Part shown: piece after piece, positions 1 to 64,000 of the stretch
How the letters are laid out: every line of letters begins with the position of its first letter
How positions within the stretch are numbered: the stretch's first letter is position 1
Assembly: GCA_021604705.1 (NCBI GenBank)
Contig: BQJM01000006.1
Coordinates: forward strand, 2,087 to 66,086
DNA: 64,000 nucleotides
Source: a marine bacterium B5-7
GTDB taxonomy: Bacteria > Pseudomonadota > Gammaproteobacteria > BQJM01
Reading direction: 5' to 3'
Notes under the pieces: generated by a model
What the model was told of the DNA's origin: nothing
Databases searched by the model: none
Seen by the model: the letters and a program-made list of their open reading frames with translations, nothing else
Made by a program: the position numbers and the translations under genes

Positions 1-150
1 ATCTAGATCCTAAAAAATAGCTACTGCTTTGTTTGTCATTCCAGAATTTGCGAAGCAAATGTCTGGAATCTAGATCCCAGACAATCGCTTTGCGATTTCT
101 GGGATGACATGAAACGCTGTCATCCCGCGCTTGATGCGGGATCTCCATCT
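1..150. repeat. REP/MITE-like stem-loop cluster, family 1 (three units; the window starts inside a further unit)
   Basis: Units are tgtcattccagaatttgcgaagcaaatgtctggaatctagatcc (34-77), inverted cccagacaatcgctttgcgatttctgggatgaca (76-109) and ctgtcatcccgcgcttgatgcgggatctccatcta (118-150). Confidence 0.85.
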
Positions 151-1541
151 AATGCCATCAATAAAAAATACTTGACTGGTATTAAACGTAATTCACCACG
201 TTTTTCGAAGGTGTTTTTGGTGAGTACTATTTTTTGTTTGTCCGTATCAGCATTTAATACGGGTTGGCAATCCGATGCGGTAATATTATTTTGATACTTC
301 ACTTCGATAGCAAAATCATTTGTGATAAAGTCAATTTCTTTTTTCTGTTGTGTAAAACCAACGTCCTTATCATGTTCTTTTAACTTCAAGTAAACCAAAT
401 TTTCTATTAACTGTGATTGGATAACCGGATCATTGAGGTAGGAAAAATCTTGTTCTGGTCGGCCATTTAGCCAGGCATCAATGACAGAATAGATAAAGGG
501 ATCGTTGAAATAGATTTTCTTGTTTTTACGATACATGATTCTGCCAGTTTCTAGATTGAGATGATTTGCCTGTGACAAGACGAACACATGACAGAAAAAG
601 TCAATATAATTTACTACAGTATTCCGTGAGCCAATGCCGATGTTCTGTGTGATTGATTGGTATGATACGTCAGCGGTTAGCCCCTTTAAACAGTAGTGTA
701 ACAAGTGTTTTGCGATGTATTCTTTCTTGTCTGATTTAGCAATTTCTGAAATAATCCAGCTGCGGTATATGGTAAAAATGTCGTAACTTATTTTCTGTTG
801 CATGTTATATTCATTCATTACACGCGGGAAGCCGCCGGTTTTTAAGTAATTTTTTAGCGCCTCATCGAGATTCATGGTTTTGTCTAATTTAAATAACTCA
901 GTTTCTGTGCTTTTTAGGTCTACAGATAAAGAAACCTGAGGATGTTGCAACTGCAATGCTTGGCGGAAATTCAGTGGCTTAAAGTAAAAGTCGATTCCTT
1001 TGCCTCGTCGCCCTGGTAAATATTCTCCTGTTTTCTTAACACTCATGGTATTCGAGCCTGTTAAAACATAAGTAATGTTTTTGTGATGGCCACTATCGAC
1101 TAAATATTTAATCGCAAGAAAACTATCTTTTACTGTGGTTACTTCATCCAGGAAAATATAGCGGCGTTGTTGGCTGGGGAATGTTGTTAGGTAATCTTCG
1201 ACCAATGCGACAATCTCTTTTTTACTGTCTAATAAGTCGCAATTGAAGTAGAAAAAGCAATCGTGGTTGTTTTCTTGTAAGGTTCTCTGGATGAATAGTT
1301 TGAGATGTGTGCTTTTGCCAATCTGACGGGGTCCCGTGACGATATAGACACCATCCTCGAATGTGTAATTCAAAAAGTTTTTTTCTTGGTGTTGTAGTGG
1401 AAATTCAGCCAAGCGCAGTAAGTGGGGATCGGTATTTATAGCCGCCGGATCCCATAGCCAAGGACTCTGTTTATGAAGTGTTTCTAAATCTGTCATAATG
1501 ATGGCCTCAAAATTAGTGTCAGTCACATTGACATTAATCAT
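120..1541 (-). CDS. AAA+ ATPase with PD-(D/E)xK-like C-terminus (AAA_14/DUF4143-like), paralogue A
   Basis: Walker A GPRQIGKST, Walker B YIFLDEV, C-terminal EIDFITNDFAIEVK. The last 9 codons and the stop lie inside a REP unit. The start may be internal (MTDLETL, 1496). Confidence 0.8.
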   Translation of the reverse strand: MINVNVTDTNFEAIIMTDLETLHKQSPWLWDPAAINTDPHLLRLAEFPLQHQEKNFLNYTFEDGVYIVTGPRQIGKSTHLKLFIQRTLQENNHDCFFYFNCDLLDSKKEIVALVEDYLTTFPSQQRRYIFLDEVTTVKDSFLAIKYLVDSGHHKNITYVLTGSNTMSVKKTGEYLPGRRGKGIDFYFKPLNFRQALQLQHPQVSLSVDLKSTETELFKLDKTMNLDEALKNYLKTGGFPRVMNEYNMQQKISYDIFTIYRSWIISEIAKSDKKEYIAKHLLHYCLKGLTADVSYQSITQNIGIGSRNTVVNYIDFFCHVFVLSQANHLNLETGRIMYRKNKKIYFNDPFIYSVIDAWLNGRPEQDFSYLNDPVIQSQLIENLVYLKLKEHDKDVGFTQQKKEIDFITNDFAIEVKYQNNITASDCQPVLNADTDKQKIVLTKNTFEKRGELRLIPVKYFLLMALDGDPASSAG

Positions 1542-1696
1542 GGGGTGACGTTTAAAGTATCACGCAGGGCATGGTACAGATATAAATTTTTTATACTTGT
1601 CCCTTAAAAGTGATTTTGTTCTATTAGGGACAGCTAAGCCATTCTTAAGCTTCCCTTAAGCAATTAAGGCATCTGAAGGAAATAGAAGAGGTTCCC

Positions 1697-1819
1697 ATGG
1701 TGATTGGCAATGAGAATCTCACAAAAATTGTCGATGAAGTTGATAAAGCTCGCGGTGATGTACTATATCCTGCACGTTTTTCAGAAAAACAGGTGCCAAC
1801 GAATTGGCACAATGGATAG
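1697..1819 (+). CDS. Small hypothetical ORF (40 aa, MVIGNENLTKIVDEVDKARGDVLYPARFSEKQVPTNWHNG)
   Basis: ATG is preceded by gaagagg. A strong hairpin plus T8 terminator follows 25 nt after the stop. It is below the ORF-track size cut-off. Confidence 0.25.
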   Translation: MVIGNENLTKIVDEVDKARGDVLYPARFSEKQVPTNWHNG

Positions 1820-1841
1820 TGATAACAGTTACTTTGTAGAG

Positions 1842-1878
1842 AAACCTCAGTTGCACAGATCCAGCTGAGGTTTTTTTT
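1842..1878 (+). terminator. Rho-independent terminator (possibly bidirectional; it also sits just after the parC stop)
   Basis: Stem cctcagttg/cagctgagg (one G-U pair), 8-nt loop, then tttttttt. An A-run lies on the other side. Confidence 0.65.
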
Positions 1879-4126
1879 AATCTTCCACCTTCATCCCCGT
1901 CACGCGCTGTAAACCGCGTGGCAATTTGCTGCCGCGTTTCGCGCGGTCGCTGACGTAGTGTTGTAGATCTTTATTTTTCAGGGTGAGAGAGCGTTTTCCG
2001 GCTTCGATAGTCAGCGCTTCTTTTTCATTTAAGACCACCATGCCCATCACGACTTCTTCTCGTGATTTTACTTTCGCACTAGGAATATTAATCATTTTGT
2101 TACCTTTTCCTTTGTTTAAGATAGGTAAATCTTTCACAGGGAAAACTAATAAATAACCAGCGCTAGTGACAACGGCAATGTGTGATTTTTTTAAGTTAGT
2201 GACGGTTTGTGGCGTCAGTACTTTTGCGCCCTCCGGGCATTTTAATGCAGCTTTCCCCGCTTTATTTTTGCAGTACAGTTCACTGAGCTTAACGACAAAG
2301 CCATAGCCTGCATCACTGGCCATTAAGATATGCTGGCTTTCATCGCCAGCTAACACGCCGCAGAAACTTGCACCCGCAGCTGGATTTAAACGACCGGTGA
2401 GCGGTTCGCCCTGCCCGCGTGCTGATGGTAACGTATGTATCGCTAAGGAATAACTACGCCCCGTGGTATCGATAAATACCGCCGGTTGATTGCTTTTTCC
2501 TTTGCCGGCGGCACAAAACTCATCGCCAGACTTATAATTTAATTCTTCCGCATTAACTTCATGCCCTTTGGCCGCACGTACCCAGCCTTTTTGTGAAAGT
2601 ACAACTGTCATAGCTTCGCTGGGGACTAATGCATTCACTTCAATCGCTTGTGCTTCAACGCGTTTTACAATGGGCGATTGTCTCTCATCACCATATTTTT
2701 CTGCATCTGCGAGTAATTCTTTTTTAATGAGTGTTTTTAAACGGGCATCAGATCCTAATATTTTTTCTAGCTGGTCGCGTTCTTTTTCTAAGTCAGCTTG
2801 CTCACCCTTAATTTTCATTTCTTCGAGTTTAGCTAAATGACGTAACTTTAAGTCTAAGATGGCATTCGCTTGGATCTCCGTGAGCGAATACTTCTTCATT
2901 AACTTCACTTTTGGATCATCTTCATGACGAATAATGCGAATCACTTCATCGATATTTAAAAAGGCAGTCATCAAACCTTCTAAAATATGCAAACGTGCCA
3001 AGACTTTATCTAAACGGAATTGCAAACGACGTGTTACCGTTGTCGTACGATAGCTTAACCATTCTTGTAAAATCGTTTTTAAATCTTTAACTTGTGGGCG
3101 ACCATTAATGCCAATCATATTCAAATTAATACGGTAGCTTCGTTCTAAATCTGTCGTTGCGAACAAGTGCATCATCATTTCTTCGATGTCGATACGATTT
3201 GAACGCGGGATGATGACCAAGCGTGTAGGGTTCTCATGATCAGACTCATCACGTAAATCCGCAATCATCGGTAATTTTTTCTGTTGCATTTGCGCAGCAA
3301 TTTGCTCTAACACTTTCGCACCAGAGACTTGGTGTGGTAGCGCGGTGACGATGATATCGCCATCTTCTTTTTCATACACAGCACGCGCACGAACACTGCC
3401 ATTACCGCTTAAATACATGTCTCGAATTGCTTCGTGAGACGTAATAATCTCAGCCTTCGTTGGATAATCTGGGCCTTTGACGTGCATCATCAAATCATCA
3501 ATGCTGGCTTTAGGTGCATCGATTAAGTGAATACATGCACTGGCGATTTCTTTGAGGTTATGTGGTGGAATATCCGTGGCCATACCGACAGCAATCCCCA
3601 TGCCACCATTTAATAACACATTGGGTAAACGAGCGGGTAAGGTAATCGGTTCTTCTAGTGTGCCATCAAAGTTAGGCTGCCAATCCACCGTGCCTTGTTC
3701 TAGTTCTGACAGCAATACTTGTGCGTAAGGTGATAAACGTGCTTCCGTATAACGCATGGCCGCGAATGATTTAGGATCGTCTGGCGAACCCCAGTTACCT
3801 TGCCCATCGACAAAGGGATAGCGGTAAGAAAAGGATTGTGCCATTAAGACCATGGCTTCATAACAAGCGCTGTCACCGTGTGGATGGAATTTACCTAACA
3901 CGTCACCAATGGTACGCGCCGATTTCTTATATTTTGAGCCGGCTTTTAAGCCTAACTCTGACATCGCGTACACAATTCGGCGCTGCACGGGTTTTAAGCC
4001 ATCGGCCAAACTGGGTAAAGCACGATCGAGTAACACGTACATGGAATAATCCAAATACGCTTTTTCAGTAAATTGGTGTAGAGGTTGTTGTTCTACGTCG
4101 GGGAATGCCACGGCGGAGTCAGTCAT
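1877..4126 (-). CDS. parC: DNA topoisomerase IV subunit A
   Basis: GLKPVQRRI and [10 protein letters not shown] (active-site Tyr region). At 749 aa without a GyrA-type long C-terminal extension, ParC is favoured over GyrA. Confidence 0.88.
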
Positions 4127-4139
4127 TGTATTAGGTATC

Positions 4140-4706
4140 CTAATTTACGGTATAAAGTGCCCCAGTTACCTGGCCTGCCGTGGTTTCGCGGTGCAATGTC
4201 CACGTTTCTGGCAAGGTCGGCACGGGTGCGCGTCGATGTCTCTCAATATAAACAAAGGCGTCGGGTGTCAGCAAGTGTTGCGTGTGCAAGCATTGCGCGG
4301 ACTCGGTGATTAATTCAGGTTGCTCGAAGGGAGGGTCTAAAAAGACGATTTCAAAGGGCTGTGTGAGCCGACCTGGGGGTAATGGCATTTGGCTTTGGAT
4401 GGTTTCTGCTTCCTCGGCTTCAAGGACACTAGCTTGTTCACGCATGTGTTCGATAATGTCTCTGTTATTGTCCACAAAGGTGACATGACTCGCGCCACGG
4501 GATAAGGCTTCAAAGCCTAAAACGCCGCTGCCGGCAAAGGCATCGAGGCAGCGTGCACCGTGAATTCTGGGCTGTAGCCAGTTAAATAATGTTTCTCGCA
4601 AGCGATCAGACGTGGGACGTAAGTCTTCACGATCGACAAAGCTGATCTGACGACTACGCCAGCGACCACCGATAATGCGAACTAGATTGCGATGATGTTT
4701 TTTCAT
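4140..4706 (-). CDS. rsmD: 16S rRNA (guanine966-N2)-methyltransferase
   Basis: [21 protein letters not shown] motif and FLDPPF motif. ATGA overlap with the upstream peptidase gene. Confidence 0.85.
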
Positions 4707-6004
4707 GGGCCTACCATTACTGTCACGCGCGGTTTTCCCGCGATCTGTTGTTGAAATGCATATTTTATTTTTTTCGCTGTCACAGCCTGAATATGCGATA
4801 AGTAAGTATCAAAATAATTTAAAGGTAAATGATAAAACGCCAGCGACACCACATTATTAAGCATGGCGCTGTTATTGCTGAAGCTCAGTGGGTAATGCCC
4901 CATTAAAAATTGTTTGGCAAGTTTGACTTCGTCCTCGGTGGGGCCATCTTTTAGAAACTGCTGAGAAACTTCCAGCGTCATTACTTTTGCTTGTGAGGAT
5001 TTTTCTGCTCGTGTCTGTAACTGAATCAAGAAAGGTCCGGCTTGTTGTCGCCGTACAAATTGGCTGCTGATCCCATAAACCCAACCATTCTTTTCTCGCA
5101 CTTGATCAAACAAACGAGAAGAAAAACTACCGCCACCTAAAATAAAGTTACCGACAATTAAAGGGAAATATTCCGGGTTATTGCGTGTAATGCCTAGTTG
5201 CCCGATAAGAATATGGGTTTGTTGTGAGGGGAATCTAATTGTTTTTGAGAGTGCTTGTTTAGGCGCGATGGGGGTTGGTATGGTGATGGGTTTGCCCGTG
5301 GCGCGTAATCCCTGGGTAAGTTGCCCACTGATTTTTTTGGCGTTTTTAGGTGTGAGTGCACCGACGATGACTAAGGCTAAATGATCGGCGGTATAGTATT
5401 GCTGGTAAAATTGTTTGGCTTGTTTGACCGTTATTGCACGCACAGTTTCATTGTTACCTAATGATGAGTGTGCGTAGGGGTGATTGCCATAAAGTAACTG
5501 TGAAAATGTTTTAGCAGCAATCGCGCCAGGTGATTGTTGTTGGTGTTTTATGCCCTGCAATTGTTGTGCTTTCAAACGTGCAAAAGGTTTTTTAGGGAAA
5601 TGAGCTTGCGCCAGTACCGCATGAAACAAAGCCAAGTTTTTTTTGAGATCAGCAGGGTTGGTGAGGGATCGCAATGTGACGATGCCCATGTCTTTACTCA
5701 TGCTGTTTCCAATGCTGCCGGCAGTTTTGCTGAGTGTGTTCGCAATGTTCTCTTCAGTATATTTTCCTGCGCCGGTTGTCAGCGCGCTGTTGGTCAAGGA
5801 CGCTAAGCCAAAATACTTACCATCATAAGCACTGCCGGCATGAAATACTGCCGCAATGTCGACGATAGGTACATCAGGCGATGCGACAAAATAGACTGGG
5901 ATATGGTTTTTGGTTTTCCAGGTTTGGATGTTGAGAGTTTTTGTTGCGTAACTGTAGTTTGAACTTAGTATTAGCAAGAGAACAAGTTGTATTTTAGCTT
6001 TCAT
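4703..6004 (-). CDS. M16 (pitrilysin) family peptidase, non-catalytic-type subunit
   Basis: Signal peptide MKAKIQLVLLLILSS and M16 fold-like sequence, but no HxxEH. ATG at 6004 follows gaggag. Confidence 0.75.
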   Translation of the reverse strand: MKAKIQLVLLLILSSNYSYATKTLNIQTWKTKNHIPVYFVASPDVPIVDIAAVFHAGSAYDGKYFGLASLTNSALTTGAGKYTEENIANTLSKTAGSIGNSMSKDMGIVTLRSLTNPADLKKNLALFHAVLAQAHFPKKPFARLKAQQLQGIKHQQQSPGAIAAKTFSQLLYGNHPYAHSSLGNNETVRAITVKQAKQFYQQYYTADHLALVIVGALTPKNAKKISGQLTQGLRATGKPITIPTPIAPKQALSKTIRFPSQQTHILIGQLGITRNNPEYFPLIVGNFILGGGSFSSRLFDQVREKNGWVYGISSQFVRRQQAGPFLIQLQTRAEKSSQAKVMTLEVSQQFLKDGPTEDEVKLAKQFLMGHYPLSFSNNSAMLNNVVSLAFYHLPLNYFDTYLSHIQAVTAKKIKYAFQQQIAGKPRVTVMVGP

Positions 6005-6055
6005 CAATAACTCCTCTATCGCATCCTAATTAACGTTTGTTGGGGACCTGTTTTT

Positions 6056-6153
6056 CTGTCATTCCGGCCTTGAGCCGGAATCTCCTGCTAGCACTGACGT
6101 AGTGTCTGTAGGAGATCCCGGATATTTGCCTTTGGCAAATTCCGGGATGACAG
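6056..6153. repeat. REP/MITE-like composite, family 1 (two inverted units) between the two M16 genes
   Basis: ctgtcattccggccttgagccggaatctcc ... ggagatcccggatatttgcctttggcaaattccgggatgacag. Confidence 0.9.
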
Positions 6154-6162
6154 CACTTGTCA

Positions 6163-7476
6163 TCATCCTTTGTTCTCAGGCACTAACACTCCCACCGTTA
6201 ATCGATCACGAACAAAAAACTGTTTGGCGGCCATTTGTAACTGGGCCGGGGTGATAGTTTTTAAGTGCGAAATTAATTGTTCAGGGGTATTCATGGGCAA
6301 GCCTAATGCAAACAATGCGCCTAACTCGCTGGCTTGGTCGGTTAAATCATCGCGTTGGTAAATACGTTCAGCTTCAATTTGATGGACGATTTGTTTCAGT
6401 ATTGTTGGTTTTACGGCTTGTTTCTTTAAGCGTGTCAGCTGTTGCCAAATTGCTTTTTTTACTTCTTTCATGGATTTATCTTTTGCGGGTGTCGCGACAA
6501 TCGTAAATTGCGTGTCGAATCGTTGGAAAGGGGAATAATTTGCATTAACACTAGTGACGATTTGTTTCTTACGCGCTAAGATTGTAGGTAATCGTGCACT
6601 GTCATCACCGCTTAGCACTGCGGATAAAATCATAAGTGCGTAAGGTTGCCACGCTTTCTCATCCGCACTTAAATGCGGCGCTGAGAATCCCATGATGAGC
6701 CAGGGAAGTTTTGCGGGACGTTTAACGGTGACGCGTTTTTTCCCCATGGGTGTTTGATCCGGATGGGGTTTGACGATGGGCAATGCACGTTGCGGGATGT
6801 GCCCAAAAAATTGTTTCACAAGCGCGAGGGCTTTTTTCGGTGTGACATCACCAGCAATAACGATTGCGGCATTATTGGGGGTATACCACTGTTGATACCA
6901 ATGCCGTAGATCACCGGCGGTCATGTGCACTAAATCACTGGGCCAACCCACGGTGGGATGATGATAAGGGTTGGAAGCAAAGGCAACGGCATTAAAACGT
7001 TCCATGGTCAGTGCTTGCGGATTATCATCGGTGCGCATGCGGCGTTCTTCGCGCACGACTTGAATTTCTTTGGAAAAATCTTCGGGTGACAAATTTAAAT
7101 GTTGCATGCGATCCGCTTCTAGCTGCAAGACCAAATCTAAATGCTGAGAGGGCATGACCTCATAGTAATAAGTATAGTCACGACTGGTGGCGGCATTATT
7201 AAAGCCACCATTTTCTGTGATGGTGCGTGTAAATTGTTTGGCAGATATTTTAGGGGTGCCACGGAACATCATATGTTCCAATGCATGTGCGATACCCGTG
7301 ATGCCATTTGGCTCATCTGCGCTACCAACGCGATACCACACTTGAGAAATCACCATGGGCGCACGATGATTTTCTTTGATGATGACGGTCAAGCCATTAT
7401 CTAGATGTGTGACCACAGGTGCTGCAGTACAAACGCATAGAGGAAATAGGCTGAGAAAAAAGAGTAATGCTTTCAT
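6163..7476 (-). CDS. M16 family zinc peptidase, catalytic-type subunit
   Basis: HALEHMMFRG (HxxEH). Signal peptide from MKALLFFLSLFPLCV (ATG 7476). The ORF-track start at 7554 is a TTG. Confidence 0.82.
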   Translation of the reverse strand: MKALLFFLSLFPLCVCTAAPVVTHLDNGLTVIIKENHRAPMVISQVWYRVGSADEPNGITGIAHALEHMMFRGTPKISAKQFTRTITENGGFNNAATSRDYTYYYEVMPSQHLDLVLQLEADRMQHLNLSPEDFSKEIQVVREERRMRTDDNPQALTMERFNAVAFASNPYHHPTVGWPSDLVHMTAGDLRHWYQQWYTPNNAAIVIAGDVTPKKALALVKQFFGHIPQRALPIVKPHPDQTPMGKKRVTVKRPAKLPWLIMGFSAPHLSADEKAWQPYALMILSAVLSGDDSARLPTILARKKQIVTSVNANYSPFQRFDTQFTIVATPAKDKSMKEVKKAIWQQLTRLKKQAVKPTILKQIVHQIEAERIYQRDDLTDQASELGALFALGLPMNTPEQLISHLKTITPAQLQMAAKQFFVRDRLTVGVLVPENKG

Positions 7477-7542
7477 GCGAGCATGATGCCGGTTTATTGA
7501 AAGTCCGTCAACTGCTGGAAAATACGGGCAAAAAGCGATAAG

Positions 7543-8547
7543 ATGCCTCATCAAAAAATGATGAGTGTAGTCATGATCAATTTTCTAAAGCGCGATAAAA
7601 AAGATAGTACCTCAGCTGAATCAAAGGTACAGCCAGAAAAAAAATCTTGGTTTTCAAAACTCAAGCAAGGTTTACAGAAAACGCGTCAATCGCTAACAGG
7701 CGGTATCGCAGATGCGGTGCTCGGAAAAAAAGAACTCAATGCGGATGTGCTCGACGACATCGAAACCTATTTGCTCACAGCCGATGTCGGTGTGGCAGCA
7801 AGCCAAGCTATTATTGAAGATTTGCGCCAAGGTATTGCACGTAAATCAGTGAATGATGGCGAGGCCTTAATGGCAGCGCTGAAAGCGCATTTATTTTCAA
7901 TTTTAGACAGCGCACAAAAGCCCTTTGTCCTACGTGATACAACGACCAGTGTCTTAATGGTCGGTATAAATGGCGCCGGAAAAACCACGACTATTGGTAA
8001 ATTGGCCCATTATTTTCAGTCACAGAATAAGACAATTTTACTCGGTGCAGGTGATACCTTCCGTGCAGCAGCCGTAGAGCAGTTGAAAACCTGGGGAGAG
8101 CGTAACGATGTGCCCGTGATTGCGCAAGCAACGGGTGCAGATAGCGCCTCTGTTGCATTTGACGCCCTGTCTTCTGCAAAAGCTCGCGCACTCGATGTTG
8201 TATTAGTCGATACGGCTGGGCGACTGCATACGCAAAATCATTTAATGGAAGAACTCAAAAAAGTCACACGCGTGATGGGTAAAGTCGATAGTGATGCACC
8301 GCATGAAGTGTTGTTAGTGCTAGATGCTTCCATTGGTCAGAATGCATTGCTGCAAGCCATGGCGTTTCATGAAGCGGTGGGCGTGACCGGTATTGTGCTT
8401 ACTAAACTTGATGGTACGGCAAAAGGCGGCATTATTTTTGCCATTGCCCAGCAATTACAATTGCCGATTTATTTTATCGGTGTTGGCGAAGGCATTGAAG
8501 ATTTAAAACCGTTTGATGCGCGCGAGTTTATTGAGGCCTTGTTTTAA
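7543..8547 (+). CDS. ftsY: Signal recognition particle receptor
   Basis: GINGAGKTTTIGK, DTAGRL, TKLDGTAKGG. The start could be one of the Met codons up to 7573. Confidence 0.9.
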   Translation: MPHQKMMSVVMINFLKRDKKDSTSAESKVQPEKKSWFSKLKQGLQKTRQSLTGGIADAVLGKKELNADVLDDIETYLLTADVGVAASQAIIEDLRQGIARKSVNDGEALMAALKAHLFSILDSAQKPFVLRDTTTSVLMVGINGAGKTTTIGKLAHYFQSQNKTILLGAGDTFRAAAVEQLKTWGERNDVPVIAQATGADSASVAFDALSSAKARALDVVLVDTAGRLHTQNHLMEELKKVTRVMGKVDSDAPHEVLLVLDASIGQNALLQAMAFHEAVGVTGIVLTKLDGTAKGGIIFAIAQQLQLPIYFIGVGEGIEDLKPFDAREFIEALF

Positions 8548-8776
8548 ATCTTTTTTCAACGATCTCTATCTTTTCGAATGAGGTTCACTGGGTTAGGTAG
8601 GTTCTTGGGGAGAGACATTTTCTTCAAGTAACGGTCCCATTTCGCCAACACTTTCTTTAAACGTAGCTGCTGACTTTCTGTTGTTGGCTTTTCCACGTTG
8701 ATTCCTCTAGGGTGCCAAATTAGTATCAGTATTAACCTTTTTTTAGAGAAAATGCGAGTAGATTCAGGGTTTTCGG

Positions 8777-8872
8777 CATATTTTACAACGCAAATGTAAA
8801 ATACGCTGGATATTTTCCAATTGCGATGTAAAATAAGAAGCATATTTTCCAGCCACGATGTAAATGAGCATG
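8777..8872 (+). promoter_or_regulatory. Three phased 32-bp repeats directly 5' of, and overlapping, the start of ATPase paralogue B
   Basis: catattttacaacgcaaatgtaaaatacgctg / gatattttccaattgcgatgtaaaataagaag / catattttccagccacgatgtaaatgagcatg. Function is untested. Confidence 0.7.
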
Positions 8873-10033
8873 ACAAAAATGGTAACGAAACGATATTTTA
8901 AGCCGCCTGAGCGAACCAGCTATTTCTTGTTTGGGCCTCGCGGTACAGGTAAATCAACCTTAATGGCAGCGTTGTATCCGGATGCGCTACTGATTAATTT
9001 GCTTTTGCCGGACACGCGGCGCCCCTATCTTGCCAAGCCTGATCGCTTGTTGGATGTCGTACGTGCACAACCTGAGGGGAAAACGATTGTCATCGATGAG
9101 GTTCAAAAAATTCCTGAGTTACTGTCGCTGGTTCATGTGTTGATTGAAGAAAAACAACAATGGCAATTTGTATTAACAGGTTCAAGCGCTAGAAAATTAA
9201 AACGTGAAGGCGTGAATTTATTGGGTGGTCGAGCGCTGGATAAACATTTACATCCATTCATGGCATCGGAATTAGGCGAAGGTTTTGATTTGCAGCAAGC
9301 ATTAAATTCGGGTTTGTTACCTTTGGCTGTGGCGAGTGATACGGTGCAAGAAACCTTGTCAGCATATGTGACTTTATACCTGGAAGAGGAAGTAAAAGCA
9401 GAAGGATTTATTCGAGATATTGAACCCTTCTCTCATTTTTTAGAAGTTTTAAGTTTTTCTCATGGTTCGCTCTTAAATTTAAGTCATGTTGCGCGGGAGT
9501 GTCGTCTAAAGCGTGCAACCGTCGATAACTGGTTATCTATTGCAGAAGACTTGCTCATTGCTTTTCGTTTGCCAGTATTTTCACGACGAGCTAAACGGAT
9601 TCTTACCACACAGTTGAAATTTTACTATTTTGATTCGGGGGTTTATCAAATACTGCGGCCCCGTTCAGTCATAGATAGTCGTAGTGAGGTAGGTGGCGCA
9701 GCGTTAGAAGGATTGGTCGCACAGCATTTGCGTGCTTGGATTGATTACAGCCATGCGAAACATAAACTTTATTACTGGCGTACAAAGTCCGGGGTTGAAG
9801 TTGATTTTATTGTCTATGGAGAGAAAGGGCTCTGGGCTATTGAAGTCAAGTACAGTGGTTATGTGGATAGTAAAGATCTGCGAGGATTAAAAAACTTTAA
9901 AGAAGATTACCCTGAATCAACACCTATTATGCTGTATCAAGGGGATGAACGCATCTTACGAGACGGCATTCTGTGTATGCCGTGTGATGAATTTCTCAAA
10001 CAGCTTGTGCCGAACCAATCGTTGCCGGTTTAA
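8864..10033 (+). CDS. AAA+ ATPase with PD-(D/E)xK-like C-terminus, paralogue B
   Basis: GPRGTGKST, VIDEVQK, TGSSARKL, VEVDFIVYGEKGLWAIEVK. Confidence 0.85.
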   Translation: MSMTKMVTKRYFKPPERTSYFLFGPRGTGKSTLMAALYPDALLINLLLPDTRRPYLAKPDRLLDVVRAQPEGKTIVIDEVQKIPELLSLVHVLIEEKQQWQFVLTGSSARKLKREGVNLLGGRALDKHLHPFMASELGEGFDLQQALNSGLLPLAVASDTVQETLSAYVTLYLEEEVKAEGFIRDIEPFSHFLEVLSFSHGSLLNLSHVARECRLKRATVDNWLSIAEDLLIAFRLPVFSRRAKRILTTQLKFYYFDSGVYQILRPRSVIDSRSEVGGAALEGLVAQHLRAWIDYSHAKHKLYYWRTKSGVEVDFIVYGEKGLWAIEVKYSGYVDSKDLRGLKNFKEDYPESTPIMLYQGDERILRDGILCMPCDEFLKQLVPNQSLPV

Positions 10034-10045
10034 GTTTATCTATGC

Positions 10046-10081
10046 TTGTCACCCTAGGCGGTCGTCATGCCGGCTTTAGCG
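10046..10081. repeat. Degenerate family-1 REP remnant
   Basis: ttgtcaccctaggcggtcgtcatgccggctttagcg resembles the gtcaYcc / gtcatgccgg units. Confidence 0.25.
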
Positions 10082-10111
10082 TGTCCACTAGGTACAAGGC
10101 AATCTGACTTA

Positions 10112-10969
10112 CTAAGCCGCCTCAGTCAACGCCGCTTTCAGTTTTTTCATCGCTTGCTGTTCTAATTGTCGGATACGTTCTGCAGAGACTTTGTATTCTG
10201 CCGCGAGTTCATGGAGCGTGGCTTTGTCTTCATTGAGCCAACGACGTTGCAAAATATCACGAGCACGGTCATCAAGCACGTCTAATGCATGATACAAACC
10301 TTGCTGCCCCAGCATCGCACGGTCTTGGTTTTCTAGCTGTAATAAAGGATTGCCACTGTGATCTTCTAAATACTGTGAAGGCGCAAATGCCACGGTGTCA
10401 TCATCGTCAGTCGGCGCATCAAAGGTAACATCCACATGATGTAAACGCGCTTCCATTTGCATCACATCTTTTGGTGTAACACCCAGCGTTTCTGCCACGT
10501 CTTTGACTTCTTGATCGGTAAACCAACCTAAGCGTTTTTTCTGTGAACGTAAGTTAAAAAATAATTTACGTTGCGCTTTGGTGGTTGCCATCTTTACGAT
10601 GCGCCAATTTTTTAAGACAAATTCATGAATCTCTGCTTTGACCCAATGTACCGCAAATGTCACCAAACGTACGCCGTGCGCGGGGTCAAAACGTTTAATC
10701 GCTTTCATTAAACCGATGTTGCCTTCTTGAATCAAATCACCTTCCGACAAACCGTAACCCATGTAGTTACGCGCGATTTTAATCACGAAGCGTAAGTGCG
10801 ACAGCGTTAATTGACGCGCAGCATCTAAGTCTTGTTCATAGTGCCAACGCTTGGCAAGATCGTCTTCTTCTTCCGCGGTGAGCATCGGAATTTGATTCGC
10901 CCAGTGGGTATAGGCATCGAGGTTTCCCAGGGGGGAATATTGATCGAGAGAGATGAGAGATTTTGTCAT
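10112..10969 (-). CDS. rpoH: RNA polymerase sigma-32 factor
   Basis: RpoH box QRKLFFNLR and sigma-70 regions 2 and 4. ATG at 10969 (MTKSL); the ORF-track start at 10978 is a GTG. Confidence 0.9.
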   Translation of the reverse strand: MTKSLISLDQYSPLGNLDAYTHWANQIPMLTAEEEDDLAKRWHYEQDLDAARQLTLSHLRFVIKIARNYMGYGLSEGDLIQEGNIGLMKAIKRFDPAHGVRLVTFAVHWVKAEIHEFVLKNWRIVKMATTKAQRKLFFNLRSQKKRLGWFTDQEVKDVAETLGVTPKDVMQMEARLHHVDVTFDAPTDDDDTVAFAPSQYLEDHSGNPLLQLENQDRAMLGQQGLYHALDVLDDRARDILQRRWLNEDKATLHELAAEYKVSAERIRQLEQQAMKKLKAALTEAA

Positions 10970-11054
10970 TGGAATCACACCATATCGTTCAAAATTTGGC
11001 GTATTCTAGCACAGCTTGGCCCGTTTTGCCAAGCTGTGTTTGATTCTAAAAATG

Positions 11055-11945
11055 TCAGCAATAGCCGGTTCTAGGAGAGAATACAGAAGTAAACCCTTCT
11101 CTGGGAAGCGGGAGCCCCTCGAGCTCCTTGCTGAGCTGCTGATTGCTGGGGATGTTGGGCAGTGCCTCCACTTGTTTGCGTGCTGCTTCAGCAGGTTTGA
11201 GCGCCTCAAGTAATGCGGTATCAGTTTTCACTGATGCTTGTTGCGCTATCTCTGCCAGTGTGCCGGGCACCGCTGCATTGTGCTCTGCAGCATGCGCGGC
11301 AAAAAAACTATTGCGTTCTAGTATCGTTACAAGCCAGAGGCATGTGTACGTTCTTGAGGTTTCCTGATCCGGTTTAGAGCGTCTTTGCGAGTCTAATGGG
11401 TAGAGGTGTGTCTTGTTCATGGTGAGCGTGGTTAAGTGTGTATGCGCATGTAAGACGCGTAAGAGCACGATCAAACCGGCCAAGGGGAAGTCCGAATGGT
11501 CTAAGGCCAGGGTGGTTAGCAATGGTAGTCTTTTTAGAAGGCGTGCCACTGGATACATCCCAACAGTCTCGCTTTCCGTCAAACCGGGTAAGCGTAATTC
11601 ACGCAATTGTTGGAAATAGGTTAAATAGTCATATTGAGTTTCGCCGGGTAGCGATTGGCTTAGTATGCTAGACAAATGTCGTGCTAAATGGGGATCGGCA
11701 CTATTCTGAATACCGAGCACCTGTAGATGTTTGGCTTGTGTGCATAGCCAAGCGAACAAACCAAAAAAACCAAAGAGTGCGGCTGGATACCTGGTGTGTG
11801 AGTGTAATCTGATGGTAAAGGTGGTGAGTTTGACCTCTTGTAGTAAGCGATAAATGTCACATAATTGAGAAACCATCTGACGGTCAACATCATAATATTT
11901 CTGTGTTAGATCATCGCATGGGGATTCTAGTACCTTTTTCAGCAA
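11055..11945 (-). CDS. Hypothetical protein with RNI-type LRR-like segment; probably the 3' part of a frameshifted gene
   Basis: LPLLTTLALDHSDFPLAGLIVLLRVLHAHTHLTTLTMNKTHL. It starts only at a TTG. The frame is open upstream to about 12117 and overlaps the ORF at 11996-12259. Confidence 0.4.
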   Translation of the reverse strand: MLKKVLESPCDDLTQKYYDVDRQMVSQLCDIYRLLQEVKLTTFTIRLHSHTRYPAALFGFFGLFAWLCTQAKHLQVLGIQNSADPHLARHLSSILSQSLPGETQYDYLTYFQQLRELRLPGLTESETVGMYPVARLLKRLPLLTTLALDHSDFPLAGLIVLLRVLHAHTHLTTLTMNKTHLYPLDSQRRSKPDQETSRTYTCLWLVTILERNSFFAAHAAEHNAAVPGTLAEIAQQASVKTDTALLEALKPAEAARKQVEALPNIPSNQQLSKELEGLPLPREGFTSVFSPRTGYC

Positions 11946-12403
11946 TGCAACATTGTCTTCAGTCGATAAAGCTTTCGTTAGCGGATACTTTGGCGCTAAA
12001 TGGGCATATACCCGGCCAAATAAATGGTATAAGAGTGCTTCGCTGAAGGGGCATGCATGGGGATGTCCCAGCGGAGTTCGCGACCCAACGTTGGTATAAA
12101 TTCTATAACTGGTGCATCACGATACAAGTCTAGTGTCGTGATGTTGTCGGGATTTAGTGTTGCTCCGTTAAATGTATTGGTCTCTGCTAATGGTAGGACC
12201 TCGGTCTCACCGTCATAGCTTCGCGCTTCGGAGGGTTGTTTTTCGCCTTGCTTCCTCATGCCGATTGTGTACTGGTCCCCAGCAAATACGGTAGGTTTAC
12301 ATGTGCAAGCCAGCTTTCTAAGTTGACTGGATCGCCGGCGTGGGTGTATCTAAGGGCATAACATTATTCTCCTGTTGTTGTTAACAATGGTTGCCGAGGG
12401 CTT

Positions 12404-13453
12404 TTAGCCTTGCACATTAAACGGAATAAATACCTCGTTGAGTTGTTGCGTAGCACGTACAAAGGTGGTGCGTTTGGATAATTCTTTCAGTCGTGAAGCA
12501 CCGACGTAGGTACAGGTTGATCGTAAACCGCCGAGTATGTCTAACACTGTATCTTCTACAGGCCCGCGATAAGGCATATCAATCGAACGTCCTTCGCTAG
12601 AGCGGTAGTCGGCCACTTTGCCATGATGTTTTTCCATGGCTTCCGTTGAGCTCATACCATAAAAGCGTTTGAAAGATTTTCCGTTGACGTCGATGATTTC
12701 GCCGTTACATTCATCATGTCCAGCAAACATGCCGCCTAACATCACAAAATCTGCACCGGCTGCGAATGCTTTGGCAATGTCGCCTGGCACCGTGCAACCA
12801 CCATCGGCGCACACATGTCCGCCTAAACCGTGCGCTGCATCCGCACACTCGATAATCGCAGACAGTTGCGGATAACCCACCCCTGTTTTTTTACGCGTGG
12901 TGCACACAGAACCTGGGCCAATACCGATTTTTACAATGTCGGCGCCAGAGATAATGAGTTCTTCTGCCATTTCACCGGTGACGACATTACCCGCCATGAT
13001 AATGTGCTCGGGGAAATTGTCTCGAACCTCTTGTACGAAGTCGACGAAATATTGCGTGTAACCGTTCGCAACATCCAAACAAATGAACGGTGTTTTGACG
13101 GCAGATAAAACTGTTTTTAATTTTGTAATGTCTTCTTTGCGCGTGCCAGAACTGACAAAGGTATGAGAGACAACGTCTTTGTGTTGTTTCGCAAATGCCT
13201 TCCATTGTTGTTCATCGGCAAATTTATCGATAGCCGTTAGTAGCTGATGTTTGCCTAACATGGCTGCCATCTCGAACGTACCCGTGTGATCCATATTTGC
13301 GGCAATGATGGGAATACCTGTCCATTGTTGTTGTGATACTTTGAAGGTATAGGTACGTTCTAGGGAAACTTCTGAGCGGGATTTTAATGTGCTGCGTTTG
13401 GGGCGAATTAAAACATCTTTAAAGTCTAATTTAACATCTTCTTCTATGCGCAT
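12404..13453 (-). CDS. guaC: GMP reductase
   Basis: IMPDH/GMPR barrel with [11 protein letters not shown]. At 349 aa with no CBS insert, it fits GMP reductase. Confidence 0.85.
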
Positions 13454-13499
13454 GAAATTTCTCGTTGTCGGCCTATTAACGCCGTATTATCCCGAAAAT

Positions 13500-14522
13500 T
13501 TACGCTTTTTGCAATTGGGACAATGCTTCCAGCACTTTGGCAGGCAACAAATCCTGCAAGCATTTCAAATGGCCTAATGGGCAAGTCCGCTTGAAGCAAG
13601 GGCTACAGTCTAAGCCCATCGATAAAATGCTCATTTTTGAAGGATCCGCTAATGGCGGGGTAAATATGGGGCTGGATGAGCCATAGAGCACAACCAATGG
13701 TTTTTTTAAGGCGGCAGCGATGTGCATGAGGCCAGAATCATTACTGACAACGGCATCGGCTAAAGATAATAAATCAATCGCTTCAACTAAATTAGTACGT
13801 CCGCATAAATCTACACAACGATTTTGTGTGAGTGCTTGAATATCAGCAGCTAGGTTTTTTTCATTGGGCGATCCAAAGATCCATACTTGCCAGCCTTCAG
13901 CGATCTTCTCTTGTGCGACTTTGGCAAAGTGCGCCGTGGGCCAACGTTTTGCGGGTCCAAATGCAGCACCGGGGCATAAGGCTAATACGGGTTGCGTGGG
14001 TTTTTCTATTTGTACTTTTTCTAAAGCCTTGTTGATATCCTCAGCATTGACGTGCAGTTCCGGATAAATATACGGTTTTTCTAGTGTTGCATCCGCGGGT
14101 AGTCCCAGCGCCATAAAGCGTTCAATCATCAGGGGATAGCGTGTTTTATCAAGTTGTCGTACATCATTTAATAAACCGTAACGCCACTCGCCGCGCCAAC
14201 CGGTACGTAAAGGAATGTTTGCAAAAAAAGGTGTTAATGCAGACTTCCATGAATTGGTCGTGACGATAGCATGATCGTATTGTTGTTCGCGTAATTGCAG
14301 GCCCAAACGTCGACGCGCATTGAATGCAAAATCTCCGTGCCCGAGTGGCAAGGTGAACACCTCAGTAATTTCTGGCATGCGTTTAGCCAGTGCCGCCGTT
14401 GATCGTGGCGCGAGGATATCGATTTGTGTGTCGGGTTCGCGCTGTTTAATGAGTTTAAACAAACACTGAGCCATGATCATATCACCGACCCAAGCAGGGC
14501 TGACGATCAAGGTTTTTTTCAT
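13500..14522 (-). CDS. waaF: ADP-heptose:LPS heptosyltransferase II (GT9)
   Basis: N-terminal MKKTLIVSPAWVGDMIMAQ resembles RfaF. ATGA overlap with the upstream zinc-finger ORF supports the start at 14522. Confidence 0.78.
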   Translation of the reverse strand: MKKTLIVSPAWVGDMIMAQCLFKLIKQREPDTQIDILAPRSTAALAKRMPEITEVFTLPLGHGDFAFNARRRLGLQLREQQYDHAIVTTNSWKSALTPFFANIPLRTGWRGEWRYGLLNDVRQLDKTRYPLMIERFMALGLPADATLEKPYIYPELHVNAEDINKALEKVQIEKPTQPVLALCPGAAFGPAKRWPTAHFAKVAQEKIAEGWQVWIFGSPNEKNLAADIQALTQNRCVDLCGRTNLVEAIDLLSLADAVVSNDSGLMHIAAALKKPLVVLYGSSSPIFTPPLADPSKMSILSMGLDCSPCFKRTCPLGHLKCLQDLLPAKVLEALSQLQKA

Positions 14523-14731
14523 GTGTGGGACTCGTGATCGGTTAGTACATAGGTAACGTCGCAATAAGGACAGGTCGCATGCCCGGCGTCTTCAATCGGT
14601 AAAAACACACGGGGGTGTGCATCCCACAAGCGTTCATTCGCGCGGGGGCAAGATAAAGGTAAATCAGCATGCGTAAGCTCTACGCGACGTTGGGTGCTGG
14701 CAGCGGGTTGGCTCATATCGATTGCCTCCAA
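14519..14731 (-). CDS. Small zinc-finger (CHCC-type) protein
   Basis: SCP...HATCPYCDVTYVL. Translationally coupled to waaF. Confidence 0.55.
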   Translation of the reverse strand: MEAIDMSQPAASTQRRVELTHADLPLSCPRANERLWDAHPRVFLPIEDAGHATCPYCDVTYVLTDHESHT

Positions 14732-14865
14732 AAAAGGCGGGTAAGAAAGAAGTCCAGAAGGATAGCTTCACCCCCGGAAGGATGCAAATACTTTCCTGGT
14801 ATGGTTGATTTTTGTACCACCTTCGCGTATTATCTCGCGAAAATAATATTAGAAGGTGTGTATTT

Positions 14866-16077
14866 ATGTTGTCAGCAGCAACAGTGAGCTCTCAAGAAGC
14901 TTATCAACGAGCCTTTATTGGCAAAGCAAATTACGTAGCATCTTTACGCCCGTCCTCTCCGGTAGATTCTATTTGTCAGGCATTGACTGAGCCAGATTTT
15001 CGTCAGATAGCTGGTTCTGAGTATCTGATAACTTGGGAGCAGCTATTTCAGCAATATTTTTCGCATTATTACCCAACAAACGGAAATGTATCTCAGTGTC
15101 CCAAAGCGTTTGGAGATTATTATGAAAAAAATTTGTTATGCCTTCAAAATCGTTTAAGTGACAAGCCTGATTTTCAAGGTAGAGCAGCGTTTGGGCATGT
15201 AAAACCTGATTGGTTTTTTGCGTTTTGTTTGGCGTATACCTATACGTTTTCAATGTTTCAGCCTGAAAAAAGATATTTGATGAGTGTGATTTTTCATGAT
15301 CGGGTAGATTTGTTAGAAGCTTTCATTCCACGTTGCGACACAGTGGATGAATACCAACAAGCACTCGAGGACTTGTTGGGTGAGGTGTATAAACCAAAGA
15401 TGCGTGTAGCCAAAGCAAAGGTCTATGATGTGCTTTACTGGATGAGAGAACAAAAAGCCCGTCAGTGTTTAAAATTTGTTTTTGATCGGATAAAAGAGAT
15501 GTTTCTAATGCGAGAAAAAGAGCCGACGAAGTCTGATAATGAGTCAACTGAGGTGTCACCTTTCCTCATGACTTTGCATGGTTGTGATGCTGCATTGATG
15601 CATGCTGCTGTGTTGACTGAGAATACAAGGGTGCTTTGTCAGCAAGTTAATTTCTGGGAGACCACAGATGAATTTTCTACGTATGCGGTTTTATTAGCCG
15701 GGACTTTTAATTGTCTGGCGAGCATGAAAGTTTTGTTGGGAGCTGGCGTTTCTCCTAATGAGTGCGAACTTCATGGTACAACGGCACTACATGAAGCCAT
15801 CCGTTATTTTTCATCACAAGACATGCTGGCATTATTAATAAAACACTCGCAGCCTGGCTTGTTGGATTATGAGGGAAAGACGCCGCAGGGTGTCGCACAA
15901 AAAGTGAAAAACACAGTTGCAGAAAGATTCTTGAGTCAACACTCTGTGAGGGATGTGGCAGCTCAACTGATGGATTGGTCTTCTGATACGCGCAGGGTGG
16001 ATGATAATAATGATGATTCGCCCAGACCGATTAGTCCCTCACCCCTGATACGATCCTTTGGTGCTAGCGGGCATTAG
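14866..16077 (+). CDS. Ankyrin-repeat protein (candidate secreted effector)
   Basis: ATG 14866 follows agaaggtg. C-terminal half has ANK-like LLGAGVSPNECELHGTTALHEAI and YEGKTPQGVAQ. Confidence 0.65.
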   Translation: MLSAATVSSQEAYQRAFIGKANYVASLRPSSPVDSICQALTEPDFRQIAGSEYLITWEQLFQQYFSHYYPTNGNVSQCPKAFGDYYEKNLLCLQNRLSDKPDFQGRAAFGHVKPDWFFAFCLAYTYTFSMFQPEKRYLMSVIFHDRVDLLEAFIPRCDTVDEYQQALEDLLGEVYKPKMRVAKAKVYDVLYWMREQKARQCLKFVFDRIKEMFLMREKEPTKSDNESTEVSPFLMTLHGCDAALMHAAVLTENTRVLCQQVNFWETTDEFSTYAVLLAGTFNCLASMKVLLGAGVSPNECELHGTTALHEAIRYFSSQDMLALLIKHSQPGLLDYEGKTPQGVAQKVKNTVAERFLSQHSVRDVAAQLMDWSSDTRRVDDNNDDSPRPISPSPLIRSFGASGH

Positions 16078-16078
16078 A

Positions 16079-17524
16079 TTAAGCCGCTACCAAATCCAAC
16101 TCACGCGCGGCTTTCACATCATCCAGGCGTGTGACAGGCATGGTGTGAGGCGCTTGTTTGATGGTGTCAGGCTCATCATGCATTTCTTTTAAAATACTCG
16201 CCATGGCATCGATGAATTGATCCAAGGTTTGTTTGCTTTCTGTTTCTGTGGGTTCGATCAGCAAACATTCTGGGACTAAAGTCGGAAAATAAGTCGTTGG
16301 CGCATGGAATTGATAATCCAACAAACGTTTCGCTAAATCCATGGCCGTAATCCCCGTTTCTTTCGTTTGATTCTTTAGCGTCACGATAAACTCATGTGTT
16401 GCACGTCGTTCCGGGAAGGCTAAATCGTAACCTAAGTCTTCTAAACGTTTCATTAAGTAATTGGCATTTAACGTCGCGAATTCAGCCACGCGGATCAAAC
16501 CATCCTTCCCTAGCATACGAATGTAAATATGCGCACGCAGCAAAATACCGACGTTACCCATAAAGGCAGATAAACGCCCCATGCTTTGCGGAAAATCGGT
16601 TTCATTCTGCCAGTAGTAACCCTGTGTATTCTTAGCGACGATAGGTGTTGGTACAAAAGGTTCTAAACGCTCGCTGACGGCGATGGGGCCAGCGCCAGGA
16701 CCACCGCCACCGTGTGGCGTAGCAAAGGTTTTGTGTAGGTTCATGTGCATCACATCAAAGCCCATGTCGCCAGGACGTGTTTTTCCGAGAATCGCATTCA
16801 AGTTTGCACCATCGTAATATAATAAACCGCCTGCCGCATGTAGCATGTCTGCAATGGTTTTGATGTCGCGTTCAAACACACCTAAAGTCGATGGGTTCGT
16901 TAACATGATCCCTGCGGTTTGTGGGCCGAGTGCTGCTTTTAATGCATCGAGATCTAAATCACCATCGGCTTTGGTCGGAATTTCTTTCACGGTAAAGCCA
17001 CCAAACACTGCACTAGCAGGGTTGGTGCCATGCGCCGCGTCCGGCACTAACATTTCTGTGCGGGCATGATCATCACGTGCTTGATGATAGGCCTTAATCA
17101 TGCGAACACCCGCAAGCTCACCTTGCGCACCGGCCATGGGCGTTAAAGAAATGCCTTTCATGCCAGTAATCGCGAGTAAATCTTCTTGCAGCTCATACAA
17201 GCACGCCATAATACCTTGGCTGTGTGCAAGCGGTGCCAAGGGGTGGCGCATCGCAAACCCAGGTAGCAATGCATTTTTATGGGCACCACGTGGATTGTAT
17301 TTCATCGTGCATGATCCCAAGGGATAAAAATGGGTATCGATGGAAAAATTCAAGCGAGATAATTGCGTGTAATGACGCACGACGTCTAGCTCAGACATCG
17401 CAGGTAAACCGATCTTAGCATTTCGGCGCAGATCAGCTGGTATATCAGGGCAGTCTGTGTTCGTTTTAAGAAGTTGGCTGCGGGCAACACGGGTTGCTTG
17501 TGATTTTTCGAAAATGTTTGTCAT
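16079..17524 (-). CDS. gcvPB: Glycine dehydrogenase (decarboxylating) subunit 2
   Basis: PLP site NLHKTF; 481 aa, typical of split GcvP. Confidence 0.92.
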
Positions 17525-17546
17525 AAAAAAACCTATTTACTTTGTA

Positions 17547-17655
17547 GCGCGACCGAGTATCTCTTTCAAAAACACGCAAACTAACGGCCGTCCTTGGCGC
17601 TCGACGGCGGCTATCCCTGCCGCCGACGGTTTTTGAAAGAGATACTCGATCGCGC
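17547..17655. repeat. Family-2 long inverted-repeat element between gcvPB and gcvPA
   Basis: Arms are gcgcgaccgagtatctctttcaaaaac / gtttttgaaagagatactcgatcgcgc (27 bp, one mismatch). The 55-nt centre holds a second GC-rich hairpin. Confidence 0.8.
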
Positions 17656-17688
17656 TTCATCGCTTAATACTTGTTACTTCGTTAACAT

Positions 17689-17770
17689 CTGTCATCCCGG
17701 CCTTGAGCCGGGATCTCCATCTATTACCTCTGTGCCATCAGGAGATTCCGGGTCAAGCCCGGCATGACAG
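17689..17770. repeat. REP/MITE-like composite, family 1
   Basis: ctgtcatcccggccttgagccgggatctccatcta ... caggagattccgggtcaagcccggcatgacag. Confidence 0.9.
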
Positions 17771-17775
17771 CAGAC

Positions 17776-19116
17776 CTATAAACAATCCTTTAAAGCCATC
17801 TTATACTGCGCCAACATTTCTGGGGTTTTGGTTTCCGTCGCACACACCAATAAACAATTTTCTAGTGCGGGGAAATATTCACCCAGCCAAACACCGCCTT
17901 GGATATGGTAATCCGCTAATTTTTCTAATATTGCAGGGACGGGTTGCTCAAATTGCAAAACCGCCTCATGAAAAAATGGCGTATCAAATCGTTGAGACAC
18001 CCCATCTAATTCACATAAGGATGCGACTAATTGTTTGGTATTCGCGTGCGATGCACTGGCAACAGCGCTTAAACCCTCATCGCCCATTAAACTCATGTAA
18101 ATGGTTGCTGCAGTGACTAACAAGCCTTGGTTAGTGCAAATATTTGAGGTCGCTTTGGCACGACGAATGTGTTGTTCGCGCGCTTGTAATGTTAGCGTGT
18201 AACCGATTTTTTCGTTTTGATCGTGTGTTCGCCCAACAATGCGACCAGGCATTTGACGCACCAAGGCTTTCTTTGCTGTTAATAAGCCAAAGTAGGGTCC
18301 GCCTGACGCTAATGGCACACCTAGTGGTTGGCCTTCGCCGCAAGCGATATCGGCGCCCTGCTCACCCCATTCACCCGGTGGTTTGAGTAATGCTAAGCTA
18401 GTGGGATTAACTGCACCAACGACCAAGGCATTGTTTGCATGGGCCCAGTCGGTGAGTGCGTCGACTTGTTCTAAGCCACCAAAGAAATTGGGTTGAGCAA
18501 TCACGAGCACAGAAAATTCAGTGCTTGGTAATGTGTTTATATCGATTTGCCCCGTCGTTTCATCGAAAGGTAAAACTTCAAATGTAAAGTTCGGACATAA
18601 GGTGTCGATGACTTGGCGATATAAAGGATGCAAACTGCCAGGGATGATGACGTGATCGCTTTTGTTTCGGCGGTTGCTGCGAACAGCCATTAAGATGGCT
18701 TCAATTAATGCGGAGGCACCATCGTACATCGATGCATTCGACACATCCATGCCGGTTAAGCGGGCCATCATGGTTTGGTATTCGTAAATTAATTGTAGGG
18801 TGCCTTGACTCGCTTCCGCTTGATACGGTGTATATGCTGTCATGAATTCACCACGTGAAGTGACATCCCATACAGCGGCAGGAATAAAATGTTCGTAAGC
18901 CCCTGCCCCTAAAAAACAAAGGTTATTTGCATCTTGGCGGGCGCGTTGAAACATTTGTTGGCTTATTGCCATTTCAGATAATCCATCAGGGATTTCTTTG
19001 AGATCATCGCAACGTAATGCCGCAGGAATTTCTTCAAAGAGTTGTTCAATGCTATCAACACCAATGGCGCTGAGCATTGTGTTCACATCATCTTCCGTAT
19101 GGGGAATAAAAGGCAT
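17776..19116 (-). CDS. gcvPA: Glycine dehydrogenase (decarboxylating) subunit 1
   Basis: 446 aa with GcvPA-like sequence, sitting between gcvH and gcvPB. Confidence 0.92.
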
Positions 19117-19118
19117 GC

Positions 19119-19511
19119 TTAACTCTCACTGTCGATTTGGTTCTGGTACGTTTCAGCATCCATCAGGCTGTCAAATTCTACATCGCTGCTGGCTTGCATG
19201 CGGAATAACCAACCTTCGTGGAAAGGGTCTTTATTCACTAAATCTGGACTGTCCGCTAATGCTTCGTTGATTTCAGTGACTTCACCTTCAATCGGCAAGT
19301 ACACATCGGATGCTGCTTTGACGGATTCAACGACAGCACAATCTGTGCCAGCACGATCATTTAAACCGACTTCCGGCAATTCAACGAAAACCAACTCGCC
19401 CAATAGTGCTTGTGCATGATCGGTAATACCCACCGTAAAACCGCCTTCTGGATCGGCTTTCACCCATTCGTGGGAAGCCGTATAACGACGGTCGTTTTCT
19501 ATATCACTCAT
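19119..19511 (-). CDS. gcvH: Glycine cleavage system H protein
   Basis: Lipoyl-lysine motif VESVKAASD; 130 aa. Confidence 0.92.
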
Positions 19512-20605
19512 GCTGATTTCTCCTCTTTATAAACAGCCTGACCCTTGCGCACAAATGGCGGAGTCACGACGATAGCATGTAAATTTTTGTTGCGAATCTC
19601 AACTTGGCAGTTTGCCACCATGGGGGTGGGGATGCGTGCCAAGGCAATGGATTTTTGTAGGGTTGGTGAAAAAGTCCCGCTGGTGATGACGCCGTCTCCG
19701 TGCTCGGTGATTACGCGTTGTCCTTCACGCAAGACACCGCGGTCTTGCAAAATCAAACCGACTAATTGTTGTGTGATGCCCGTGTCTTTTTCATGTTGCA
19801 ATAATTCTCGGCCGATAAAGTGACGGTTGTCAGGTTCCCAGGCGATGGTCCATGCCAAGCCGCTGATTAACGGGGAGGTTGTGTCATCCATATCATGGCC
19901 ATATAAATTCATGGCGGCTTCTAAGCGTAAAGTATCGCGTGAACCTAACCCGCAAGGTTTTACGCCGGCATCCAGTAATTGTTGCCAGAATGCCGCAGCT
20001 TCATCCTGTGGCAATAGTATTTCTAGGCCATCTTCGCCCGTGTAACCGGTGCGAGCAAACCACCAATTGTTATGCTCAACGCCGTTAAATGGTTTGAGTG
20101 TGGTAAGCGATTCAGACACATCATCCGATACGATTTGTTTAACCGTATCAATCGCTTTCGGTCCTTGCACCGCAATGATGGCAAAGTCAGTTTGTACTTG
20201 CAGTGATACTTGAAACGATTGTTTATGCTGTTGCATCCACGCAACATCTTTTTCTGCGGTCGCTGCATTGACGACAATGCGATAGTCTTGTTCGGTGTAA
20301 CGATAAACAATCATGTCATCGATGATGCCGCCGTTGGCATTCAGCATGCAGGTATAAAGTGCTTTACCCACTTTTTTTAATTTATCGACATCGTTAGCCA
20401 GCAAGTAACGTAAAAAAGGACGCGCTTCGGGCCCGATGATATCGACCACACACATGTGTGACACATCGAACATGCCCATGGCTTGGCGCACGGCGTGGTG
20501 TTCTTCAATGAGCGAGCCGTAATGGATGGGCATTTCCCAATCCGCGAACGACACCATCTTGCCACCGGCATCGATATGCTGTTGAAAAAGACAGGTTTTT
20601 TTCAT
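19508..20605 (-). CDS. gcvT: Aminomethyltransferase (glycine cleavage T protein)
   Basis: 365 aa, MVSFADWEMPIHYGS N-terminus. ATGA overlap with gcvH. Confidence 0.92.
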   Translation of the reverse strand: MKKTCLFQQHIDAGGKMVSFADWEMPIHYGSLIEEHHAVRQAMGMFDVSHMCVVDIIGPEARPFLRYLLANDVDKLKKVGKALYTCMLNANGGIIDDMIVYRYTEQDYRIVVNAATAEKDVAWMQQHKQSFQVSLQVQTDFAIIAVQGPKAIDTVKQIVSDDVSESLTTLKPFNGVEHNNWWFARTGYTGEDGLEILLPQDEAAAFWQQLLDAGVKPCGLGSRDTLRLEAAMNLYGHDMDDTTSPLISGLAWTIAWEPDNRHFIGRELLQHEKDTGITQQLVGLILQDRGVLREGQRVITEHGDGVITSGTFSPTLQKSIALARIPTPMVANCQVEIRNKNLHAIVVTPPFVRKGQAVYKEEKSA

Positions 20606-20698
20606 CTTCTTGCCTTATGGGCTAATTTAGCAGGTCATTCTAGCTGAGGATGGTGTGACTGTCATTAAGGACGGCGTGGTCAGTTTTTAACCTTCCCG

Positions 20699-21868
20699 TC
20701 ATTGCCCAAAGAAATGCTCAACACCCTCTGCCCATGGATAAACGGTAATGTTATCAACTTGTTTTCGCCTGGGATCTTGTGAAAAGCAAATAGCTTCACA
20801 CTCACCAAAATCTTTCGTGATCTGCATTAAGCTAGATAGCTGAGAAGGGTTTACTTGTGTTGTGCTTTTAATCTCAATAAATAAAGTCGGTAAGCCAGGG
20901 CGATCAATGACTAAATCGACTTCGAGATCAGCACCTGTTTGCAAGTACGAGAATTTATATTCAGATTTGTAAAGTGTTGCAAGTTTCACGCATTCAACGA
21001 CAATAAATTGTTCGAATAAATCACCGTAATAACTCGTTCCTGGGGTTGGATGCATCGTTAACATTCTAGCTAATGCACGTGCGATACCCACATCAATGAA
21101 ATAAAATTTAGGAGCTTCTTTTAGACGTTTACGAAAAGAATGTTGGAATGGCTCTAGGTGAAAGCCAATTAAGGTATCTTCTAGTAATTGGAAATAGCTC
21201 TTTACTGTCTTATCGTCAACACCAACATCTCTGGCGATATTAGCAAAACTCACTAATTTCCCATTAGTTTGTGCTGCAACTTCCAGGAACTTTCTAAAGG
21301 GGTCGAGTTTCCTGAGTAAATGCTCTGCCCAGATTTCTTCTTTCAAATAAGTTTGTGCATAGGTTTGCAGGAACTTTATTTTTTCACTTTCTTCGTCAAA
21401 GGTATAAAGTTTCGGTAACATACCCCAAGATAAGGCCTGTTCCAGGTTGAAAAAAATTCCAAGTTCTAAATAGCTTAACGGATGTAGGCTATAGGAAAAT
21501 GCGCGCCCAGCTAAGAGGTTAACGCCTTTGGCTTTGAGTTTTCGTGCGCTTGAACCGGTTAATACAAAAAATTTCTTTGATTTTTTATTTTCTAAAAGCA
21601 AATGCACAACATCTAATAACTTCGGTACTTTCTGTACTTCATCAATAATCACGAACTGTTCGTCTTCCGCCATGCTCTCGACGATATCGATTAATTCATT
21701 GGGGCTCAGTGCAAAGCGTGCTTCTTCCAGGGGATCTAACAAGTTGATATATACGTTGTGGGTCAGATCAAATTCGTTTTCTAATAAGGTGCTCTTGCCG
21801 GTTCCCCTGGCGCCTAAGAGAATTGAGCTATACTTTTTTGGTAGCGTTAGATGCCGTTTTAGATTCAT
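20699..21868 (-). CDS. AAA+ ATPase with PD-(D/E)xK-like C-terminus, paralogue C
   Basis: GARGTGKST, IIDEVQK, TGSSARKL, LEVDLVIDRPGLPTLFIEIK. ATG at 21868 (MNLKRH). The ORF-track start at 21922 is a TTG inside the palindrome spacer. Confidence 0.85.
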   Translation of the reverse strand: MNLKRHLTLPKKYSSILLGARGTGKSTLLENEFDLTHNVYINLLDPLEEARFALSPNELIDIVESMAEDEQFVIIDEVQKVPKLLDVVHLLLENKKSKKFFVLTGSSARKLKAKGVNLLAGRAFSYSLHPLSYLELGIFFNLEQALSWGMLPKLYTFDEESEKIKFLQTYAQTYLKEEIWAEHLLRKLDPFRKFLEVAAQTNGKLVSFANIARDVGVDDKTVKSYFQLLEDTLIGFHLEPFQHSFRKRLKEAPKFYFIDVGIARALARMLTMHPTPGTSYYGDLFEQFIVVECVKLATLYKSEYKFSYLQTGADLEVDLVIDRPGLPTLFIEIKSTTQVNPSQLSSLMQITKDFGECEAICFSQDPRRKQVDNITVYPWAEGVEHFFGQ

Positions 21869-21891
21869 TTTGGATGCCTTTTCTGTCTTTG

Positions 21892-21942
21892 CCTCGGAGT
21901 GTATTCCGGATATGTCGTGCAAATCCGGAATACACTCCGAGG
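21892..21942. promoter_or_regulatory. 51-bp perfect palindrome just 5' of ATPase paralogue C
   Basis: cctcggagtgtattccggat - atgtcgtgcaa - atccggaatacactccgagg (20-bp arms, 11-bp spacer). Confidence 0.75.
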
Positions 21943-22034
21943 TTAGGCTACTGCCAAAGGAAAATCAAGCATATTTTGATTGAAAATTGTCCTGGCCCGG
22001 GGTAGCATCACATCGTTCAATTAACAACACAGAG

Positions 22035-23438
22035 ATGCTCCCCATGCCTGATGTGATAGATATTCAAACCCCCCACTGGATTTATGTGCCACAAGGATAT
22101 GTTGCTCACTTAATTGTATCTGCGTCTTCGATGGGCGCTGAGGGTTTGTTGACGGATGGATTCTCAGCGTGCAATATTTTTGTCTTTAGAAACGCGCGAA
22201 GGATAGCGTTATGTCATGCTGATGCGAAAACACCACCGATGGTGATTGCTGATACGCTTAAGTGGGTGGGTGAAGGCGCGACACAGACTATTTACCGTCG
22301 GGCTATGGGGCGTCCTGTTCAGGAACAATTACTAAACTCGGATGAGCTGAAAGATGTTAGCTTTGATATTCAAGAAGTGGCAGGAAATGTTGATCAGGTT
22401 TTAGTGCGTTTTTTATCCGAGGAGGGAAAACGATCAGAGATTAGTACTTTCCCGCCTGGTTATGACGCTCATGACGCGATGGTATTACATCATCCAGAAG
22501 AAGAAAAATTACAGACAGTGCAAAAGGCGAATGGACTTTCGAGCATATGCACGGGAGAGTATATCGTAAGAAAGCGTCTGATATTTGATGCAAGTGCTTG
22601 GATGGATTTTGAAGAAGGGGCTTTCATGCCGGATCGTCATTTTCCGGCGGCGAAACAGGTTTGGGGGAGGGTTTCTCAACATCAGGGATCTGCTTTTGAG
22701 GTTGCAGCTGAGATTGAGAAAATCATTTCGGAAGGCGTGTCTGTCCCTATTCTTCAGTCACCAGAATCCTATGCTGCTGACATATCCACATCAGTGATGA
22801 CGATTTTACATAACTATGATCATGAGGCTATATTACGTGCGAATATTGTTGCCTTAGTGGAATCACCACAGCATTCCAGATTTTTCCCCTCGCAAAATCA
22901 GGAGTTTTCGGCTTTGTTAGCAGCAGGACCAATTAATCTCTTGTATGGGATTATGCATAGACTTCTAACGGACAACATAATGGATGCTTGGCCTGGTGTA
23001 GCTGCTTTTCGAGAGAAATTGAATGCATGCTTATTTGCTTATCAGGAAGGGAGCAAGTATGAAACGATCGCAAGTGCCCGACAGGCGTTAGTGGCACGTA
23101 GTGATGCTTTGGCAACAGAAGCAAAAAAACATTACAAAGAAGAATGCTATGAGGCAGCAGAGAACTTGTATGCAGAGTGTCTCGGTCATATTAGACGTTC
23201 TTGTTTGCCATCAGATAAACGGTTTTCAGGTGTTCTTTATAATTTAGCGAGGGTACACATGAAGTTGAAGCATGAGCCTAGCGCAATTGTTGAGATGCTA
23301 AAGGAATGTATTGAATTAAGAGAAGCGCATGACCCTGGCAATACACCGGGCATAGCAAAGGCCAAGCTTGCACTTGAAGAATGTCGGCAGGCTATCTCGG
23401 CGAAGCGTGTCCTACCTACACCAGGACAAACAACATAA
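22035..23438 (+). CDS. Hypothetical protein with an N-terminal Cys/His motif domain and C-terminal TPR-like helices
   Basis: GFSACNIFVFRNARRIALCHAD near the N-terminus. C-terminal helical repeats YEAAENLYAECLG...VLYNLARVHMKL. The start is uncertain (21987 TTG, 22035 or 22044 ATG). Confidence 0.5.
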   Translation: MLPMPDVIDIQTPHWIYVPQGYVAHLIVSASSMGAEGLLTDGFSACNIFVFRNARRIALCHADAKTPPMVIADTLKWVGEGATQTIYRRAMGRPVQEQLLNSDELKDVSFDIQEVAGNVDQVLVRFLSEEGKRSEISTFPPGYDAHDAMVLHHPEEEKLQTVQKANGLSSICTGEYIVRKRLIFDASAWMDFEEGAFMPDRHFPAAKQVWGRVSQHQGSAFEVAAEIEKIISEGVSVPILQSPESYAADISTSVMTILHNYDHEAILRANIVALVESPQHSRFFPSQNQEFSALLAAGPINLLYGIMHRLLTDNIMDAWPGVAAFREKLNACLFAYQEGSKYETIASARQALVARSDALATEAKKHYKEECYEAAENLYAECLGHIRRSCLPSDKRFSGVLYNLARVHMKLKHEPSAIVEMLKECIELREAHDPGNTPGIAKAKLALEECRQAISAKRVLPTPGQTT

Positions 23439-23482
23439 TCAGTTGAAACTGGTATTTATTTTTTCTGAGAAGCGAAAGGATC

Positions 23483-23641
23483 ATGATGAAGAAAGATGAC
23501 CCAACAAAAATACGACTTTTGAGTGAAGCGCAGGAAATGTTGAATGATTTATACTCTGTTGGCTTAACAGTGCGTGAAAAGGTGAGCGCAGATTTAGAAA
23601 GCGTTAATAATCAAAATAAGTCAAAAAAAATCAACAAATGA
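23483..23641 (+). pseudogene. Truncated duplicate of the HTH antitoxin N-terminus
   Basis: MMKKDDPTKIRLLSEAQEMLNDL matches MKKSDPTNTRLLSEAQEMLNDL of the 24154 gene, then diverges and stops after 52 codons. Confidence 0.5.
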
Positions 23642-23744
23642 TGCCTTAAGGGCTTATTCCTCGGCAAACTTGCATTTGTTGATTTGTCGAGAAATGCCTG
23701 TGCACTGCTTATAAAATATCTTTTGGCTTGATGTATGGGCCACC

Positions 23745-24152
23745 ATGTATTGTAGTGCACAGTGTATCCCAAAGATAAAAGGAAGTGAAATTAAAATTTA
23801 TAAGACTAAAAACTTTGTTCGTTGGGCCAGAAAAGAAAAGCTGTCTGATGGCGCATTGAAAAAAGTGACTGACTAGCTTGAAGAAGGCTTAATTGGTGCA
23901 GACTTAGGTGGTGGTTTAATTAAGAAACGAATTGCTCAACAAGGGAAAGGAAAGCGAGGAGGCCATAGAGTGCTTCTTGCATTTAGAAATAAGGATAGAT
24001 GTGTCTTTATGTTTGGTTTCTCAAAAAATGATAGAGAAAACTTAGAAGTTGCAGAAAAAGAGATTTATAAAAAACTGTCTAAGATATATTTGAGCACATC
24101 CATCATTGAACTGAGAAAGATGTGTGTGAATGCACAGTTAATAGAGGTGTGA
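23745..24152 (+). pseudogene. RelE/HigB-like toxin (COG4737-like) with an in-frame TAG
   Basis: IKIYKTKNFVRWARKEKLSDGALKKVTD*LEEGLIGADLGGGLIKKRIAQQGKGKRGGHRVLLAF...; the stop is at 23874-23876. Confidence 0.65.
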
Positions 24153-24153
24153 T

Positions 24154-24480
24154 ATGAAAAAAAGTGATCCAACAAATACTCGGCTTTTAAGTGAGGCTCA
24201 AGAGATGTTGAATGATCTGCAGCAAGCAGGTTTGGTGGATATGACCACGATGAGAGAGTTTAATGCCTTGTCTCTTTCTGAAACCCATGAATTATCGCCG
24301 ACCAGAATTAAAAAAATTCGTCGTGGTGCCGGTGTTAGCCAGGCGGTATTTGCTAAGATTATTAATGTTAGTGTTGCAGCGATAAAACAGTGGGAGCGTG
24401 GTGAGCGTAAGCCTAGTGGTGCAGCGTTAAAACTTCTTAACTTAGTTGAAGCCAAGGGCTTGGGTGTGATTCTAATTTAA
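24154..24480 (+). CDS. XRE-type helix-turn-helix antitoxin
   Basis: VSQAVFAKIINVSVAAIKQWERGERKPSGAALKLL. It starts 1 nt after the toxin stop. Confidence 0.75.
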   Translation: MKKSDPTNTRLLSEAQEMLNDLQQAGLVDMTTMREFNALSLSETHELSPTRIKKIRRGAGVSQAVFAKIINVSVAAIKQWERGERKPSGAALKLLNLVEAKGLGVILI

Positions 24481-24483
24481 ACT

Positions 24484-24990
24484 CTACACCGGCACAAACA
24501 AAATAATGATTTGCAAAAACACCAGTGCGTAAACGCCGGCAAAGACATCGTCGATCATAATCCCCATACCACCTGGGATATTTTTGTCGAAGTAACTAAT
24601 GGGCCAAGGTTTTAAAATATCGAAGGCGCGGAATAATAAAAAACCCAATAACAAGTGGCTGAAGTCTAAGGGGGCACCTATCATGGTGATCCAAAATCCC
24701 ACAAACTCATCCCACACAATGCGGGGATCATCGGCAACACCGAGTCCCTTGGCGGCTTCGTCGCAGAGGTAAACACCGACGAGGAATGCGGCAACGACGA
24801 GTAATAAATACAGCCAGCCTGGCAAGTGATACATAATAAGATATAAAGGAATTGCTGCCACTGTGCCCCAGGTGCCGGGTGCATTGGGCATGAGACCGCT
24901 ACCAAAGCCGGTTGCGATAAATTGAATGGGGTTAGCTTTAGCGCCTGTGATATAGGCGTTTAATTTGCGTTTGAGTGATGACCAGTCCAT
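24484..24990 (-). CDS. pgpA: Phosphatidylglycerophosphatase A
   Basis: GFGSGLMPNAPGTWGT and DIxKPWPI motifs; 168 aa membrane protein. Confidence 0.85.
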   Translation of the reverse strand: MDWSSLKRKLNAYITGAKANPIQFIATGFGSGLMPNAPGTWGTVAAIPLYLIMYHLPGWLYLLLVVAAFLVGVYLCDEAAKGLGVADDPRIVWDEFVGFWITMIGAPLDFSHLLLGFLLFRAFDILKPWPISYFDKNIPGGMGIMIDDVFAGVYALVFLQIIILFVPV

Positions 24991-25008
24991 TGGAATACCT
25001 CTCTCTAG

Positions 25009-25135
25009 TGTGTCACCCCGGGCACCGCCCCGGGGTCTTCGTCTATGACCGTTGTACCATCAGGAGATGCCGGGTCAAGCCCGGCATGACAGCAGGTGTT
25101 GTCACCCCGGGCACCGACCCGGGGTCTCCATACAT
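25009..25135. repeat. REP/MITE-like cluster, family 1 (three units)
   Basis: gtgtcaccccgggcaccgccccggggtcttcgtcta, caggagatgccgggtcaagcccggcatgacagc, ttgtcaccccgggcaccgacccggggtctccatacat. Confidence 0.88.
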
Positions 25136-25168
25136 GAACTTATTAGTCTGTCACAGCCCGTACATTTT

Positions 25169-25597
25169 TTAACGCGACTTGACTTCAGTTGCGCGAACAC
25201 CGCCCGCAATTTTATCGAGAATACTGTTTACGTACTTATGTCCGTCCTGCGAGCCAAATTCTTTTGCTAATTCTACGGCCTCGTTGATGACGACTTTGTA
25301 GGGGACGTCCAGGCAATCTAGCAATTCATAGCTACCTAGGCGCATGCAAGCCAGCTCGATGGGATGCAATGTATCAAAATTTCTATCGATGTGCGTTTGT
25401 ATGTGTTCATCAATAACGGCACGTTTGGCTAATGTGCCTTTGGTGAGTTTTTGAAAATAATCAATGTCAGCTGTTTGAATCGATTTCCCGGCTAAAAACT
25501 GCGTCATCAAGTCAAGCTCATCCATGGCCGTCATATGCCACTGATACAAGGCTTGTACTGCAAATCGGCGGGCATTGTGTCGAGTTTTATGCGTCAT
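25169..25597 (-). CDS. nusB: Transcription antitermination factor NusB
   Basis: [11 protein letters not shown]. Start MTHKTRH at 25597 overlaps the nrdR end by 11 nt. Confidence 0.85.
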
Positions 25598-26063
25598 GAG
25601 GGGTACCCTTGGGTTCTTGTTGTAATTTCTGAATCTCTTGGTGAAAGGCATCAACGTCTTCGAAGTTGCGATACACGGAAGCAAAACGGACAAAGGCTAC
25701 TTTATCTAGCTCTTTTAACGCCTGCATCACGTATTCCCCGATCTTTTGAGAAGCTACTTCGCGTTCACCTGAGGCATATAATTTATGCATGATGCGGCTG
25801 ATGACCCCTTCCGCCGTATCCATTTCTACGGGACGTTTTTCTAGGGCGCGTAAAATACCACGGCGTAATTTTTCTTCATCGAATGGGACGCGTTCCCCGT
25901 CACGTTTAATGACGCGAGGCATGGTCAGTGTCGCCACTTCGTAGGTTGTAAAACGCTCGCCACATTGTGCACACTCGCGGCGGCGGCGCACTTGGCTGCC
26001 ATCGCTGACTAAGCGGGAGTCTGTTACTTTGGTATCGTCGGTACTGCAAAAAGGACAATGCAT
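25587..26063 (-). CDS. nrdR: Transcriptional repressor NrdR
   Basis: [17 protein letters not shown] ... [12 protein letters not shown] zinc ribbon plus ATP-cone. Confidence 0.9.
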
Positions 26064-26068
26064 AAGGA

Positions 26069-27331
26069 TTACTCCGTGGTTTCGTATACAGGAAAACGTT
26101 GACACATATCGAGCACGGCTTGTTTTGTTGCGGCAATGACATCTGCATTTTGGATGTCATCTAAAATATTGGCAATCCAATTTGCAACAATTTCTACTTC
26201 TTTTACTTTCAGGCCGCGTGTTGTGATGGCGGGCGTGCCTAAGCGTAAACCGCTAGTGACAAAGGGTGATTGGGGGTCATTGGGTACCGTATTTTTATTG
26301 ACAGTAATACCTGCTTGATCTAACGCTGCTTCTGCTGCTTTACCCGTGAGTGATTGCTTAGTGAGATCCATCACAAACATATGGTTGTCTGTGCCGCCAG
26401 AAACAATGCGATATCCTCTTTCCTGCAATACCGTTGCCATTGCACGCGCATTATCGATGACTTGTTGCTGATACTGCTTAAATTCAGGTTGTAAGGCTTC
26501 GTGAAAGGCAACCGCTTTGGCAGCAATCACATGCATTAATGGACCACCTTGTATCCCTGGAAAAATTTGTGAATTAAATTTTTTCTCAAGTTCAGGTTTA
26601 TTTTTACAAAGAATGATGCCGCCTCGTGGGCCACGCAAGGTTTTGTGTGTCGTACTCGTCACGACATCCGCAATACCAACGGGTGAAGGATATAAACCTG
26701 CTGCGATTAAGCCAGCAACGTGTGCCATATCAGCGAGCATGTATGCACCCACTTCATCAGCAATATCACGGAATCGTTGCCAATCAATGACACGAGAATG
26801 CGCAGAAAATCCAGTGATAATCAATTTTGGTTTGTGCTCTAAGGCGAGTGCGCGCACATGGTCGTAATCAATGGTTTCTGTTTTTGGGTCTAAGCCATAC
26901 TGAAATACATTGTATAAACGCCCAGAGAAATTCACTTTAGAACCATGCGATAAATGGCCCCCATTAGACAAATCCATGCCTAAGATGGTGTCGCCTGGCT
27001 GCAGGAGTGCAAAGTACGCCGCCATATTTGCTTGAGAACCCGAGTGGGGTTGCACGTTAGCATAGTCACACCCAAATAACTGTTTCAGGCGCTCAATAGC
27101 GAGCTTTTCAGCAACATCCACATGCTCGCAGCCACCGTAATAACGTTTGCCTGGATAGCCTTCCGCATATTTATTGGTGAGCACAGAGCCTTGCGCTTGC
27201 ATGACAGCGGGGCTGGTGTGATTCTCAGAGGCAATCAATTCTAAGCCTTGCTCCTGGCGCGCGCGTTCTTTTACAAGAACAGCGGCAATATCTGGATCAG
27301 ACTGATTTAAATTATGATTATTATCGAACAT
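26069..27331 (-). CDS. glyA: Serine hydroxymethyltransferase
   Basis: [17 protein letters not shown]-lysine motif; 420 aa. Confidence 0.95.
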
Positions 27332-27335
27332 GGTT

Positions 27336-28649
27336 TCACTCCGTTTGGCTGCGACAGTAGGTCTCTCTCAGTAGTATCGCAGCAATGAGGGCTAAACCAA
27401 AGACAATCGGCAAAATGGTTAAGGCTGTGCGATAGTCTGTGACAGAATAGACCGGAACACCGTGGATGACTTTGCCCGACCAGGCTTTATCCATCAACCA
27501 ACCGAAGAATGGCTGAAATATTGCACCACCCGCAAGCGTTGTCATTGAGACGATACTGACAGCTGTCCCTGTCAATAACGGTGAATTGTGTTCTGCCACC
27601 GTGGGGTAGCTGATCACTTGCGTGCTGGTAATGAAACCTAAGGCAAAGAATAGTACTTGCAAGGTGGCGTAAGACAATCCTTCTTGGTAGATAATGATAA
27701 AGATAAGCGATAGTGATAAGACGGCACCTATCATCATGGGTAGGCAGCGTCGACGCATTTTATCAGACAGCCAGCCCATCACTGGTGACCCAATCGTCGC
27801 GCCAACAAAAATCATGCCGGAAATACTGGACGCTTGAATTGCAGAGAGATTATCAATTTGCATGAGGTAATGCGTGCCCCACAATGCACCCAACAAAAAG
27901 ATAGGAAGGTTTAAAAAGCAGGTGTATAAACCGCCTAACCAATTTTGCCAATTGCTTAATACCAACTTAACACTATTGAGTAAGCCGATTTCTTGTAATT
28001 GACGGACCTCATGAGAAGTATCGTCTGCTTGATTGTCGGGGCGATCTTTTAAAACAAACAGCATAAATACCGTGATTAAAACGCCTAAAACACCATCAAC
28101 CAATAAAGCATCGCGCCAACCCATGTCATGAATTAAATGCGTTAATGGCATTTGTGCAGTCCATCCGCCAAGCATGGCCATGGTGACCACGAAGCCTGTG
28201 ACTAAGGCCATGCGGTGTGGTGGAAACCAACGTGATGCAATGCGCATACAGCTTAAGAAACAAAATGCACCACCGATACCCGTTGCGAAACGGAAGAAGC
28301 CAGAAAGAATCACGGAGTGCGATAGCGCAAATCCGAAAATACTTAAAGTACAAATGGTCATTGCGCCTAAAATAAGTTTTCGTGTTGAAAAGCGATCTAA
28401 CATAATGCCCGCAGGTAATAGGAACAGGACATTGGCAATAAAGTACATGGAAGAGAGCGCACTTAATTGTTCTGCATTTAAATGAAATTCTCGCATCAGT
28501 GGTGTGCTGAGGGAGTTAATCATATTGAGTTGCATGAATTCGTAGTAAAACAATAAGCTCGCAAAAAACACCACAAGCCAAGCCTGTAGGCGGGTATGTG
28601 TTGGGGTATCGGTCATGCGTGCTCCGTGATTAAAATTTGAAGCCAGCAT
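27336..28649 (-). CDS. MFS transporter, substrate unknown
   Basis: About 12 hydrophobic segments. MFS motif [13 protein letters not shown]. Confidence 0.75.
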
Positions 28650-28747
28650 TATAATTTAGGGTGCTTTACTTGTCTATGGTGTCGGTTTACCCGCTAGCTG
28701 TTTTCACGTAGAATCCCTGCACTTTAATGAAAATCAGAGAGCATAAT

Positions 28748-30427
28748 ATGTCACAATATGTATATACGATGAACGGCGTCAGCAAGGTCGTTAAGCCAAA
28801 TCGTTATATTTTGAAAGATATTCATCTTTCCTTTTACCCCGGTGCGAAGATTGGGGTGCTGGGTTTAAACGGCTCAGGTAAGTCAACTTTGTTGCGCATT
28901 TTGGCTGGGGAAGACAAAGATTTCCTTGGTGAGGCGCGAGCACAAGCGGGTCTTAAAATCGGCTACCTTTCTCAAGAGCCTAAGCTCGATGCAGGTAAGA
29001 CGGTACGAGATAATGTTGATGCAAGTTTAGGTGAAATTAAAGAACAACTTGATCGTTTCAATGAAATCAGCATGAAGTTTGCAGAACCCATGTCAGATGA
29101 TGAAATGAATACCTTACTTGAAGAGCAAGGTGAATTACAAAATGCGATTGATACAACGGGTGGTTGGGAATTAGAACGTAAATTAGAAATCACTGCAGAT
29201 GCATTACGCTTACCCGAGTGGGAAAAACCAATTAGCCAATTGTCTGGTGGTGAAAAACGTCGTGTTGCATTGGCATGTTTGCTGTTCTCTAATCCTGACA
29301 TGATCTTACTCGATGAACCGACTAACCATCTGGATGCAGAAAGCGTGGCGTGGCTAGAGCGCTATTTATCCGAATTCCCAGGCACCGTGATTGCGGTAAC
29401 GCATGATCGTTACTTCCTAGATAATGTGGCCGGTTGGATTCTAGAATTAGATCGTGGCCAAGGTATTCCGTATGAAGGCAATTACTCTACTTGGTTAGAT
29501 CAAAAAGAAAAACGTTTAGAACAAGAAGAAAAGCAAGAATCTTCACGACAGCGTGCGATTAAAGCTGAAAAAGAATGGGCGACGAACGAACAAAAAGGAC
29601 GTCAGTCAAAAAGTAAAGCGCGTTTGGCACGTTTTGAAGAGCTATGTTCGCAAGAAACACAACAACGTAATGAAACGAAAGCACTCTATATTCCGCCTGG
29701 CCCTCGTTTGGGTGATTTGGTGATTGAAGGGAAAAAAGTTTGTAAAGGGTTTGGCGATCGTTCACTGATTAAAGATTTGGATATATTGTTACCTAAGGGC
29801 GCTATCCTTGGTGTGATTGGCCCTAATGGTGCGGGTAAATCGACGTTCTTAAAAATGTTAACCGATCAAGAAAAACCAGATAGTGGTGAGCTACGTCTAG
29901 GAGAAACTGTACAGTTGGCTTACGTCGACCAAAGTCGCGATACGCTGGATGATAATAAAACTTTATGGGAAGAAATTTCTGATGGTTTAGATGTGATTAC
30001 TGTGGGTAATTTTACGATGCCTTCGCGTGCCTACGTAGGGCGTTTCAATTTCAAAGGTAGCGATCAGCAAAAGAAAATCGCCAATCTTTCTGGGGGTGAA
30101 CGTAACCGTGTGCACTTGGCGAAGCTGTTACGCAGTGGTGGTAACGTATTATTACTCGATGAGCCAACCAATGATTTGGATGTGGAAACCTTGCGTGCGC
30201 TAGAAGAAGCGATTCAAGATTTTGCGGGTTCAGCCATTGTGGTCTCGCATGATCGTTGGTTCTTAGATCGGGTGGTGACTCATATGCTGGCATTTGAAGG
30301 GGATTCAAACGTCGTATTCTTTGAAGGAAATTACAGCGAATACGAAGATGATTACCGTAAGCGTGTGGGTGATGCTGCTTGGCAACCCAAACGCATCAAA
30401 TACAAGAAGATCGAGACGGTTAATTGA
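28748..30427 (+). CDS. ettA: ABC-F translational throttle protein EttA
   Basis: Two cassettes: [17 protein letters not shown] and [17 protein letters not shown]. No TM domain; about 559 aa from MSQYVYTM. Confidence 0.9.
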
Positions 30428-30456
30428 TAAAATGGAGCCTCGGCTGAGGTGCTATT

Positions 30457-30515
30457 TTGTCATCCCGGAATTTGCAAAGCAAATATCCGGGATCTCCGTC
30501 TAACACTGTAGTACT
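30457..30515. repeat. REP unit, family 1, with a truncated inverted partner
   Basis: ttgtcatcccggaatttgcaaagcaaatatccgggatctccgtcta, then ...tttcaggaggtcccgcg. Confidence 0.8.
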
Positions 30516-30526
30516 TTCAGGAGGTC

Positions 30527-30576
30527 CCGCGTCGAGCTACATGGACGTATTTATGTGTGTTTTTGAAAGGAATACG
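30527..30576. repeat. Partial family-2 element
   Basis: gtttttgaaaggaatacg matches the right arm gtttttgaaagagatactcg at 17629-17648. Confidence 0.4.
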
Positions 30577-30620
30577 TAACCAGTCTTTCTAGTTTATGAT
30601 CATGCACCAAAGGAAATATC

Positions 30621-32009
30621 ATGCAAAACTTTATTAACAAAACCTGGGACGACTCAATCACCCCCACCCTGGTCGATTACATCAAGATCCCCAATAAATC
30701 CCCCGTTTTCGATGCAGACTGGGAAGCGCATGGCTACATGGAACAAGCGGTTCAATTAATTGCTGACTGGTGCAAAGCCCATGCGGCAAAAGGTATGACA
30801 TTAGAGATTGTACGCGAACCGGGTCGTACGCCTGTAATTCTTATGGATATTCCAGGAGAAGGCGATAAAAATATTTTGATGTATGGCCACTTCGATAAAC
30901 AACCGGAAATGGTCGGTTGGGAAGAAGACTTAGGACCATGGAGGCCAGTGATCCGTGATGATAAATTGTATGGTCGTGGTGGTGCGGACGATGGTTATTC
31001 CGCATTTTCTGCGCTGACGGCGATTAATGCCTTACAAGCACAAAATATCCCACACCCCCGTTGTGTGATTTTGATCGAAGCCTGCGAAGAAAGTGGTAGT
31101 TACGATCTGCCTTTTTATGTCGATAAACTTCGCGATCAGATCGGCACACCTGATTTAGTGATTTGTTTAGACTCTGGTGCGGGGAATTACGAACAATTAT
31201 GGGGGACGACATCACTGCGTGGTGTGATTAATGCAACACTTAACATTGAGATGCTAACAGAAGGTATACATTCTGGCTTTGGTACGGGCACTGCGGCATC
31301 CACTTTTCGCGTGCTGCGTCAATTATTAAGCCGTATCGAAGATGAAAACACGGGTGACATGTTATTGCCTGAGTTAAGCGTGGATATTCCTGCGATTCGT
31401 GAGCAACAAGCAATACTTGCGGCAGATACGCTTCAGAATGAAGTGATTGACGCAATCCCACTGGCGGAGAATGTTCAGCCCGTATCTAACGATATCGCAA
31501 CACTTCTATTAAATCGTACTTGGCGTGCAAGCTTAGAAGTGACTGGCATGGATCACATCCCTAGTGTTGCTGATGGTGGTAGTGTATTGCGACCACAGCT
31601 TGCGGCAAAATTGTCTGTCCGTATTCCGCCGACTTGTGATGTCGATGTGGCCGTTGCTGCATTGAAAGAAACCCTAGAAGCCAACGCACCTTACAATGCA
31701 CGTGTTTCTTTCACACCGCTAGAAGCCAATGCCGGTTGGCATGCGCCACAACTCAATGAAACCTTGGCTGCGCAGATTAATGAAGCATCCCAAGTTGCCT
31801 TTGGCAAACCCGCGATGTATTTCGGTGAAGGTGGGACGATTCCTTTTATGGGGATGTTAGGTGATAAATTTCCGGAAGCGCAATTTTTTATTACTGGTGT
31901 GCTGGGTCCAAAATCGAATGCGCACGGCCCAAATGAATTTTTACATTTACCGTTCGCCAAGAAAATTACAGCTTGTGTTGCACACGTTTTAGCGGCGCAG
32001 TGTGGGTGA
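30621..32009 (+). CDS. M20 family metallopeptidase (dipeptidase-like)
   Basis: GHFDKQP, GRGGADDG, EACEESGS metal/catalytic motifs. Confidence 0.8.
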   Translation: MQNFINKTWDDSITPTLVDYIKIPNKSPVFDADWEAHGYMEQAVQLIADWCKAHAAKGMTLEIVREPGRTPVILMDIPGEGDKNILMYGHFDKQPEMVGWEEDLGPWRPVIRDDKLYGRGGADDGYSAFSALTAINALQAQNIPHPRCVILIEACEESGSYDLPFYVDKLRDQIGTPDLVICLDSGAGNYEQLWGTTSLRGVINATLNIEMLTEGIHSGFGTGTAASTFRVLRQLLSRIEDENTGDMLLPELSVDIPAIREQQAILAADTLQNEVIDAIPLAENVQPVSNDIATLLLNRTWRASLEVTGMDHIPSVADGGSVLRPQLAAKLSVRIPPTCDVDVAVAALKETLEANAPYNARVSFTPLEANAGWHAPQLNETLAAQINEASQVAFGKPAMYFGEGGTIPFMGMLGDKFPEAQFFITGVLGPKSNAHGPNEFLHLPFAKKITACVAHVLAAQCG

Positions 32010-32042
32010 GAGCCTAATCTCTGTGTTGTACCTAGCAGCATG

Positions 32043-32078
32043 AAGCAGCTTTTTAGGCCGAGTTGCTTTGTTTTTTTC
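32043..32078 (+). terminator. Putative rho-independent terminator after the M20 peptidase gene
   Basis: Stem aagcagct/agttgctt (one G-U pair), 10-nt loop, then tgttttttt. Confidence 0.5.
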
Positions 32079-32205
32079 TTGTGCTATCCTTAAAGCTGAG
32101 ATCGGCAAAAATACCGGCAAAAAAAACAAAAATATCAATGTAACCTATTGTTTTTAAAGAGGAATTATGGGTAAAAATACCGGCAAAAAATGTCACATTG
32201 GTTTG

Positions 32206-33363
32206 ATGGAGCCTATGTTGCCAGAAGCTTCTCGCGTAGGGCCGCTACGTGAGCGGGCGGCTGAGTTGTTGTCTGCAGCAAGTGGTTTGACGGCACGCTT
32301 ACATCCAATCGTATCGACCCAGATTGGGGGATTAGTGCGTACGATGAATTGCTATTACAGCAACTTGATTGAAGGGCACAATACACACCCGCGTGACATT
32401 GAGCGTGCACTAGCCGAGCATTATTCTTCAGATCCTGTTAAGCGTGATTTGCAACTGGAAGCAAAAGCACATATTGCTGTGCAAGATGCCATTGATGCTG
32501 AAGAGCGTCCATTTAATGTATCAGTTGAATATATTCAGTGTTTGCATGCAGCCTTCTACCAACATTTACCTGAAGCTTTTTTAACAGCCAGTAATCCTGA
32601 TACAGGTGAAATACTGCGTGTTGAGCCGGGGCAGTTACGTCAGTCCTGGGTTCAGGTTGGGCGGCATATTCCTCCAGGGCCGGAAGAGCTACCTAAATTC
32701 ATGCAGCGATTTTCTAATTGTTATACTTGGGATGATCGCAACGTCTTAGATGGGGTGATTGCTGCAGCTGCATCACATCATCGTTTTTTGTGGATACATC
32801 CTTTCTTAGATGGCAATGGTCGTGTGGCGCGTTTATTTTCAGATGCCTTTTTAAAGACCTTGGGCGTGGGTTCATGTTTATGGTCTGTTTCTCGTGGATT
32901 GGCACGCCATGTCGACACCTATAAAGCAAAATTGGCTGATGCAGATAGTGAGCGTCGTGGAGATTTAGATGGTCGTGGACAACTATCTTTACAAGGGTTA
33001 ATAAATTTTTGTGAATTTTTTATGGATACTTGCTTAGATCAAATTTCTTTTATGGATACATTGATCCAACCAGCTACCTTGTTATCACGTATCGAATTTT
33101 ATGTTGCGCAACAACAGCATCATAAGCAATTACCTAAACAAGCATTTCCTTTGTTAAAAGAAGCGTTACTTATGGGGGAGTTTGAACGAGGGCAGGCTGC
33201 GGCATTAACCGGTTATCAAGAGCGGCAAGCACGTACAGTCTTGCAGGCATTGATAGAGAAAAAGTTGCTTGTTTCTGACAGCCCAAGAGGGAAAGTAAGA
33301 TTAAATTTTTCAGCAGAAACAGCGGAATACTGGTTGCCTAAGTTATTTCCTCCAAAAGATTAG
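32206..33363 (+). CDS. Fic family protein (class II, AMPylase-type motif) with C-terminal wHTH-like region
   Basis: HPFLDGNGRVAR Fic motif. Upstream SNLIEG fits the (S/T)xxxE(G/N) inhibitory helix. Start MEPMLPE at 32206, or 32167. Confidence 0.85.
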   Translation: MEPMLPEASRVGPLRERAAELLSAASGLTARLHPIVSTQIGGLVRTMNCYYSNLIEGHNTHPRDIERALAEHYSSDPVKRDLQLEAKAHIAVQDAIDAEERPFNVSVEYIQCLHAAFYQHLPEAFLTASNPDTGEILRVEPGQLRQSWVQVGRHIPPGPEELPKFMQRFSNCYTWDDRNVLDGVIAAAASHHRFLWIHPFLDGNGRVARLFSDAFLKTLGVGSCLWSVSRGLARHVDTYKAKLADADSERRGDLDGRGQLSLQGLINFCEFFMDTCLDQISFMDTLIQPATLLSRIEFYVAQQQHHKQLPKQAFPLLKEALLMGEFERGQAAALTGYQERQARTVLQALIEKKLLVSDSPRGKVRLNFSAETAEYWLPKLFPPKD

Positions 33364-33628
33364 TGTTTTCTACGATGATAGGTGTTAGTTCACACAACTT
33401 TCGTTGTCGTTTTTCATGAGCTTATGACATATGGTGCTAGCAGCGACTTATCAATAACAACCATGAAAAATATTTGCCTAGGTTGTGCGGGAGATTTTAC
33501 CAAAAAGGTATGGCCGGAAAAAGGTTTTCAAAAATTGATGTAACCTACTGATTTGTATAGGAAATTTCTGGGGAAAAGATCGGGCCGTTTCCCCCATCAT
33601 CATGTTGACACATTGTTTCTGCATAACT

Positions 33629-34825
33629 TTACTCACAAATTTCAACTACACTCCCCAATTCCTGCCACGGAATCACCATAATATTATCCGCGAGTTTTGC
33701 GCGCATGGGGGCGCGGCAAACAATGTAACCCATTGTCGAATTGTCGTATTCACTTAAGAACGTTAACAAATGTTTTGCGTCAGCCAATGACGGGTATGGC
33801 GTCCATTTCACTTCAATGGGGATGTATTGTCCCGCCAAAGAAACAACCCAGTCTACTTCTGGTCCTGTATGGTCATGCCAAAAATTTAATGCATTCGGGC
33901 CAGGTTGAAAACGCAGCATATGCAGTAACTCTAAACCTACCCATTGCTCGAACAAATGGCCCATGTATTTTTCTGGGTATGTTGCGGGTTCTTTTGCCGC
34001 AACGCGACGTACACCCATGTCAAATAAAAGATATTTGGGTGATTTTGTTAAACGCTTTCGTGATAGTGATTTGCTTAGTGGTTCAATGCGATGTGCGATC
34101 AAACAATCTTCCAGTATTTCATAGTAGTTTTGAACCGTTTTTCTCGTGACGCCAATATCTTGCGAGACTTTACTAATATTTAAGATGTGTCCAGATTCAA
34201 TGGCTGCTAGCATTAAAAAGCGGTTGAATGTTCCTAGTTCACGGACTAAGGCTTCAGCTTTGATTTCTTCTTCTAGGTAGATGCCAACATAAGCTTCTAG
34301 TAATCTGTTTTTATAGGCATGGTCTGTTTCCAAATAGACGGCAGGTAGTGAGCCATGGAACAAGAGATCTTCAATGGTGTTAGGCAGTGCCGAGCATTCA
34401 CTTAACATGAGTGGATCGCAGTGTAGGGGGATCACGCGCCCAGGCAATAAATTAATGGTCTTGCCTCGTTTCAATTTTCTGGCGGAGGATCCACTTAAAA
34501 TAAACTGTGCTATGTTTCGATCAATGAGATCTTGTACGGCATCCATGATGAAAGGAATTTTCTGGACTTCATCGATGATGACGAGTGGTTTTTTTCTATC
34601 TGTGGTTTGTAGCGCTTCGACTTGTGTTGCAAGTAAATCTAATCGCTGCTCGTAGGCTAAACGTTTCTCAGGACGAGCAAAGGATATCGAGAGAGAGACA
34701 GGGAGCTGCGCCATCATGGTAGTTTTACCAGTCTGACGCGAGCCAAGTAGCAAAATACTTTTGTCTTTCGCTAGGTGTTTCGTGATCTCGGCTTCTAGTT
34801 GTCGGTGAACATACATGCTGTGCAA
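33629..34825 (-). CDS. AAA+ ATPase with PD-(D/E)xK-like C-terminus, paralogue D
   Basis: GSRQTGKTT, IIDEVQK, SGSSARKL, PEVDWVVSLAGQYIPIEVK. 34825 is a TTG; the first ATG is at 34816. Confidence 0.85.
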   Translation of the reverse strand: MHSMYVHRQLEAEITKHLAKDKSILLLGSRQTGKTTMMAQLPVSLSISFARPEKRLAYEQRLDLLATQVEALQTTDRKKPLVIIDEVQKIPFIMDAVQDLIDRNIAQFILSGSSARKLKRGKTINLLPGRVIPLHCDPLMLSECSALPNTIEDLLFHGSLPAVYLETDHAYKNRLLEAYVGIYLEEEIKAEALVRELGTFNRFLMLAAIESGHILNISKVSQDIGVTRKTVQNYYEILEDCLIAHRIEPLSKSLSRKRLTKSPKYLLFDMGVRRVAAKEPATYPEKYMGHLFEQWVGLELLHMLRFQPGPNALNFWHDHTGPEVDWVVSLAGQYIPIEVKWTPYPSLADAKHLLTFLSEYDNSTMGYIVCRAPMRAKLADNIMVIPWQELGSVVEICE

Positions 34826-34835
34826 AGTCTATATT

Positions 34836-34934
34836 ACTGAAAATTGTACCCCATGGTACCCAATTTTCACTGAAATTTGTACCCCAAGGTATACAATTTT
34901 CACTGAAATTTGCTACCCTTGGTGTACAATTTTC
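34836..34934 (-). promoter_or_regulatory. Three phased 33-bp repeats directly 5' of ATPase paralogue D
   Basis: actgaaaattgtaccccatggtacccaattttc / actgaaatttgtaccccaaggtatacaattttc / actgaaatttgctacccttggtgtacaattttc (plus strand). Function is untested. Confidence 0.75.
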
Positions 34935-34955
34935 CATGATGTGAGGCTTTAAGCA

Positions 34956-37259
34956 TCATTCAGCGGGTTTTTCAGGATTCTCGTAGGGTTCGCTAAATTT
35001 GCAGCTATCCTGCGGACAACGGCGCTCAGTGCCGCGTTTCTTCGTGGTTTTAACCGTTAAGATGGGCCAGCCACATTTCGGGCAAGGACCATCAATTGGT
35101 TCATCCCACAATGCATACTTACACTTAGGATAGTGTTCACAAGAATAGAAAATTTTACCGCGACGTGATTTACGTTTAAGGATATTCCCTTTGTTGCAAT
35201 CTGGACATGTTTGTCCGGTGTCCTCGGGCTTATTCAAGGACTCGATAAATTTACAATCGGGATAACCACTACAGCCAATAAACTTACCGTAAGGGCCATG
35301 TTTATAAACCAAAGGTTTTTCACACTTCGGACACGTGCGACCTTCTAAGGCTTCATCGGTCGCATTATCTTCCGGATCTTCTTTTAAATTACGCGTGTAA
35401 CTACAATCAGGATAATTCGTACAACCCACAAAACGACCGCGACGACCCAAACGAATCGATAGAGGACTCTTACACTCAGGACAGTCTTCGTCCATTTTTT
35501 CTTGAGTCACGTCTTTACGTTCGACGTTTTTGTCTATTTCTACCGTCTTATCTTTAAAGGGTTGCCAGAACTCTCTTAACAAATCAATCCAGTTTTTTTC
35601 TCCGCGGGATACACTATCTAATTGATCTTCCAACTGCGCTGTAAAACCAAAATCCACATAATGTGTGAAATACTTCGTTAAAAATTTTGTAACGACGCGG
35701 CCGACATCGGTAGGATGAAAACGTTTTTTCTCGAGAACAACATAGCCCCGATCTTGAATCGTAGAAGTAATGGATGCATAGGTTGATGGTCGTCCAATCC
35801 CATATTCTTCAAGCGTTTTAACCAAACTCGCTTCACTGTATCGTGGTGGTGGTTCTGTGAAATGTTGATCAGCCATAATGCCTAGCAAATCGATTTCTTC
35901 ACCTTCTGTTAATGCTGGTAATAATTTATCGGTACTATCATCCAAACCTTTGTTGTCATCAGTACCTTCAATATAAAGCTGTAAAAAGCCTGGTTTTGCG
36001 ACTTGCGAACCATTGGCACGGAAACGATTGTCATCACCCGCAAACAAATCGACTGCCACGGTATTAATCGTCGCATGTTGCATTTGGCAGGCAACGGTAC
36101 GCTTCCAAATGAGATTGTATAGCTTAAATTGATCGTCGCTTAAATAGCGCCGAATTGATTCTGGTGTGTGACGAGCTAGAGTGGGACGAATGGCCTCATG
36201 TGCTTCCTGCGCATTTTTGGATTTGGTTTTATACATGCGCGGTGAGTTAGGTAAGTTTTCTTCGCCGTAAGTTGCTTGAATAAAGTCACGAATTTCAAAA
36301 ATCGCTTCTTTGGCTAAGGTCACAGAATCCGTACGCATATACGTGATCAAACCCGTGGTACCTTCACCAATGTCTATTCCTTCATACAGTTGCTGCGCGG
36401 TACGCATGGTACGCTTGGCTGTAAAGCCTAATTTTCGCACGGCTTCTTGTTGTAGGGTTGATGTGATAAACGGTGCGGCCGGATTACGCTTACGTTGTTT
36501 CTTTTCAATTTTAGAAACTAATAGCTTGCCTTCCGCGATATCTAATAAATGTTGTTTGTATTCCGTCGCGGTTTTTTCATCTGTTACGGTAAATTGTTCG
36601 ACTTTTTTGCCTTGGTATTCGACGAGTTTTGCTTGGAAACTTTGTTTCTCGGCAGCGGCTTCTGCACCAATGGTCCAGTATTCTTGAGAGTTAAATGCTT
36701 CGATTTCATCTTCACGTTCGACGATAAGTCGTAAGGCTGGGCTTTGTACGCGACCCGCGGATAAACCACGTCGGACTTTTTTCCAGAGTAGTGGCGATAA
36801 ATTGAAACCAACGAGGAAATCTAAGGCACGACGTGCTTGCTGTGCATCGACTAATGGCATTGCCAATTCACGAGGATTGGCAACGGCCTCTTTGACCGCA
36901 GTTTTGGTGATCTCATGGAAAACCACGCGGTACACGGGTTTATCTTTTAAGCCACGCTTCTTACGTAATAACTCACATAAATGCCAGGAGATGGCCTCGC
37001 CTTCGCGATCCGGATCAGTTGCGAGATAAAGGGCTTCGGCATTCCGTAATGCTTTCACAATGACATCGACGTGTTTGGCATTACGATCGATGGGTTCATA
37101 GCGCATGGCGAAGTCATTGTCCGTTTCGACGGCGCCTTCTTTGGCAACCAAATCGCGGACATGACCATAAGAAGCAAAAACCACAAAATCTTTGCCAAGA
37201 TATTTTTTGATGGTTTTTGATTTGGCAGGAGACTCTACAACAACAACATATTTACTCAA
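34956..37259 (-). CDS. topA: DNA topoisomerase I
   Basis: Toprim VVVESPAKSKTIKKYLG, active-site ITYMRTDS, four C-terminal CxxC zinc ribbons. Probable TTG start at 37259 overlaps the smg stop (TTGA). Confidence 0.9.
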   Translation of the reverse strand: MSKYVVVVESPAKSKTIKKYLGKDFVVFASYGHVRDLVAKEGAVETDNDFAMRYEPIDRNAKHVDVIVKALRNAEALYLATDPDREGEAISWHLCELLRKKRGLKDKPVYRVVFHEITKTAVKEAVANPRELAMPLVDAQQARRALDFLVGFNLSPLLWKKVRRGLSAGRVQSPALRLIVEREDEIEAFNSQEYWTIGAEAAAEKQSFQAKLVEYQGKKVEQFTVTDEKTATEYKQHLLDIAEGKLLVSKIEKKQRKRNPAAPFITSTLQQEAVRKLGFTAKRTMRTAQQLYEGIDIGEGTTGLITYMRTDSVTLAKEAIFEIRDFIQATYGEENLPNSPRMYKTKSKNAQEAHEAIRPTLARHTPESIRRYLSDDQFKLYNLIWKRTVACQMQHATINTVAVDLFAGDDNRFRANGSQVAKPGFLQLYIEGTDDNKGLDDSTDKLLPALTEGEEIDLLGIMADQHFTEPPPRYSEASLVKTLEEYGIGRPSTYASITSTIQDRGYVVLEKKRFHPTDVGRVVTKFLTKYFTHYVDFGFTAQLEDQLDSVSRGEKNWIDLLREFWQPFKDKTVEIDKNVERKDVTQEKMDEDCPECKSPLSIRLGRRGRFVGCTNYPDCSYTRNLKEDPEDNATDEALEGRTCPKCEKPLVYKHGPYGKFIGCSGYPDCKFIESLNKPEDTGQTCPDCNKGNILKRKSRRGKIFYSCEHYPKCKYALWDEPIDGPCPKCGWPILTVKTTKKRGTERRCPQDSCKFSEPYENPEKPAE

Positions 37260-37720
37260 TGACCTATTCCTCGATGTGCATCGGCGTGTAAGTGGCAGCT
37301 GAGCCACGTGTGCAGCAACCGTTTGCCGGGTATATTGGCGAGTAAGGTTAATGCAAGTTGCTGGATGTCATCAAGGGTTATATCAGAATCTGTGTTAGGG
37401 ATGGCCTGTTCAATGAGTAATTCACGTGTAACTGGGTCTAAAATGCCCAACTGTTCTAAATAAAGAATAAATCCGCGGACTTCTCGGCTTAAATAAATCT
37501 GTTCTTCGGCGGTAAATGCACGAATATTGACCTGACCAGGGTTGGGTTCAGGTCGCCATGCGGGGGTGAGCACCTCGCCTAGCCAATCTAGCGCATGATC
37601 AATGGCGCCTAGCGAAAATCCTTGCTCACGCAACTCTTCCACTAATAATTCTTCACCGGGCAGCGAAGCCACACTCGGATCTAAGTGATATTTGAATAGG
37701 TAACGAATAACGTCGTACAT
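37256..37720 (-). CDS. smg: Smg (DUF494) protein
   Basis: MYDVIRYLF..., about 154 aa, in the conserved dprA-smg-topA position. Confidence 0.8.
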   Translation of the reverse strand: MYDVIRYLFKYHLDPSVASLPGEELLVEELREQGFSLGAIDHALDWLGEVLTPAWRPEPNPGQVNIRAFTAEEQIYLSREVRGFILYLEQLGILDPVTRELLIEQAIPNTDSDITLDDIQQLALTLLANIPGKRLLHTWLSCHLHADAHRGIGH

Positions 37721-37747
37721 AGTTTCCTCCCTAGCACTGTCATTCTC

Positions 37748-38815
37748 TTATTCTTGCCGTTGGTATCCTCCAACGGTTTTGCAGATGAATCCTTCCATCT
37801 CCAGCTCCACCAGCTTGGCGGAAACTTCCGGGGGCGTCAATTGTGAAAAGGAGCATATTTGGTCAAAGGACGTGGGCTCAACCCCTATATGTTGTATGAG
37901 TGGTGATTTTTTGCGTGTTTTTCTGGGGCTAGTGCTGGCGTGGCTTATCTCCCAGGCCGAGAGAATATCTTCAGCGGATTCAACCAAGGCAGCGCCTTGT
38001 TTGATGAGGTGGTGACAACCTCGAGATTTCAAATTGAAAATAGAACCTGGCATGGCAAATACATCGCGGTTCTGTTCATTGGCCAGGCGAGCAGTGATTA
38101 AGGATCCGCTGCGCATTGCTGCTTCCACAACCAATGTTCCGCGAGATAAGCCGCTGATGATGCGATTACGTTTTGGAAAACTACTGGGGTGTGGCGACAT
38201 TTCTTGATGTGTCTCGCTAATAATCGTGCCGTTATTGTCTAAAATTGTTTGCGCTAAATTTACATGTTGCTTGGGGTAGATGGTTTGAATGTCGGTGCCG
38301 AGTACAGCTATCGTGCGACCATTTCCTTGCAATGCACCTCGATGCGCCGAACCGTCAATGCCATGTGCTAGACCACTGGTAATGACAATGTTGTTTTTTA
38401 CCATATCTTCTGAAAGTCGCATGGCAATGTTACACCCCCCCGGTGTTGCTTGCCTTGCGCCGACAATCGCAAGTTGTGTCTTCTGCAACAAAGAAACATT
38501 GCCTCGAATAAATAACACAGGCGGTGGATCGGGAATGGTTTTGAGTAAGCTAGGATAGCTGGCATCTTCAAGCGTGATCAGATGATTGTTTTCATTGTCT
38601 AACCACGGCCAGATGGCATCTAACCAGGGGTGTTTTTTTGTTTTAATGAAGTCAACATTACTTGTTGTGAAGCCTTGCTGTCTAAGCTGTTTGCTTGATG
38701 CTGCCAAACAGTCTGATAAGTTTGGCCATAATGATTGGATCGCTTGAAATTTTATTGCGCCGATGCCTGGGCATCGGGACAAAATGAGCCAAGCTGTAAG
38801 TGTTTGTCTATTCAC
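37748..38815 (-). CDS. dprA: DNA-processing protein DprA
   Basis: SGLAHGIDGSAHRGAL and AMPGSI motifs. GTG start. Confidence 0.85.
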   Translation of the reverse strand: MNRQTLTAWLILSRCPGIGAIKFQAIQSLWPNLSDCLAASSKQLRQQGFTTSNVDFIKTKKHPWLDAIWPWLDNENNHLITLEDASYPSLLKTIPDPPPVLFIRGNVSLLQKTQLAIVGARQATPGGCNIAMRLSEDMVKNNIVITSGLAHGIDGSAHRGALQGNGRTIAVLGTDIQTIYPKQHVNLAQTILDNNGTIISETHQEMSPHPSSFPKRNRIISGLSRGTLVVEAAMRSGSLITARLANEQNRDVFAMPGSIFNLKSRGCHHLIKQGAALVESAEDILSAWEISHASTSPRKTRKKSPLIQHIGVEPTSFDQICSFSQLTPPEVSAKLVELEMEGFICKTVGGYQRQE

Positions 38816-38916
38816 GTTTTTTCCTTGTTTTGCTGAGGTTTTGTGACTGTAACCGACTAGATTTTGTTTGTCATTATTGCTATGATGGCGCCAATGTTTT
38901 TTTGTGAGAGGTGGCT

Positions 38917-39426
38917 ATGGCGATTAGAAAAGTATTACAGTTTCCTGATGAGCAGTTACGTTTAATGTGTGAGACGATAACGGTATTTGACGATGCATTA
39001 AAACAATTGGTCGACGACATGTTTGAAACCGTGGATGCTTACGGCGGTGGTGGTTTAGCTGCGGCACAGATTAATGTGCAGCAGCGCGTGTTTGTGATGA
39101 ATGGCGGTTCCGGTGATAAAAACGTGGTTGCTTGCATTAACCCAGAAATCATTGAGCAACGCCATGAGGCTGTCACAGAAGAAGCTTGTTATTCTTTTCC
39201 AGGTATTTCAGCAAAAGTGAAGCGTCCACTGTGGGTTCGGGTTAAATTTCAAGATATCACTGGCGCATGGAAAGAATTAGAAGTAAAAGACTGGGAAGCG
39301 CGTTGCGTGCATCACGAAATTGAACATTTGGATGGCGTGGTCTTTATCGATCATCTATCTGGTTTGAAGCGTAAAATGCTGTTGGAGAAAATGCGTAAAT
39401 TCAAACAAAAGCAACAAATAGGTTAA
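38917..39426 (+). CDS. def: Peptide deformylase
   Basis: GGGLAAAQI, EACYSFPG (a variant of EGCLS), HEIEHLDG. ATG 38917 follows gagagg. Confidence 0.9.
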   Translation: MAIRKVLQFPDEQLRLMCETITVFDDALKQLVDDMFETVDAYGGGGLAAAQINVQQRVFVMNGGSGDKNVVACINPEIIEQRHEAVTEEACYSFPGISAKVKRPLWVRVKFQDITGAWKELEVKDWEARCVHHEIEHLDGVVFIDHLSGLKRKMLLEKMRKFKQKQQIG

Positions 39427-39428
39427 TC

Positions 39429-40364
39429 GTGAAAATACTATTTGCGGGTACGCCGCAGTTTGCTGTCCCAAGTTTACAAGCGCTCATCGCTAGCAAGCAT
39501 GAAGTGACTGCTGTCTATACACAACCGGACCGTCGTGCTGGGCGGGGTCGACATCTCCAGCCGTCGCCCGTGAAAGAAATCGCGATACTCAACGACATTC
39601 CTGTGTGCCAGCCACGTAATTTGCGATCTGAAGCGGATCAACTGACCTTATTAGCACATCATGCTGATTTGATGGTGGTTGTTGCTTATGGCTTAATTCT
39701 CCCTAAGAAAGTGTTAGAGATACCTCACTTTGGTTGTATCAATGTTCATGCTTCATTGTTGCCACGTTGGCGTGGTGCGGCGCCCATTCAACATGCGATT
39801 TTATCGGGTGATACGGAATCTGGTGTGACGATTATGCAAATATCGGAAGGCTTAGATGAAGGGGATATGTTAGCAAAAGTCACTTGCCCTATCACAGAGA
39901 CGACAACGGGTACGCAGTTGCATGAAGCCTTAGCGACAATGGGTGCGAAGGCGTTGTTGCCAGTGATTGATCAGGTGGATGCGGGGAAAGAAAATATTAC
40001 ACCTCAAGATCATACGAAGGCGAATTACGCACATAAAATAAAAAAACAAGATGCGGCGATTAATTGGTCGCAGTCCGCCGTTGAAATCAATCGTTTAATT
40101 CGTGCTTTCCAACCATGGCCGGTTGCTTTTACTCAGCGTGATGATCAAGTCGTGCGTGTTTGGAAGGGGATCCCTTTGTCTGAACTAACAGATGAGAGCC
40201 CTGGTACTATTTTGCGAGCAGATGCGGCAGGGATTGATGTGGCGACAGGTGATGGTGTCTTGCGTTTATTGGAATTACAGTTGCCTGGGGGGCGTGTTTT
40301 GCCTGTACAAGAAATATTGAATTCTCGTCAAACTTTGTTTTCTGAGGGTTCACGTTTCATATGA
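39429..40364 (+). CDS. fmt: Methionyl-tRNA formyltransferase
   Basis: HASLLPRWRGAAPIQ. GTG start. Confidence 0.9.
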   Translation: MKILFAGTPQFAVPSLQALIASKHEVTAVYTQPDRRAGRGRHLQPSPVKEIAILNDIPVCQPRNLRSEADQLTLLAHHADLMVVVAYGLILPKKVLEIPHFGCINVHASLLPRWRGAAPIQHAILSGDTESGVTIMQISEGLDEGDMLAKVTCPITETTTGTQLHEALATMGAKALLPVIDQVDAGKENITPQDHTKANYAHKIKKQDAAINWSQSAVEINRLIRAFQPWPVAFTQRDDQVVRVWKGIPLSELTDESPGTILRADAAGIDVATGDGVLRLLELQLPGGRVLPVQEILNSRQTLFSEGSRFI

Positions 40365-41617
40365 CAACTAAAAAAACACCACAAGCGAAAGCCGCTAAAC
40401 AATTATGGCAATGGCATCAACAACAAGCATCGCTTTCTGGCGTTGAGTTTGATTCGCCGCTTTGCCAAGAAATGATTTATGGTGTTGTCCGTTGGTGGAC
40501 GCATCTTGATGCTATTCTTAAGCCGTGCATGCACAAACCTATGAAGCCAAGTAAAGTGGTGTATTGGTTACTGTTGCTGGGAGTGTATCAATTACGTTTT
40601 ATGAAAACGCCTGATCCCGTTGTTGTTAATGAATGTGTGAAAGCCACCAAAGAATTAAAGCAGCCGGGTTTGAGCAGTGCGGTCAATGCGATTTTACGTG
40701 CAGTGTGTCGGCAGAAAGAACCGACGTTTCCTTCGCTTGAAGCAGAAAGCGCACATCCTGCGTGGTTTATTAAGATGATTAAGCAGGCTTATCCAGATGA
40801 CTGGGAAAATATTCTAGCAGTAAATAATCAATATCCGCCGATGGTTTTACGGATTAATCCTGCGAAAGTATCACGTGATGCTTACTTGAAAAAACTGCAA
40901 GCCATGGATATTGAAGCGACGCCAACACCCTTATCTGATGTGGGTCTACAGTTAAACAAATCGCGGCCCCTGCAAGGCTTGCCTGATGATGTTGTGTCGC
41001 AAGGGGAAGCGTCACAATGCGTCGCACCGGCGTTACAGATCCCTAATGAAGACGGTATTCGCGTATTAGATGCTTGCTGTGCCCCTGGCGGCAAGTTGCG
41101 TCACATGCTGGCGTTGGCACCTAAGGCAGACCTATTAGGTTTAGATGTCTCTGCAAAGCGTGTAGAAGCCATGCCAGCCATCAAGGCGAAAGTGTTGGTG
41201 GCGGATGCCGCGGAGCCAGATACATGGCATGACGGTCGTTTATTTCACCGCATCCTCATCGATGCACCGTGCTCGGGTTCAGGCGTTATACGCCGCCATC
41301 CTGATATCAAATGGCGTCGACGTGAGAGTGATATTCCGGCGCTTGTTGCAGAGCAGCACGCTTTGTTAAACATCTTGTGGCCGCTGTTAGAGAAAGACGG
41401 TATTTGCGTGTATTCCACCTGTTCTATTTTTCCTGAAGAAAATCAGCAAGTGATCGACGCGTTTTTACAAGAAAATCCTGATGCCACACTAGAACCTTTA
41501 GAGCTATCCGGCGCACGCCTCAATCAATTCGGCACGCAACTTCTACCCGCTGACAATGGCGTGGATGGTTTTTTTATTGCGGTGTTACGGAAAGCTGCAT
41601 TGTCATCCCGCACTTGA
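40361..41617 (+). CDS. rsmB: 16S rRNA (cytosine967-C5)-methyltransferase
   Basis: DACCAPGGK, DAPCSGSGVIRRHPD, YSTCS. The last 5 codons and the stop come from a REP unit. Confidence 0.85.
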   Translation: MTTKKTPQAKAAKQLWQWHQQQASLSGVEFDSPLCQEMIYGVVRWWTHLDAILKPCMHKPMKPSKVVYWLLLLGVYQLRFMKTPDPVVVNECVKATKELKQPGLSSAVNAILRAVCRQKEPTFPSLEAESAHPAWFIKMIKQAYPDDWENILAVNNQYPPMVLRINPAKVSRDAYLKKLQAMDIEATPTPLSDVGLQLNKSRPLQGLPDDVVSQGEASQCVAPALQIPNEDGIRVLDACCAPGGKLRHMLALAPKADLLGLDVSAKRVEAMPAIKAKVLVADAAEPDTWHDGRLFHRILIDAPCSGSGVIRRHPDIKWRRRESDIPALVAEQHALLNILWPLLEKDGICVYSTCSIFPEENQQVIDAFLQENPDATLEPLELSGARLNQFGTQLLPADNGVDGFFIAVLRKAALSSRT

Positions 41618-41771
41618 TGCGGGATCTCTATCTACTGCTGTAGTACTTTCAGGAGATTCCGGCTTTCGCCGGAATGACATGAATGTACCTGTCATCCCGC
41701 ACTTGATGCGGGATCTCCTGGTAGCACTGCAGTAATAGCTGGAGACCCCGGGTCGGCGCCCGGGGTGACGG
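41600..41771. repeat. Two tandem REP/MITE-like composites, family 1 (four units)
   Basis: ttgtcatcccgcacttgatgcgggatctc.. / ..ggagattccggctttcgccggaatgaca / ctgtcatcccgcacttgatgcgggatctcc / ctggagaccccgggtcggcgcccggggtgacgg. Confidence 0.9.
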
Positions 41772-41786
41772 CCTTCTCAGCAAAAT

Positions 41787-43106
41787 CTATCCTGCCAGCG
41801 TATTCAACCCCTTCAACAAATTGACGGCTTGATAAAGCTGAAAATCTTCATGTACTAAAACTTTTTTATCTTTTTTCTTTTTGTCTTTTTTAGTCGAAGA
41901 TTTCTTATCCGATTTATTTTCAATGTGCCCAGCTAAACTATTTTCTCGTAGCACAATAATATCCATCGTACCTTTACCTTCAGGTTCGGGAACAGATAAA
42001 GTTTCTACTTGGATGTCTGGTTTAATCCCTTTTGCCTGAATAGAACGACCGGATGGCGTGTAGTACAACGCAGTTGTTAACTTGATCGCATGCGTGTTAT
42101 CCAATGGCAAGACTGTTTGCACGGATCCTTTCCCGAAGCTTTGTTCACCCATAACAACCGCACGACGATGATCTTGCAAAGCGCCCGCAACAATTTCTGA
42201 TGCTGAGGCAGAGCCCGCATTGATTAATACCACGATGGGTAAGCCATGCAGGATATCGCCTTGACTTGCATAGGCTTTAAAGTCACCACCAGGTATGCGA
42301 CCTTCTGTGTAGACAATGAGTTCTTTGTGATTGAGTTGGTTATCTTGATCTAAGAATAAATCGGATACACCAACGGCGGCATCTAATAAACCACCTGGGT
42401 TGTTACGTAAATCAATCACTGCACCTTTTAATTTATTATTGGTTTGTTTCTTTAAGTCATCAATTTGTTTAGCTAAGTCTCTTGTGGTGTTTTCTTGAAA
42501 TTGACGAACACGTAAATAAGCAAAATGCTTGTCGATTAATTCACTTTTAACACTGTCCACGTTGATGATGGCGCGTTTTAATGTTTTCTCGAGTACTTGA
42601 TGTTTTTCGCCGCGTAAAATAGTGAGCTTTACTGTGGACCCATCATCTCCGCGGAGTTTTTTGATAGCATCTGTCATACTTAAGCCTTTAATGGGTTCGC
42701 CATTAATCGCGAAAATCAAATCACCACTTTTTAATCTCGCTTTGCTGGCAGGGGAGTCATCTAGTGGGGTGACAATGCGGACCAGCCCATCATGCATGTC
42801 AATTTCAATGCCGAGGCCAGCAAACTTACCTTCGGTGCTGGTCGTCAACATCTCTAGATCGTCAGGGTTAAGATAAGCGGAATGGGGATCGAGTCCTTGT
42901 AACATGCCTTGTAACGCACTTTCGAATAGTTTTTCATCCTTGGCATCTTTGACATAGTATTGTTTGATATGACCTAACGCCAAAGAAAAATGTTCCACTG
43001 GCTGCAAGGGTGCTTGTTGTACCATGACTTGTGGATGGTCTTTGTCGCTGGCAAAAGAGATTGATAAAGTGAGGCTGAGTAAAAGGGTTAACAGAAAACG
43101 TGCCAT
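41787..43106 (-). CDS. Carboxy-terminal processing protease (S41)
   Basis: Signal peptide MARFLLTLLLSL, PDZ-like region, NAGSASASEI catalytic-Ser motif. Confidence 0.85.
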   Translation of the reverse strand: MARFLLTLLLSLTLSISFASDKDHPQVMVQQAPLQPVEHFSLALGHIKQYYVKDAKDEKLFESALQGMLQGLDPHSAYLNPDDLEMLTTSTEGKFAGLGIEIDMHDGLVRIVTPLDDSPASKARLKSGDLIFAINGEPIKGLSMTDAIKKLRGDDGSTVKLTILRGEKHQVLEKTLKRAIINVDSVKSELIDKHFAYLRVRQFQENTTRDLAKQIDDLKKQTNNKLKGAVIDLRNNPGGLLDAAVGVSDLFLDQDNQLNHKELIVYTEGRIPGGDFKAYASQGDILHGLPIVVLINAGSASASEIVAGALQDHRRAVVMGEQSFGKGSVQTVLPLDNTHAIKLTTALYYTPSGRSIQAKGIKPDIQVETLSVPEPEGKGTMDIIVLRENSLAGHIENKSDKKSSTKKDKKKKDKKVLVHEDFQLYQAVNLLKGLNTLAG

Positions 43107-43153
43107 GATTCGCTCCGTGAATAGGTTTGGTGGGTATTGTAACATGAATCCGC

Positions 43154-43252
43154 AGTGTCATGCCGCACTTGATGCGGCATCTCCATGGGTTACCGCTGTG
43201 CTATCAGGAGATTCCGCGTCAAGCGCGGAATGACAGCTGAGCGGAATGACAA
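43154..43252. repeat. REP/MITE-like composite, family 1, plus an extra half unit
   Basis: gtgtcatgccgcacttgatgcggcatctcc ... caggagattccgcgtcaagcgcggaatgacagc tgagcggaatgacaac. Confidence 0.88.
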
Positions 43253-43257
43253 CACAA

Positions 43258-44775
43258 CTACCCCAGCAAACTCACCCCCGTCATCTCGTTTGGTTGGGTG
43301 AGATCCATCACGTGAAGTAGCGTGGGTGCTATATCGCAGAGTGTGCCTTGTGCAGTGAATGGCGTGGGTTTTCCCACGTAAACAAATGGTACTAAGCAGT
43401 TAGTGTGCGCGGTATGCGCTTGCGCATGGTCGGCGTTATACATGAGTTCGGCATTACCGTGATCGGCGGTAATAAACCAATGGGCTTGGTTTTCTAATAC
43501 GGCTTGATGAATTTCTCCTAAGCACGCATCAATGGCTTCAATTGCTTTGACCGTTGCATCAAAATCACCGGTATGTCCCACCATATCGGCATTCGCGAAA
43601 TTACAGATGACGAGCGCATGTTCATCTGAATGAATCGCATCAATCACATGTTGTGCGACAGCTGCCACATGCATTTCTGGCTGTAAGTCATAGGTAGCGA
43701 CATCAGGAGAGTTCACGAGGATACGTTTTTCAAGGGGAAAAGGAGCTTCTACACCACCGTTAAAAAAGAAAGTGACATGCGCGTATTTTTCAGTTTCAGC
43801 CGTATGTAGTTGCGATAAACCTTGCTTGCTAACAACTTCCGCTAATGTGTTACTAATTTTCTCTGGTGGATAGGCAACGGTGCAGGGTAAATCATGCGCG
43901 TATTCGGTTAGCGTGACAAAGTGATGATAATCAATCACGCGTTCGCGCGGAAAACCATGAAATGCTGGCAGGGTGAATGCCTGCGTGAGTTGCCGTGCCC
44001 GATCCGCGCGGAAGTTCATCATGACGATCACATCATCATCTTGTATGGCTTGATGATTACCGATAAGCGTGGCCTGCACAAATTCATCGGTTTCTCCGCG
44101 TGCGTACGCAGCTTCTAAAGCAGATTCAGCTGTGTCCGCCTGAAAAGATGCTTTCCTCAGTGTGAGTGCATCGTAACAAGTTTGCGTACGATCCCATCGG
44201 GTATCGCGATCCATGGCGTAGTAACGTCCACAAATTGACGCGACATCTCCAACACCGATGCGTTTAAAACAGTGGCCTATTTTTTTTAAACTAGCTGCAG
44301 CACTCTTCGGAGCGGTGTCACGTCCATCTAAAAACAGATGGAGTGCCAGTTGCTTTACGCCGCATTGTTCGGCTAATTCGCATGCTGCCACGATGTGATC
44401 TTCATGGCTATGCACACCACCAGGCGATAACAGCCCCATGATATGTACGGTGCGCTTGTTGGCAGCAGCATACTGAAACGCATTAGTAAAAGCGGTGTTT
44501 TGTTGAAAGCTACTATCATCAATGGCTTGTGTAATGCGTGATAAGGCTTGACGCACTAAACGCCCGGCGCCCATGTTTAAGTGCCCGACCTCGGAATTTC
44601 CCATTTGTTGATCGGGTAAGCCTACGGCATGCCCCGAGGCATCGAGCAAGGTATGTGGATAATCGCGCCACAATTTATCCCAGTTGGGGGTGTGTGCTTG
44701 GGCAATGGCGTTGTGCTCGCGTGCTTCGCGATGTCCCCAGCCATCTAGAATCAGTAATACCGTTGTGTTGTGCAT
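43258..44775 (-). CDS. gpmI: 2,3-bisphosphoglycerate-independent phosphoglycerate mutase
   Basis: GNSEVGHLN (phospho-Ser), ADHGN; 505 aa. Confidence 0.92.
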   Translation of the reverse strand: MHNTTVLLILDGWGHREAREHNAIAQAHTPNWDKLWRDYPHTLLDASGHAVGLPDQQMGNSEVGHLNMGAGRLVRQALSRITQAIDDSSFQQNTAFTNAFQYAAANKRTVHIMGLLSPGGVHSHEDHIVAACELAEQCGVKQLALHLFLDGRDTAPKSAAASLKKIGHCFKRIGVGDVASICGRYYAMDRDTRWDRTQTCYDALTLRKASFQADTAESALEAAYARGETDEFVQATLIGNHQAIQDDDVIVMMNFRADRARQLTQAFTLPAFHGFPRERVIDYHHFVTLTEYAHDLPCTVAYPPEKISNTLAEVVSKQGLSQLHTAETEKYAHVTFFFNGGVEAPFPLEKRILVNSPDVATYDLQPEMHVAAVAQHVIDAIHSDEHALVICNFANADMVGHTGDFDATVKAIEAIDACLGEIHQAVLENQAHWFITADHGNAELMYNADHAQAHTAHTNCLVPFVYVGKPTPFTAQGTLCDIAPTLLHVMDLTQPNEMTGVSLLG

Positions 44776-44809
44776 AGTAGCCTAAAGAGATGTCAAATAA
44801 AGTGTTTAT

Positions 44810-44866
44810 TGATCAGAAGGGATCACTATATCAGGATAATCTTCCCTCGCAAGGCAGATTAGCTAG
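44810..44866. repeat. Left copy of the 57-bp direct repeat flanking ATPase paralogue E
   Basis: tgatcagaagggatcactatatcaggataatcttccctcgcaaggcagattagctag. The 43-bp core differs at 2 positions from 46491-46533. Confidence 0.85.
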
Positions 44867-44932
44867 CTGATCTGTCCTGGCAGGGAAAATTAGATGGGTT
44901 TGTTTCAGGAAATCTGATGAAGAAAGTCTGGA

Positions 44933-45016
44933 TGAGCCATTTATAAAAACCTATAAGTGGCTCAAATGACTTGATTAACTTAATTGAGCCACTTATACTT
45001 CATTATAAGTGGCTCA
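44933..45016. promoter_or_regulatory. Two 32-bp palindromes 5' of ATPase paralogue E
   Basis: tgagccatttata-aaaacc-tataagtggctca (44933-44964) and tgagccacttata-cttcat-tataagtggctca (44985-45016). The second ends 14 nt before ATG 45031. Confidence 0.75.
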
Positions 45017-45030
45017 CAATAGGTTTTCAT

Positions 45031-46464
45031 ATGATTGGTCGACAGTTCGAAAGGACGCGATTAAAAAAGCTCTTTGATTCCACAGAAGCGGAATTTATGG
45101 TTGTCTATGGACGACGTCGCGTGGGTAAGACTTTTTTAATTCAATCTTACTTTACAGAGGAGCAAGACTGTGTGTTTATGCAGGCAACAGGCTTGCAAAA
45201 AGGGTCGCTTAAACAACAGCTCCAGCTTTTTACTGATGCACTTGCAAAGACCTTTTTCAGAGGTGCAATGATTACGCCACCGAAGGATTGGGGATCTGCA
45301 TTTAAATTGTTAACTCAGCAACTTGAAATGACAACACAGACCGTTGTTATATTTTTGGATGAATTTCCCTGGATGGTGACACCACGCGCTGGATTGCTTG
45401 AAATGCTGGACCACTATTGGAATCAATATTGGAGTCGTCTAAAGCATATTAGGCTTGTGATTTGTGGTTCTAGTGCTTCATGGTTAATTAAAAAAATTAT
45501 TGAAAATAAAGGGGGGTTACATAATCGCGTGACTTCTCAACTTCATTTGAAACCATTTACGCTTTCTGAGACAGCTGCGTTTTTAAAACATCGAAAGATT
45601 AAATTAAATGCCTCTCATTGCTTATCGTTATATCTAGCGCTAGGCGGCGTGCCATACTATTTAAAGTATGTTGAACCTGGATTAACTGCAGAACAGAATA
45701 TTCAGAGAATTTTGTTTGATCAAGATGCGCCGTTACATCATGAGTTTGAGAAACTTTTTTATTCGCTATTTAAACATGCAGATGCCTATATTGAGTTAAT
45801 TAAAGTTATCGGCATGCGAAAGGAAGGGTTAGACCGTGTAAGCCTCCAGAAACACACAAAAATCTCGAATGGTGGTCGACTTTCTGAACGTTTAAAAGAT
45901 TTAGTGCTGACTGGCTTTATCCAAACGTATAGTCAATTAGGAAAAACGCAAAATATCTACTACAAGCTCATTGATGAGTTTAGTCTTTTTTATTTTCAGT
46001 GGGTGATGCCACACAGAAATCAATTATTTGTTGGTGAGCATTGGTTGAGTCAACATCAAAAACCAGCTTATGCAAGTTGGGCTGGCTATGCTTTTGAAGC
46101 GGTGTGTATGCAACATATCGATCAAGTGGTGAAGGCATTGGGGATACACGGTGGTGGCGTAATTAGTTCATGGCGTTATATACCCAAAACGTCGAAAGAG
46201 TGTGGGGCTCAAATTGATTTGCTGATCGAGAGGAATGATAATGCAATCACTTTATGTGAAATTAAATACACACGAGAACCTTTTGTGATTGATAAAAATT
46301 ATGCGCTCATTTTACAGCGGAAAATTGATCTATTTAACGAAAAAACCAAAAACAAAAAACAAGTTTTTCTTGCATTGATCTCTGCTCACGGCGTGAAAAA
46401 AAATAAATATAGTGAGTTGTTAATCGATCAGGTTGTGACGCTTGAACATTTGTTTATCGGGTAA
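45031..46464 (+). CDS. AAA+ ATPase (DUF234/archaeal-ATPase-like) with PD-(D/E)xK-like C-terminus, paralogue E
   Basis: GRRRVGKTFL Walker A, IFLDEFPW Walker B, C-terminal AQIDLLIERNDNAITLCEIK. The ORF-track start at 44971 is a TTG inside the palindrome region. Confidence 0.75.
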   Translation: MIGRQFERTRLKKLFDSTEAEFMVVYGRRRVGKTFLIQSYFTEEQDCVFMQATGLQKGSLKQQLQLFTDALAKTFFRGAMITPPKDWGSAFKLLTQQLEMTTQTVVIFLDEFPWMVTPRAGLLEMLDHYWNQYWSRLKHIRLVICGSSASWLIKKIIENKGGLHNRVTSQLHLKPFTLSETAAFLKHRKIKLNASHCLSLYLALGGVPYYLKYVEPGLTAEQNIQRILFDQDAPLHHEFEKLFYSLFKHADAYIELIKVIGMRKEGLDRVSLQKHTKISNGGRLSERLKDLVLTGFIQTYSQLGKTQNIYYKLIDEFSLFYFQWVMPHRNQLFVGEHWLSQHQKPAYASWAGYAFEAVCMQHIDQVVKALGIHGGGVISSWRYIPKTSKECGAQIDLLIERNDNAITLCEIKYTREPFVIDKNYALILQRKIDLFNEKTKNKKQVFLALISAHGVKKNKYSELLIDQVVTLEHLFIG

Positions 46465-46476
46465 AGCTATCGCAAG

Positions 46477-46533
46477 TGATCAAGAGAGAGCACTATATCA
46501 GGATAATCTGCCCTCGCAAGGTAGATTAGCTAG
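46477..46533. repeat. Right copy of the 57-bp direct repeat; the hairpin plus T-run may also terminate paralogue E
   Basis: tgatcaagagagagcactatatcaggataatctgccctcgcaaggtagattagctag, followed by gttttttt. Confidence 0.85.
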
Positions 46534-46558
46534 GTTTTTTTGTATCAATTTAACGGCA

Positions 46559-46586
46559 TTGCCGTTCAGCCAACAACCCGTATAAT
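46559..46586 (+). promoter_or_regulatory. Candidate sigma-70 promoter of the yibN-like-grxC-secB-gpsA block
   Basis: TTGCCG - 16 nt - TATAAT, about 29 nt upstream of ATG 46615, which has an aaggag SD. Confidence 0.4.
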
Positions 46587-46614
46587 GCCCTCATCTTTTA
46601 AGGAGCGTAAACAT

Positions 46615-47043
46615 ATGCAAGATTTTTCGATTTTTGTGGCACAGAACCTTTGGTTGTGCCTGTTATTTGGCGTTTTATTGGCGGCGGTCGTTGTGACGGA
46701 ACTGCGTCGTTCGGCTAAAGGTGGTCAGCAAATTAGCCCGCAGGCGGCTGTGATGATGATGAACCGTGGCAATCCACAACTCATTGATATTCGTGATTCG
46801 GCCCGCTTTAACCAGGGGCATATCGCAGGGGCGAGGCAAATTGATGCAAAGACAGATAAAATTGATTGGGCCCAAGTGTTGCCGGAAAAAGACCAAAAGT
46901 TATTACTCATCTGCGAAAGAGGCCAATCAGTGCTCAAAGTAGCCGACCAGTTACAAAAGTTAGGTTATACTAACGCGAATATCTTGGCGGGCGGGATGAC
47001 TGCTTGGCGAGATGCTAATTTACCGATTACGAAAGGAGCTTAA
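46615..47043 (+). CDS. Membrane-anchored rhodanese-domain protein (YibN-like)
   Basis: N-terminal TM helix, rhodanese loop ICERGQS. It occupies the position upstream of grxC-secB-gpsA, as yibN does in E. coli. Confidence 0.72.
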   Translation: MQDFSIFVAQNLWLCLLFGVLLAAVVVTELRRSAKGGQQISPQAAVMMMNRGNPQLIDIRDSARFNQGHIAGARQIDAKTDKIDWAQVLPEKDQKLLLICERGQSVLKVADQLQKLGYTNANILAGGMTAWRDANLPITKGA

Positions 47044-47045
47044 GC

Positions 47046-47297
47046 ATGGCGAAAGTCATTGTCTATTCCAAGCCCAGCTGTCCGTACTGTGTGCGCGCAG
47101 AGCAACTGCTGCAACACAAAGGTGTGGCATTTGAGAAGGTTCGTGTGGATTTAGATGCTGAGGCATTAAAATTCATGATGGAAAAAAGTGGGCGTCGTAC
47201 CGTGCCTCAAATTTTTATCAACGATGAACCCATTGGCGGATTTGATGATTTGTATGCGCTGGATAAAAGCGGTAAATTAGACGGATTATTAACTTAA
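47046..47297 (+). CDS. grxC: Glutaredoxin 3
   Basis: CPYC active site, TVPQIFI, GGFDD; 83 aa. Confidence 0.88.
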   Translation: MAKVIVYSKPSCPYCVRAEQLLQHKGVAFEKVRVDLDAEALKFMMEKSGRRTVPQIFINDEPIGGFDDLYALDKSGKLDGLLT

Positions 47298-47318
47298 CTA
47301 AACTCAATAAAGGGGAGC

Positions 47319-47771
47319 ATGACCATGGCCGATACACAACCTGAATTTGCGATTCAGCGTTTATACATTAAAGACAGTTCATTTGAGGCACCGAATGCCC
47401 CAGCGATTTTCCGTGAAAAATGGGAACCTGAAGTGAATTTGGATCTCAATAATCATCACGAAAAAATTACTGACGGCGTGTATGAAGTCACACTGAAAGG
47501 TACCGTGTCTGTGAAATCTAGTGACACAATGGCATTTGTTGCTGAAGTCACTTATGCCGGTGTGTTCACAGTGAAAAACTTTGAAAAAGAACAGTTCGAC
47601 CAAGTGATTCATAGCTTCTGTCCAAACGTTTTATTCCCGTACATGCGTGAAACAGTGACGGATATGGTTAACCGTGGTAGCTTCCCGCAATTAGTCTTAG
47701 CACCGGTTAATTTCGATGCCTTGTACCAACAACAATTGGCACAAGCGAAAGACGGCGAGAAAACTTCTTAA
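47319..47771 (+). CDS. secB: Protein-export chaperone SecB
   Basis: FAIQRLYIKDSSFEAPNAP, NVLFPYMRE; 150 aa. Confidence 0.88.
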   Translation: MTMADTQPEFAIQRLYIKDSSFEAPNAPAIFREKWEPEVNLDLNNHHEKITDGVYEVTLKGTVSVKSSDTMAFVAEVTYAGVFTVKNFEKEQFDQVIHSFCPNVLFPYMRETVTDMVNRGSFPQLVLAPVNFDALYQQQLAQAKDGEKTS

Positions 47772-47853
47772 GTAAGCATTGTCTCTACCAATTTGCCTGG
47801 CGTGCGAAGATCGTAGGAAAATTTGATGAGAAAACGGAGTTTATACAAAATAA

Positions 47854-48876
47854 ATGAGTATTTCGAAGAAAGTTTCCCATAGATTATTGTCGCCAATTGC
47901 AGTATTGGGTGCCGGCTCATGGGGCACCGCGTTAAGCCTGGCTTTGGCCAGGCATCAACAAGATGTTGTGCTGTGGGATGTGAACAGTGAGCTGGTCACA
48001 TCCATGCAGCAATCACGCGAAAATACGCGCTATCTGCCCGGGATCCCTTTGCCAGATAATATTCACTGTTGCGACTCCTTAGCAGAAACGCTTAAACAAT
48101 CGCGCGATGTATTAATTGTCGTACCGAGTCATGCATTTCGTCGCGTTCTACAAAACATTAAACCGCATTTAGCTGCCGATGCGCGTGTCATTAGCGCGAC
48201 CAAAGGCTTAGATGCAGAAACCGGTCAACCTTTATCTGCTGTATTTCGTGAAGAAATGGGCGATAGAGCTTATGCTGTATTATCCGGCCCATCGTTTGCG
48301 AAAGAAGTTGCGGCGAATATGCCAACCGCTGTGACCATTGCCAGCGAAGATACTGACTGGTTAGCAACGGTTGCGGCGAGTTTCCACCAACAAACTTTTC
48401 ACGTATATACATCGCAAGATGTGCTTGGTGTGAGTTTGGGGGGGGCTGTTAAAAATGTGATAGCAATTGCTGTTGGGATGGCGGATGGTTTGGGTTTTGG
48501 CACCAATACAAAAACAGCATTGATCACCCGTGGTTTAGCAGAAATGATGCGCCTGGGTGAAGCGCTTGGTGCACAACGCGAAACATTTACCGGTTTATCC
48601 GGCGTGGGTGATTTGGTGTTAACTTGCAGTGATAATCAATCGCGTAATCGTCGTTTTGGGTTGGCGATTGGTCAAGGCCAAGCGGTACAAGCGGCGGAAG
48701 AAGCCATTGGCCAAGTGGTCGAAGGCAAACGCAATGCCCAAGAAGTAGTAACACTAGCAAGGCAGCATGATGTGAATATGCCGATTGCAGAACAAGTCTT
48801 CCGTGTCCTCTACGAAAACGCCCCCATTGCGACGGCGGTCAATGCCCTACTCGCCCGCGATTTGCAGGGAGAGTAG
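47854..48876 (+). CDS. gpsA: NAD(P)H-dependent glycerol-3-phosphate dehydrogenase
   Basis: GAGSWGTAL Rossmann motif, GAVKNVIAIAVG. Confidence 0.92.
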   Translation: MSISKKVSHRLLSPIAVLGAGSWGTALSLALARHQQDVVLWDVNSELVTSMQQSRENTRYLPGIPLPDNIHCCDSLAETLKQSRDVLIVVPSHAFRRVLQNIKPHLAADARVISATKGLDAETGQPLSAVFREEMGDRAYAVLSGPSFAKEVAANMPTAVTIASEDTDWLATVAASFHQQTFHVYTSQDVLGVSLGGAVKNVIAIAVGMADGLGFGTNTKTALITRGLAEMMRLGEALGAQRETFTGLSGVGDLVLTCSDNQSRNRRFGLAIGQGQAVQAAEEAIGQVVEGKRNAQEVVTLARQHDVNMPIAEQVFRVLYENAPIATAVNALLARDLQGE

Positions 48877-50112
48877 TTTATGGGGGCGGGGTGGTTCTTG
48901 TCTTGTTTGTGAGAGGGGTGCTTGCGCGGGCACTGCTGAAATACTCAGAACCGGGCTAAAAAATGTTGCCTCCGGCATATCCGGCGCTATTTCTGTGATT
49001 AATTTCAATAGACGATTAGATGCTGCTGCTTGTTGCTGAGCGTTGGTGAGTGGGTATGCAGCAAATGGTACCAGGTCGCTTTCGGGCGCCTGTGTTGATG
49101 GTGGCGTTGTCTCAACATAGGCCTTTTCAAGGTATCTTAAATCTTCTTTGATAAAGCTGATAGGATATGTGCTTCTTATGAATGCCTCTACTTCATCAGG
49201 TGTATTACAGTGTTTCCCGACCCACGTCATGATTGTTGCTTTATGTCCTTCATTATGACCTAACAAAAGCGCGCTTAACGTTGGTATTGTGTTGATATGC
49301 ATGAGCAATTCTTTTGTAATGTTGGTTATGCTGATATCTGTTTGACCGTTTAGTAAAAAATGTAGTTTTAACGGTGTATCTGGACTCGCGCTTGCCTTGC
49401 CGCTTAGTTCTTTGAGGGTTTTATCAAAGATAGAGATAAATGTTGTTGGTACTAGGGCAATCAGTAAACCCAGTGCACCATGATAATTGACCTTCAGCTT
49501 AGATATCTTACCTGTCGTCCTGATACAGCGTTGTTTTAATTTCTTCTCAAATATTGAAAAGGCTGTGTATACATGGCTAAGATCGGATACCTTCTTCGCT
49601 AGCGCTGTCGCAACCTCATGAGGAATGCTCCCTTTAGCACATGAGCTGCGAATGTCTTCCAACGCCTGAGTGACCTCTTGATGGCAGGTGCGAAGACTAT
49701 GCCAGCCACGGGTGTGCCCAATATCTTTTGAGTCGATGCGGCTGCTGAAGCATGCCACGATCTTTGCCATCTGCTCGAGTAGCTGGGCATCGCCATTGGA
49801 TTTGTTAAATGCGGTTAACCAGCGCGAGTGTGTGTTACCGAGTGCAAGCTTGATGGTGTGGCGATCTGTGCTTCCTGCATCGAAAAATTGTAATAAGGGA
49901 TTTTTAGGGGGCGTGTAAGTGGATGTAGCTTCGTTATAGCGTTTCGCTAATGTTAGTTGTTCGCGGATGAGTTTATTAAGTCTATGTAAGGGATTGCCTA
50001 GGATCGTACTTTGAGAACGCCATAGCTGTACCATGGTAATATGCAGCAAAGGTTGTACCAAATTTTGCTCAAAGGTGCGCCCGAGGCGGGTACTGGTGTC
50101 TAATAAGGTCAC
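48847..50112 (-). CDS. Orphan hypothetical protein (421 aa)
   Basis: Long ORF with GTG start 8 nt after gcaggag. No motif recognised. Its 3' end overlaps the gpsA 3' end by 30 nt. Confidence 0.45.
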   Translation of the reverse strand: MTLLDTSTRLGRTFEQNLVQPLLHITMVQLWRSQSTILGNPLHRLNKLIREQLTLAKRYNEATSTYTPPKNPLLQFFDAGSTDRHTIKLALGNTHSRWLTAFNKSNGDAQLLEQMAKIVACFSSRIDSKDIGHTRGWHSLRTCHQEVTQALEDIRSSCAKGSIPHEVATALAKKVSDLSHVYTAFSIFEKKLKQRCIRTTGKISKLKVNYHGALGLLIALVPTTFISIFDKTLKELSGKASASPDTPLKLHFLLNGQTDISITNITKELLMHINTIPTLSALLLGHNEGHKATIMTWVGKHCNTPDEVEAFIRSTYPISFIKEDLRYLEKAYVETTPPSTQAPESDLVPFAAYPLTNAQQQAAASNRLLKLITEIAPDMPEATFFSPVLSISAVPAQAPLSQTRQEPPRPHKLLSLQIAGE

Positions 50113-50148
50113 GATATTGTCTCCTGCGTATTTATTTTTATTACCGCA

Positions 50149-50173
50149 GAAAAGGGGCTATTGTGTAGCCCCT
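50149..50173 (-). terminator. Putative terminator hairpin after rpsT
   Basis: Stem aggggcta/tagcccct, loop ttgtg, short T-run on the minus strand. Confidence 0.4.
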
Positions 50174-50191
50174 ACCAAAAATATATAGTTT

Positions 50192-50458
50192 TTAAGCGAA
50201 TTTAGTTTTTAGTTGTTGTGCTAAACGACTCTTGGTGCGTGCAGCTTTATTCTTGTGAATCAAACCACGGTTGGCCATTTTATCCAACGAAGCGATAGCT
50301 GCTTTGATGTGCGTTGCAGCATTATCTTTTTCGCCTGCATCGATGGCATTGCGTGTTTGTTTGACGTAAGTACGCATTTCAGCACGTTGTGAGGCATTAT
50401 GTTGACGACGTTTTTCTGCTTGACGTACGCGTTTTTTCGCTTGTTTTGTGTTAGCCAC
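50192..50458 (-). CDS. rpsT: 30S ribosomal protein S20
   Basis: (V)[20 protein letters not shown] at 50458 gives 88 aa. Confidence 0.9.
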
Positions 50459-50637
50459 GTGGCTCTCCGAATTCAATGATAAAAGAGGCCGAATTATTCA
50501 ACTTTTGCGCGGTTTTGTCAAACATTTAGAGAGATTCTCAGTGGGTTGTTCAAAAATAACACTTGGTATATCGATAAGATGCTGAATACCCCTAATTTTG
50601 TTAAGATTCAGGCCATTTTAATGAGTCAGATAAGCCC

Positions 50638-52173
50638 ATGCGTAAAAGCCTGCTTCGATCCAGCGGCATCTTTGCTGCCAATACCTTGCTATCCCGGGTG
50701 CTGGGATTCGTGCGGGATATGGTCATTGGCGTGATATTTGGGGTGGTGGCAGGTACGGATGCCTTTTATGTGGCCTTCAAAATCCCCAATTTTCTACGGC
50801 GCCTCTTTGCCGAGGGTGCCTTTTCTCAAAGTTTTGTGCCGGTGCTATCGGAATATGAAGCGACAAAAACGCCTGCCGAATCGCGCCACTTTTTAAATGC
50901 GATGGCTGGGGCGTTGAGTACCGTGTTATTTATGACGACGGTGCTGGCGATGTTGGGTGCGCCATGGTTAGTGCATGTGTTTGCACCGGGGTTTGTTGTT
51001 GGTGGTGCGCGCTTTGTGTTAACGGCACATATGTTGGTGATTACCTTTCCTTATATTTTCTTTATTTCTTTAACAGCTTTTGCTGCGGCCGTGTTAAATA
51101 CGCAGCGGGTGTTTGGGCCGCCGGCCTTTACGCCCGTGATTCTGAATGTTTGTTTGATTGTTGCCGCTTTGTGGGGGGCGCCACATTTCCATTTAGGCAT
51201 AATCGCTGTTGCTTGGGGGGTGTTTTTCGCGGGAATACTGCAATTACTGTTTCAAATTCCTTTTTTAATGCGTGTGAAACGCCTGCCAAAGCCGACCTTT
51301 CGCTGGCGGGATCCGGGTGTGCGGCGTGTGCTGAAACTAATGGTGCCGGCATTGTTTGGTGTTTCCGTGTCACAAATTAATTTATTGATCGATACTTTGT
51401 TTGCTTCATTTCTTATGGTGGGTAGTGTGTCGTGGTTGTACTATTCTTCACGTTTAATGAATTTTCCATTGGGGGTGTTTGGCGTTGCTATTTCCACGGT
51501 CATTTTGCCGACCTTGGCGACGCAGCGTGCGACGCAGGATGAGGCGGCATACCAAAACACGTTAGACTGGGCTTTGCGCAGTATTTTGTTGGTCGCCTTA
51601 CCCTCGATGTTAGGTTTATTGTTTTTGGCGGGCCCTTTGTTAACGACGTTATTTCATTACGGTGCCTTTTCTCTGCGTGATGTGGTGATGGCGAGCCGCA
51701 GCTTATGGTGTTTTGCTGTGGGTATTCCGGCATTTATGTTGATTAAAGTGTTGGTGTCAGGGTTTTATGCACGCCAAGATATGAAAACACCCGTAAAAAT
51801 TGGGGTGATTGCGATGGTCTCGAACATTGTATTGATCTGTCTATTGATTAAGCCCTTGGCGCATGCAGGGTTGGCTTTGGCTACGAGTGTGTCTGCATAT
51901 ATCAATGCGGCGTGTTTATTTGTTGTGTTGCACCGGCGGCAGCTATTTCGACCCGCGAGTGGATGGTGCTTGTTTGTCGGAAAAGTATTGCTGGCTTGTG
52001 TTGCGATGACTGCGGTGATTTGGCTGTGGCACATGCCCTTGTCACAATGGGCGGCCCATCATGCGGGGTGGCGTTTGTCTCATTTGTTAGGCGCTGTTGG
52101 CGTGGCCGCGATAGTTTATCTAGGTGTGTTGTGGTTATTGGGGTTGCGTATTAAGGATTTGAAACAGGCATGA
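50638..52173 (+). CDS. murJ: Lipid II flippase MurJ
   Basis: LSRVLGFVRD, FYVAFKIPNFLRRLFAEGAFSQSFVP; 511 aa polytopic. Confidence 0.92.
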   Translation: MRKSLLRSSGIFAANTLLSRVLGFVRDMVIGVIFGVVAGTDAFYVAFKIPNFLRRLFAEGAFSQSFVPVLSEYEATKTPAESRHFLNAMAGALSTVLFMTTVLAMLGAPWLVHVFAPGFVVGGARFVLTAHMLVITFPYIFFISLTAFAAAVLNTQRVFGPPAFTPVILNVCLIVAALWGAPHFHLGIIAVAWGVFFAGILQLLFQIPFLMRVKRLPKPTFRWRDPGVRRVLKLMVPALFGVSVSQINLLIDTLFASFLMVGSVSWLYYSSRLMNFPLGVFGVAISTVILPTLATQRATQDEAAYQNTLDWALRSILLVALPSMLGLLFLAGPLLTTLFHYGAFSLRDVVMASRSLWCFAVGIPAFMLIKVLVSGFYARQDMKTPVKIGVIAMVSNIVLICLLIKPLAHAGLALATSVSAYINAACLFVVLHRRQLFRPASGWCLFVGKVLLACVAMTAVIWLWHMPLSQWAAHHAGWRLSHLLGAVGVAAIVYLGVLWLLGLRIKDLKQA

Positions 52174-53066
52174 AGATCATTCATCATCCAAGTGCAGTGC
52201 CACATGCACACGTGGCAACTATCGGTAATTTTGATGGTATGCATCGCGGGCATCAAGCCTTAATCCAGCGCACTAAAGAGTTAGCTTCGCAGCATCATTG
52301 TGCCGCGATGGTGATTTTGTTTGAGCCACAGCCTCGTGAATATTTTTCACCGGATACGGCGCCACCACGTGTGATGCAATTACGCGATAAGCTACATTTT
52401 TTGCAGCAAGCGGGTATTGATACGGTGGTCTGTTTGTCATTTTCACACTGTTGTCAGTTGAGTGCAGAGACCTTCTGTGATGTCATTTTAAAGCAAGCCC
52501 TGCAAGTGCATACCTTGGTCATTGGGGAAGACTTTCGTTTTGGGAAAGGACGAACAGGGGATGCTGCCTTGCTTCAAACACATGGTTTAGCCGTAGAAAA
52601 TATTCCCCCGGTATTAGCGGGTGATCTTCGTATTAGTAGTACGGCAGTGCGTATCACATTGGCGCAAGCTGATTTTTCTCTTGCGGAACGCTTACTCGGG
52701 CATGCGTGGCAATTTCGTGGGCGTGTGGCGCATGGGCAGCAGTTGGGGCGAACATTGGGTTATCCCACCTTGAATATTCGTTTAGGTCAGCCACATGTCC
52801 CTGTTACAGGCATTTTTGCTGTGCGTGTGAGCATTGGCGATAAAACCGTCTGGGGCGCTGCTAGTTTAGGGCCTCGCCCGGTGGTTGACGATGCACGTGG
52901 ACTGCTAGAAGTGCATTGTTTAGATTTTAATGAGACACTTTACGGTCAGCATGTGACCGTGACGATTTTACAGAAACTCCGTGATATCATGGACTTTGAT
53001 AGCCACACGGCGTTAATTGAACAAATGCAGCAAGATATATTGCAAGTAAGGGCCTTGATACCATGA
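52170..53066 (+). CDS. ribF: Bifunctional riboflavin kinase / FMN adenylyltransferase
   Basis: GNFDGMHRGHQ; C-terminal kinase domain GRTLGYPTLN. ATGA overlaps on both sides. Confidence 0.9.
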   Translation: MKIIHHPSAVPHAHVATIGNFDGMHRGHQALIQRTKELASQHHCAAMVILFEPQPREYFSPDTAPPRVMQLRDKLHFLQQAGIDTVVCLSFSHCCQLSAETFCDVILKQALQVHTLVIGEDFRFGKGRTGDAALLQTHGLAVENIPPVLAGDLRISSTAVRITLAQADFSLAERLLGHAWQFRGRVAHGQQLGRTLGYPTLNIRLGQPHVPVTGIFAVRVSIGDKTVWGAASLGPRPVVDDARGLLEVHCLDFNETLYGQHVTVTILQKLRDIMDFDSHTALIEQMQQDILQVRALIP

Positions 53067-55864
53067 GTGATTACAAACATACCTTAAATTTACCAAGCAC
53101 TGACTTTCCGATGAAAGCAAATCTAGCGAATCGCGAGCCTGATCGTTTAAAGCGCTGGGCAGAGCAAGACGTTTATCAGATGATTCGTGATGAACGAGCG
53201 GGCAAACCCTTGTTTATTTTGCATGATGGACCGCCGTACGCAAATGGCCCGATTCATTTAGGGCATGCGCTAAATAAAACGCTAAAAGATATTATTGTGA
53301 AAGCTAAAACCATGAATGGCTATGATGCGCCGTATGTGCCGGGCTGGGATTGTCATGGTTTGCCGATTGAATTAAATGTTGAGAAAAAAGTAGGTAAGGC
53401 CGGACATAAAGTCGATGCAAAAACTTTCAGGCAGCATTGTCGTGATTATGCTAAAAAACAAATTGACATTCAGCGTGAAGGCTTTATGCGTTTAGGGGTG
53501 TTAGGTGATTGGTTTGAGCCTTATGCAACGATGGATAAAAGTTACGAAGCTAATATCGTGCGTGCGTTTGCAAAAATTGTTAGGCATGGTGATTTGCGCC
53601 GCGGTGAACGACCTGTGCATTGGTGTTTCGACTGCCAGTCTTCTTTAGCAGAAGCGGAAATTGAATACCAAGATAAAACCTCTCCTTCGCTTGATGTACG
53701 TTTCACGGCGACGGATGCAGCAGCTGTGGCGACAGCATTTGATGCCACTTTTTCTGGCCTGATTCATTTTCCGATCTGGACGACAACGCCATGGTCATTA
53801 CCTTCGAATCAAATGATTGCGGTTCATCCGGAAGTGCAATATGTTTTAGTACAAGTAGCTGATGAAGCTTTTGTGTTGGCCGAAGATTTATTGGAAAGTG
53901 CGTTGGCGCGTTGGGAGATGACAGAGTTTACTGTCCTCGGCACTTGTCTCGGACAAGCCTTAGAAAATCTGACGTATCAGCATCCCTTTATAGATCGTAC
54001 ATCCATGATTGTTTTGGGTGACCATGTTACTGTCGATGCCGGTACGGGTTGTGTGCATTCTGCGCCGGATCATGGTGCTGATGACTTCAGCGTTGGACAA
54101 AAGTATGGTCTCGACTTGTTGCATTTGGTGGGGACAAATGGCGTATTCCTCGAACATACCCCTTTGTTTGCAGGCCAACATATTTTTAAAGCGAATTCTC
54201 TTATTATTGACACCTTGGAAAAGTCTGGTCACCTATTAGGAGAAACAGATTTTCCACATAGCTATCCGCATTGCTGGCGGCATAAATCACCAGTGATTTT
54301 CCGTACGACACCGCAATGGTTTATTAGCATGGATGAGAAAGATCTTCGTGCGAATGCTTTGCGTGAAATTAAACACGTGCAATGGATCCCAGAATCTGGG
54401 CAAGCGCGTATTCATTCGATGATTGCGCAACGACCGGATTGGTGCATCTCTCGGCAACGTGCTTGGGGTACGCCGATTCCTTTGTTTTTGCATAAAATCA
54501 CTAAAGAATTACATCCCAATACGCTAGAAATTTTAGATAAAGTGGCGGACGCCATTGAAAAAAATCACATTGATGCCTGGTTTGATTCTGAAGCGAGTGA
54601 TTGGATTGATGATGCTGATGATTACGACATGGGTAAAGATATTATCGAAGTGTGGTTTGAAGCGGGTGTTTCTCACACGGCTGTGTTAGCAACGCGTAAA
54701 GACTTACGTGCACCAGCTGATTTATATTTAGAAGGATCCGATCAACATCGTGGTTGGTTCCATTCTGCGTTGTTAACATCAACGGCAATGTATAACCAAG
54801 CGCCTTATGCGCAAGTGTTAACACATGGTTATGCGTTAGATCCGCAAGGCCGTAAAATGTCGAAGTCTTTAGGAAATGTCGTCGCGCCGGATCAAATTAT
54901 CAAACAATATGGTGCGGATATTTTACGTTTGTGGGTGGCATCAACGGATTATCGGGATGACATCAATTATTCAGAAGAATCCATGAAGCGTACGGCGGAT
55001 ACCTATCGTCGTATTCGAAATACTGCACGATTCTTGTTGTCTAACTTATGTGACTTTGATCCTGCTGAACATTGTTTGCCTGCAGAAAACATGTTGGCGC
55101 TTGATCGTTGGGTCATGGACAAAACGAAAGATGTGCAGCAGCAAATTATTAATGGCTACGATGGGTATCATTTCCATTTGATTATTAAATTAATCCATCA
55201 TTTTTGTGTTGATGAACTGGGATCGTTTTATTTAGACATTATTAAAGATCGTCAATATACCTGCCCGAAAGAATCGGTTGCACGTCGATCAGCACAAACA
55301 GCAATGTATGTGGTGTTAGAGGCATTGGTTCGTTGGATTTCACCAGTATTAAGTTTTACCGCAGATGAAATCTGGGAGCATATGCCGGGTACGCGTAGCG
55401 GACCTATATTCTTAACAGAATGGTATGCAGACATTCCTGGGTTGCCTGCAGAGCACCGTCTTGATCAAGCGTATTGGCATACCATCATGCAAGTACGTGA
55501 TGCAGTGAATGCAGAAATTGAAAACCAACGTAAAGCGGGTACTTTAGGTTCTGGATTAGAAGCCCATGTGACCTTGTATTGTGAGCCAGAGTTACTGGAT
55601 ACGTTACAAAAGCTTGGGGACGAATTACGTTTCGTGCTGATTGTTTCAGAAGTGGATGCACATTTTGCCGTTGAGCGTGATGATGTGTCTGTGAAAACAG
55701 AGGTGCCAGGTTTGTGGTTGAAGGTGGTACCGTCGCGACATGAAAAATGTGAACGTTGCTGGCATCGCCGCCGTGATGTGGGCGAGCATGCGAAACATAC
55801 GACTTTGTGTGGGCGTTGTGTGACTAATCTCGAAGGGCAAGGCGAGACGCGGGAATTCAGTTAG
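53063..55864 (+). CDS. ileS: Isoleucine--tRNA ligase
   Basis: HLGH (PIHLGHAL), KMSKS, C-terminal CERCWHRR..CGRC zinc finger; 933 aa. Confidence 0.95.
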   Translation: MSDYKHTLNLPSTDFPMKANLANREPDRLKRWAEQDVYQMIRDERAGKPLFILHDGPPYANGPIHLGHALNKTLKDIIVKAKTMNGYDAPYVPGWDCHGLPIELNVEKKVGKAGHKVDAKTFRQHCRDYAKKQIDIQREGFMRLGVLGDWFEPYATMDKSYEANIVRAFAKIVRHGDLRRGERPVHWCFDCQSSLAEAEIEYQDKTSPSLDVRFTATDAAAVATAFDATFSGLIHFPIWTTTPWSLPSNQMIAVHPEVQYVLVQVADEAFVLAEDLLESALARWEMTEFTVLGTCLGQALENLTYQHPFIDRTSMIVLGDHVTVDAGTGCVHSAPDHGADDFSVGQKYGLDLLHLVGTNGVFLEHTPLFAGQHIFKANSLIIDTLEKSGHLLGETDFPHSYPHCWRHKSPVIFRTTPQWFISMDEKDLRANALREIKHVQWIPESGQARIHSMIAQRPDWCISRQRAWGTPIPLFLHKITKELHPNTLEILDKVADAIEKNHIDAWFDSEASDWIDDADDYDMGKDIIEVWFEAGVSHTAVLATRKDLRAPADLYLEGSDQHRGWFHSALLTSTAMYNQAPYAQVLTHGYALDPQGRKMSKSLGNVVAPDQIIKQYGADILRLWVASTDYRDDINYSEESMKRTADTYRRIRNTARFLLSNLCDFDPAEHCLPAENMLALDRWVMDKTKDVQQQIINGYDGYHFHLIIKLIHHFCVDELGSFYLDIIKDRQYTCPKESVARRSAQTAMYVVLEALVRWISPVLSFTADEIWEHMPGTRSGPIFLTEWYADIPGLPAEHRLDQAYWHTIMQVRDAVNAEIENQRKAGTLGSGLEAHVTLYCEPELLDTLQKLGDELRFVLIVSEVDAHFAVERDDVSVKTEVPGLWLKVVPSRHEKCERCWHRRRDVGEHAKHTTLCGRCVTNLEGQGETREFS

Positions 55865-55875
55865 GGGTAATACCA

Positions 55876-56010
55876 CTGTCATCGTGTGCAGCTGTCATCC
55901 CGGCCTTGAGGCGGGATCTCCATCTATTGCCACTGTCATCCCGCGCTTGACGCGGCACGTTCCCTGTCATCCCGGCCTTGAGCCGGGATCTCCTGAGAGT
56001 ACTGCGGTGC
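55876..56010. repeat. REP cluster, family 1: three to four same-orientation units, no inverted partners
   Basis: ctgtcatcgtgtgcag, ctgtcatcccggccttgaggcgggatctccatcta, ctgtcatcccgcgcttgacgcggcacgttcc, ctgtcatcccggccttgagccgggatctcctgaga. Confidence 0.88.
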
Positions 56011-56065
56011 TAGAATGCAATTTGGCCCTGGGCGGGCCGAATTGCAAAAAAATGTTTGTAATGAC

Positions 56066-57220
56066 CTATTTAGATGCTGTGAATTGCGCAGTGGTATTCG
56101 TATCATTTGCGGGTAGCTTGATTTCGGCTGGTGTATTTTTTCTTGCTGGTGCATAGCCCAAGAATTTCCAAAAAGAATGCCGCATATCCTCTAGAAAACT
56201 GGGGCAGCGGGGCAGATTAGGCCCTGGTAAGCTTAGAGTATATGATGCTTTAGCTTCGCCACCATCGTTGGGGACTGCGGTTAAAGTCAATTGCGGCTCA
56301 CCCGCTGACGTTTCGCTATGGTGTAGCTGTAACTGATGATTCTCCACTAATTCCCACTGATGAGCGACAATAAAGCGGGCGGCTTTGGGATCATCTAAAA
56401 TGGCTTGGTATGTTTGTTCCGACATTGAATGCCCGACCATAGTTGCTTTTTCAGACAATGCATTCACTAGAAATTTGTCTAAGGCGTACTGTTTTGCGTG
56501 CTCTAAATTTTTTCCTTCTGCTAAACGCGTGCTGAACATCATCGGTATCTGTGTTCCTGCTTGCTTTGCATTTAACACCATGCGATGTTTTTCAGTGATG
56601 CGAGCCTGTCGATTGCTAGGAACCGTGCTGACAATGCGCATGGTGATATCAAGTAGGCTACCAGAAACGCGTGTTTCTTTTGATTGTAGTTTCAGTGTAT
56701 TAGGCCGGAGATTATCGTAAGTTGATAAAAATGTGTGAAATGCTTTTTGATTCAAAAACACATTTCGTACGAATGCTGGGTTGATGGATGCAAGGGTTGG
56801 CAACCATGCTTTTAAGGCCTTGTAAGCGTTTTCTGACAGTAAGGGAAGTGTGAGCCAAGGCGCATAGTCAACCATCACAAAATACTGGTTGTCTTCCCCA
56901 GCTTCATTTATTTTTTTAAACGCCAACCAGCGTACTGGTTGACGATCACTTTTTTCAAAGTGAAAAGCGTGGCTATAGATATACTGAAACTGCCAATCCC
57001 TATTTGTTTTATGATAGAGATCCAGAAACATACCGCGCATAGATTCCTTTTCTGCATCTGAAAGGATGTTGCTGGTGATATTGGGGGTGATAGGCGTTTG
57101 ATCGGATGTTGCTTGTGGCATGCCCGATGTCAGCTGTATTTGCTGCATGATGCTGGTATAGCCAGCAGGACAAGTGGGGGCTAAGCCCGGTGGGTTATAA
57201 GGTTCGGCTGCGAATGGCAT
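56066..57220 (-). CDS. Orphan hypothetical protein (384 aa), Pro/Thr/Ser-rich N-terminus
   Basis: ATG start, long ORF, no motif recognised. Confidence 0.5.
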   Translation of the reverse strand: MPFAAEPYNPPGLAPTCPAGYTSIMQQIQLTSGMPQATSDQTPITPNITSNILSDAEKESMRGMFLDLYHKTNRDWQFQYIYSHAFHFEKSDRQPVRWLAFKKINEAGEDNQYFVMVDYAPWLTLPLLSENAYKALKAWLPTLASINPAFVRNVFLNQKAFHTFLSTYDNLRPNTLKLQSKETRVSGSLLDITMRIVSTVPSNRQARITEKHRMVLNAKQAGTQIPMMFSTRLAEGKNLEHAKQYALDKFLVNALSEKATMVGHSMSEQTYQAILDDPKAARFIVAHQWELVENHQLQLHHSETSAGEPQLTLTAVPNDGGEAKASYTLSLPGPNLPRCPSFLEDMRHSFWKFLGYAPARKNTPAEIKLPANDTNTTAQFTASK

Positions 57221-57474
57221 AAGCGTGTGTTCCGTTTATTGTGTAGTCGACTATTCTAAGGTCTTTAGTTTAGTGCCACAAGCACATTAAAACCGAAGCT
57301 GACCCTCACTAGGCAGTGCAAAAGCATTCGCTGCATTTAATTGTGCGTAGGCAAGGTCATAATCAGAAAAATCGATGCTTGCGGTAAAAGTTTGTGCTCT
57401 GGCTAGCATGTGGCAAAAACAATTTCTTGTTCAAGCACCTGCAAATTTTTTCGATTAGTGGCCATTGAAATTTT

Positions 57475-57567
57475 CCATGAATGTTAAAATTTTTAGTCTA
57501 AAGCCGTTATTTTGTCAAAAATTTTAGATTAACAGGGTTATTTTGCAAAAATTTTAGAATAAGGAGG
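57475..57567. repeat. Three phased 31-bp repeats ending in a perfect SD
   Basis: ccatgaatgttaaaatttttagtctaaagcc / gttattttgtcaaaaattttagattaacagg / gttattttgcaaaaattttagaataaggagg. The units contain ATTTTG(T)CAAAAT palindromes. Confidence 0.75.
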
Positions 57568-57586
57568 CGCTTTGCTGGTTATGAGC

Positions 57587-57608
57587 ATTTTGCAAGATAA
57601 TGCAAAAT
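57587..57608. promoter_or_regulatory. 22-bp palindrome ATTTTGCA-N6-TGCAAAAT inside a 9-codon mini-ORF
   Basis: attttgca agataa tgcaaaat. The 38-nt context 57579-57616 matches 61751-61788 at 32 of 38 positions. Confidence 0.7.
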
Positions 57609-57763
57609 AGTCTTGATCTCTTCGCGTGTTTTTTGACGGAAAAATGCTAAAAGACAACGGCTGGATGGGCAACTGAGATATACCCCGGGAAAATGGTATT
57701 GACGCTTCTTGTTTCAATGGTGTAGCTTGTGAGCCTGGGTGAGTTATTTCTTCTAGGAGGTGT

Positions 57764-58090
57764 GTGATGAATGGTGGAAACGCAACTTTTTTTGAGCCAG
57801 AACGAATACCACAGAGCAGTTGTGATGCAGCAGAACAAATGAAGCAGCAGATGAAGCTAGCGGAAGCGGAACTTGTGCGCCTGAGCAGCGAGGCTGCATA
57901 CTTATCGAGGGAAAGAGCGCGGTGCATGCAAGCGATGGAAAGGTCGGAAAACGGCGGGCAATGGGCGTCGAGTACGGGCTATGAGAAACTGAGGCGAGAG
58001 ATGGATGAACTGAACAAAAAAATAGAGATCGCAGGTTGCCAGCTGGATGCGAGGCATCAAGTGTATTGTCGAGAATATTTAGGTATGTGA
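57764..58090 (+). CDS. Small coiled-coil hypothetical protein (108 aa)
   Basis: Strong SD ctaggaggtgtgtgATG. Heptad-like charged sequence. Confidence 0.5.
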   Translation: MMNGGNATFFEPERIPQSSCDAAEQMKQQMKLAEAELVRLSSEAAYLSRERARCMQAMERSENGGQWASSTGYEKLRREMDELNKKIEIAGCQLDARHQVYCREYLGM

Positions 58091-58131
58091 ATATTAACAG
58101 CTAGGATTGAGAAGCAGTCTACAGGTGGCGT

Positions 58132-60300
58132 ATGCAACTTCGTATCCATGTGGGTTTTATGCCGGAAGAGGTGTCAGCAAAGCTCAAACCCTGTCTTGAT
58201 AGGCGGCGATCAGAGCGCTCTATCATTATCATTTCACGAGATGATCCTGTCGGTAATGCTGCATTATTTGAGCAACCACTGTTACGCTACAAAGGTTTAT
58301 GTGCATCCCTCGAGCAGGGGCGGTGGGCGAGCCTTTTTAGTCCGATTTTGAGATCTGATGTTGATGACGTCTGCGAGACACTTACCCAAAAAATAGAAAG
58401 GCACATGGACTTTGATATTCGCGATTACCGTTTAGCCGATCTCAAATGCAAGTTGAAAGATACAAAAGATGGTCGTCCCCCCTTAACTGTCATGCGGGTT
58501 GGGCAAGGGAGTGTCTCAGATATTTTCTTTCAGCTTCCTGAAATGGGTTTTCAACCAAATTTATCGGTAAGACTGGCAGAGGGTGTTTTTCAGGGGGTGC
58601 TAGACTGGTTAGCAACCCTTGATCCTAACCTTTATGGCGATATAAACCTTGATATTTTTGGTGCGGGCGGCTCAGTGAATGCGTCCTGTTCGCCCGGTTC
58701 TATGCATGCTATTCAGGCAGTATTCAGTATCCGACGTTTACTAAAAACAACGTGTTTCACGAGCAAGCTTGCCCTAAAATATCTCTCAGATTCGGGTATG
58801 GATAATAAGCCTGGTGTGGTGCTGCAAAGTGGTGAGCTGTTAGATCATTTTCTGGCGCAGGAAGTGTCTCGCTATATCTTGTTGGTGCTAGCGTCAGATC
58901 TCGAGTCATATTCTCTCAGTCGTCCTTATTTGGAATATCTAAAAAGAAAGGCTCCTGACTACAGGCAGTGTAGTGAAAAAGTTAATACTTTGGTTGCAAA
59001 AAATGTTGAGATAGATGCCGACATTAATCGGCTTTATTCTTGCATGGGTTTATCTGAAGAGCCTTCTGTGAAAAAGGCGATTATCGAGAGTCTTTCTATT
59101 AGGAAGGCTCAAAAAAAACAAATTGAGGCAGAGTTAAAATATTTCTCTGATGAGAAAAAAGTAATTGAGCAAAAAGAAATTGATGGTATTAAAGCGATTG
59201 CTGATATTGTTGCTCCTGGGGAGCGGCGTCAACTACTACGAGACTTGTTAGCACGTAGTGTAAGAAATTTACCACCACATTCTGTTAGCTGTAGTGCCGG
59301 TATGTTTTTAGATGCAATGATGAAGCGGGCATGTAACAAACTGTTCGGAAGTTATGTTTCAGATGCAAATATGGAAGATGATATTTGTATTGAACTAGAC
59401 ACACACCTTAAAAAATGGGTTTCGCGCTTTAATGAAGAACATGTTACGACTATTCAGCTTATGTCTACGTGTAGAAGGGTCCATTGTGATCCTTATTGCA
59501 TTCCAGACGATGTGGTAAAAGCATTTAAAAACTGGGCATGTGACAAAAAGTATAGCCTTGAACATTATGTTAGCGCGGTTGTTTGGGGTGTGAGTGGATT
59601 TGATCAGCGTTATTTGCCTGAAACGGCATCTTGGGATCTTGAGGGCATTGACCATGAAGAGGTTGCACAGAGATTGGGCTTTAGGACAACGTGCAAAAAT
59701 GGACAGAAAATTATTTTAGATCCGTTTTGGCGTGAAATAGCGACGGATCTCTTGGATGACATTATTTCTGGGAAGGCATTTCCACCATCAATTGACCAAG
59801 AAGAGCGCGAGGGTCTTGCAAAGGAATTCGTCATGCTAAAAGATAAATTAATGTTTTGGTCTGCGAATGGTTTTTCTGTGCCAGCAGATATTCAGCAAGG
59901 ATTAGAAAAACACTTAAAAACGTTTTTGAATAAATGTTCTCTTCGGTTTGAGAATGAAGCAAATGAATTATGTTATCAAGTTTGGATCCGGCAAGGTAGC
60001 TGGGGTGGTAATGCCGCGCAGAGTTTATTTACGTTAGCAGAACCCTTGGATGCCTCACGACCAGAAGAGTATGCGGGTTTGGTGGATAGAGCTTTTTATG
60101 TTTCAACGAATATTGTTGCTTTACAACAGCGAGGGAAGGAATTAATTGAGCAGCAAAGTTTGAAAGAGCAGTTAGCGCAAGTAAATTCGAGAATCCAGAA
60201 TCTTTCTTCAGAAGTTGAGCAACTAAGAAGAAGAATCGCTGAAGCTGGACGAGGAGGTGCAACACCGGTAACCGTATTAGGACTAAATATCCCCACTTAG
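58132..60300 (+). CDS. Orphan hypothetical protein (722 aa) with C-terminal coiled coil
   Basis: ATG follows aggtgg. It lies 41 nt after the 108-aa ORF. C-terminal QQRGKELIEQQSLKEQLAQVNSRIQNLSSEVEQLRRRIAEA. Confidence 0.55.
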   Translation: MQLRIHVGFMPEEVSAKLKPCLDRRRSERSIIIISRDDPVGNAALFEQPLLRYKGLCASLEQGRWASLFSPILRSDVDDVCETLTQKIERHMDFDIRDYRLADLKCKLKDTKDGRPPLTVMRVGQGSVSDIFFQLPEMGFQPNLSVRLAEGVFQGVLDWLATLDPNLYGDINLDIFGAGGSVNASCSPGSMHAIQAVFSIRRLLKTTCFTSKLALKYLSDSGMDNKPGVVLQSGELLDHFLAQEVSRYILLVLASDLESYSLSRPYLEYLKRKAPDYRQCSEKVNTLVAKNVEIDADINRLYSCMGLSEEPSVKKAIIESLSIRKAQKKQIEAELKYFSDEKKVIEQKEIDGIKAIADIVAPGERRQLLRDLLARSVRNLPPHSVSCSAGMFLDAMMKRACNKLFGSYVSDANMEDDICIELDTHLKKWVSRFNEEHVTTIQLMSTCRRVHCDPYCIPDDVVKAFKNWACDKKYSLEHYVSAVVWGVSGFDQRYLPETASWDLEGIDHEEVAQRLGFRTTCKNGQKIILDPFWREIATDLLDDIISGKAFPPSIDQEEREGLAKEFVMLKDKLMFWSANGFSVPADIQQGLEKHLKTFLNKCSLRFENEANELCYQVWIRQGSWGGNAAQSLFTLAEPLDASRPEEYAGLVDRAFYVSTNIVALQQRGKELIEQQSLKEQLAQVNSRIQNLSSEVEQLRRRIAEAGRGGATPVTVLGLNIPT

Positions 60301-60382
60301 CTGAGCCCATATTTGTATTGGAAAGAATAAGCAAGGTATTATCTTTTTGATATTTTTTGGCCCCTGTTTTCCTGCTACAGCC

Positions 60383-60478
60383 CAAATTACCATGCACTTT
60401 GGTCCTGGCAGGGACAAATTACATTGCATTTTGTCCCTGCCAGGGCCAAAATGTAAAATATATTCAAGCGTAAACAGG
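60383..60478 (+). promoter_or_regulatory. Three phased 32-bp repeats directly 5' of ATPase paralogue F
   Basis: caaattaccatgcactttggtcctggcaggga / caaattacattgcattttgtccctgccagggc / caaaatgtaaaatatattcaagcgtaaacagg. Units 1 and 2 match at 25/32; cctggcagggacaaa and tttgtccctgccagg form a 15-bp inverted repeat. Confidence 0.75.
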
Positions 60479-60485
60479 TTATCCC

Positions 60486-61646
60486 ATGTCATCTCCCAGT
60501 GAATTTCAACGATCGTTAAATATACCGCTGGATGTTAATCAGAGCTTCTTCCTCTTTGGTCCTCGTGGTACAGGCAAAACGAGCTGGTTAAAAGCCAATG
60601 TAAAAAATGCCATTTATTTTGATTTGTTAAAAGCAAAATGGCGTAATCTTTTTTTAGCTGATCCGGGCCGGCTTGAGGAAAATATACCAGAGAATTTTGA
60701 TGGATGGGTGATTATTGATGAAGTGCAAAAAGCACCTGAACTCTTAAACGAAGTGCATCGTTTAATTGAAGAAAAACGTTACCGATTTATTTTGACAGGA
60801 TCCTCTGCTAGAAAGTTACGTCAGGAGGGCGTGAACTTATTAGCGGGTCGTGCGTACATCTACAACATGCACCCACTCACAGCAGAAGAAATGGGAGATG
60901 CGTTCCAGCTTGATAAATATCTCTTACATGGCGGTATTCCAGCTATTTATAATACAGAACTAAGTGCTGAAGAATTTCTAGCAAACTATATTGAAACCTA
61001 TCTTGAACAAGAAGTATTGCAAGAAGGATTGATTCGGCAACTAGAACCCTTTGCTCGTTTCTTAGAGAGCGCGTCTTTTTCTCAGGGAAGTACTTTAAAT
61101 ATGACAGCGGTTGCACGAGACTGTGCGGTGAGTCGAAAAATTGTCACCGGGTATTTTGATATTCTAAAAGACTTGTTGATAGGCTATAAATTGCAGCCAT
61201 TTACACGTCGTGCTCAGCGGCGTTTAACAATGAATCCCAAGTTTTATTATTTTGATGTAGGCGTTTTTCGCTATTTACGTCCTCAGGGACCATTAGACAG
61301 TACGAAAGAGTTAGATGGTCCTGCTTTAGAAACCCTTTTCTTACAAAATTTGCGGGCGATTAATGACTATCATCATTTAGGTTACTCGCTTTATTATTGG
61401 CGAACGAGTACGGGAACAGAAGTTGATTTCGTTTTGTATGGTGAACGTGGTTTTTATGCATTTGAAATAAAGCGGAGTGCGAAGATTACAAAATCGGATC
61501 TAAGTGGTTTAGGTGCTTTTCTGAAAGATTATCCTGAGGCAAAGGGATACTTGTTATACGGCGGTACGCATCGCGAGTACCATGGCAATATCACTGTACT
61601 TCCTTTCATTGAAGTTATTCAAACATTACGCGATTTCATTGGTTAA
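60486..61646 (+). CDS. AAA+ ATPase with PD-(D/E)xK-like C-terminus, paralogue F
   Basis: GPRGTGKTS, IIDEVQK, TGSSARKL, TEVDFVLYGERGFYAFEIK. Confidence 0.85.
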   Translation: MSSPSEFQRSLNIPLDVNQSFFLFGPRGTGKTSWLKANVKNAIYFDLLKAKWRNLFLADPGRLEENIPENFDGWVIIDEVQKAPELLNEVHRLIEEKRYRFILTGSSARKLRQEGVNLLAGRAYIYNMHPLTAEEMGDAFQLDKYLLHGGIPAIYNTELSAEEFLANYIETYLEQEVLQEGLIRQLEPFARFLESASFSQGSTLNMTAVARDCAVSRKIVTGYFDILKDLLIGYKLQPFTRRAQRRLTMNPKFYYFDVGVFRYLRPQGPLDSTKELDGPALETLFLQNLRAINDYHHLGYSLYYWRTSTGTEVDFVLYGERGFYAFEIKRSAKITKSDLSGLGAFLKDYPEAKGYLLYGGTHREYHGNITVLPFIEVIQTLRDFIG

Positions 61647-61677
61647 CGGAATAGATTTGGTCATCTTGGATGTACTA

Positions 61678-61703
61678 CTGTCACCTCGGGCGAAATGACA
61701 GTG
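61678..61703. repeat. Degenerate REP-like short inverted repeat
   Basis: ctgtcacctcgggcgaaatgacagtg. Confidence 0.3.
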
Positions 61704-61758
61704 TTTGTTTCTTCGGAAAATGCTAGGTGACAAGCTTAAGAACCCATTATTTTTGACC

Positions 61759-61812
61759 ATTTTGCACGATCTTGCAAAATAGTCATGACTTTTCTGCATT
61801 ATCGTGCAAATT
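61759..61812. repeat. Two palindromes of the ATTTTGCA-N6-TGCAAAAT type at a 32-bp period, with no adjacent gene start
   Basis: attttgca cgatct tgcaaaat (61759-61780) and the degenerate tttctgca ttatcg tgcaaatt (61791-61812). Confidence 0.7.
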
Positions 61813-61844
61813 AGTCAGGTTGAAATATATAGTAGCACAACATA

Positions 61845-61928
61845 TTACTAAGTATGATTAGTAAAATTATGGATCCTTACTAAGTATAATTAGTAAGGTC
61901 AAGTATTCTTACTAAGTATCATTAGTAA
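61845..61928. repeat. Orphan array of three 20-bp palindromes at an exact 32-bp period
   Basis: ttactaagtatgattagtaa (61845), ttactaagtataattagtaa (61877), ttactaagtatcattagtaa (61909). Confidence 0.85.
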
Positions 61929-62009
61929 CAGTGGGTTTCGAGATGGGTTAAATCCTTGTTTTGATTTTTCAGGGTTCATGCTGTGCAAATAACAGTGCGG
62001 GGTAAGCGC

Positions 62010-63056
62010 TTACTTTCTTCGTTGACCTGGGGATGGCAAAGGAGAGGTTCGTGCAGAAGAAGCGTCGTCAGCAGAGTCAGTAGCTGATGATGACGGGTCG
62101 GTGGTTGGTATACAAGAAAGTCGTTCAGCAAAGAGTTTTTCTTCTTGTGTATGTAATTCTTTTAAGTGAAAGAAAAAATCATGTTGAGCAAGCTCAGTTA
62201 AGCAACGCATATATTGTTGTAGCCAAGTGCTACTGAGTTCATTTTTTAAGAAAGGACGCGTATCGTCGTTGAACAGCGTACCTAAGGGTTTTGCCCAGGC
62301 GGTTTCGTCGTTAGCTTTAGGGAGTGTTTCGCTGACATCTAGGTATAAGGCATGTTGATAATACTTAATAGTCTGGTGTAGGAAGTAGGCGGCAATGTGT
62401 ACATCAAGGGCAAAGTGGTAAGTTTGGTAAGTGACATCGTTAATCACAGCATCCGCTAGGTTTAACCAATAGTGGGCGTGTTCCACGTAGGTCGAGATTT
62501 TATCTTCTGTCGATGTGTCGGTGCTTAGTTGTTTGAGTGCGGTATCCTGTGAACGACGACTTTCTTGGCGTTTTTTATACTCTGCAAAGAAAATAGGTTT
62601 TTGAGTTTCAGGTGAACTCCGCCATGTCAATGTGCTATCGAAGTCTAGTGGTAGTTCAGCTCCTTGTGTAGCTAGCGCGATGAAAGCTAGGACGATGGAG
62701 TAGGCACCTGAGTCCAGTAAGTGGCTTTCCCAGCGGCTGGGGCTGCCTTTTTCACAGCGAAGCGGAGAAACATTGTGCTTGGTAATTAAGTCAATAAATT
62801 TTTTTGCATCCGATTTAGATGTGTCAAATAGACCATAAAGGCTATCATGTTCTTCCGTATCTGACAGCCAAGCAAACATTCCCCTTGCTGGTGTAGGCTC
62901 AGCACCTAAAGCGACCGCCGTTGTAAATGTGATGTCACTATACATCTGGAAATTTACCTCTGTGCCCGACGGGACGATTGTAACACAATCGGACAGGTTC
63001 AGGCCTGTTTTTTTGTAGTCCTCCTGGAAAGTCACTGCTGTATAGTTATTTTCCAT
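62010..63056 (-). CDS. Orphan hypothetical protein (348 aa), Ser/Asp-rich C-terminal tail; member of a local paralogue pair
   Basis: ATG start. Its 3' 87 nt match 63914-64000 at 83/87. Confidence 0.5.
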   Translation of the reverse strand: MENNYTAVTFQEDYKKTGLNLSDCVTIVPSGTEVNFQMYSDITFTTAVALGAEPTPARGMFAWLSDTEEHDSLYGLFDTSKSDAKKFIDLITKHNVSPLRCEKGSPSRWESHLLDSGAYSIVLAFIALATQGAELPLDFDSTLTWRSSPETQKPIFFAEYKKRQESRRSQDTALKQLSTDTSTEDKISTYVEHAHYWLNLADAVINDVTYQTYHFALDVHIAAYFLHQTIKYYQHALYLDVSETLPKANDETAWAKPLGTLFNDDTRPFLKNELSSTWLQQYMRCLTELAQHDFFFHLKELHTQEEKLFAERLSCIPTTDPSSSATDSADDASSARTSPLPSPGQRRK

Positions 63057-63125
63057 GGCTCTTGTGATATTGTTTAGATCAATAAGGTCTAAGTAGGTTA
63101 GGGGGATGGTATCCCAGAACAGACT

Positions 63126-63824
63126 GTGGTTGTGAATGAAGATGATATTTCTACGCTCTATCGTATTATCAAGGTGCTATTGGAAATCATTCCGCCCAGT
63201 GCGCTGGCGGGTGCAGCCATTCAAACGATCAAAACACAAACGGGCGCCCCTGTCTTAGCTGGACTAAGTGCTGCGGTTTTTTTTGTGAGGCAAGGGGTCA
63301 GGCATCATCAGAAGCGAAGAAATACACAAAATCAAAGAAAAGTAATTTATGACAAGGCAAAAATTAAAGTTAGTGTTCCTGCTGCTAATGCATTGAATGC
63401 TCAACACTTCCCAGCTCTTCCCTGGCATCGTCGCATTGGTCGTTATTCATGGCGCTGGGAAGGCTTTGTCATGCCGATTGCCATCGTACTGATGATGACA
63501 TTTTCTATTATGTTAGAAATGACTGGTACGCCAAAAGAAACCACAACAGGTTGGCGAAATGACAGTTTGACAGGCCGGCTTATGCAAACGTTATCTGAAA
63601 GTTTGGTAACGGATTTACCTCAGCAGATGGGTGGACGCGTATCGGATTTGCTTATTGCCTTTTTCATGTATTGGTATCAATACATGATCGCGTTAAATGT
63701 TGATGATGAAGCTTCTCAGGTCGATAAATTTGAAAGATCGGTGAATGATGAAATGATGGCGCGCGCTGACCGCACGATTGGTGAGAAGAATACATTAGTT
63801 CGGGAAATCAATAGATTTAGCTGA
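63126..63824 (+). CDS. Hypothetical membrane protein (232 aa)
   Basis: GTG start. Hydrophobic segments ALAGAAIQ..VLAGLSAAVFFV and FVMPIAIVLMMTFSIML. Confidence 0.4.
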   Translation: MVVNEDDISTLYRIIKVLLEIIPPSALAGAAIQTIKTQTGAPVLAGLSAAVFFVRQGVRHHQKRRNTQNQRKVIYDKAKIKVSVPAANALNAQHFPALPWHRRIGRYSWRWEGFVMPIAIVLMMTFSIMLEMTGTPKETTTGWRNDSLTGRLMQTLSESLVTDLPQQMGGRVSDLLIAFFMYWYQYMIALNVDDEASQVDKFERSVNDEMMARADRTIGEKNTLVREINRFS

Positions 63825-63844
63825 GGCTACTAGGATAGTGTGCC

Positions 63845-64000
63845 CTAAAATAAATTTAGCTTTAACTTTGCGTCGTCAGCAGAATCAGCGGGTGATGATG
63901 AAGGGGCAGTCGCTGGTATACGAGAAAGTTGTTCAGCAAAGAGTTTTTCTTCTTGTGTATGTAATTCTTTTAAGTGAAAGGCAAAATCATGTTGAGCAAG
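63845..64000 (-). CDS. 3' end of a paralogue of the 62010-63056 gene (partial, runs off the window)
   Basis: Reads ...LSRIPATAPSSSPADSADDAKLKLNLF* in the same frame as ...LSCIPTTDPSSSATDSADDASS... of the paralogue. Confidence 0.5.
   Translation of the reverse strand, partial: LAQHDFAFHLKELHTQEEKLFAEQLSRIPATAPSSSPADSADDAKLKLNLF

Follow-up and report, generated by a model that had tools for sequence, protein, structure and literature searches.

Six ATPase-nuclease modules with operator-like dyads of their own among the housekeeping genes of a Legionella-like bacterium

An uncultured Legionella-like bacterium carries six ATPase-nuclease modules scattered among housekeeping genes in the 64-kb stretch of DNA analysed here (the window). 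We think it probable that they are mobile modules encoding an ATP-dependent nuclease that represses its own gene and serves in some type of conflict. The central idea of an earlier note on this DNA, a repeated single-gene module in which an AAA+ DNA-binding protein with a nuclease fold is accompanied by its own cis sites, is supported by the evidence below.

Results

An ORF check of the window found the six open reading frames at or near the positions first given for them:

Copy A, 120..1541, minus strand: distant PDC-S01-type AAA_14 ATPase, 473 aa; PDLC04787 3e-42 over residues 58-462; GC 0.377
Copy B, 8864..10033, plus strand: AAA_14 + winged helix + DUF4143 (PD-(D/E)xK), 389 aa; alternative starts possible at 8870 or 8879
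Copy C, 20699..21868, minus strand: AAA_14 + DUF4143, 389 aa; PDC-S01 3e-59; GC 0.392
Copy D, 33629..34825, minus strand: AAA_14 + DUF4143, 398 aa; PDC-S01 4.5e-58
Copy E, 45031..46464, plus strand: ATPase_2 + DUF234, 477 aa; PDC-S27 model PDLC04984 4e-168, full length
Copy F, 60486..61646, plus strand: AAA_14 + DUF4143, 386 aa, 48% identical to B; GC 0.397, GC3 0.318

Longer versions of C and E with upstream TTG starts are possible. Pfam finds AAA_14 (E 1e-18 to 1e-23) and DUF4143 (E 1e-31 to 1e-35) in B, C, D and F. Copy A, which has an N-terminal extension of about 60 aa and a DUF4143-like but diverged C-terminus, has AAA_14 as its sole Pfam match (9e-25), and copy E matches ATPase_2 (4e-18) and DUF234 (23.3 bits, barely exceeding the cut-off of 22.5). 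In all-vs-all blastp of the six proteins, B and F are 48% identical and the remaining pairs among B, C, D and F 32-37%; A aligns with these four over its full length at about 20% identity (E 1e-4 to 1e-6), and E has no significant match to the other five. Compared with a B-family profile, A reaches a probability of 96% over 347 columns (hhalign), its EIDF...AIEVK aligned on EVDF...AIEVK, and E a probability of 6%, restricted to the P-loop region.

By these comparisons the set consists of four clear AAA_14+DUF4143 paralogues (B, C, D, F), a distant full-length member (A) and a member of a separate family (E) whose layout is analogous. The earlier note had spoken of six paralogues, five of them AAA_14+DUF4143: this holds for B, C, D and F, and for A as a distant full-length relative with AAA_14 alone in Pfam, but E is not demonstrably paralogous. 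The note rightly placed the copy at 45031 in the DUF234/ATPase type.

The COG1373 / AAA_14-DUF4143 family, PADLOC candidate PDC-S01, includes A, B, C, D and F (full-length matches, E 3e-42 to 3e-59), and the ATPase_2-DUF234 family, candidate PDC-S27, includes E. [quoted passage not shown] PDC-S01 is very abundant and horizontally spread, and one paper places it fourth among defence systems across prokaryotes, candidates included. In the one experiment found, which challenged E. coli B with phages T4, T5 and T7, a single representative each of PDC-S01 and PDC-S27 was absent from the systems listed as protective.

Every motif quoted in the earlier note is present: GxxGxGK[ST], hhhDE and E/Q-(V/I)-D...E-(V/I)-K in all six proteins, and (T/S)GSSARKL in B, C, D and F. 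The Walker motifs and the D...E-x-K nuclease motif are intact throughout, E included. An AlphaFold2 (AF2) model of B is confident (pLDDT 91, pTM 0.92) and shows an AAA+ domain, a winged helix and a PD-(D/E)xK fold. In Foldseek the N-terminal two-thirds (ATPase and winged helix) match RuvB, RFC, Orc1/Cdc6 and MuB, and residues 264-389 match mostly PD-(D/E)xK nucleases (probability about 1, TM about 0.5), among them DdmD, Can2/VC1899, Bax1, Hjc and the R2 endonuclease. In B numbering, K30, D78/E79, R110, E282, E312, D314 and K329, Walker A and B residues included, are invariant in 42 sequences; the nuclease is predicted to be active.

The earlier note gives the gene contexts correctly: parC / A; ftsY / B / rpoH; gcvT / C; fic / D / topA; gpmI / E / rhodanese-...-secB-gpsA; and F among ORFs without a Pfam match. 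Its proposal that the genes are inserted between conserved blocks was borne out at the three junctions compared (B, C and E), where the modules are accessory insertions. In the closest relative found (RpoH 74%, ParC 77%, FtsY 68% identity), ftsY and rpoH adjoin with B absent between them, and a B homologue lies at a different locus, adjoining gltA and sdh; at 87% identity it exceeds every housekeeping protein compared. In the same relative an F-like gene separates rsmD from parC, a place with no such gene in the window. A 3.9-kb insert containing copy C separates pgpA from gcvT, two genes that adjoin in L007 and L021, and E is inserted at the gpmI / yibN junction; yibN and gpmM adjoin in E. 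coli K-12. The modules are, in short, polymorphic in their insertion.

Between B and its 87% homologue (L001), dS is 1.3 and dN/dS 0.058, and purifying selection on B is strong. Homology between the two runs from 8806 to 10014; since neutral flanks are unalignable at this dS, these limits mark the constrained part and not the module ends. Paralogues only 32-48% identical also argue against recent copying within the genome, so the description of the copies as well-diverged, old paralogues and not recent duplicates is supported. The GC content of the six genes is 0.377-0.434, against 0.464 +/- 0.023 for 21 housekeeping genes. Plasmids with a member of the family number 321, but among 50,697 phage records there are just 4. 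The Fic gene beside D matches SoFic (1e-28), and toxin-antitoxin remnants adjoin modules. Neither a recombinase nor terminal repeats or target duplications were detected at the modules.

Operator-like dyads accompany the genes as follows:

Tentative dyad upstream of A, 1599..1631, minus strand: 33 bp, GTCCCTAA...TTAAGGGAC; weak evidence, read by eye
B array, 8776..8866, plus strand: three dyads TATTTT(A/C)CA-N7-TGTAAAAT, 32-bp spacing; TRF period 32, 2.8 copies
C palindrome, 21892..21942, no strand assigned: single, 51 bp, 23-nt arms 96% complementary
D array, 34836..34934, minus strand: three near-complete 33-bp palindromes, half-site GAAAWTTGTAYMCC; TRF period 33, 3.0 copies, 86% matches
E array, 44933..45016, plus strand: two 32-bp palindromes TGAGCCAYTTATA-N6-TATAAGTGGCTCA, 52 bp centre to centre
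F array, 60383..60453, plus strand: two dyads, half-site TKCAWTTTGKCCC, CCCTGSCAGGG core, 32 bp apart; TRF period 32, inverted repeat I3

The third dyad of the B array overlaps the B start codon. The B motif has six matches in the window (0.06 expected), five of them in the array, counting two strands, and the sixth a 2-mismatch match at 63047-63070; the dyad is kept upstream of the relocated 87% homologue and in L086, L109 and others. The C palindrome ends 24 bp 5' of the C ATG within a divergent intergenic region. The D array lies between the topA stop and the D start, and within it fall one weak promoter-like and one terminator-like match; the five best D-motif matches (0-2 mismatches) all lie in it and three 2-mismatch matches lie elsewhere, a total (8 against 3.7 expected) that is near chance for so short a pattern. 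The E array ends 14 bp 5' of the E start and holds all four window matches to its half-site pattern, with 1.2 expected and so little above chance. The F array lies 33 bp 5' of the F start and is overlapped by a promoter-like TTGTCC-17-TAAAAT; weak sigma-70-like matches overlap arrays elsewhere too. The A dyad was missed by the repeat tools, and CTTAAGG-type repeats were seen by eye farther upstream.

Each paralogue has its own private site sequence. The private repeat arrays announced earlier are real, and B and E motifs have only weak, mismatched matches elsewhere in the window; an F-type dyad recurs away from its gene. Three sites without a family gene of their own were recorded:

Extra F-type dyad, 56015..56047, no strand assigned: TGCAATTTGGCCC-N-GGGCCGAATTGCA; pairs with the F array as inverted repeat I4 (80% over 30 nt); also found by the palindrome scan
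Gene-less array, 61754..61817, no strand assigned: two abutting 32-bp palindromes, core ATTTTGCA-N6-TGCAAAAT
Gene-less array, 61845..61928, no strand assigned: three dyads TTACTAAGTAT-N-ATTAGTAA, 32-bp spacing; TRF period 32, 2.6 copies

The stop codons of ileS and o384 flank the F-type dyad, which is 4.4 kb upstream of F. A third copy of the palindrome of the first gene-less array (TTTTGCA-type) lies at 57579-57616, with 57587-57608 exact at all 16 specified bases and preceding, by about 160 nt, an operon made up of a small gene and o722. The motif of the second gene-less array (TTACTAA-type) has six matches in the window, all in the array, against 0.00 expected. Genuine REP-like hairpins also occur in the window, at 55892-55993, 116-145 and 37-105.

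The dyads extend to the family at large. A strong palindrome lies between -70 and +3 in 55% of 73 B-family metagenome loci, compared with 22% of distal controls and 16% of shuffles (p 1e-4 and 1.5e-12). In the B family the geometry is fixed: each site spans 25 bp and has half-sites occupying positions 3 to 12 counted from its centre, a non-complementary centre of 5-7 nt, AT-rich arms, a set distance to the start codon and, in loci with two cleanly resolved sites, 32-bp spacing. In one subclade TTGACA-N16/17-TAAAAT overlaps the dyad, with the ATG 6-7 nt past the -10 hexamer. Dyads are also present in more distant members, E-like ones included, and half-site sequence is kept among B-family proteins that are only about 50% identical.

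Site class covaries with residues 216-221 of the predicted recognition helix. Among 389 alignment columns, the three best predictors of operator class (assigned partly by eye, from mutually related sequences) correspond to B residues 218, 221 and 216, and residue 219 ranks fifth; all four lie at the start of a predicted helix (217-229) in the winged helix. Proteins with TTTAC sites have A/S at residue 218, those with TGGNNT sites K/R, and those with TGCAAA sites G (A in one of four). The TTTAC-class proteins are dispersed over a poorly resolved neighbour-joining tree from which the recognition-helix region was left out. From this covariation we infer that the protein most likely binds its own dyads and represses itself.

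Discussion

Relative to the literature searched, what is new here is the tandem dyads abutting the start codon, usually 32 bp apart, the private sites and their tracking by the recognition helix. PDC-S01 systems share with A, B, C, D and F a single-gene layout, an AAA_14 (PF13173) ATPase fused to a PD-(D/E)xK domain (DUF4143, PF13635; COG1373); the papers searched are silent on promoter-proximal dyad arrays, private operators or a density near one copy per 10 kb among housekeeping genes. PDC-S27 (COG1672; ATPase_2 PF01637 + DUF234 PF03008) likewise joins an ATPase to a PD-(D/E)xK domain, as in E, but its homology to the DUF4143 copies is undetectable beyond the P-loop region; here it has two 32-bp palindromes just upstream of its start. 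In fold, B residues 264-389 come closest to DdmD of DdmDE, Can2/Card1 and Hjc-type nucleases, ATPase- or helicase-coupled PD-(D/E)xK defence nucleases in which the D...E-x-K layout recurs. The likeness is confined to the fold (12-20% identity), and the partner domains differ, DdmD having a helicase and Can2 a CARF sensor. Beside the genes in the window there is no gene for a guide or signal-sensing partner.

The alternative that survives best, unlikely as we judge it, is a self-mobilising selfish element: a transposase- or homing-like ATPase-nuclease that reads its own array as element end or donor site and moves the module between intergenic junctions. Locations that vary between relatives, a B homologue more similar than the housekeeping genes compared, the keeping together of gene and sites, the union of site-specific DNA-binding domain, ATPase and nuclease, and the MuB and R2 endonuclease fold matches would all suit it, as would roughly one copy per 10 kb of window and the gene-less arrays, which might be footprints of lost copies. 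A Legionellales symbiont genome reported to have large 'ATP-binding protein' and AAA-ATPase families, DUF4143 appearing in its family figure, points the same way. However, the sites lie exclusively 5' of the gene and resemble operators where they abut the start codon, terminal inverted repeats and target-site duplications were not seen, and the family is without similarity to known transposases or homing endonucleases. The dS of 1.3 with dN/dS near 0.06 speaks of long-term function without recent bursts of copying.

Second in standing, and doubtful as well, is the idea of domesticated site-specific regulators or chromosome organisers, each paralogue controlling private host genes through dyads, with the nuclease fold serving for oligomerisation or DNA clamping. 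The gene-less arrays 61754-61928 and the F-type and TTTTGCA-type dyads about 4 kb away are not explained by simple self-repression; the recurrence of two dyad types off family genes (56015-56047 and 57587-57608), three arrays without a gene of their own and strong purifying selection would fit such a role. Invariant catalytic D...E-x-K residues would not, nor would positions that differ between relatives; low GC, together with a B homologue of such high similarity, points instead to horizontal transfer, and outside their arrays the 64-kb window offers no good match to the B or E motif.

We give still less credence to the view that the repeats are RNA or REP-type elements (terminators, attenuators, repetitive extragenic palindromes) unrelated to the proteins and sharing variable junctions with them by chance. 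The D array and the gene-less arrays, near-complete palindromes 3' of other genes, could indeed be RNA hairpins or terminators instead, given the terminator-like match in D and the REP-like hairpins of the window. Yet the B-family half-sites are conserved at about 50% protein identity and track recognition-helix residues, the dyads have non-complementary centres, AT-rich arms and a fixed start-codon distance, and the B, E and TTACTAA-type motifs, unlike REPs, are not dispersed in the window.

Least probable by far is the comparison offered in the earlier note, an Orc1/Cdc6-like initiator with ORB-like repeats that melts or remodels DNA at the array and so starts replication of the chromosome or an integrated element: the AAA+, lid and C-terminal winged-helix likeness is real (Foldseek E 3e-6 to 1e-3 for Orc1/Cdc6, RuvB and RFC; origin-bound Orc1/Cdc6 2qby_B, E 4e-5, 371 columns), and the protein is predicted to read dyad repeats adjoining its own gene, as at archaeal origins, but RuvB and clamp-loader subunits match equally or better, the Pfam ORC-CDC6-like match (E 0.0025) is under cut-off, the intact and conserved nuclease domain is absent from known initiators, six loci within 64 kb of a bacterial chromosome are implausible as origins, the arrays overlap start codon and promoter-like hexamers without flanking an AT-rich unwinding element, and no local GC-skew change was found at the loci. 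The other part of that note's reading, a conflict-related or selfish role, fits the PDC-S01/PDC-S27 matches, the low GC, the relocated and highly similar B homologue, and the SoFic and toxin-antitoxin neighbours.

Defence and toxin-antitoxin loci place HTH or WYL repressors on their own operators, BrxR/CapW-type regulators being an example. The logic proposed for the present modules is analogous, in that a DNA-binding domain on dyad operators over its own promoter would keep a potentially toxic effector low; here, however, repressor, ATPase and effector would be one polypeptide and the operators phased 32-bp arrays.

Under the self-repressed module reading that we favor, each locus would be an independent, horizontally mobile, single-gene accessory module, made of a short dyad-symmetric operator array followed by the gene for an AAA+ ATPase/winged helix/C-terminal PD-(D/E)xK nuclease. 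Dimers of each protein may bind the one to three dyads of their own gene through the winged helix; where there are at least two clear sites, the usual repeat of 32-33 bp, about three helical turns, would set them on one face of the DNA. As the sites overlap promoter and start codon, binding would shut off transcription of the protein's own gene, and a private site for each paralogue would allow many copies to coexist without cross-talk. One could envision that ATPase and nuclease together carry out ATP-dependent cleavage of foreign DNA or, alternatively, an abortive or addictive cleavage of the DNA of the host cell itself; either would amount to the conflict role that we suggest for these modules.

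Six genes, two families

An earlier note on this DNA had described six paralogous AAA+ ATPase/nuclease-like genes between 120 and 61646. All six ORFs are present in the window, the Walker and nuclease motifs quoted for them are found in each case, and their neighbours are as claimed.

Genes of the window, with Pfam domains and neighbours
A, 120-1541, minus strand: AAA_14 only; next to parC
B, 8864-10033, plus strand: AAA_14 and DUF4143; between ftsY and rpoH
C, 20699-21868, minus strand: AAA_14 and DUF4143; next to gcvT
D, 33629-34825, minus strand: AAA_14 and DUF4143; between fic and topA
E, 45031-46464, plus strand: ATPase_2 and DUF234; between gpmI and the genes running from a rhodanese to secB-gpsA
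F, 60486-61646, plus strand: AAA_14 and DUF4143; amid ORFs without Pfam match

Pfam E values are 1e-18 to 1e-25 for AAA_14 in A, B, C, D and F and 4e-18 for ATPase_2 in E; the AAA_14 and DUF4143 matches of B, C, D and F span 1e-18 to 1e-35. In all-against-all blastp comparisons, B and F are 48% identical, the remaining pairs among B, C, D and F share 32-37%, and A aligns with these four over its full length at about 20%; E gave no significant match to the other five. When compared with a profile of 42 B-family sequences, A is matched with a probability of 96% over 347 columns, its EIDF...AIEVK falling on EVDF...AIEVK, and E with a probability of just 6%, in the P-loop region. From these identities and profile comparisons, B, C, D and F are clear old paralogues and A a distant member; E belongs to a different family whose layout is the same.

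The genes are members of an already catalogued family. The PADLOC model PDC-S01, a phage-defence candidate, is matched by A, B, C, D and F (3e-42 to 3e-59) and its counterpart PDC-S27 by E from end to end (4e-168), the matches being full-length and to stand-alone genes. Conserved partner genes were not found, every locus having different neighbours. No NCBIfam family scored above cut-off for the window proteins, and a sequence search of B against PDB sequences returned no match. A 2012 survey lists both DUF4143 (COG1373) and DUF234 among the PD-(D/E)xK families without known function (PMC3424549). In recent surveys PDC-S01 is ranked as the fourth commonest prokaryotic defence system when candidates are included, and both it and PDC-S27 are described as ATPase-PD-(D/E)xK fusions still awaiting validation (PMC12988326). 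When candidates were assayed in E. coli B against T4, T5 and T7, the representatives of PDC-S01 and PDC-S27 (one each) were absent from those that protected (bioRxiv 10.1101/2024.09.26.614923), and in the literature we found neither a validation of the two as protective nor, searching on AAA_14, PF13173 and PF13635, a functional study of the family. Large families of "ATP-binding protein" and AAA-ATPase genes are reported for the genome of a Legionellales symbiont; the gene-family figure of that paper shows DUF4143 among its domains, and 50 genes were called by PADLOC, many of which fall within the expanded families.

Predicted ATPase and nuclease domains

All six proteins carry a Walker A motif GxxGxGK[ST] and a Walker B motif hhhhDE on a P-loop alpha/beta core. 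K30, D78/E79, R110, E282, E312, D314 and K329 show no variation among the 42 B-family sequences, and E327 shows almost none. The AlphaFold2 model of B is confident (pLDDT 91, pTM 0.92), and with Foldseek the whole model matches RuvB, clamp-loader subunits of RFC, Orc1/Cdc6 on origin DNA and MuB (E 3e-6 to 1e-3); in the model, these matches appear to correspond to the AAA+ base, lid and winged helix. T105 and R110 (TGSSARKL) follow strand 101-106, as the SRC motif does in clamp loaders, and we infer that R110 is the arginine finger.

Modelled separately (pLDDT 93), residues 264-389 of B adopt the order H-E-E-E-H-E, that is, the alpha-beta-beta-beta-alpha-beta core of restriction-endonuclease-like folds. 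The best Foldseek matches of this segment are mostly PD-(D/E)xK nucleases, with a probability of ~1, a TM score of ~0.5 and modest E values (1e-3 to 1e-2); they include the nuclease domain of DdmD, Can2/VC1899, Bax1, Hjc resolvases and the R2 endonuclease. Pfam adds a NERD domain match (E 1e-4). The equivalents of the catalytic D...(D/E)-x-K are present in six of six window proteins as EVD/EID/QID...E-(V/I)-K. To judge from their sequences, the catalytic motifs are intact and the proteins are predicted PD-(D/E)xK nucleases.

Insertion and signs of transfer

The closest relative that we reached is represented by a metagenome assembly (ERZ23497388), whose proteins are identical to those of the window at 77% (ParC), 74% (RpoH), 68% (FtsY), 60% (RsmD) and 51-56% (two M16 peptidases) of positions. 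The block rpoH-ftsY-M16-M16-rsmD-...-parC is retained in it. There ftsY abuts rpoH, with B absent between them, and an F-like gene (57%) lies between rsmD and parC, where the window is empty. The relative does possess a B homologue, 87% identical and hence above every housekeeping protein compared, at another locus adjoining an MFS transporter gene, gltA and sdh. Between B and this homologue dN/dS is 0.058 at a dS of 1.3, and B is under strong purifying selection. In the same relative, a ParE/RHH toxin-antitoxin pair adjoins rpoH (locus L083, 75-588), and a second, A-like DUF4143 gene (locus L001, 5261-6568), 3.4 kb from the B homologue, has its own CTAACG-N-CGTTAG dyads immediately upstream.

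Junctions were compared with relatives for B, C and E; at the D junction Fmt homologues (best 61%) kept no synteny. Since pgpA abuts gcvT in two more distant MAGs, C lies within a 3.9-kb insert, which also holds an orphan ORF and toxin-antitoxin remnants. The window is from an uncultured gammaproteobacterium; among species-representative genomes its GcvPB is matched best, at only 70%, in MAGs that carry the labels Gammaproteobacteria, Legionellales, Coxiellaceae and Berkiella, in which synteny is retained for the gcv operon only. As yibN and gpmM are divergent neighbours in E. coli K-12, E lies in an old conserved junction.

Small ORFs in the C insert
23483-23641: 52-aa ORF repeating the N-terminus of the HTH_3/MqsA-like antitoxin
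23745-23876 and 23970-24152: two short ORFs with the look of a split toxin gene
24154-24480: HTH_3/MqsA-like antitoxin gene

The stretch 23483-24480 looks like the remnants of a toxin-antitoxin locus. The Fic-domain protein adjoining D (32167-33363) matches the PADLOC SoFic model (E 1e-28), so that D sits in a two-gene cluster of defence candidates; A, B and E stand alone between housekeeping genes.

With a GC content of 0.377-0.434, compared with 0.464 +/- 0.023 in a set of 21 housekeeping genes, all six genes are GC-poor, and they show as dips in the GC profile of the window. The nearest relatives of B, at 67% identity or less, include Chlamydiia, Dependentiae/Babeliales and gammaproteobacterial MAG sequences, and its best plasmid match is on a Simkania negevensis plasmid. 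The family is present on 321 of 72,556 plasmids as against 4 of 50,697 phage records. The genes thus display insertion polymorphism and signs of horizontal transfer, and the evidence from junctions, GC content, relatives, plasmids and dN/dS describes functional accessory genes that shift place and are exchanged between lineages.

Several other ORFs without Pfam or PADLOC match (14812-16077, 11055-11945, 21987-23438, 48847-50112, 56066-60300 and 62010-63824) are interspersed with the housekeeping genes of the window, one of them with faint ankyrin repeats. They would fit effector-like genes of a host-associated bacterium of Legionellales type.

Dyad arrays in the window

Arrays were located with Tandem Repeats Finder together with inverted-repeat and motif searches; a generic palindrome-array scan, too strict for imperfect units, missed those of B and D.

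Palindromic sites near the gene starts
A element, about 1599-1631: weak candidate only
B array, 8776-8866: three dyads TATTTT(A/C)CA-N7-TGTAAAAT, 32-bp spacing, reaching into the start codon
C element, 21892-21942: single 51-bp palindrome, ending 24 bp 5' of the ATG
D array, 34836-34934: three 33-bp palindromes
E array, 44933-45016: two 32-bp palindromes
F array, 60383-60453: two dyads, 32 bp apart

The private cis repeat arrays of the earlier note are therefore real at B, D, E and F, reduced to one palindrome at C, and doubtful at A. A motif search of the window found no good copies of the B or E motif outside their own arrays; good matches to the D motif all lie within the D array, the total count of this short pattern being near chance. 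At B, D, E and F, weak matches to sigma-70-like promoters overlap the array. A motif shared by E and F, TCCYTGSCAGGGA, was discarded as a common element, the F site alone lying within one mismatch of it.

Despite its different locus, the 87% homologue has the B dyad conserved in front of it. Nucleotide similarity between the two loci starts at the second dyad and stops where the coding sequence ends (8806-10014); as neutral DNA at a dS of 1.3 would no longer align, the dyads must be under constraint. For the same reason these limits were rejected as the ends of a cassette: at that divergence, alignment survives in constrained sequence only.

Further repeats and palindromes of the window
1-120: two tandem 34-bp hairpin palindromes 3' of A, TTCCAGAATTTGC-GAA-GCAAATGTCTGGAA and ATCCCAGACAATCGC-TTT-GCGATTTCTGGGAT
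55892-55993 (three copies, 3' of ileS) and 116-145 (one copy, across the 3' end of A): REP-like hairpin CTGTCATCCCG(S)(S)CTTGA(N)GCGGGATCTCC
44837-44892: imperfect 56-bp palindrome, 32-nt overlapping arms, 81% complementary, between gpmI and E, 5' of the E array
56015-56047: F-type dyad TGCAATTTGGCCC...GGGCCGAATTGCA, 4.4 kb 5' of F, between the convergent ileS and ORF o384
61754-61817: array without family gene, two 32-bp units ATTTTGCA-N6-TGCAAAAT, between the stop codons of F and orphan gene o348
61845-61928: array without family gene, three 32-bp-spaced units TTACTAAGTAT-N-ATTAGTAA, between the same stop codons

The type ATTTTGCA-N6-TGCAAAAT has an exact third copy (57587-57608, within 57579-57616) 4.2 kb away, ~160 nt 5' of the operon of a small gene and the 722-aa orphan ORF o722. 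Over 30 nt, the dyad at 56015-56047 shows 80% similarity to the F array, and the palindrome at 44837-44892 includes TCCTGGCAGGGA, a sequence similar to the F-dyad core. In front of each hairpin of 1-120 stands the direct repeat ATCTAGATCC (1-10 and 68-77); the two hairpins look more like REP elements or terminators than like operators.

The small gene directly upstream of o722 (57768-58090) would encode a coiled-coil-like protein of ~107 aa and has AGGAGG 6-7 nt 5' of its ATG; it is probably genuine, and a 129-aa ORF on the opposite strand probably spurious. A 131-nt segment in the 3' part of o348 (62062-62192) recurs with 90% identity at the window end (63870-64000), which suggests a paralogue of this gene immediately beyond.

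Dyads across the family and the recognition helix

A metagenome scan yielded 80 B-family loci of 46-65% identity, 73 of which, having a full 200 nt upstream, entered an enrichment test.

Loci with a strong palindrome (73 loci)
-70 to +3: 55%
-200 to -128 (distal control): 22%
Shuffles: 16%

The start-proximal enrichment is significant (Mann-Whitney, p 1e-4 against the distal control and 1.5e-12 against shuffles). In the common geometry of these loci the dyad is centred on a base, with half-sites at positions 3 to 12 and a span of 25 bp; where two sites are cleanly resolved they are spaced by 32 bp, the last usually touching the start codon. Start-proximal dyads also occur in more distant members at other loci, A-like and E-like ones included. 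Half-sites fall into the classes TTTAC(A/G), TGG(A/C)(A/G)T, TGCAAA and others. In one B/F-family subclade (loci L147, L150, L152, L153, L156, L157, L159 and L162), a near-consensus TTGACA-N16/17-TAAAAT overlaps the dyad and the ATG follows the -10 hexamer by 6-7 nt, an arrangement that suggests leaderless transcripts.

Which residues go with the operator class was assessed by permutation-adjusted mutual information on hand-checked classes, the raw values being dominated by high-entropy columns. Of 389 alignment columns, the top three predictors correspond to residues 218, 221 and 216 of B, and residue 219 ranks fifth. These four residues cluster where the third helix of the winged-helix domain, predicted at 217-229, begins. 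Position 218 holds A or S at 10 of 10 TTTAC loci, K or R at 32 of 32 TGG loci, and G at three of the four TGCAAA loci (A at the other), in a data set where classes were assigned partly by eye, sequences are mutually related and tree resolution is poor. When residues 195-262 were left out, neighbour joining scattered the TTTAC class over the tree, locus L109, for instance, falling amid TGG-class proteins. The simplest reading of these sequences is that the winged helix of each protein reads the sites before its own gene. A single host factor is argued against by the several site types found within 64 kb, each beside a different paralogue. A literature search found no earlier description of phased, private, promoter-proximal dyad arrays in this family or of their link to residues 216-221.

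Discussion

The unit described here is a single-gene module made of a dyad array and an AAA+/winged-helix/PD-(D/E)xK protein. Its sites are private and conserved with the gene, and their class covaries with residues of the recognition helix. The earlier observation was largely right, and its idea of a repeated module is supported. Dimers probably bind the dyads, and at a spacing of 32-33 bp, approximately three helical turns, neighbouring dimers would sit on the same side of the helix; three dyads would offer six half-sites, one hexamer's worth of subunits. Binding across promoter and start codon would repress the gene, and the ATPase and nuclease might serve a conflict-type function, be it defence or addiction. 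We regard this scheme as a whole (module structure, self-repression and conflict role) as rather probable, and hold the family identity and accessory status of the genes with greater assurance. That each protein binds its own sites is, on the covariation evidence, likely; for the conflict role we would put the chances at about even.

Other readings deserve consideration. The spread of the genes and the arrays without genes could be accounted for by a self-mobilising element; we think this unlikely, given that sites occur on one side only, that the paralogues are old and that element ends and duplications are not seen. Neither terminal inverted repeats nor duplications were found at the B insert, in the sole filled-versus-empty comparison, which is too diverged for the flanks to align, and Pfam detected no transposase or homing-nuclease domain in the window proteins. 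It is tempting, if a long shot, to go beyond the operator role and regard the module as an autonomous selfish element, a "gene plus address" whose AAA+-nuclease assembles on its own phased array. That assembly would then mark the module's own locus as self, DNA lacking the array being cut, or else it would drive copying or retention of the element; either would account for the one-per-10-kb spread in endosymbiont housekeeping junctions and for the gene-less arrays.

Binding away from promoters, hinted at by the dyads at 56015-56047 and 57587-57608 and by the arrays at 61754-61928, might instead denote domesticated regulators or organisers, a view we seriously doubt with catalytic residues invariant and positions not conserved. 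RNA or REP elements unrelated to these proteins could plausibly explain the near-complete palindromes that lie 3' of other genes, but not the B-family dyads, and as a general account this reading is improbable. Finally, an Orc1/Cdc6-like initiator acting on ORB-type repeats, as the earlier note had also conjectured, is scarcely credible: the resemblance in fold is real, but the arrays enter the start codon and overlap promoter-like hexamers instead of flanking an AT-rich unwinding element, there are six loci per 64 kb and no local skew change, the proteins carry a nuclease domain, and the Pfam ORC-CDC6-like match is confined to residues 16-43 of B at 17.1 bits (E 0.0025), below the cut-off of 27.

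To return to the proposed self-repressing modules, their private dyads and the link to residues 216-221 offer a starting point for testing a very common family whose function is unknown. Genome surveys should be cautious in scoring each copy as a working antiviral system. If the private-array reading is true, it would give the first handle on the DNA-binding specificity of the family, with residues 216-221 as a recognition code, and removal of self-repression would offer a simple experimental entry point. It would also account for the coexistence of dozens of paralogues within a single small genome.

Follow-up and report, generated by a model that had tools for sequence, protein, structure and literature searches.

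A foreign ATPase-nuclease cassette between 57-bp direct repeats in the gpmI-yibN spacer resembles an insertion with long target duplication

The footprint analysed here is the same as one known from restriction-modification genes, where it is described as insertion with long target duplication (Nobusato et al. 2000; Furuta, Abe & Kobayashi 2010, PMC2853133). The direct repeats around those genes are long and variable, from >30 bp up to about 400 bp, and are unique in their genomes (PMC2853133). Furuta et al. 2010 recognised such events by a repeat of >30 bp that was unique in the genome and an insert of <20 kb without mobile-element genes, together with a single uninterrupted target copy in a related genome and a cargo comprising restriction and modification genes. 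The locus described below lies in a window of 64,000 nt (the whole stretch of DNA that was analysed) and has a 57-bp repeat present in two copies only, with a 1610-bp insert holding one ORF. [quoted passage not shown] The two agree in type of event but not in class of cargo, which here is a single gene for an ATPase with a PD-(D/E)xK domain (PDC-S27, candidate defence) rather than a restriction-modification system. A further difference is that the source genome applies the footprint to non-nuclease cargo as well. Distant relatives show the uninterrupted gene pair, while an empty site was shown only for another family member (L133, compared with G402).

Integrases act at tRNA genes and gene 3' ends, and the islets bounded by attL and attR share with this locus the direct repeats of target sequence around foreign DNA, the possibility of repeat-mediated excision, and the stacking of different cargoes in tandem at one site (the queA end). 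They differ in that no integrase was found here in cis, nor genome-wide above the cut-off, the repeats vary widely in length, many of them greatly exceeding an att core, and the target is a non-conserved promoter region. Integron cassettes are likewise single-ORF units of similar size with a hairpin-forming repeat just past the ORF; however, the 57-mer has neither the R''/L''-L'/R' architecture nor the GTTRRRY core, there is no IntI or attI, the cassette has its own 164-nt promoter region, and the repeat duplicates local spacer sequence. An attC-like structure was rejected on sequence features, the 57-mer containing no GTT. Transposons and insertion sequences did not fit either, as terminal inverted repeats were not found (comparison of the insert ends scored 14 against a shuffle mean of 15), there was no transposase, and repeat length in the family varied from 23 to 390 bp. 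Campbell-type integration of circular DNA and homology-facilitated illegitimate recombination are familiar from natural transformation and from suicide plasmids, and require no more than the recombination machinery of the host and a homologous stretch on the DNA that enters; the direct repeats equal that stretch in length, and their copies may differ if the donor was of another lineage. Here, by contrast with those settings, we infer such a route from the variability of repeat length, the independence from cargo, and the synonymous-biased divergence of the repeats.

The features of the locus were as follows.

43258-44775, reverse strand: gpmI (2,3-bisphosphoglycerate-independent phosphoglycerate mutase; Pfam Metalloenzyme and iPGM_N), left neighbour
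44810-44866, no strand assigned: left copy of the 57-bp direct repeat, adjoining gpmI, 51/57 identical to the right copy
44825-44852, reverse strand: sigma-70-like gpmI promoter within the left repeat, TTGCGA, 16 nt, TG-n-TATAGT, predicted by consensus scan only
44867-46476, forward strand: single-gene cassette of 1610 bp (164-nt upstream region, gene, 12 nt downstream)
44933-45016, no strand assigned: two 32-bp palindromes (44933-44964 and 44985-45016) with arms TGAGCCACTTATA / TATAAGTGGCTCA
44971-44999, forward strand: sigma-70-type ATPase promoter, TTGATT-17-TATACT, predicted by consensus scan only
45031-46464, forward strand: ATPase-nuclease gene, 477 aa, PF01637 ATPase_2 and DUF234 PF03008 (PD-(D/E)xK domain)
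46477-46533, no strand assigned: right copy of the 57-bp direct repeat, starting 12 nt past the ATPase stop codon
46492-46519, reverse strand: promoter copy in the right repeat (consensus scan), antisense toward the ATPase 3' end
46504-46541, forward strand: right-repeat hairpin and T7, 9 pairs including one G.U, 7-nt loop, terminator-like scan match
46559-46586, forward strand: predicted yibN promoter, TTGCCG-16-TATAAT (consensus scan), outside the repeat and intact after insertion
46615-47043, forward strand: yibN-like rhodanese gene (Pfam), right neighbour, followed by grxC, secB and gpsA

The insert is compositionally foreign, with a GC content of 38.1% against 49.0% for gpmI and 46.6% for yibN-gpsA. 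Its length falls just under that of the smallest of 14 other repeat-flanked inserts of the family (1622-1912 bp). The encoded protein matched the PADLOC PDC-S27 HMM with E=4e-168 over residues 1-475 of 477, and both its N and C termini aligned with homologues. The Walker A (GRRRVGKT), Walker B (LDEF) and nuclease (IDLLI...CEIKY) motifs are present, so that the gene reads as a full-length member of PDC-S27 with intact motifs. The protein is a candidate anti-phage protein by this assignment, PDC-S27 being a phage-defence candidate whose anti-phage activity is without validation in the literature (PMC12988326). The earlier note had reported no integrase or transposase; this was confirmed from the ORFs and Pfam for 44867-46476, where the ATPase-nuclease gene is the one ORF.

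The duplication of 57 bp, also claimed from the letters alone, was substantiated, as were its identity of 51/57 and the 41/43 identity of its 43-bp core. Local alignment of the copies scored 84, far above the shuffles (n=200, mean 20, maximum 32). Mismatches were located at positions 7, 8, 11, 14, 34 and 46 (a divergence of 10.5%), and the longest stretch without a mismatch was 19 bp. A pattern search allowing ≤3 mismatches returned two copies in the window with 0 expected, and BLAST of the 1.72-Mb genome (E≤10) returned the same two only. The 43-mer was therefore not the generic dispersed terminator repeat that the earlier note had named as a possible refutation, and a dispersed repeat, REP or terminator family was ruled out, with no Rfam family matched by the 57-mer. 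The core was also compared with viral contigs as a candidate phage att site, and no match was obtained. A second similarity pair of 28 nt (44602-44629 and 46447-46474) raised a longer duplication extending into gpmI, and this was ruled out as 46447-46474 encodes the native, conserved C terminus of the ATPase. A Logan assembly made independently from the source run reproduced 43800-47600 with zero differences, and its contigs showed a single form of the locus, with no joints of an excised form or empty site.

The claim of an insertion into a conserved divergent pair was supported by the synteny, by the absence of the ATPase from it elsewhere, by the low GC and by the unique duplication. Of 68 distant metagenome loci that were informative, 60 had yibN and gpmI as divergent neighbours, and the ATPase gene was absent from between them in all 60. 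The spacer measured 114-771 nt in 59 of these; here it is 1839 nt, or 172 nt, which is a normal length, once the insert and one repeat copy are subtracted. The sole long spacer among the distant loci (L077) held an unrelated membrane-protein gene, and flanking repeats were absent; none of the 60 showed an arrangement comparable to the repeat-flanked insert. A relative with the ATPase gene in this position but no duplication, which the earlier note would have counted against itself, was not encountered among the loci searched. These comparisons are distant ones: the collections searched contained no close relative of the source genome and no other member of its family, all of its GTDB relatives fall in other families, the best metagenome relatives of gpmI were 58% identical, and the yibN protein had no exact match in any database record.

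The regulatory signals were assigned by consensus scan and from comparison of related cassettes. The palindrome arms are unique in the genome, and related cassettes have two palindromes at the same positions, about -100 and -45 from the start. The predicted ATPase promoter overlaps the second palindrome, and the pair probably acts as operator for the promoter that the cassette carries. The -10 element of the predicted gpmI promoter ends 49 nt upstream of the gpmI ATG. Promoter hexamers are retained in both 57-mer copies, and the copy in the right repeat may be either a relic or an antisense promoter. The hairpin that had been noted within the repeat (TAATCTKCC-CTCGCAA-GGYAGATTA) was found in both copies, with a U.C mismatch in the left where the right pairs G.U; T7 (46535-46541) lies 6 nt past the hairpin of the right copy. 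This hairpin and T-run are likely the terminator of the ATPase gene; the stability of the fold was not above that of shuffled sequence. An 18-nt "shared box" (44875-44892) was considered as a cassette-end motif and rejected, since it occurs only here and upstream of the ORF at 60486-61646.

The footprint was found to recur in the ATPase family, which has >7700 homologues. Repeat-flanked single-gene inserts made up about 20% of about 140 homologues from several phyla. Flanking direct repeats were present for 12 of 72 homologues across phyla versus 2 of about 80 non-family ORFs at the same loci (Fisher p=0.004), and, in a sample of Gammaproteobacteria, for 13 of 68. In 15 cases examined, inserts were 1610-1912 bp and repeats 23-390 bp with identities of 75-100%, at ≥12 unrelated targets that include the non-conserved promoter region described here. 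Of the repeat pairs in both samples, 14 of 25 were host or unclassified non-coding sequence and 11 of 25 were copies of the cassette's own palindromes; a palindrome copy past the stop codon is found in many Firmicutes and Bacteroidota members. The host-derived repeats comprised the queA 3' end twice (contig C1 of the source genome and the Firmicute L133), tRNAs, dapB-like and msrB-like gene ends, and the promoter and 5' end of an RND pump. Within the source genome, four of nine ATPase paralogues were repeat-flanked. Only the paralogue studied here (paralogue E) and the copy on C1 had repeats within 800 nt; C5 and C46, where the inserts are larger, came from a genome-wide scan.

Mobility of the unit was evident from related cassettes in unrelated contexts (74-98% DNA identity), in which the shared DNA starts about -85 to -165 nt from the gene and ends about +0 to +150 past it; one copy retains about 40 nt of its former host's neighbour gene. 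At L133 the queA end is duplicated as a perfect 35-bp repeat, and in a related species (G402) queA is followed directly by the same right flank, an empty site. With this and the recurrence in the family, the earlier reading of the locus as an insertion footprint was upheld. A same-genus comparison for L192 (G343) lacked the ATPase after dapB but was not clean, because the right flank was not conserved. The footprint was shown to be independent of cargo. At the same queA site, G405 has an MFS-transporter gene between roughly 70-bp repeats, and in the source genome unique repeat pairs also surround AAA_14+DUF4143, Fic, RhuM and kinase genes, while a tandem array of three queA-end copies separates two different cargoes. 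Cargoes without a nuclease but with the same footprint comprised MFS transporter, kinase, Fic, RhuM and Ank/F-box genes.

Taken with these data, the 57-mer is probably sequence of the gpmI-yibN spacer that is now twofold because a foreign 1.6-kb cassette was inserted with long target duplication, one copy having been imported and joined by host homologous recombination. The incoming DNA would already have carried a copy of the spacer segment, most simply as a circularised cassette or else as a fragment from a related donor. Host homologous or homology-facilitated recombination would then have integrated it with no element-encoded integrase or transposase, leaving the resident copy and the imported one as direct repeats, which could afterwards mediate excision or amplification. 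Gene gpmI would retain the adjoining promoter copy and yibN its own promoter, and the hairpin and T-run of the right copy would serve as the cassette terminator.

The proposed import was examined by a codon test of intact versus truncated repeat copies, restricted to repeats covering coding sequence. Differences were biased to third codon positions (pooled counts 36/17/74), and 64 synonymous versus 46 non-synonymous codon changes were counted (p=0.004 against in-situ decay). At L206, 7 of 7 codon changes were synonymous, and L241 had 21 synonymous and 9 non-synonymous changes. Such divergence places the history of the truncated copy inside a working gene, and therefore in another genome, which suggests that a donor copy of the target often arrived on the incoming DNA and hence that integration was homology-driven. 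The repeats of L209, L192 and queA on C1 had no synonymous bias and resemble plain decay, so the route may vary between loci. The test is inapplicable to the 57-mer because it is non-coding, and old decay in situ could account equally well for its 10.5% divergence.

The earlier note had allowed site-specific or homology-driven recombination, and it is the latter that fits better than a dedicated site-specific recombinase, because of the variable repeat length (23-390 bp), targets and cargoes, the lack of a tyrosine recombinase above the Pfam cut-off, and the synonymous bias. A true attL/attR pair would require that a recombinase encoded elsewhere, or lost, had integrated a circular cassette with an attP resembling the spacer, and this is unlikely. 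Family members are located at tRNA genes (L154, L156 and L217) and, in two phyla, at the 3' end of queA, but the repeats otherwise range over unrelated targets such as the present promoter region, and none of the 15 inserts examined had a recombinase in or beside it. The tandem queA array and the different cargo of G405 would also suit an att site, as would the single resolvase gene of the genome, although this is on an unrelated small contig (C65) and no tyrosine recombinase was found in the genome above the Pfam cut-off (best PF00589 match, 25.4 bits). The longest identical run of the 57-mer copies, 19 bp, speaks against att sites, and the synonymous-biased divergence of long repeats suits homologous exchange better.

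It is decidedly unlikely that the cassette inserted itself, the ATPase-nuclease making staggered cuts, perhaps at its own palindromes, and fill-in repair duplicating the target in situ. Such a hypothesis has been stated in PMC2853133, with breakage of DNA as the proposed factor that restriction-modification systems have in common. It would suit the intact PD-(D/E)xK and Walker motifs, the cassette-specific palindromes at the ends of the mobile unit, and the several perfect repeats (L133, L154, L189 and L210), but the same footprint surrounds cargoes without a nuclease, and an in-situ duplication leaves the synonymous-biased divergence of truncated copies unexplained. We give little credence to the bolder proposal that the protein is a mobility enzyme which recognises the cassette palindromes and breaks DNA for excision and long-duplication insertion; if it were, PDC-S27 would be a new class of single-gene transposable element now filed as defence candidates. 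Very improbable, finally, is a duplication unrelated to the insertion, whether a pre-existing duplicate of the 57-mer with a chance insertion or a second copy gained later. "Chance insertion between repeated sequences" is a class in Furuta et al. (PMC2853133), and the promoter hexamers are kept in both copies; yet the insert occupies exactly the interval between them, and nothing comparable was seen in the 60 distant spacers. The same geometry, moreover, was seen at about 25 independent loci of the family, whose repeat sequences are unrelated, and flanking repeats are rare around other genes.

That restriction-modification genes can enter genomes by insertion with long target duplication, with no mobility gene of any kind, was recognised in 2000; to our knowledge, the mechanism has never been settled. 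The present analysis extends the phenomenon to a very abundant and uncharacterised ATPase-nuclease family (PDC-S27), and in one 1.7-Mb genome about a dozen single-gene islets, or more, appear to have arrived by the same route. Natural examples whose repeats vary now number in the dozens and can be compared. Their synonymous-biased divergence suggests that the second repeat copy was imported with the cassette, in which case these cassettes would be recombinase-free hitch-hikers, with a piece of the previous host as the attachment site. For annotation, when a gene recurs as a compact mobile unit in "defence islands", part of its score as a defence candidate may come from that mobility.

The gene examined here, E, lies between gpmI and a yibN-like rhodanese gene and is bracketed by two direct copies of a 57-bp sequence (the 57-mer). 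The features of the locus are as follows.
43258-44775, minus strand: gpmI, the left neighbour
44810-44866: left copy of the 57-mer
44933-45016: two 32-bp palindromes
45031-46464, plus strand: E, a PDC-S27 ATPase-nuclease gene and the sole gene in the 1610 bp between the repeats
46477-46533: right copy of the 57-mer
46559-46586: predicted yibN promoter, outside the repeat (consensus scan)
Right neighbours: the yibN-like rhodanese gene, grxC, secB and gpsA

The two copies were identical at 51 of 57 positions and at 41 of 43 within a 43-bp core, which confirmed the positions and identities in the earlier note. Local alignment of the flanks scored 84, whereas 200 shuffles averaged 20 and never exceeded 32. 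A third copy was found neither in the window (degenerate search, ≤3 mismatches) nor in the genome (BLAST, E≤10; 1.72 Mb in 65 contigs). Since the score was far above the shuffles and no further copies were found, the repeat was deduced to be real and non-random. A dispersed element was ruled out by the presence of just two copies, and the generic terminator repeat that the earlier note had raised against its own reading was not supported. In an independently produced assembly of the source run, 43800-47600 was identical, and no alternative form of the locus was present.

The interpretation of the locus as an insertion was supported by distant loci recovered via gpmI. A rhodanese gene lay divergently upstream of gpmI in 60 of the 68 informative loci; for 59 of them the start-to-start spacer measured 114-771 nt, and the ATPase gene was absent from all 60 spacers. 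The proposal that the ATPase gene sits between conserved divergent neighbours was thereby borne out. The spacer at locus E is 1839 nt and would shrink to 172 nt if the insert and a single repeat copy were taken out. The GC content is 38.1% for the insert, 49.0% for gpmI, 46.6% for yibN-gpsA and 44.4% for the genome. Locus E is very probably an insertion with target duplication.

The E product carries Pfam ATPase_2 and DUF234 domains and matched the PADLOC candidate defence family PDC-S27 over its full length (E=4e-168). DUF234 is listed as a PD-(D/E)xK family (PMC3424549), and for PDC-S27 a fusion of an ATPase with a PD-(D/E)xK domain and a putative antiviral role has been described (PMC12988326). 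The Walker A (GRRRVGKT), Walker B (LDEF) and PD-(D/E)xK (IDLLI...CEIKY) motifs are intact. As both termini of the protein align with homologues, the gene is deduced to be complete, with the right repeat starting 12 nt past the native stop codon. The predicted promoter of E overlaps the second upstream palindrome. The box TCCTGGCAGGGA(C)AAAT occurs in the genome only at 44875-44892 and 60403-60421; upstream of 60486-61646 it is one palindrome arm, and at E it is a half-site only, located 8 nt in from the insert's left end. The three genes previously taken for paralogues of E (120-1541, 33629-34825 and 60486-61646) proved to encode AAA_14 ATPases of another family, the latter two with an additional DUF4143 domain, and E is the only PDC-S27 gene in the window. 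A 421-aa ORF convergent with gpsA (48847-50112) had no Pfam match.

The hairpin previously noticed in the repeat was present in both copies (9-bp arms, 7-nt loop). The T-run after the right copy was likewise confirmed: T7 begins six bases past the hairpin there, and the consensus scan classed the site as terminator-like. Fold stability was not above that of shuffled sequence. Both core substitutions (44843 and 44855 in the left copy, 46510 and 46522 in the right) affect both bases of a single hairpin pair, T.C on the left and G.T on the right, giving in plus-strand RNA a U.C mismatch and a G.U pair, respectively. This difference would fit the right copy as the one serving as terminator. On the minus strand, both copies contain TTGCGA, 16 nt and TG-n-TATAGT (consensus scan). 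The left-copy site ends 49 nt upstream of the gpmI start codon, making it the evident candidate for the promoter of gpmI. With this predicted promoter inside the 57-mer and that of yibN outside, the duplicated segment looks like native spacer sequence. Judged from these signals, both neighbours appear to keep their predicted elements after insertion, and the right copy appears to give a predicted hairpin and T-run to a cassette with just 12 nt of 3' sequence of its own.

Several known kinds of element were considered for locus E. An integron cassette was rejected because the 57-mer has no attC-like core, an IS or transposon because the insert has no terminal inverted repeats, and a REP element because the 57-mer occurs in two copies only. 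The 57-mer had no match in Rfam. An integrase island was rejected since the insert contains no recombinase gene, in line with the earlier note, its sole gene being the ATPase-nuclease, and since no tyrosine recombinase scored above the Pfam cut-off genome-wide (best 25.4 bits, C2:47229-47768). Canonical XerC/XerD was not detected in B5-7 by the Pfam search, which scored in 14 of 14 control genomes; one resolvase gene was found, on a small unrelated contig. The closest precedent is the "insertion with long target duplication" described for restriction-modification systems by Furuta et al. 2010 (PMC2853133), in which small defence units without mobility genes are flanked by long, variable, genome-unique target repeats, often gene ends or tRNAs. 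Locus E shares these structural features but carries cargo other than a restriction-modification system, and an empty site was seen for a homologous locus (L133) rather than for E.

The same arrangement recurs in the PDC-S27 family, which comprises >7700 proteins at E≤1e-30 (best identity 60%) and for which nothing on mobility was found in the searchable literature. Strong upstream/downstream direct repeats flanked 12 of 72 homologous genes from many phyla, compared with 2 of ~80 non-family ORFs of the same loci (Fisher p=0.004), and 13 of 68 family genes in a gammaproteobacterial sample. In both samples together, 14 of 25 repeat pairs were host (or unclassified non-coding) sequence and 11 were copies of the cassette's own palindromes. 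All 15 closely examined cases had 1610-1912 bp between repeats of 23-390 bp (75-100% identity) and one gene each, with 109-432 nt upstream and ≤170 nt downstream; at L156 the repeat overlaps the gene end. Host sequences serving as the repeat included the following.
L133: last 35 nt of queA, in perfect copies
L217: a whole tRNA-Met
L154 and L156: parts of other tRNAs
L192, L209 and L196: 3' ends of dapB-like, msrB-like and other genes
L206: an RND-pump gene's promoter plus its first 46 codons

The family characteristically carries locus-specific palindromes upstream of the gene (L097-L108, L143, L145, L150, L172, L176, L210 and E), one roughly 100 nt and one roughly 45 nt before the start, often with TTATAA-type motifs. 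Many Firmicutes and Bacteroidota members have a further copy just past the stop codon, which implies a mobile unit bounded by palindromes, and DNA homology between related cassettes starts and stops at them. In unrelated contexts, related cassettes share DNA across the cassette only (L162 and L164 versus L134, 97.8% over 1652-1691 bp; L155 versus L160, 96% over 1740 bp); the clade of E itself shows homology between about -110 and the gene end. The L134 copy retains ~40 nt from the 3' end of the gene adjoining the cassette in the L164-type context. In the related species G402, the right-flank sequence and gene of L133 come immediately after queA, with a gap of 281 nt versus 1931 nt in L133; this is an empty site for L133, with a single target copy.

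Within B5-7, a PDC-S27 paralogue only 30% identical to E is part of a tandem array at the 3' end of queA (C1:69152-73625: queA, Ank-repeat gene, F-box-like gene, 36-bp queA-end fragment, PDC-S27 gene, 64-bp queA-end fragment). The queA end is a site shared with L133, a distant Firmicute family member, and with genome G405, where an MFS-transporter gene lies between ~70-bp repeats. A genome-wide scan revealed two further paralogues with flanking repeats, one on C5 (323 bp, 97%) and one on C46 (80 bp), as well as ~20 unique direct-repeat pairs 0.7-6 kb apart, many enclosing one or two genes (for example C10:7846-9669, C13:20387-22362, C20:21096-22946, C42:7525-9867, C7:2612-3862 and C5:57960-61533). 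Cargoes included AAA_14+DUF4143 ATPases, Fic, RhuM, a eukaryote-like protein kinase and PDC-S27. From these and the G405 transporter, the footprint was concluded to be independent of cargo.

In each coding repeat pair, one copy is part of an intact gene and its partner is a truncated fragment. A fragment that arose and decayed in place should differ evenly over codon positions. When nine coding cases were pooled, the differences at first, second and third codon positions numbered 36/17/74; of the codon changes, 64 were synonymous and 46 non-synonymous (p=0.004 relative to in-situ decay with constraint allowed on the intact copy). All seven changes at L206 were synonymous, as were 21 at L241 (9 non-synonymous); no such bias was seen between copies at L209, L192 or the C1 queA repeat, and the route may differ between cases. 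The bias implies that in several cases the fragment diverged within a working gene of a different genome and was brought in together with the cassette. Incoming DNA carrying a target copy could then integrate by Campbell-type or homology-facilitated recombination, which would account for variable repeat lengths and recurrent conserved targets (queA end, tRNAs). Of the two routes offered in the earlier note, the homology-driven one is favoured by the variable repeats, cargo-independence and synonymous bias, and a dedicated recombinase is less favoured, no tyrosine recombinase having passed the Pfam cut-off. For the non-coding repeat of locus E, such a route is a tentative extrapolation from the coding cases, with a chance somewhat short of even.

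Repeat-flanked single-gene islets seem to be the usual route of gene gain in the B5-7 genome, whose Ank, F-box-like and kinase proteins suggest life inside eukaryotic cells. Locus E belongs to a known kind of insertion, for which Furuta et al. proposed DNA breakage together with a virus-like cycle in which units are inserted, amplified and released (PMC2853133). The old question of its mechanism becomes more approachable through the recurrence across the family and the codon data.

What the first reader, a model, noticed from the sequence alone, without database searches (positions are those of the whole stretch)
61759..61928. Gene-less run of five phased palindromes downstream of ATPase paralogue F
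Two ATTTTGCA-N6-TGCAAAAT-type palindromes lie at 61759-61780 and, degenerate, at 61791-61812. They are followed by three 20-bp palindromes TTACTAA-GTATNA-TTAGTAA at 61845, 61877 and 61909. Each set keeps an exact 32-bp period.

This is the same architecture as the arrays in front of paralogues B, D and F. Here, however, no gene start follows: the next CDS (62010-63056) is convergent.

Possible explanations:
- the operator of a deleted paralogue (a relic)
- a decoy or partition-like (centromere/iteron-like) site
- a trans target of one of the ATPases
Basis: seen in the sequence. Interest (0 to 1): 0.65.

Follow-up and report, generated by a model that had tools for sequence, protein, structure and literature searches.

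The report
Orphan operator arrays of lost ATPase cassettes
The five phased palindromes are real and are the DNA sites that, in other bacteria, sit directly in front of two particular kinds of a very common untested "defence-candidate" ATPase-nuclease gene; here both genes are missing, so the sites are most likely footprints of lost gene cassettes.

Summary
There are two abutting 32-bp palindromic units (61754-61817) and three TTACTAAGTATNATTAGTAA palindromes (61845, 61877, 61909), all at a 32-bp period and unique in the 1.72-Mb genome.

Both motifs can now be identified.
- TTACTAAGTATNATTAGTAA lies 3-30 bp upstream of one orthologous clade of PDC-S01 ATPases (AAA_14 + wHTH + DUF4143) in Campylobacterota and other Gammaproteobacteria. 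Its centre is a -10-like box pointing at the gene. In 10 such genomes it occurs only beside that gene.
- TGACyATTTTGCA-N6-TGCAAAATrGTCA precedes a second clade in 5 of 7 metagenome loci.

This genome has no member of the first clade. It has only a diverged member of the second (C1:67887-69020), which carries an altered operator.

Other genomes show stages of loss: an intact cassette bracketed by operator copies, an internally deleted pseudogene, a short gene stub, and a solo array between housekeeping genes. Four resident paralogues are also bracketed by operator copies.

Best reading: these are solo operator-promoter arrays left after cassette loss.

One caveat applies. The palindromes still match the consensus and are better conserved than their flanks in a diverged strain, which carries 2 rather than 3 units. 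A present function, such as trans binding or a constitutive promoter, is therefore not excluded. No RNA data exist.

The parts
61754..61785 (.). Array 1, unit 1: a perfect 32-bp palindromic unit, TGACCATTTTGCA-CGATCT-TGCAAAATAGTCA. It contains a promoter-like match, TTGACC(61753)-16-CAAAAT(61780), on the + strand.
   Evidence: The same unit sits in front of 373-404 aa PDC-S01 ATPases in L032, L033, L034, L036 and L038.
61786..61817 (.). Array 1, unit 2: a degenerate unit, TGACTTTTCTGCA-TTATCG-TGCAAATTAGTCA. The arm next to unit 1 (GACTTTTCnGC) is degenerate in the same way as in L032, L034 and L036.
61845..61864 (+). Array 2, unit 1: TTACTAAGTATGATTAGTAA. Its centre, TATGAT (61853-61858), is -10-like and points rightward.
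   Evidence: It is identical in strain X2.
61877..61896 (+). Array 2, unit 2: TTACTAAGTATAATTAGTAA. Its centre is a perfect TATAAT (61885-61890). The 20-mer is identical to the one in front of ATPases in L004, L007, L011 and L014, and in reverse orientation in L008 and L015.
61909..61928 (+). Array 2, unit 3: TTACTAAGTATCATTAGTAA. It is absent in strain X2, which has a clean 32-nt difference, and present in X3.
61869..61883 (+). Mini-ORF ATG GAT CCT TAC TAA between units 1 and 2. Its start lies 4 nt after unit 1 and its stop lies inside unit 2. This mimics the start (GTAAAAT-ATG-GA) and end (TAC TAA inside the downstream unit) of the L005/L009 ATPase genes. It may be a collapsed gene, but the evidence is weak.
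61943..61951 (+). ATG GGT TAA, 14 nt after unit 3, at the position where a gene start would be expected. The ATG is ATA in strain X2.
57584..57615 (.). A solitary third copy of the array-1 unit, TGAGCATTTTGCA-AGATAA-TGCAAAATAGTCT. It is preceded by two decayed units at 57509-57571.
60486..61646 (+). Paralogue F: AAA_14 + DUF4143, PADLOC PDC-S01. It has its own, different operator at about 60383-60450 and is not the cognate of either orphan array.
62010..63056 (-). Convergent 348-aa orphan CDS with no family hit. It would be read antisense by any rightward transcript from array 2.

Best explanation
The segment is two juxtaposed solo operator-promoter arrays of PDC-S01 ATPase-nuclease cassettes (AAA_14 ATPase + winged helix + DUF4143 PD-(D/E)xK nuclease). 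Each array belongs to a different orthologous clade of these proteins.

Shown:
- In other bacteria each motif sits 3-30 bp in front of the start codon of its own clade, often as 2 units at 32 bp.
- The TTACTAA palindrome carries a -10-like box in its centre that points at the gene.
- In genomes with the cognate gene, the site occurs only beside that gene.
- This genome lacks the TTACTAA clade. It has only a diverged member of the TTTTGCA clade elsewhere, with an altered operator.
- Such cassettes are often bracketed by operator copies on both sides.

Inferred:
- The protein's winged helix binds these half-sites and represses its own promoter.
- The two cassettes once lay next to paralogue F, in a cassette hotspot.
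- Their ORFs were lost by deletion or by recombination between the bracketing operator copies, much as solo LTRs arise.
- With the cognate repressors gone, the arrays are now unoccupied, or at most weakly bound by the related resident paralogue.
For: TTACTAA motif, search by motif: an exact-motif scan of 185,579 species genomes gave 13 loci. In 7 the palindrome lies 3-30 bp upstream of an intact 417-430 aa ATPase, and in one (L009) upstream of a pseudogene. L004 has 2 units at 32 bp. These ATPases form one clade at 38-90% identity.

TTACTAA motif, reverse test by protein: the four best orthologues among 400 Gammaproteobacteria are 45-58% identical. Three of them carry the palindrome, twice as 2 units at 32 bp. 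Homologues at 36-37% identity carry other motifs.

TTTTGCA motif: the 32-bp unit was found in 7 metagenome loci. Five lie directly upstream of one ATPase clade, one has a roughly 20-codon stub, and one is a solo array between an aaRS gene and a tRNA methyltransferase gene.

No cognate here: the best match to the TTACTAA clade is 36% identical (C3:13129), has its own GGCGGATTATA operator, and groups with non-TTACTAA loci.

Cis-only distribution: in 10 genomes with the cognate gene, the sites occur only at the gene.

Stages of decay: L005 is intact and bracketed by operators. L009 has an internal deletion of about residues 134-320 with both operators kept. L037 is a stub. L035 and this window are solo arrays.

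Bracketing in this genome: four resident paralogues (C1:61338, C1:67887, C11:14733, C10:8179) have operator copies at both ends.

No rival feature in the region:
- No coding remnant, Rfam family or stable RNA fold was found.
- The 57-aa minus-strand ORF is frameshifted in strain X2.
Against: The palindromes show no decay. All three TTACTAA units match the cross-phylum consensus at 19 of 19 specified positions.

A diverged strain (X2) is also gene-less, and its arrays are well conserved:
- Arrays: 0-2 differences in 104 array positions.
- Flanking intergenic positions: 21 differences in about 198. The right flank alone is 20% different.
- This suggests selection and therefore a reader protein. 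The contrast is not significant, however, if only the left flank and the spacers are used as the neutral reference.

The exact 32-bp phase between all units, and 53 bp between the two arrays, is not expected from random deletions.

The deletion events themselves are not observed, and no occupied allele of this locus was found. Binding of any protein to these sites is inferred, not shown.
Confidence: 0.6

Rival explanations
1. The arrays are functional trans sites kept by selection. A resident paralogue would bind them: C1:67887-69020 for the TTTTGCA units, and an unidentified reader for TTACTAA. They would serve as an auxiliary sink or decoy, an assembly platform, or an insulator between the convergent genes.
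For: - The arrays are at perfect consensus and are more conserved than their flanks in strain X2.
- All five palindromes lie on one face of the helix (spacings 32, 53, 32, 32 bp).
- C1:67887 is nested inside the TTTTGCA clade with 98/90 support. It has a similar recognition helix (NTxKRW), and its half-site ATTCTGGA differs from ATTTTGCA at 2 of 8 positions.
- A third TTTTGCA unit lies at 57584.
Against: - In 10 genomes with the cognate ATPase there are no unlinked TTACTAA sites, so trans sites are not a feature of this family.
- No TTACTAA-clade protein is present in the genome.
- C1:67887's own operator differs at positions that are invariant in the five TTTTGCA operators.
- Unit number differs between strains, 3 against 2.
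Confidence: 0.2
2. The arrays are derepressed promoters. With no cognate repressor, the -10 boxes in the TTACTAA units fire rightward, and the TTGACC-16-CAAAAT element in unit 1 of array 1 also fires. This would give a short non-coding RNA or an antisense RNA to the convergent 348-aa gene.
For: - The palindrome centre reads TAT(A/G/C)AT towards the gene at the gene-linked loci examined, and all three units here point rightward.
- There is a promoter-like match at 61753-61780.
Against: - The downstream region 61931-62009 is the most divergent part of the locus (20%) and shows no stable fold (z = 0.16).
- No RNA runs are available.
- Promoter function would constrain the -10 box, not the palindrome arms.
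Confidence: 0.1
3. The cognate ATPase genes do exist in this organism but lie in the unassembled part (about 2.6%) or on an unbinned plasmid or phage. The arrays would then be real trans targets of those proteins.
For: - The genome is a 65-contig MAG with 97.4% completeness.
- Several paralogues sit at contig ends.
Against: - The sites are cis-only in 10 other genomes.
- Neither motif occurs in 2.9 million viral contigs.
- The X1 contigs covering the locus show no alternative joints.
Confidence: 0.06
4. A small protein gene or structured sRNA explains the region.
For: - A 57-aa ORF lies on the minus strand at 61626-61799.
- The palindromes would form hairpins if transcribed.
Against: - The ORF is frameshifted by a 1-nt insertion in X2 and has no family hit.
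- There is no Rfam match above noise.
- One whole unit is missing in X2.
Confidence: 0.03

Closest known systems
Upstream phased palindrome arrays of PDC-S01 (COG1373; AAA_14 + DUF4143) cassettes. These were described only by earlier agents of this scan. The published literature lists PDC-S01 only as an abundant, unvalidated defence candidate (PMC12988326).
   Same: The unit type (18-32-bp palindromes), the 32-bp period and the 2-3 units per array all match. The exact motifs are those of two defined clades.
   Different: No ATPase gene follows. Two arrays of different specificity abut each other. The cognate clades are absent or diverged in this genome.
Solo LTRs and other footprints left by recombination between the flanking repeats of a mobile unit
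   Same: A repeat that normally brackets a gene remains alone after the internal part is lost. Stages of loss are seen in other genomes (L005, L009, L037, L035).
   Different: These repeats are short protein-binding palindromes that are part of a promoter, not long terminal repeats. The recombination event is inferred, not observed.
NtrC-type enhancer sites and autoregulatory operators of oligomeric AAA+ regulators (from general knowledge)
   Same: Dyad sites are spaced about three helical turns apart on one face of the DNA, which suits cooperative assembly of an AAA+ oligomer. The sites overlap or adjoin the regulator's own promoter.
   Different: The protein here carries a nuclease domain and no sigma-54 interaction module. 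No binding has been shown.
Plasmid iterons and parS/parC centromeres
   Same: Short repeated protein-binding sites occur in phased arrays.
   Different: No rep or par gene is adjacent, and the sites are palindromes rather than direct iterons. The motif is single-locus, and in other genomes it is tied to an ATPase-nuclease gene.

Membership tests
PDC-S01 cassette operator array | Palindromic units of 18-32 bp repeated at a 32-33-bp period | tested here: met
PDC-S01 cassette operator array | The motif is the one carried by a specific orthologous ATPase clade, so motif and protein co-vary | tested here: met
   TTACTAA clade. TTTTGCA clade.
PDC-S01 cassette operator array | The array ends 3-30 bp before the start codon of a PDC-S01 ATPase gene | tested here: not met
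   No ATPase ORF or coding remnant lies on either side. Only the mini-ORFs at 61869-61883 and 61943-61951 are present.
PDC-S01 cassette operator array | The site is bound by the encoded ATPase (autoregulation) | not testable with these tools
   This needs EMSA, DAP-seq or ChIP. An HTH is predicted at residues 191-231 of the L033 protein.
REP/BIME or MITE-type dispersed repeats | Many dispersed copies in the genome | tested here: not met
   The TTACTAA-N6 motif is unique to this locus, and the TTTTGCA unit has only one further copy. True REP-like elements of this genome have a different sequence.
Plasmid iteron or partition centromere | Adjacent rep or parAB genes | tested here: not met
   The neighbouring proteins have no Pfam, NCBIfam or PADLOC hit other than F = PDC-S01.
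CRISPR array | Identical direct repeats of 28-37 bp separated by unique spacers of similar length, giving a period of about 60-70 bp | tested here: not met
   The period is 32 bp, the 20-bp palindromes are separated by 12-bp spacers, and there are only 2-3 units.
Known RNA family or intrinsic terminator | An Rfam covariance-model match, or a GC-rich hairpin followed by a T-run | tested here: not met

The most novel reading that the evidence does not exclude
The arrays are empty docking sites of a mobile operator-gene-operator module. PDC-S01 ATPase-nucleases would assemble on their own phased palindromes, and the ORF would be precisely bracketed by them: the start codon 3-4 nt after one unit and the stop codon inside the next.

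The ORF could then be excised from, or copied into, such sites by the module's own nuclease or by recombination between the units. On this reading, orphan arrays that stay at perfect consensus and in phase (as here, in front of polA on C39, and in L035) are reusable landing pads, not dead relics.

This would explain three things: why the arrays stay intact without a resident gene, why the unit number differs between strains, and why the cassettes sit between housekeeping genes.
Probability: 0.1. Interest if true: 0.8.

Novelty: new variant of a known kind. Interest (0 to 1): 0.5.

Why it matters
PDC-S01 is reported as the fourth most common defence candidate in prokaryotes, and it has never been tested (PMC12988326).

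This locus, with the comparisons it prompted, gives two concrete protein-clade to DNA-motif assignments. One is a 20-bp palindrome that stays letter-perfect between Campylobacterota and Gammaproteobacteria while the proteins fall to about 40% identity. That makes the DNA ligand of the family directly testable.

The orphan arrays are natural operator-only sites. They show that the cassettes turn over and leave recognisable footprints, which can be used to trace past cassette content and insertion hotspots. If the arrays prove to be maintained by selection, that would point to a function of the sites beyond autoregulation.

Tried and rejected
- Close relatives: none exist in the GTDB set. The 40 nearest genomes are only of the same class, and none matches the region.
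- Exact ATTTTGCA-N6-TGCAAAAT in 400 Gammaproteobacteria and in viral contigs: the hits were chance or coding matches with no ATPase neighbour. Only the longer 32-bp unit pattern was informative.
- Viral contigs: neither specific motif is present.
- RNA evidence: no RNA runs hold the region.
- Coding remnants: a sensitive tblastn of both clades against 61600-62100 gave only noise.
- Structured RNA or terminators:
  - Folds are not better than shuffles.
  - Rfam gave only sub-threshold miRNA-like noise caused by the palindromes.
- Orientation of array 1: I tried to infer it from which unit is perfect, but other loci show both arrangements, so it stays ambiguous.
- Strain X2 letters in palindrome 2 and in 61799-61828: the tool does not list differences within about 30 nt of the ends of aligned pieces. 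At most one difference in each stretch remains unplaced.
- Conservation of the 57584 unit in X2: this was uninformative, because the contig starts inside the palindrome.

Full report
**1. Observation**

- The first two are the cores of two abutting 32-bp units.
  - TGACCATTTTGCA-CGATCT-TGCAAAATAGTCA lies at 61754-61785.
  - The degenerate TGACTTTTCTGCA-TTATCG-TGCAAATTAGTCA lies at 61786-61817.
- The other three are TTACTAAGTAT[G/A/C]ATTAGTAA at 61845, 61877 and 61909.
- The period is 32 bp within each set.
- The two sets are 53 bp apart centre to centre, so all five lie on about the same helical face.

Chance does not explain this. The 20-mer was found 0 times in 100 shuffles. In the whole 1.72-Mb genome the TTACTAA-N6 motif is unique to this locus, and the TTTTGCA-N6 motif has one more exact copy, at 57588-57607.

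The assembly is supported by independent Logan contigs of three metagenome runs.

**2. Context**

F (60486-61646) is an AAA_14 + DUF4143 protein and matches PADLOC PDC-S01. The genome holds more than 30 paralogues of this and related AAA families.

A genome-wide scan for phased palindromes found about 20 arrays.
- Each has its own sequence and 2-3 units at 31-34 bp.
- Most end 10-30 bp before the start codon of such an ATPase.
- This agrees with earlier notes of this scan.

Published work lists PDC-S01 only as a very abundant, untested defence candidate.

**3. Identity of array 2 (TTACTAA)**

An exact-motif scan of one genome per species returned 13 loci.
- In 7 of them the palindrome lies 3-30 bp upstream of an intact 417-430 aa ATPase. 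These are in Campylobacterota and uncultured Gammaproteobacteria.
- In an eighth, L009, it lies upstream of a pseudogene.
- L004 has two units 32 bp apart, followed by the ATG.

The ATPases at these loci form one clade at 38-90% identity.

I then ran the test in the other direction, selecting by protein among 400 Gammaproteobacteria.
- The four best orthologues are 45-58% identical. Three of them carry the palindrome, twice as two units at 32 bp.
- Homologues at 36-37% identity carry other motifs. This includes this genome's best match, C3:13129-14406, whose operator is GGCGGATTATA-type.

The centre of the palindrome reads TAT(A/G/C)AT in the direction of the gene at the gene-linked loci examined (the gene-proximal second unit of L004 is reversed), so it contains the -10 box. 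In the window all three units point rightward.

In 10 genomes that hold the cognate gene, TTACTAA-N6-TTAGTAA occurs only beside that gene. No sequence in this genome exceeds 36% identity to the clade.

**4. Identity of array 1 (TTTTGCA)**

The full 32-bp unit pattern found 7 metagenome loci.
- Five lie directly upstream of one clade of 373-404 aa ATPases. Usually there is one perfect and one degenerate unit at 32 bp, with the same degenerate arm (GACTTTTCnGC) as in the window.
- One, L037, keeps only about 20 codons of the gene.
- One, L035, is a solo array between a class II aminoacyl-tRNA synthetase gene and a tRNA methyltransferase gene.

In the tree, the resident paralogue C1:67887-69020 is nested in this clade as sister of L036, with 98/90 support. 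Its own operator keeps the outer GACyA..TrGTC frame but has ATTCTGGA instead of ATTTTGCA. Its recognition helix also differs at its first two positions.

**5. How solo arrays can arise**

Cassettes are often bracketed by operator copies.
- In L005 one unit lies 4 nt before the ATG. The stop codon (TAC TAA) lies inside the first of two downstream units, which are 32 bp apart, between convergent genes.
- L009 has the same layout, but residues about 134-320 of the ORF are deleted.
- Four resident paralogues have operator copies at both ends. In C1:67887 the stop codon lies inside the downstream copy, whose -35 element is disabled.

Recombination or deletion between such copies would leave a solo array. 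The observed stages are: intact, internally deleted, stub, solo.

In the window, the 12-nt spacer between units 1 and 2 reads AATT-ATG-GAT-CC and runs into TAC-TAA of unit 2. This mimics the start and end of the L005/L009 gene. It may be a collapsed ORF, but it could also be chance.

The genome has further orphan arrays.
- A 2+3 double array lies in front of polA on C39.
- A TTACTAA-N7 pair lies on C5.
- A partly decayed TTTTGCA array lies at 57509-57615.

**6. Strain comparison**

Run X2 holds a strain that differs by about 3-5% in the coding parts covered here, and by more in some intergenic stretches. It is also gene-less at this locus and has two TTACTAA units instead of three, a clean 32-nt difference. 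X3 has three units.

No difference is listed inside 61754-61798 or in palindrome 1. At most one unplaced difference lies in 61799-61828, and at most one in palindrome 2 plus its 6 flanking nt.

The flanks differ more:
- Left flank: 4 differences in 107 positions.
- Spacer: 1 in 12.
- Right flank: 16 in 79.

Overall, arrays show 0-2 differences in 104 positions against 21 in 198 for the flanks. This suggests constraint. The contrast is not significant, however, if the fast-evolving right flank is left out.

The ATG after unit 3 is not conserved. The 57-aa minus-strand ORF is frameshifted in X2.

**7. Other readings tested**

I found no Rfam family, no stable fold, no convincing terminator and no family hit for the small ORFs. 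There are no RNA runs for this region, and neither motif occurs in viral contigs.

**8. Verdict**

What the palindromes are is well supported: they are operator arrays of two defined PDC-S01 clades, without their genes.

That they are footprints of lost cassettes is the best-supported history, at about 0.6. Whether they are inert today is open. Their perfect consensus, kept phase and conservation in a second strain leave room for a present function.
- Trans binding: about 0.2.
- Derepressed promoter: about 0.1.

The boldest reading is that such arrays are reusable docking sites of a mobile operator-gene-operator module, at about 0.1.

Noticed in passing
window 57509-57615: A perfect copy of the array-1 unit (57584-57615) is preceded by two 31-bp direct repeats that keep only the ATTTTG(T)CA arm. 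This looks like a decaying three-unit array. It lies in the 550-bp gap between the divergent orphan genes 56066-57220(-) and 57767-58090(+). Strain X2 has extra DNA inserted at about 57664-57669.
   Followed up: partly
genome contig C39:1040-1240 (outside the window): A second orphan 2+3 double array: 2 x CACAyTTTTAGGTACCTAAAArTGTG at 32 bp, then 3 x TnTCCTTnCnnGAAGGAAAGA at 33 bp. It lies between a PIN/VapC-like gene and the start of polA (DNA polymerase I), about 50 bp before the polA ATG. No ATPase gene is adjacent.
   Followed up: partly
genome contig C5:57871-57925 (outside the window): Two TTACTAA-N7-TTAGTAA palindromes lie at a 33-bp period, with the same half-site as array 2 but a 7-nt spacer. 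They sit beside REP-like elements and what looks like a gene fragment. No ATPase gene follows.
   Followed up: no
genome contig C1:67800-69110 (outside the window): The resident TTTTGCA-clade paralogue C1:67887-69020 has its stop codon TAG inside a downstream copy of its own operator (TTCCAGAATAG-CCGTAACC-ATTCTGGAA). In that copy the -35-like TTGACC of the upstream copy is changed to CGTAACC. C11:14733, C10:8179 and C1:61338 also carry operator copies at both ends.
   Followed up: partly
L009:1233-1960 and L005:2365-3726: In two small, AT-rich uncultured gammaproteobacterial bins the TTACTAA-clade ATPase is precisely bracketed by palindromes. The ATG lies 3-4 nt after the upstream unit, and the stop TAC-TAA lies inside the downstream unit. 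In L009 the ORF has lost about residues 134-320, but both operators are intact.
   Followed up: yes
window 60383-60450: F's own upstream region holds a long palindrome, CCTGGCAGGGACAAA-TTACATTGCA-TTTTGTCCCTGCCAGG, flanked by related half-sites. It is unrelated in sequence to either orphan array.
   Followed up: no
genome contigs C28:9306 and C34:3550 (outside the window): Phased palindrome pairs also precede a Fic-domain gene (C28:8163-9275) and a 375-aa P-loop ATPase with only weak AAA_22/AAA_14 hits (C34:2383-3510). The array architecture is therefore not restricted to AAA_14 + DUF4143 genes.
   Followed up: partly
window 56066-63824: The genes around the arrays (384 aa, 107 aa, 722 aa, 348 aa and 232 aa) have no Pfam, NCBIfam or PADLOC hits. 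This part of the window is an island of lineage-specific orphan genes.
   Followed up: partly
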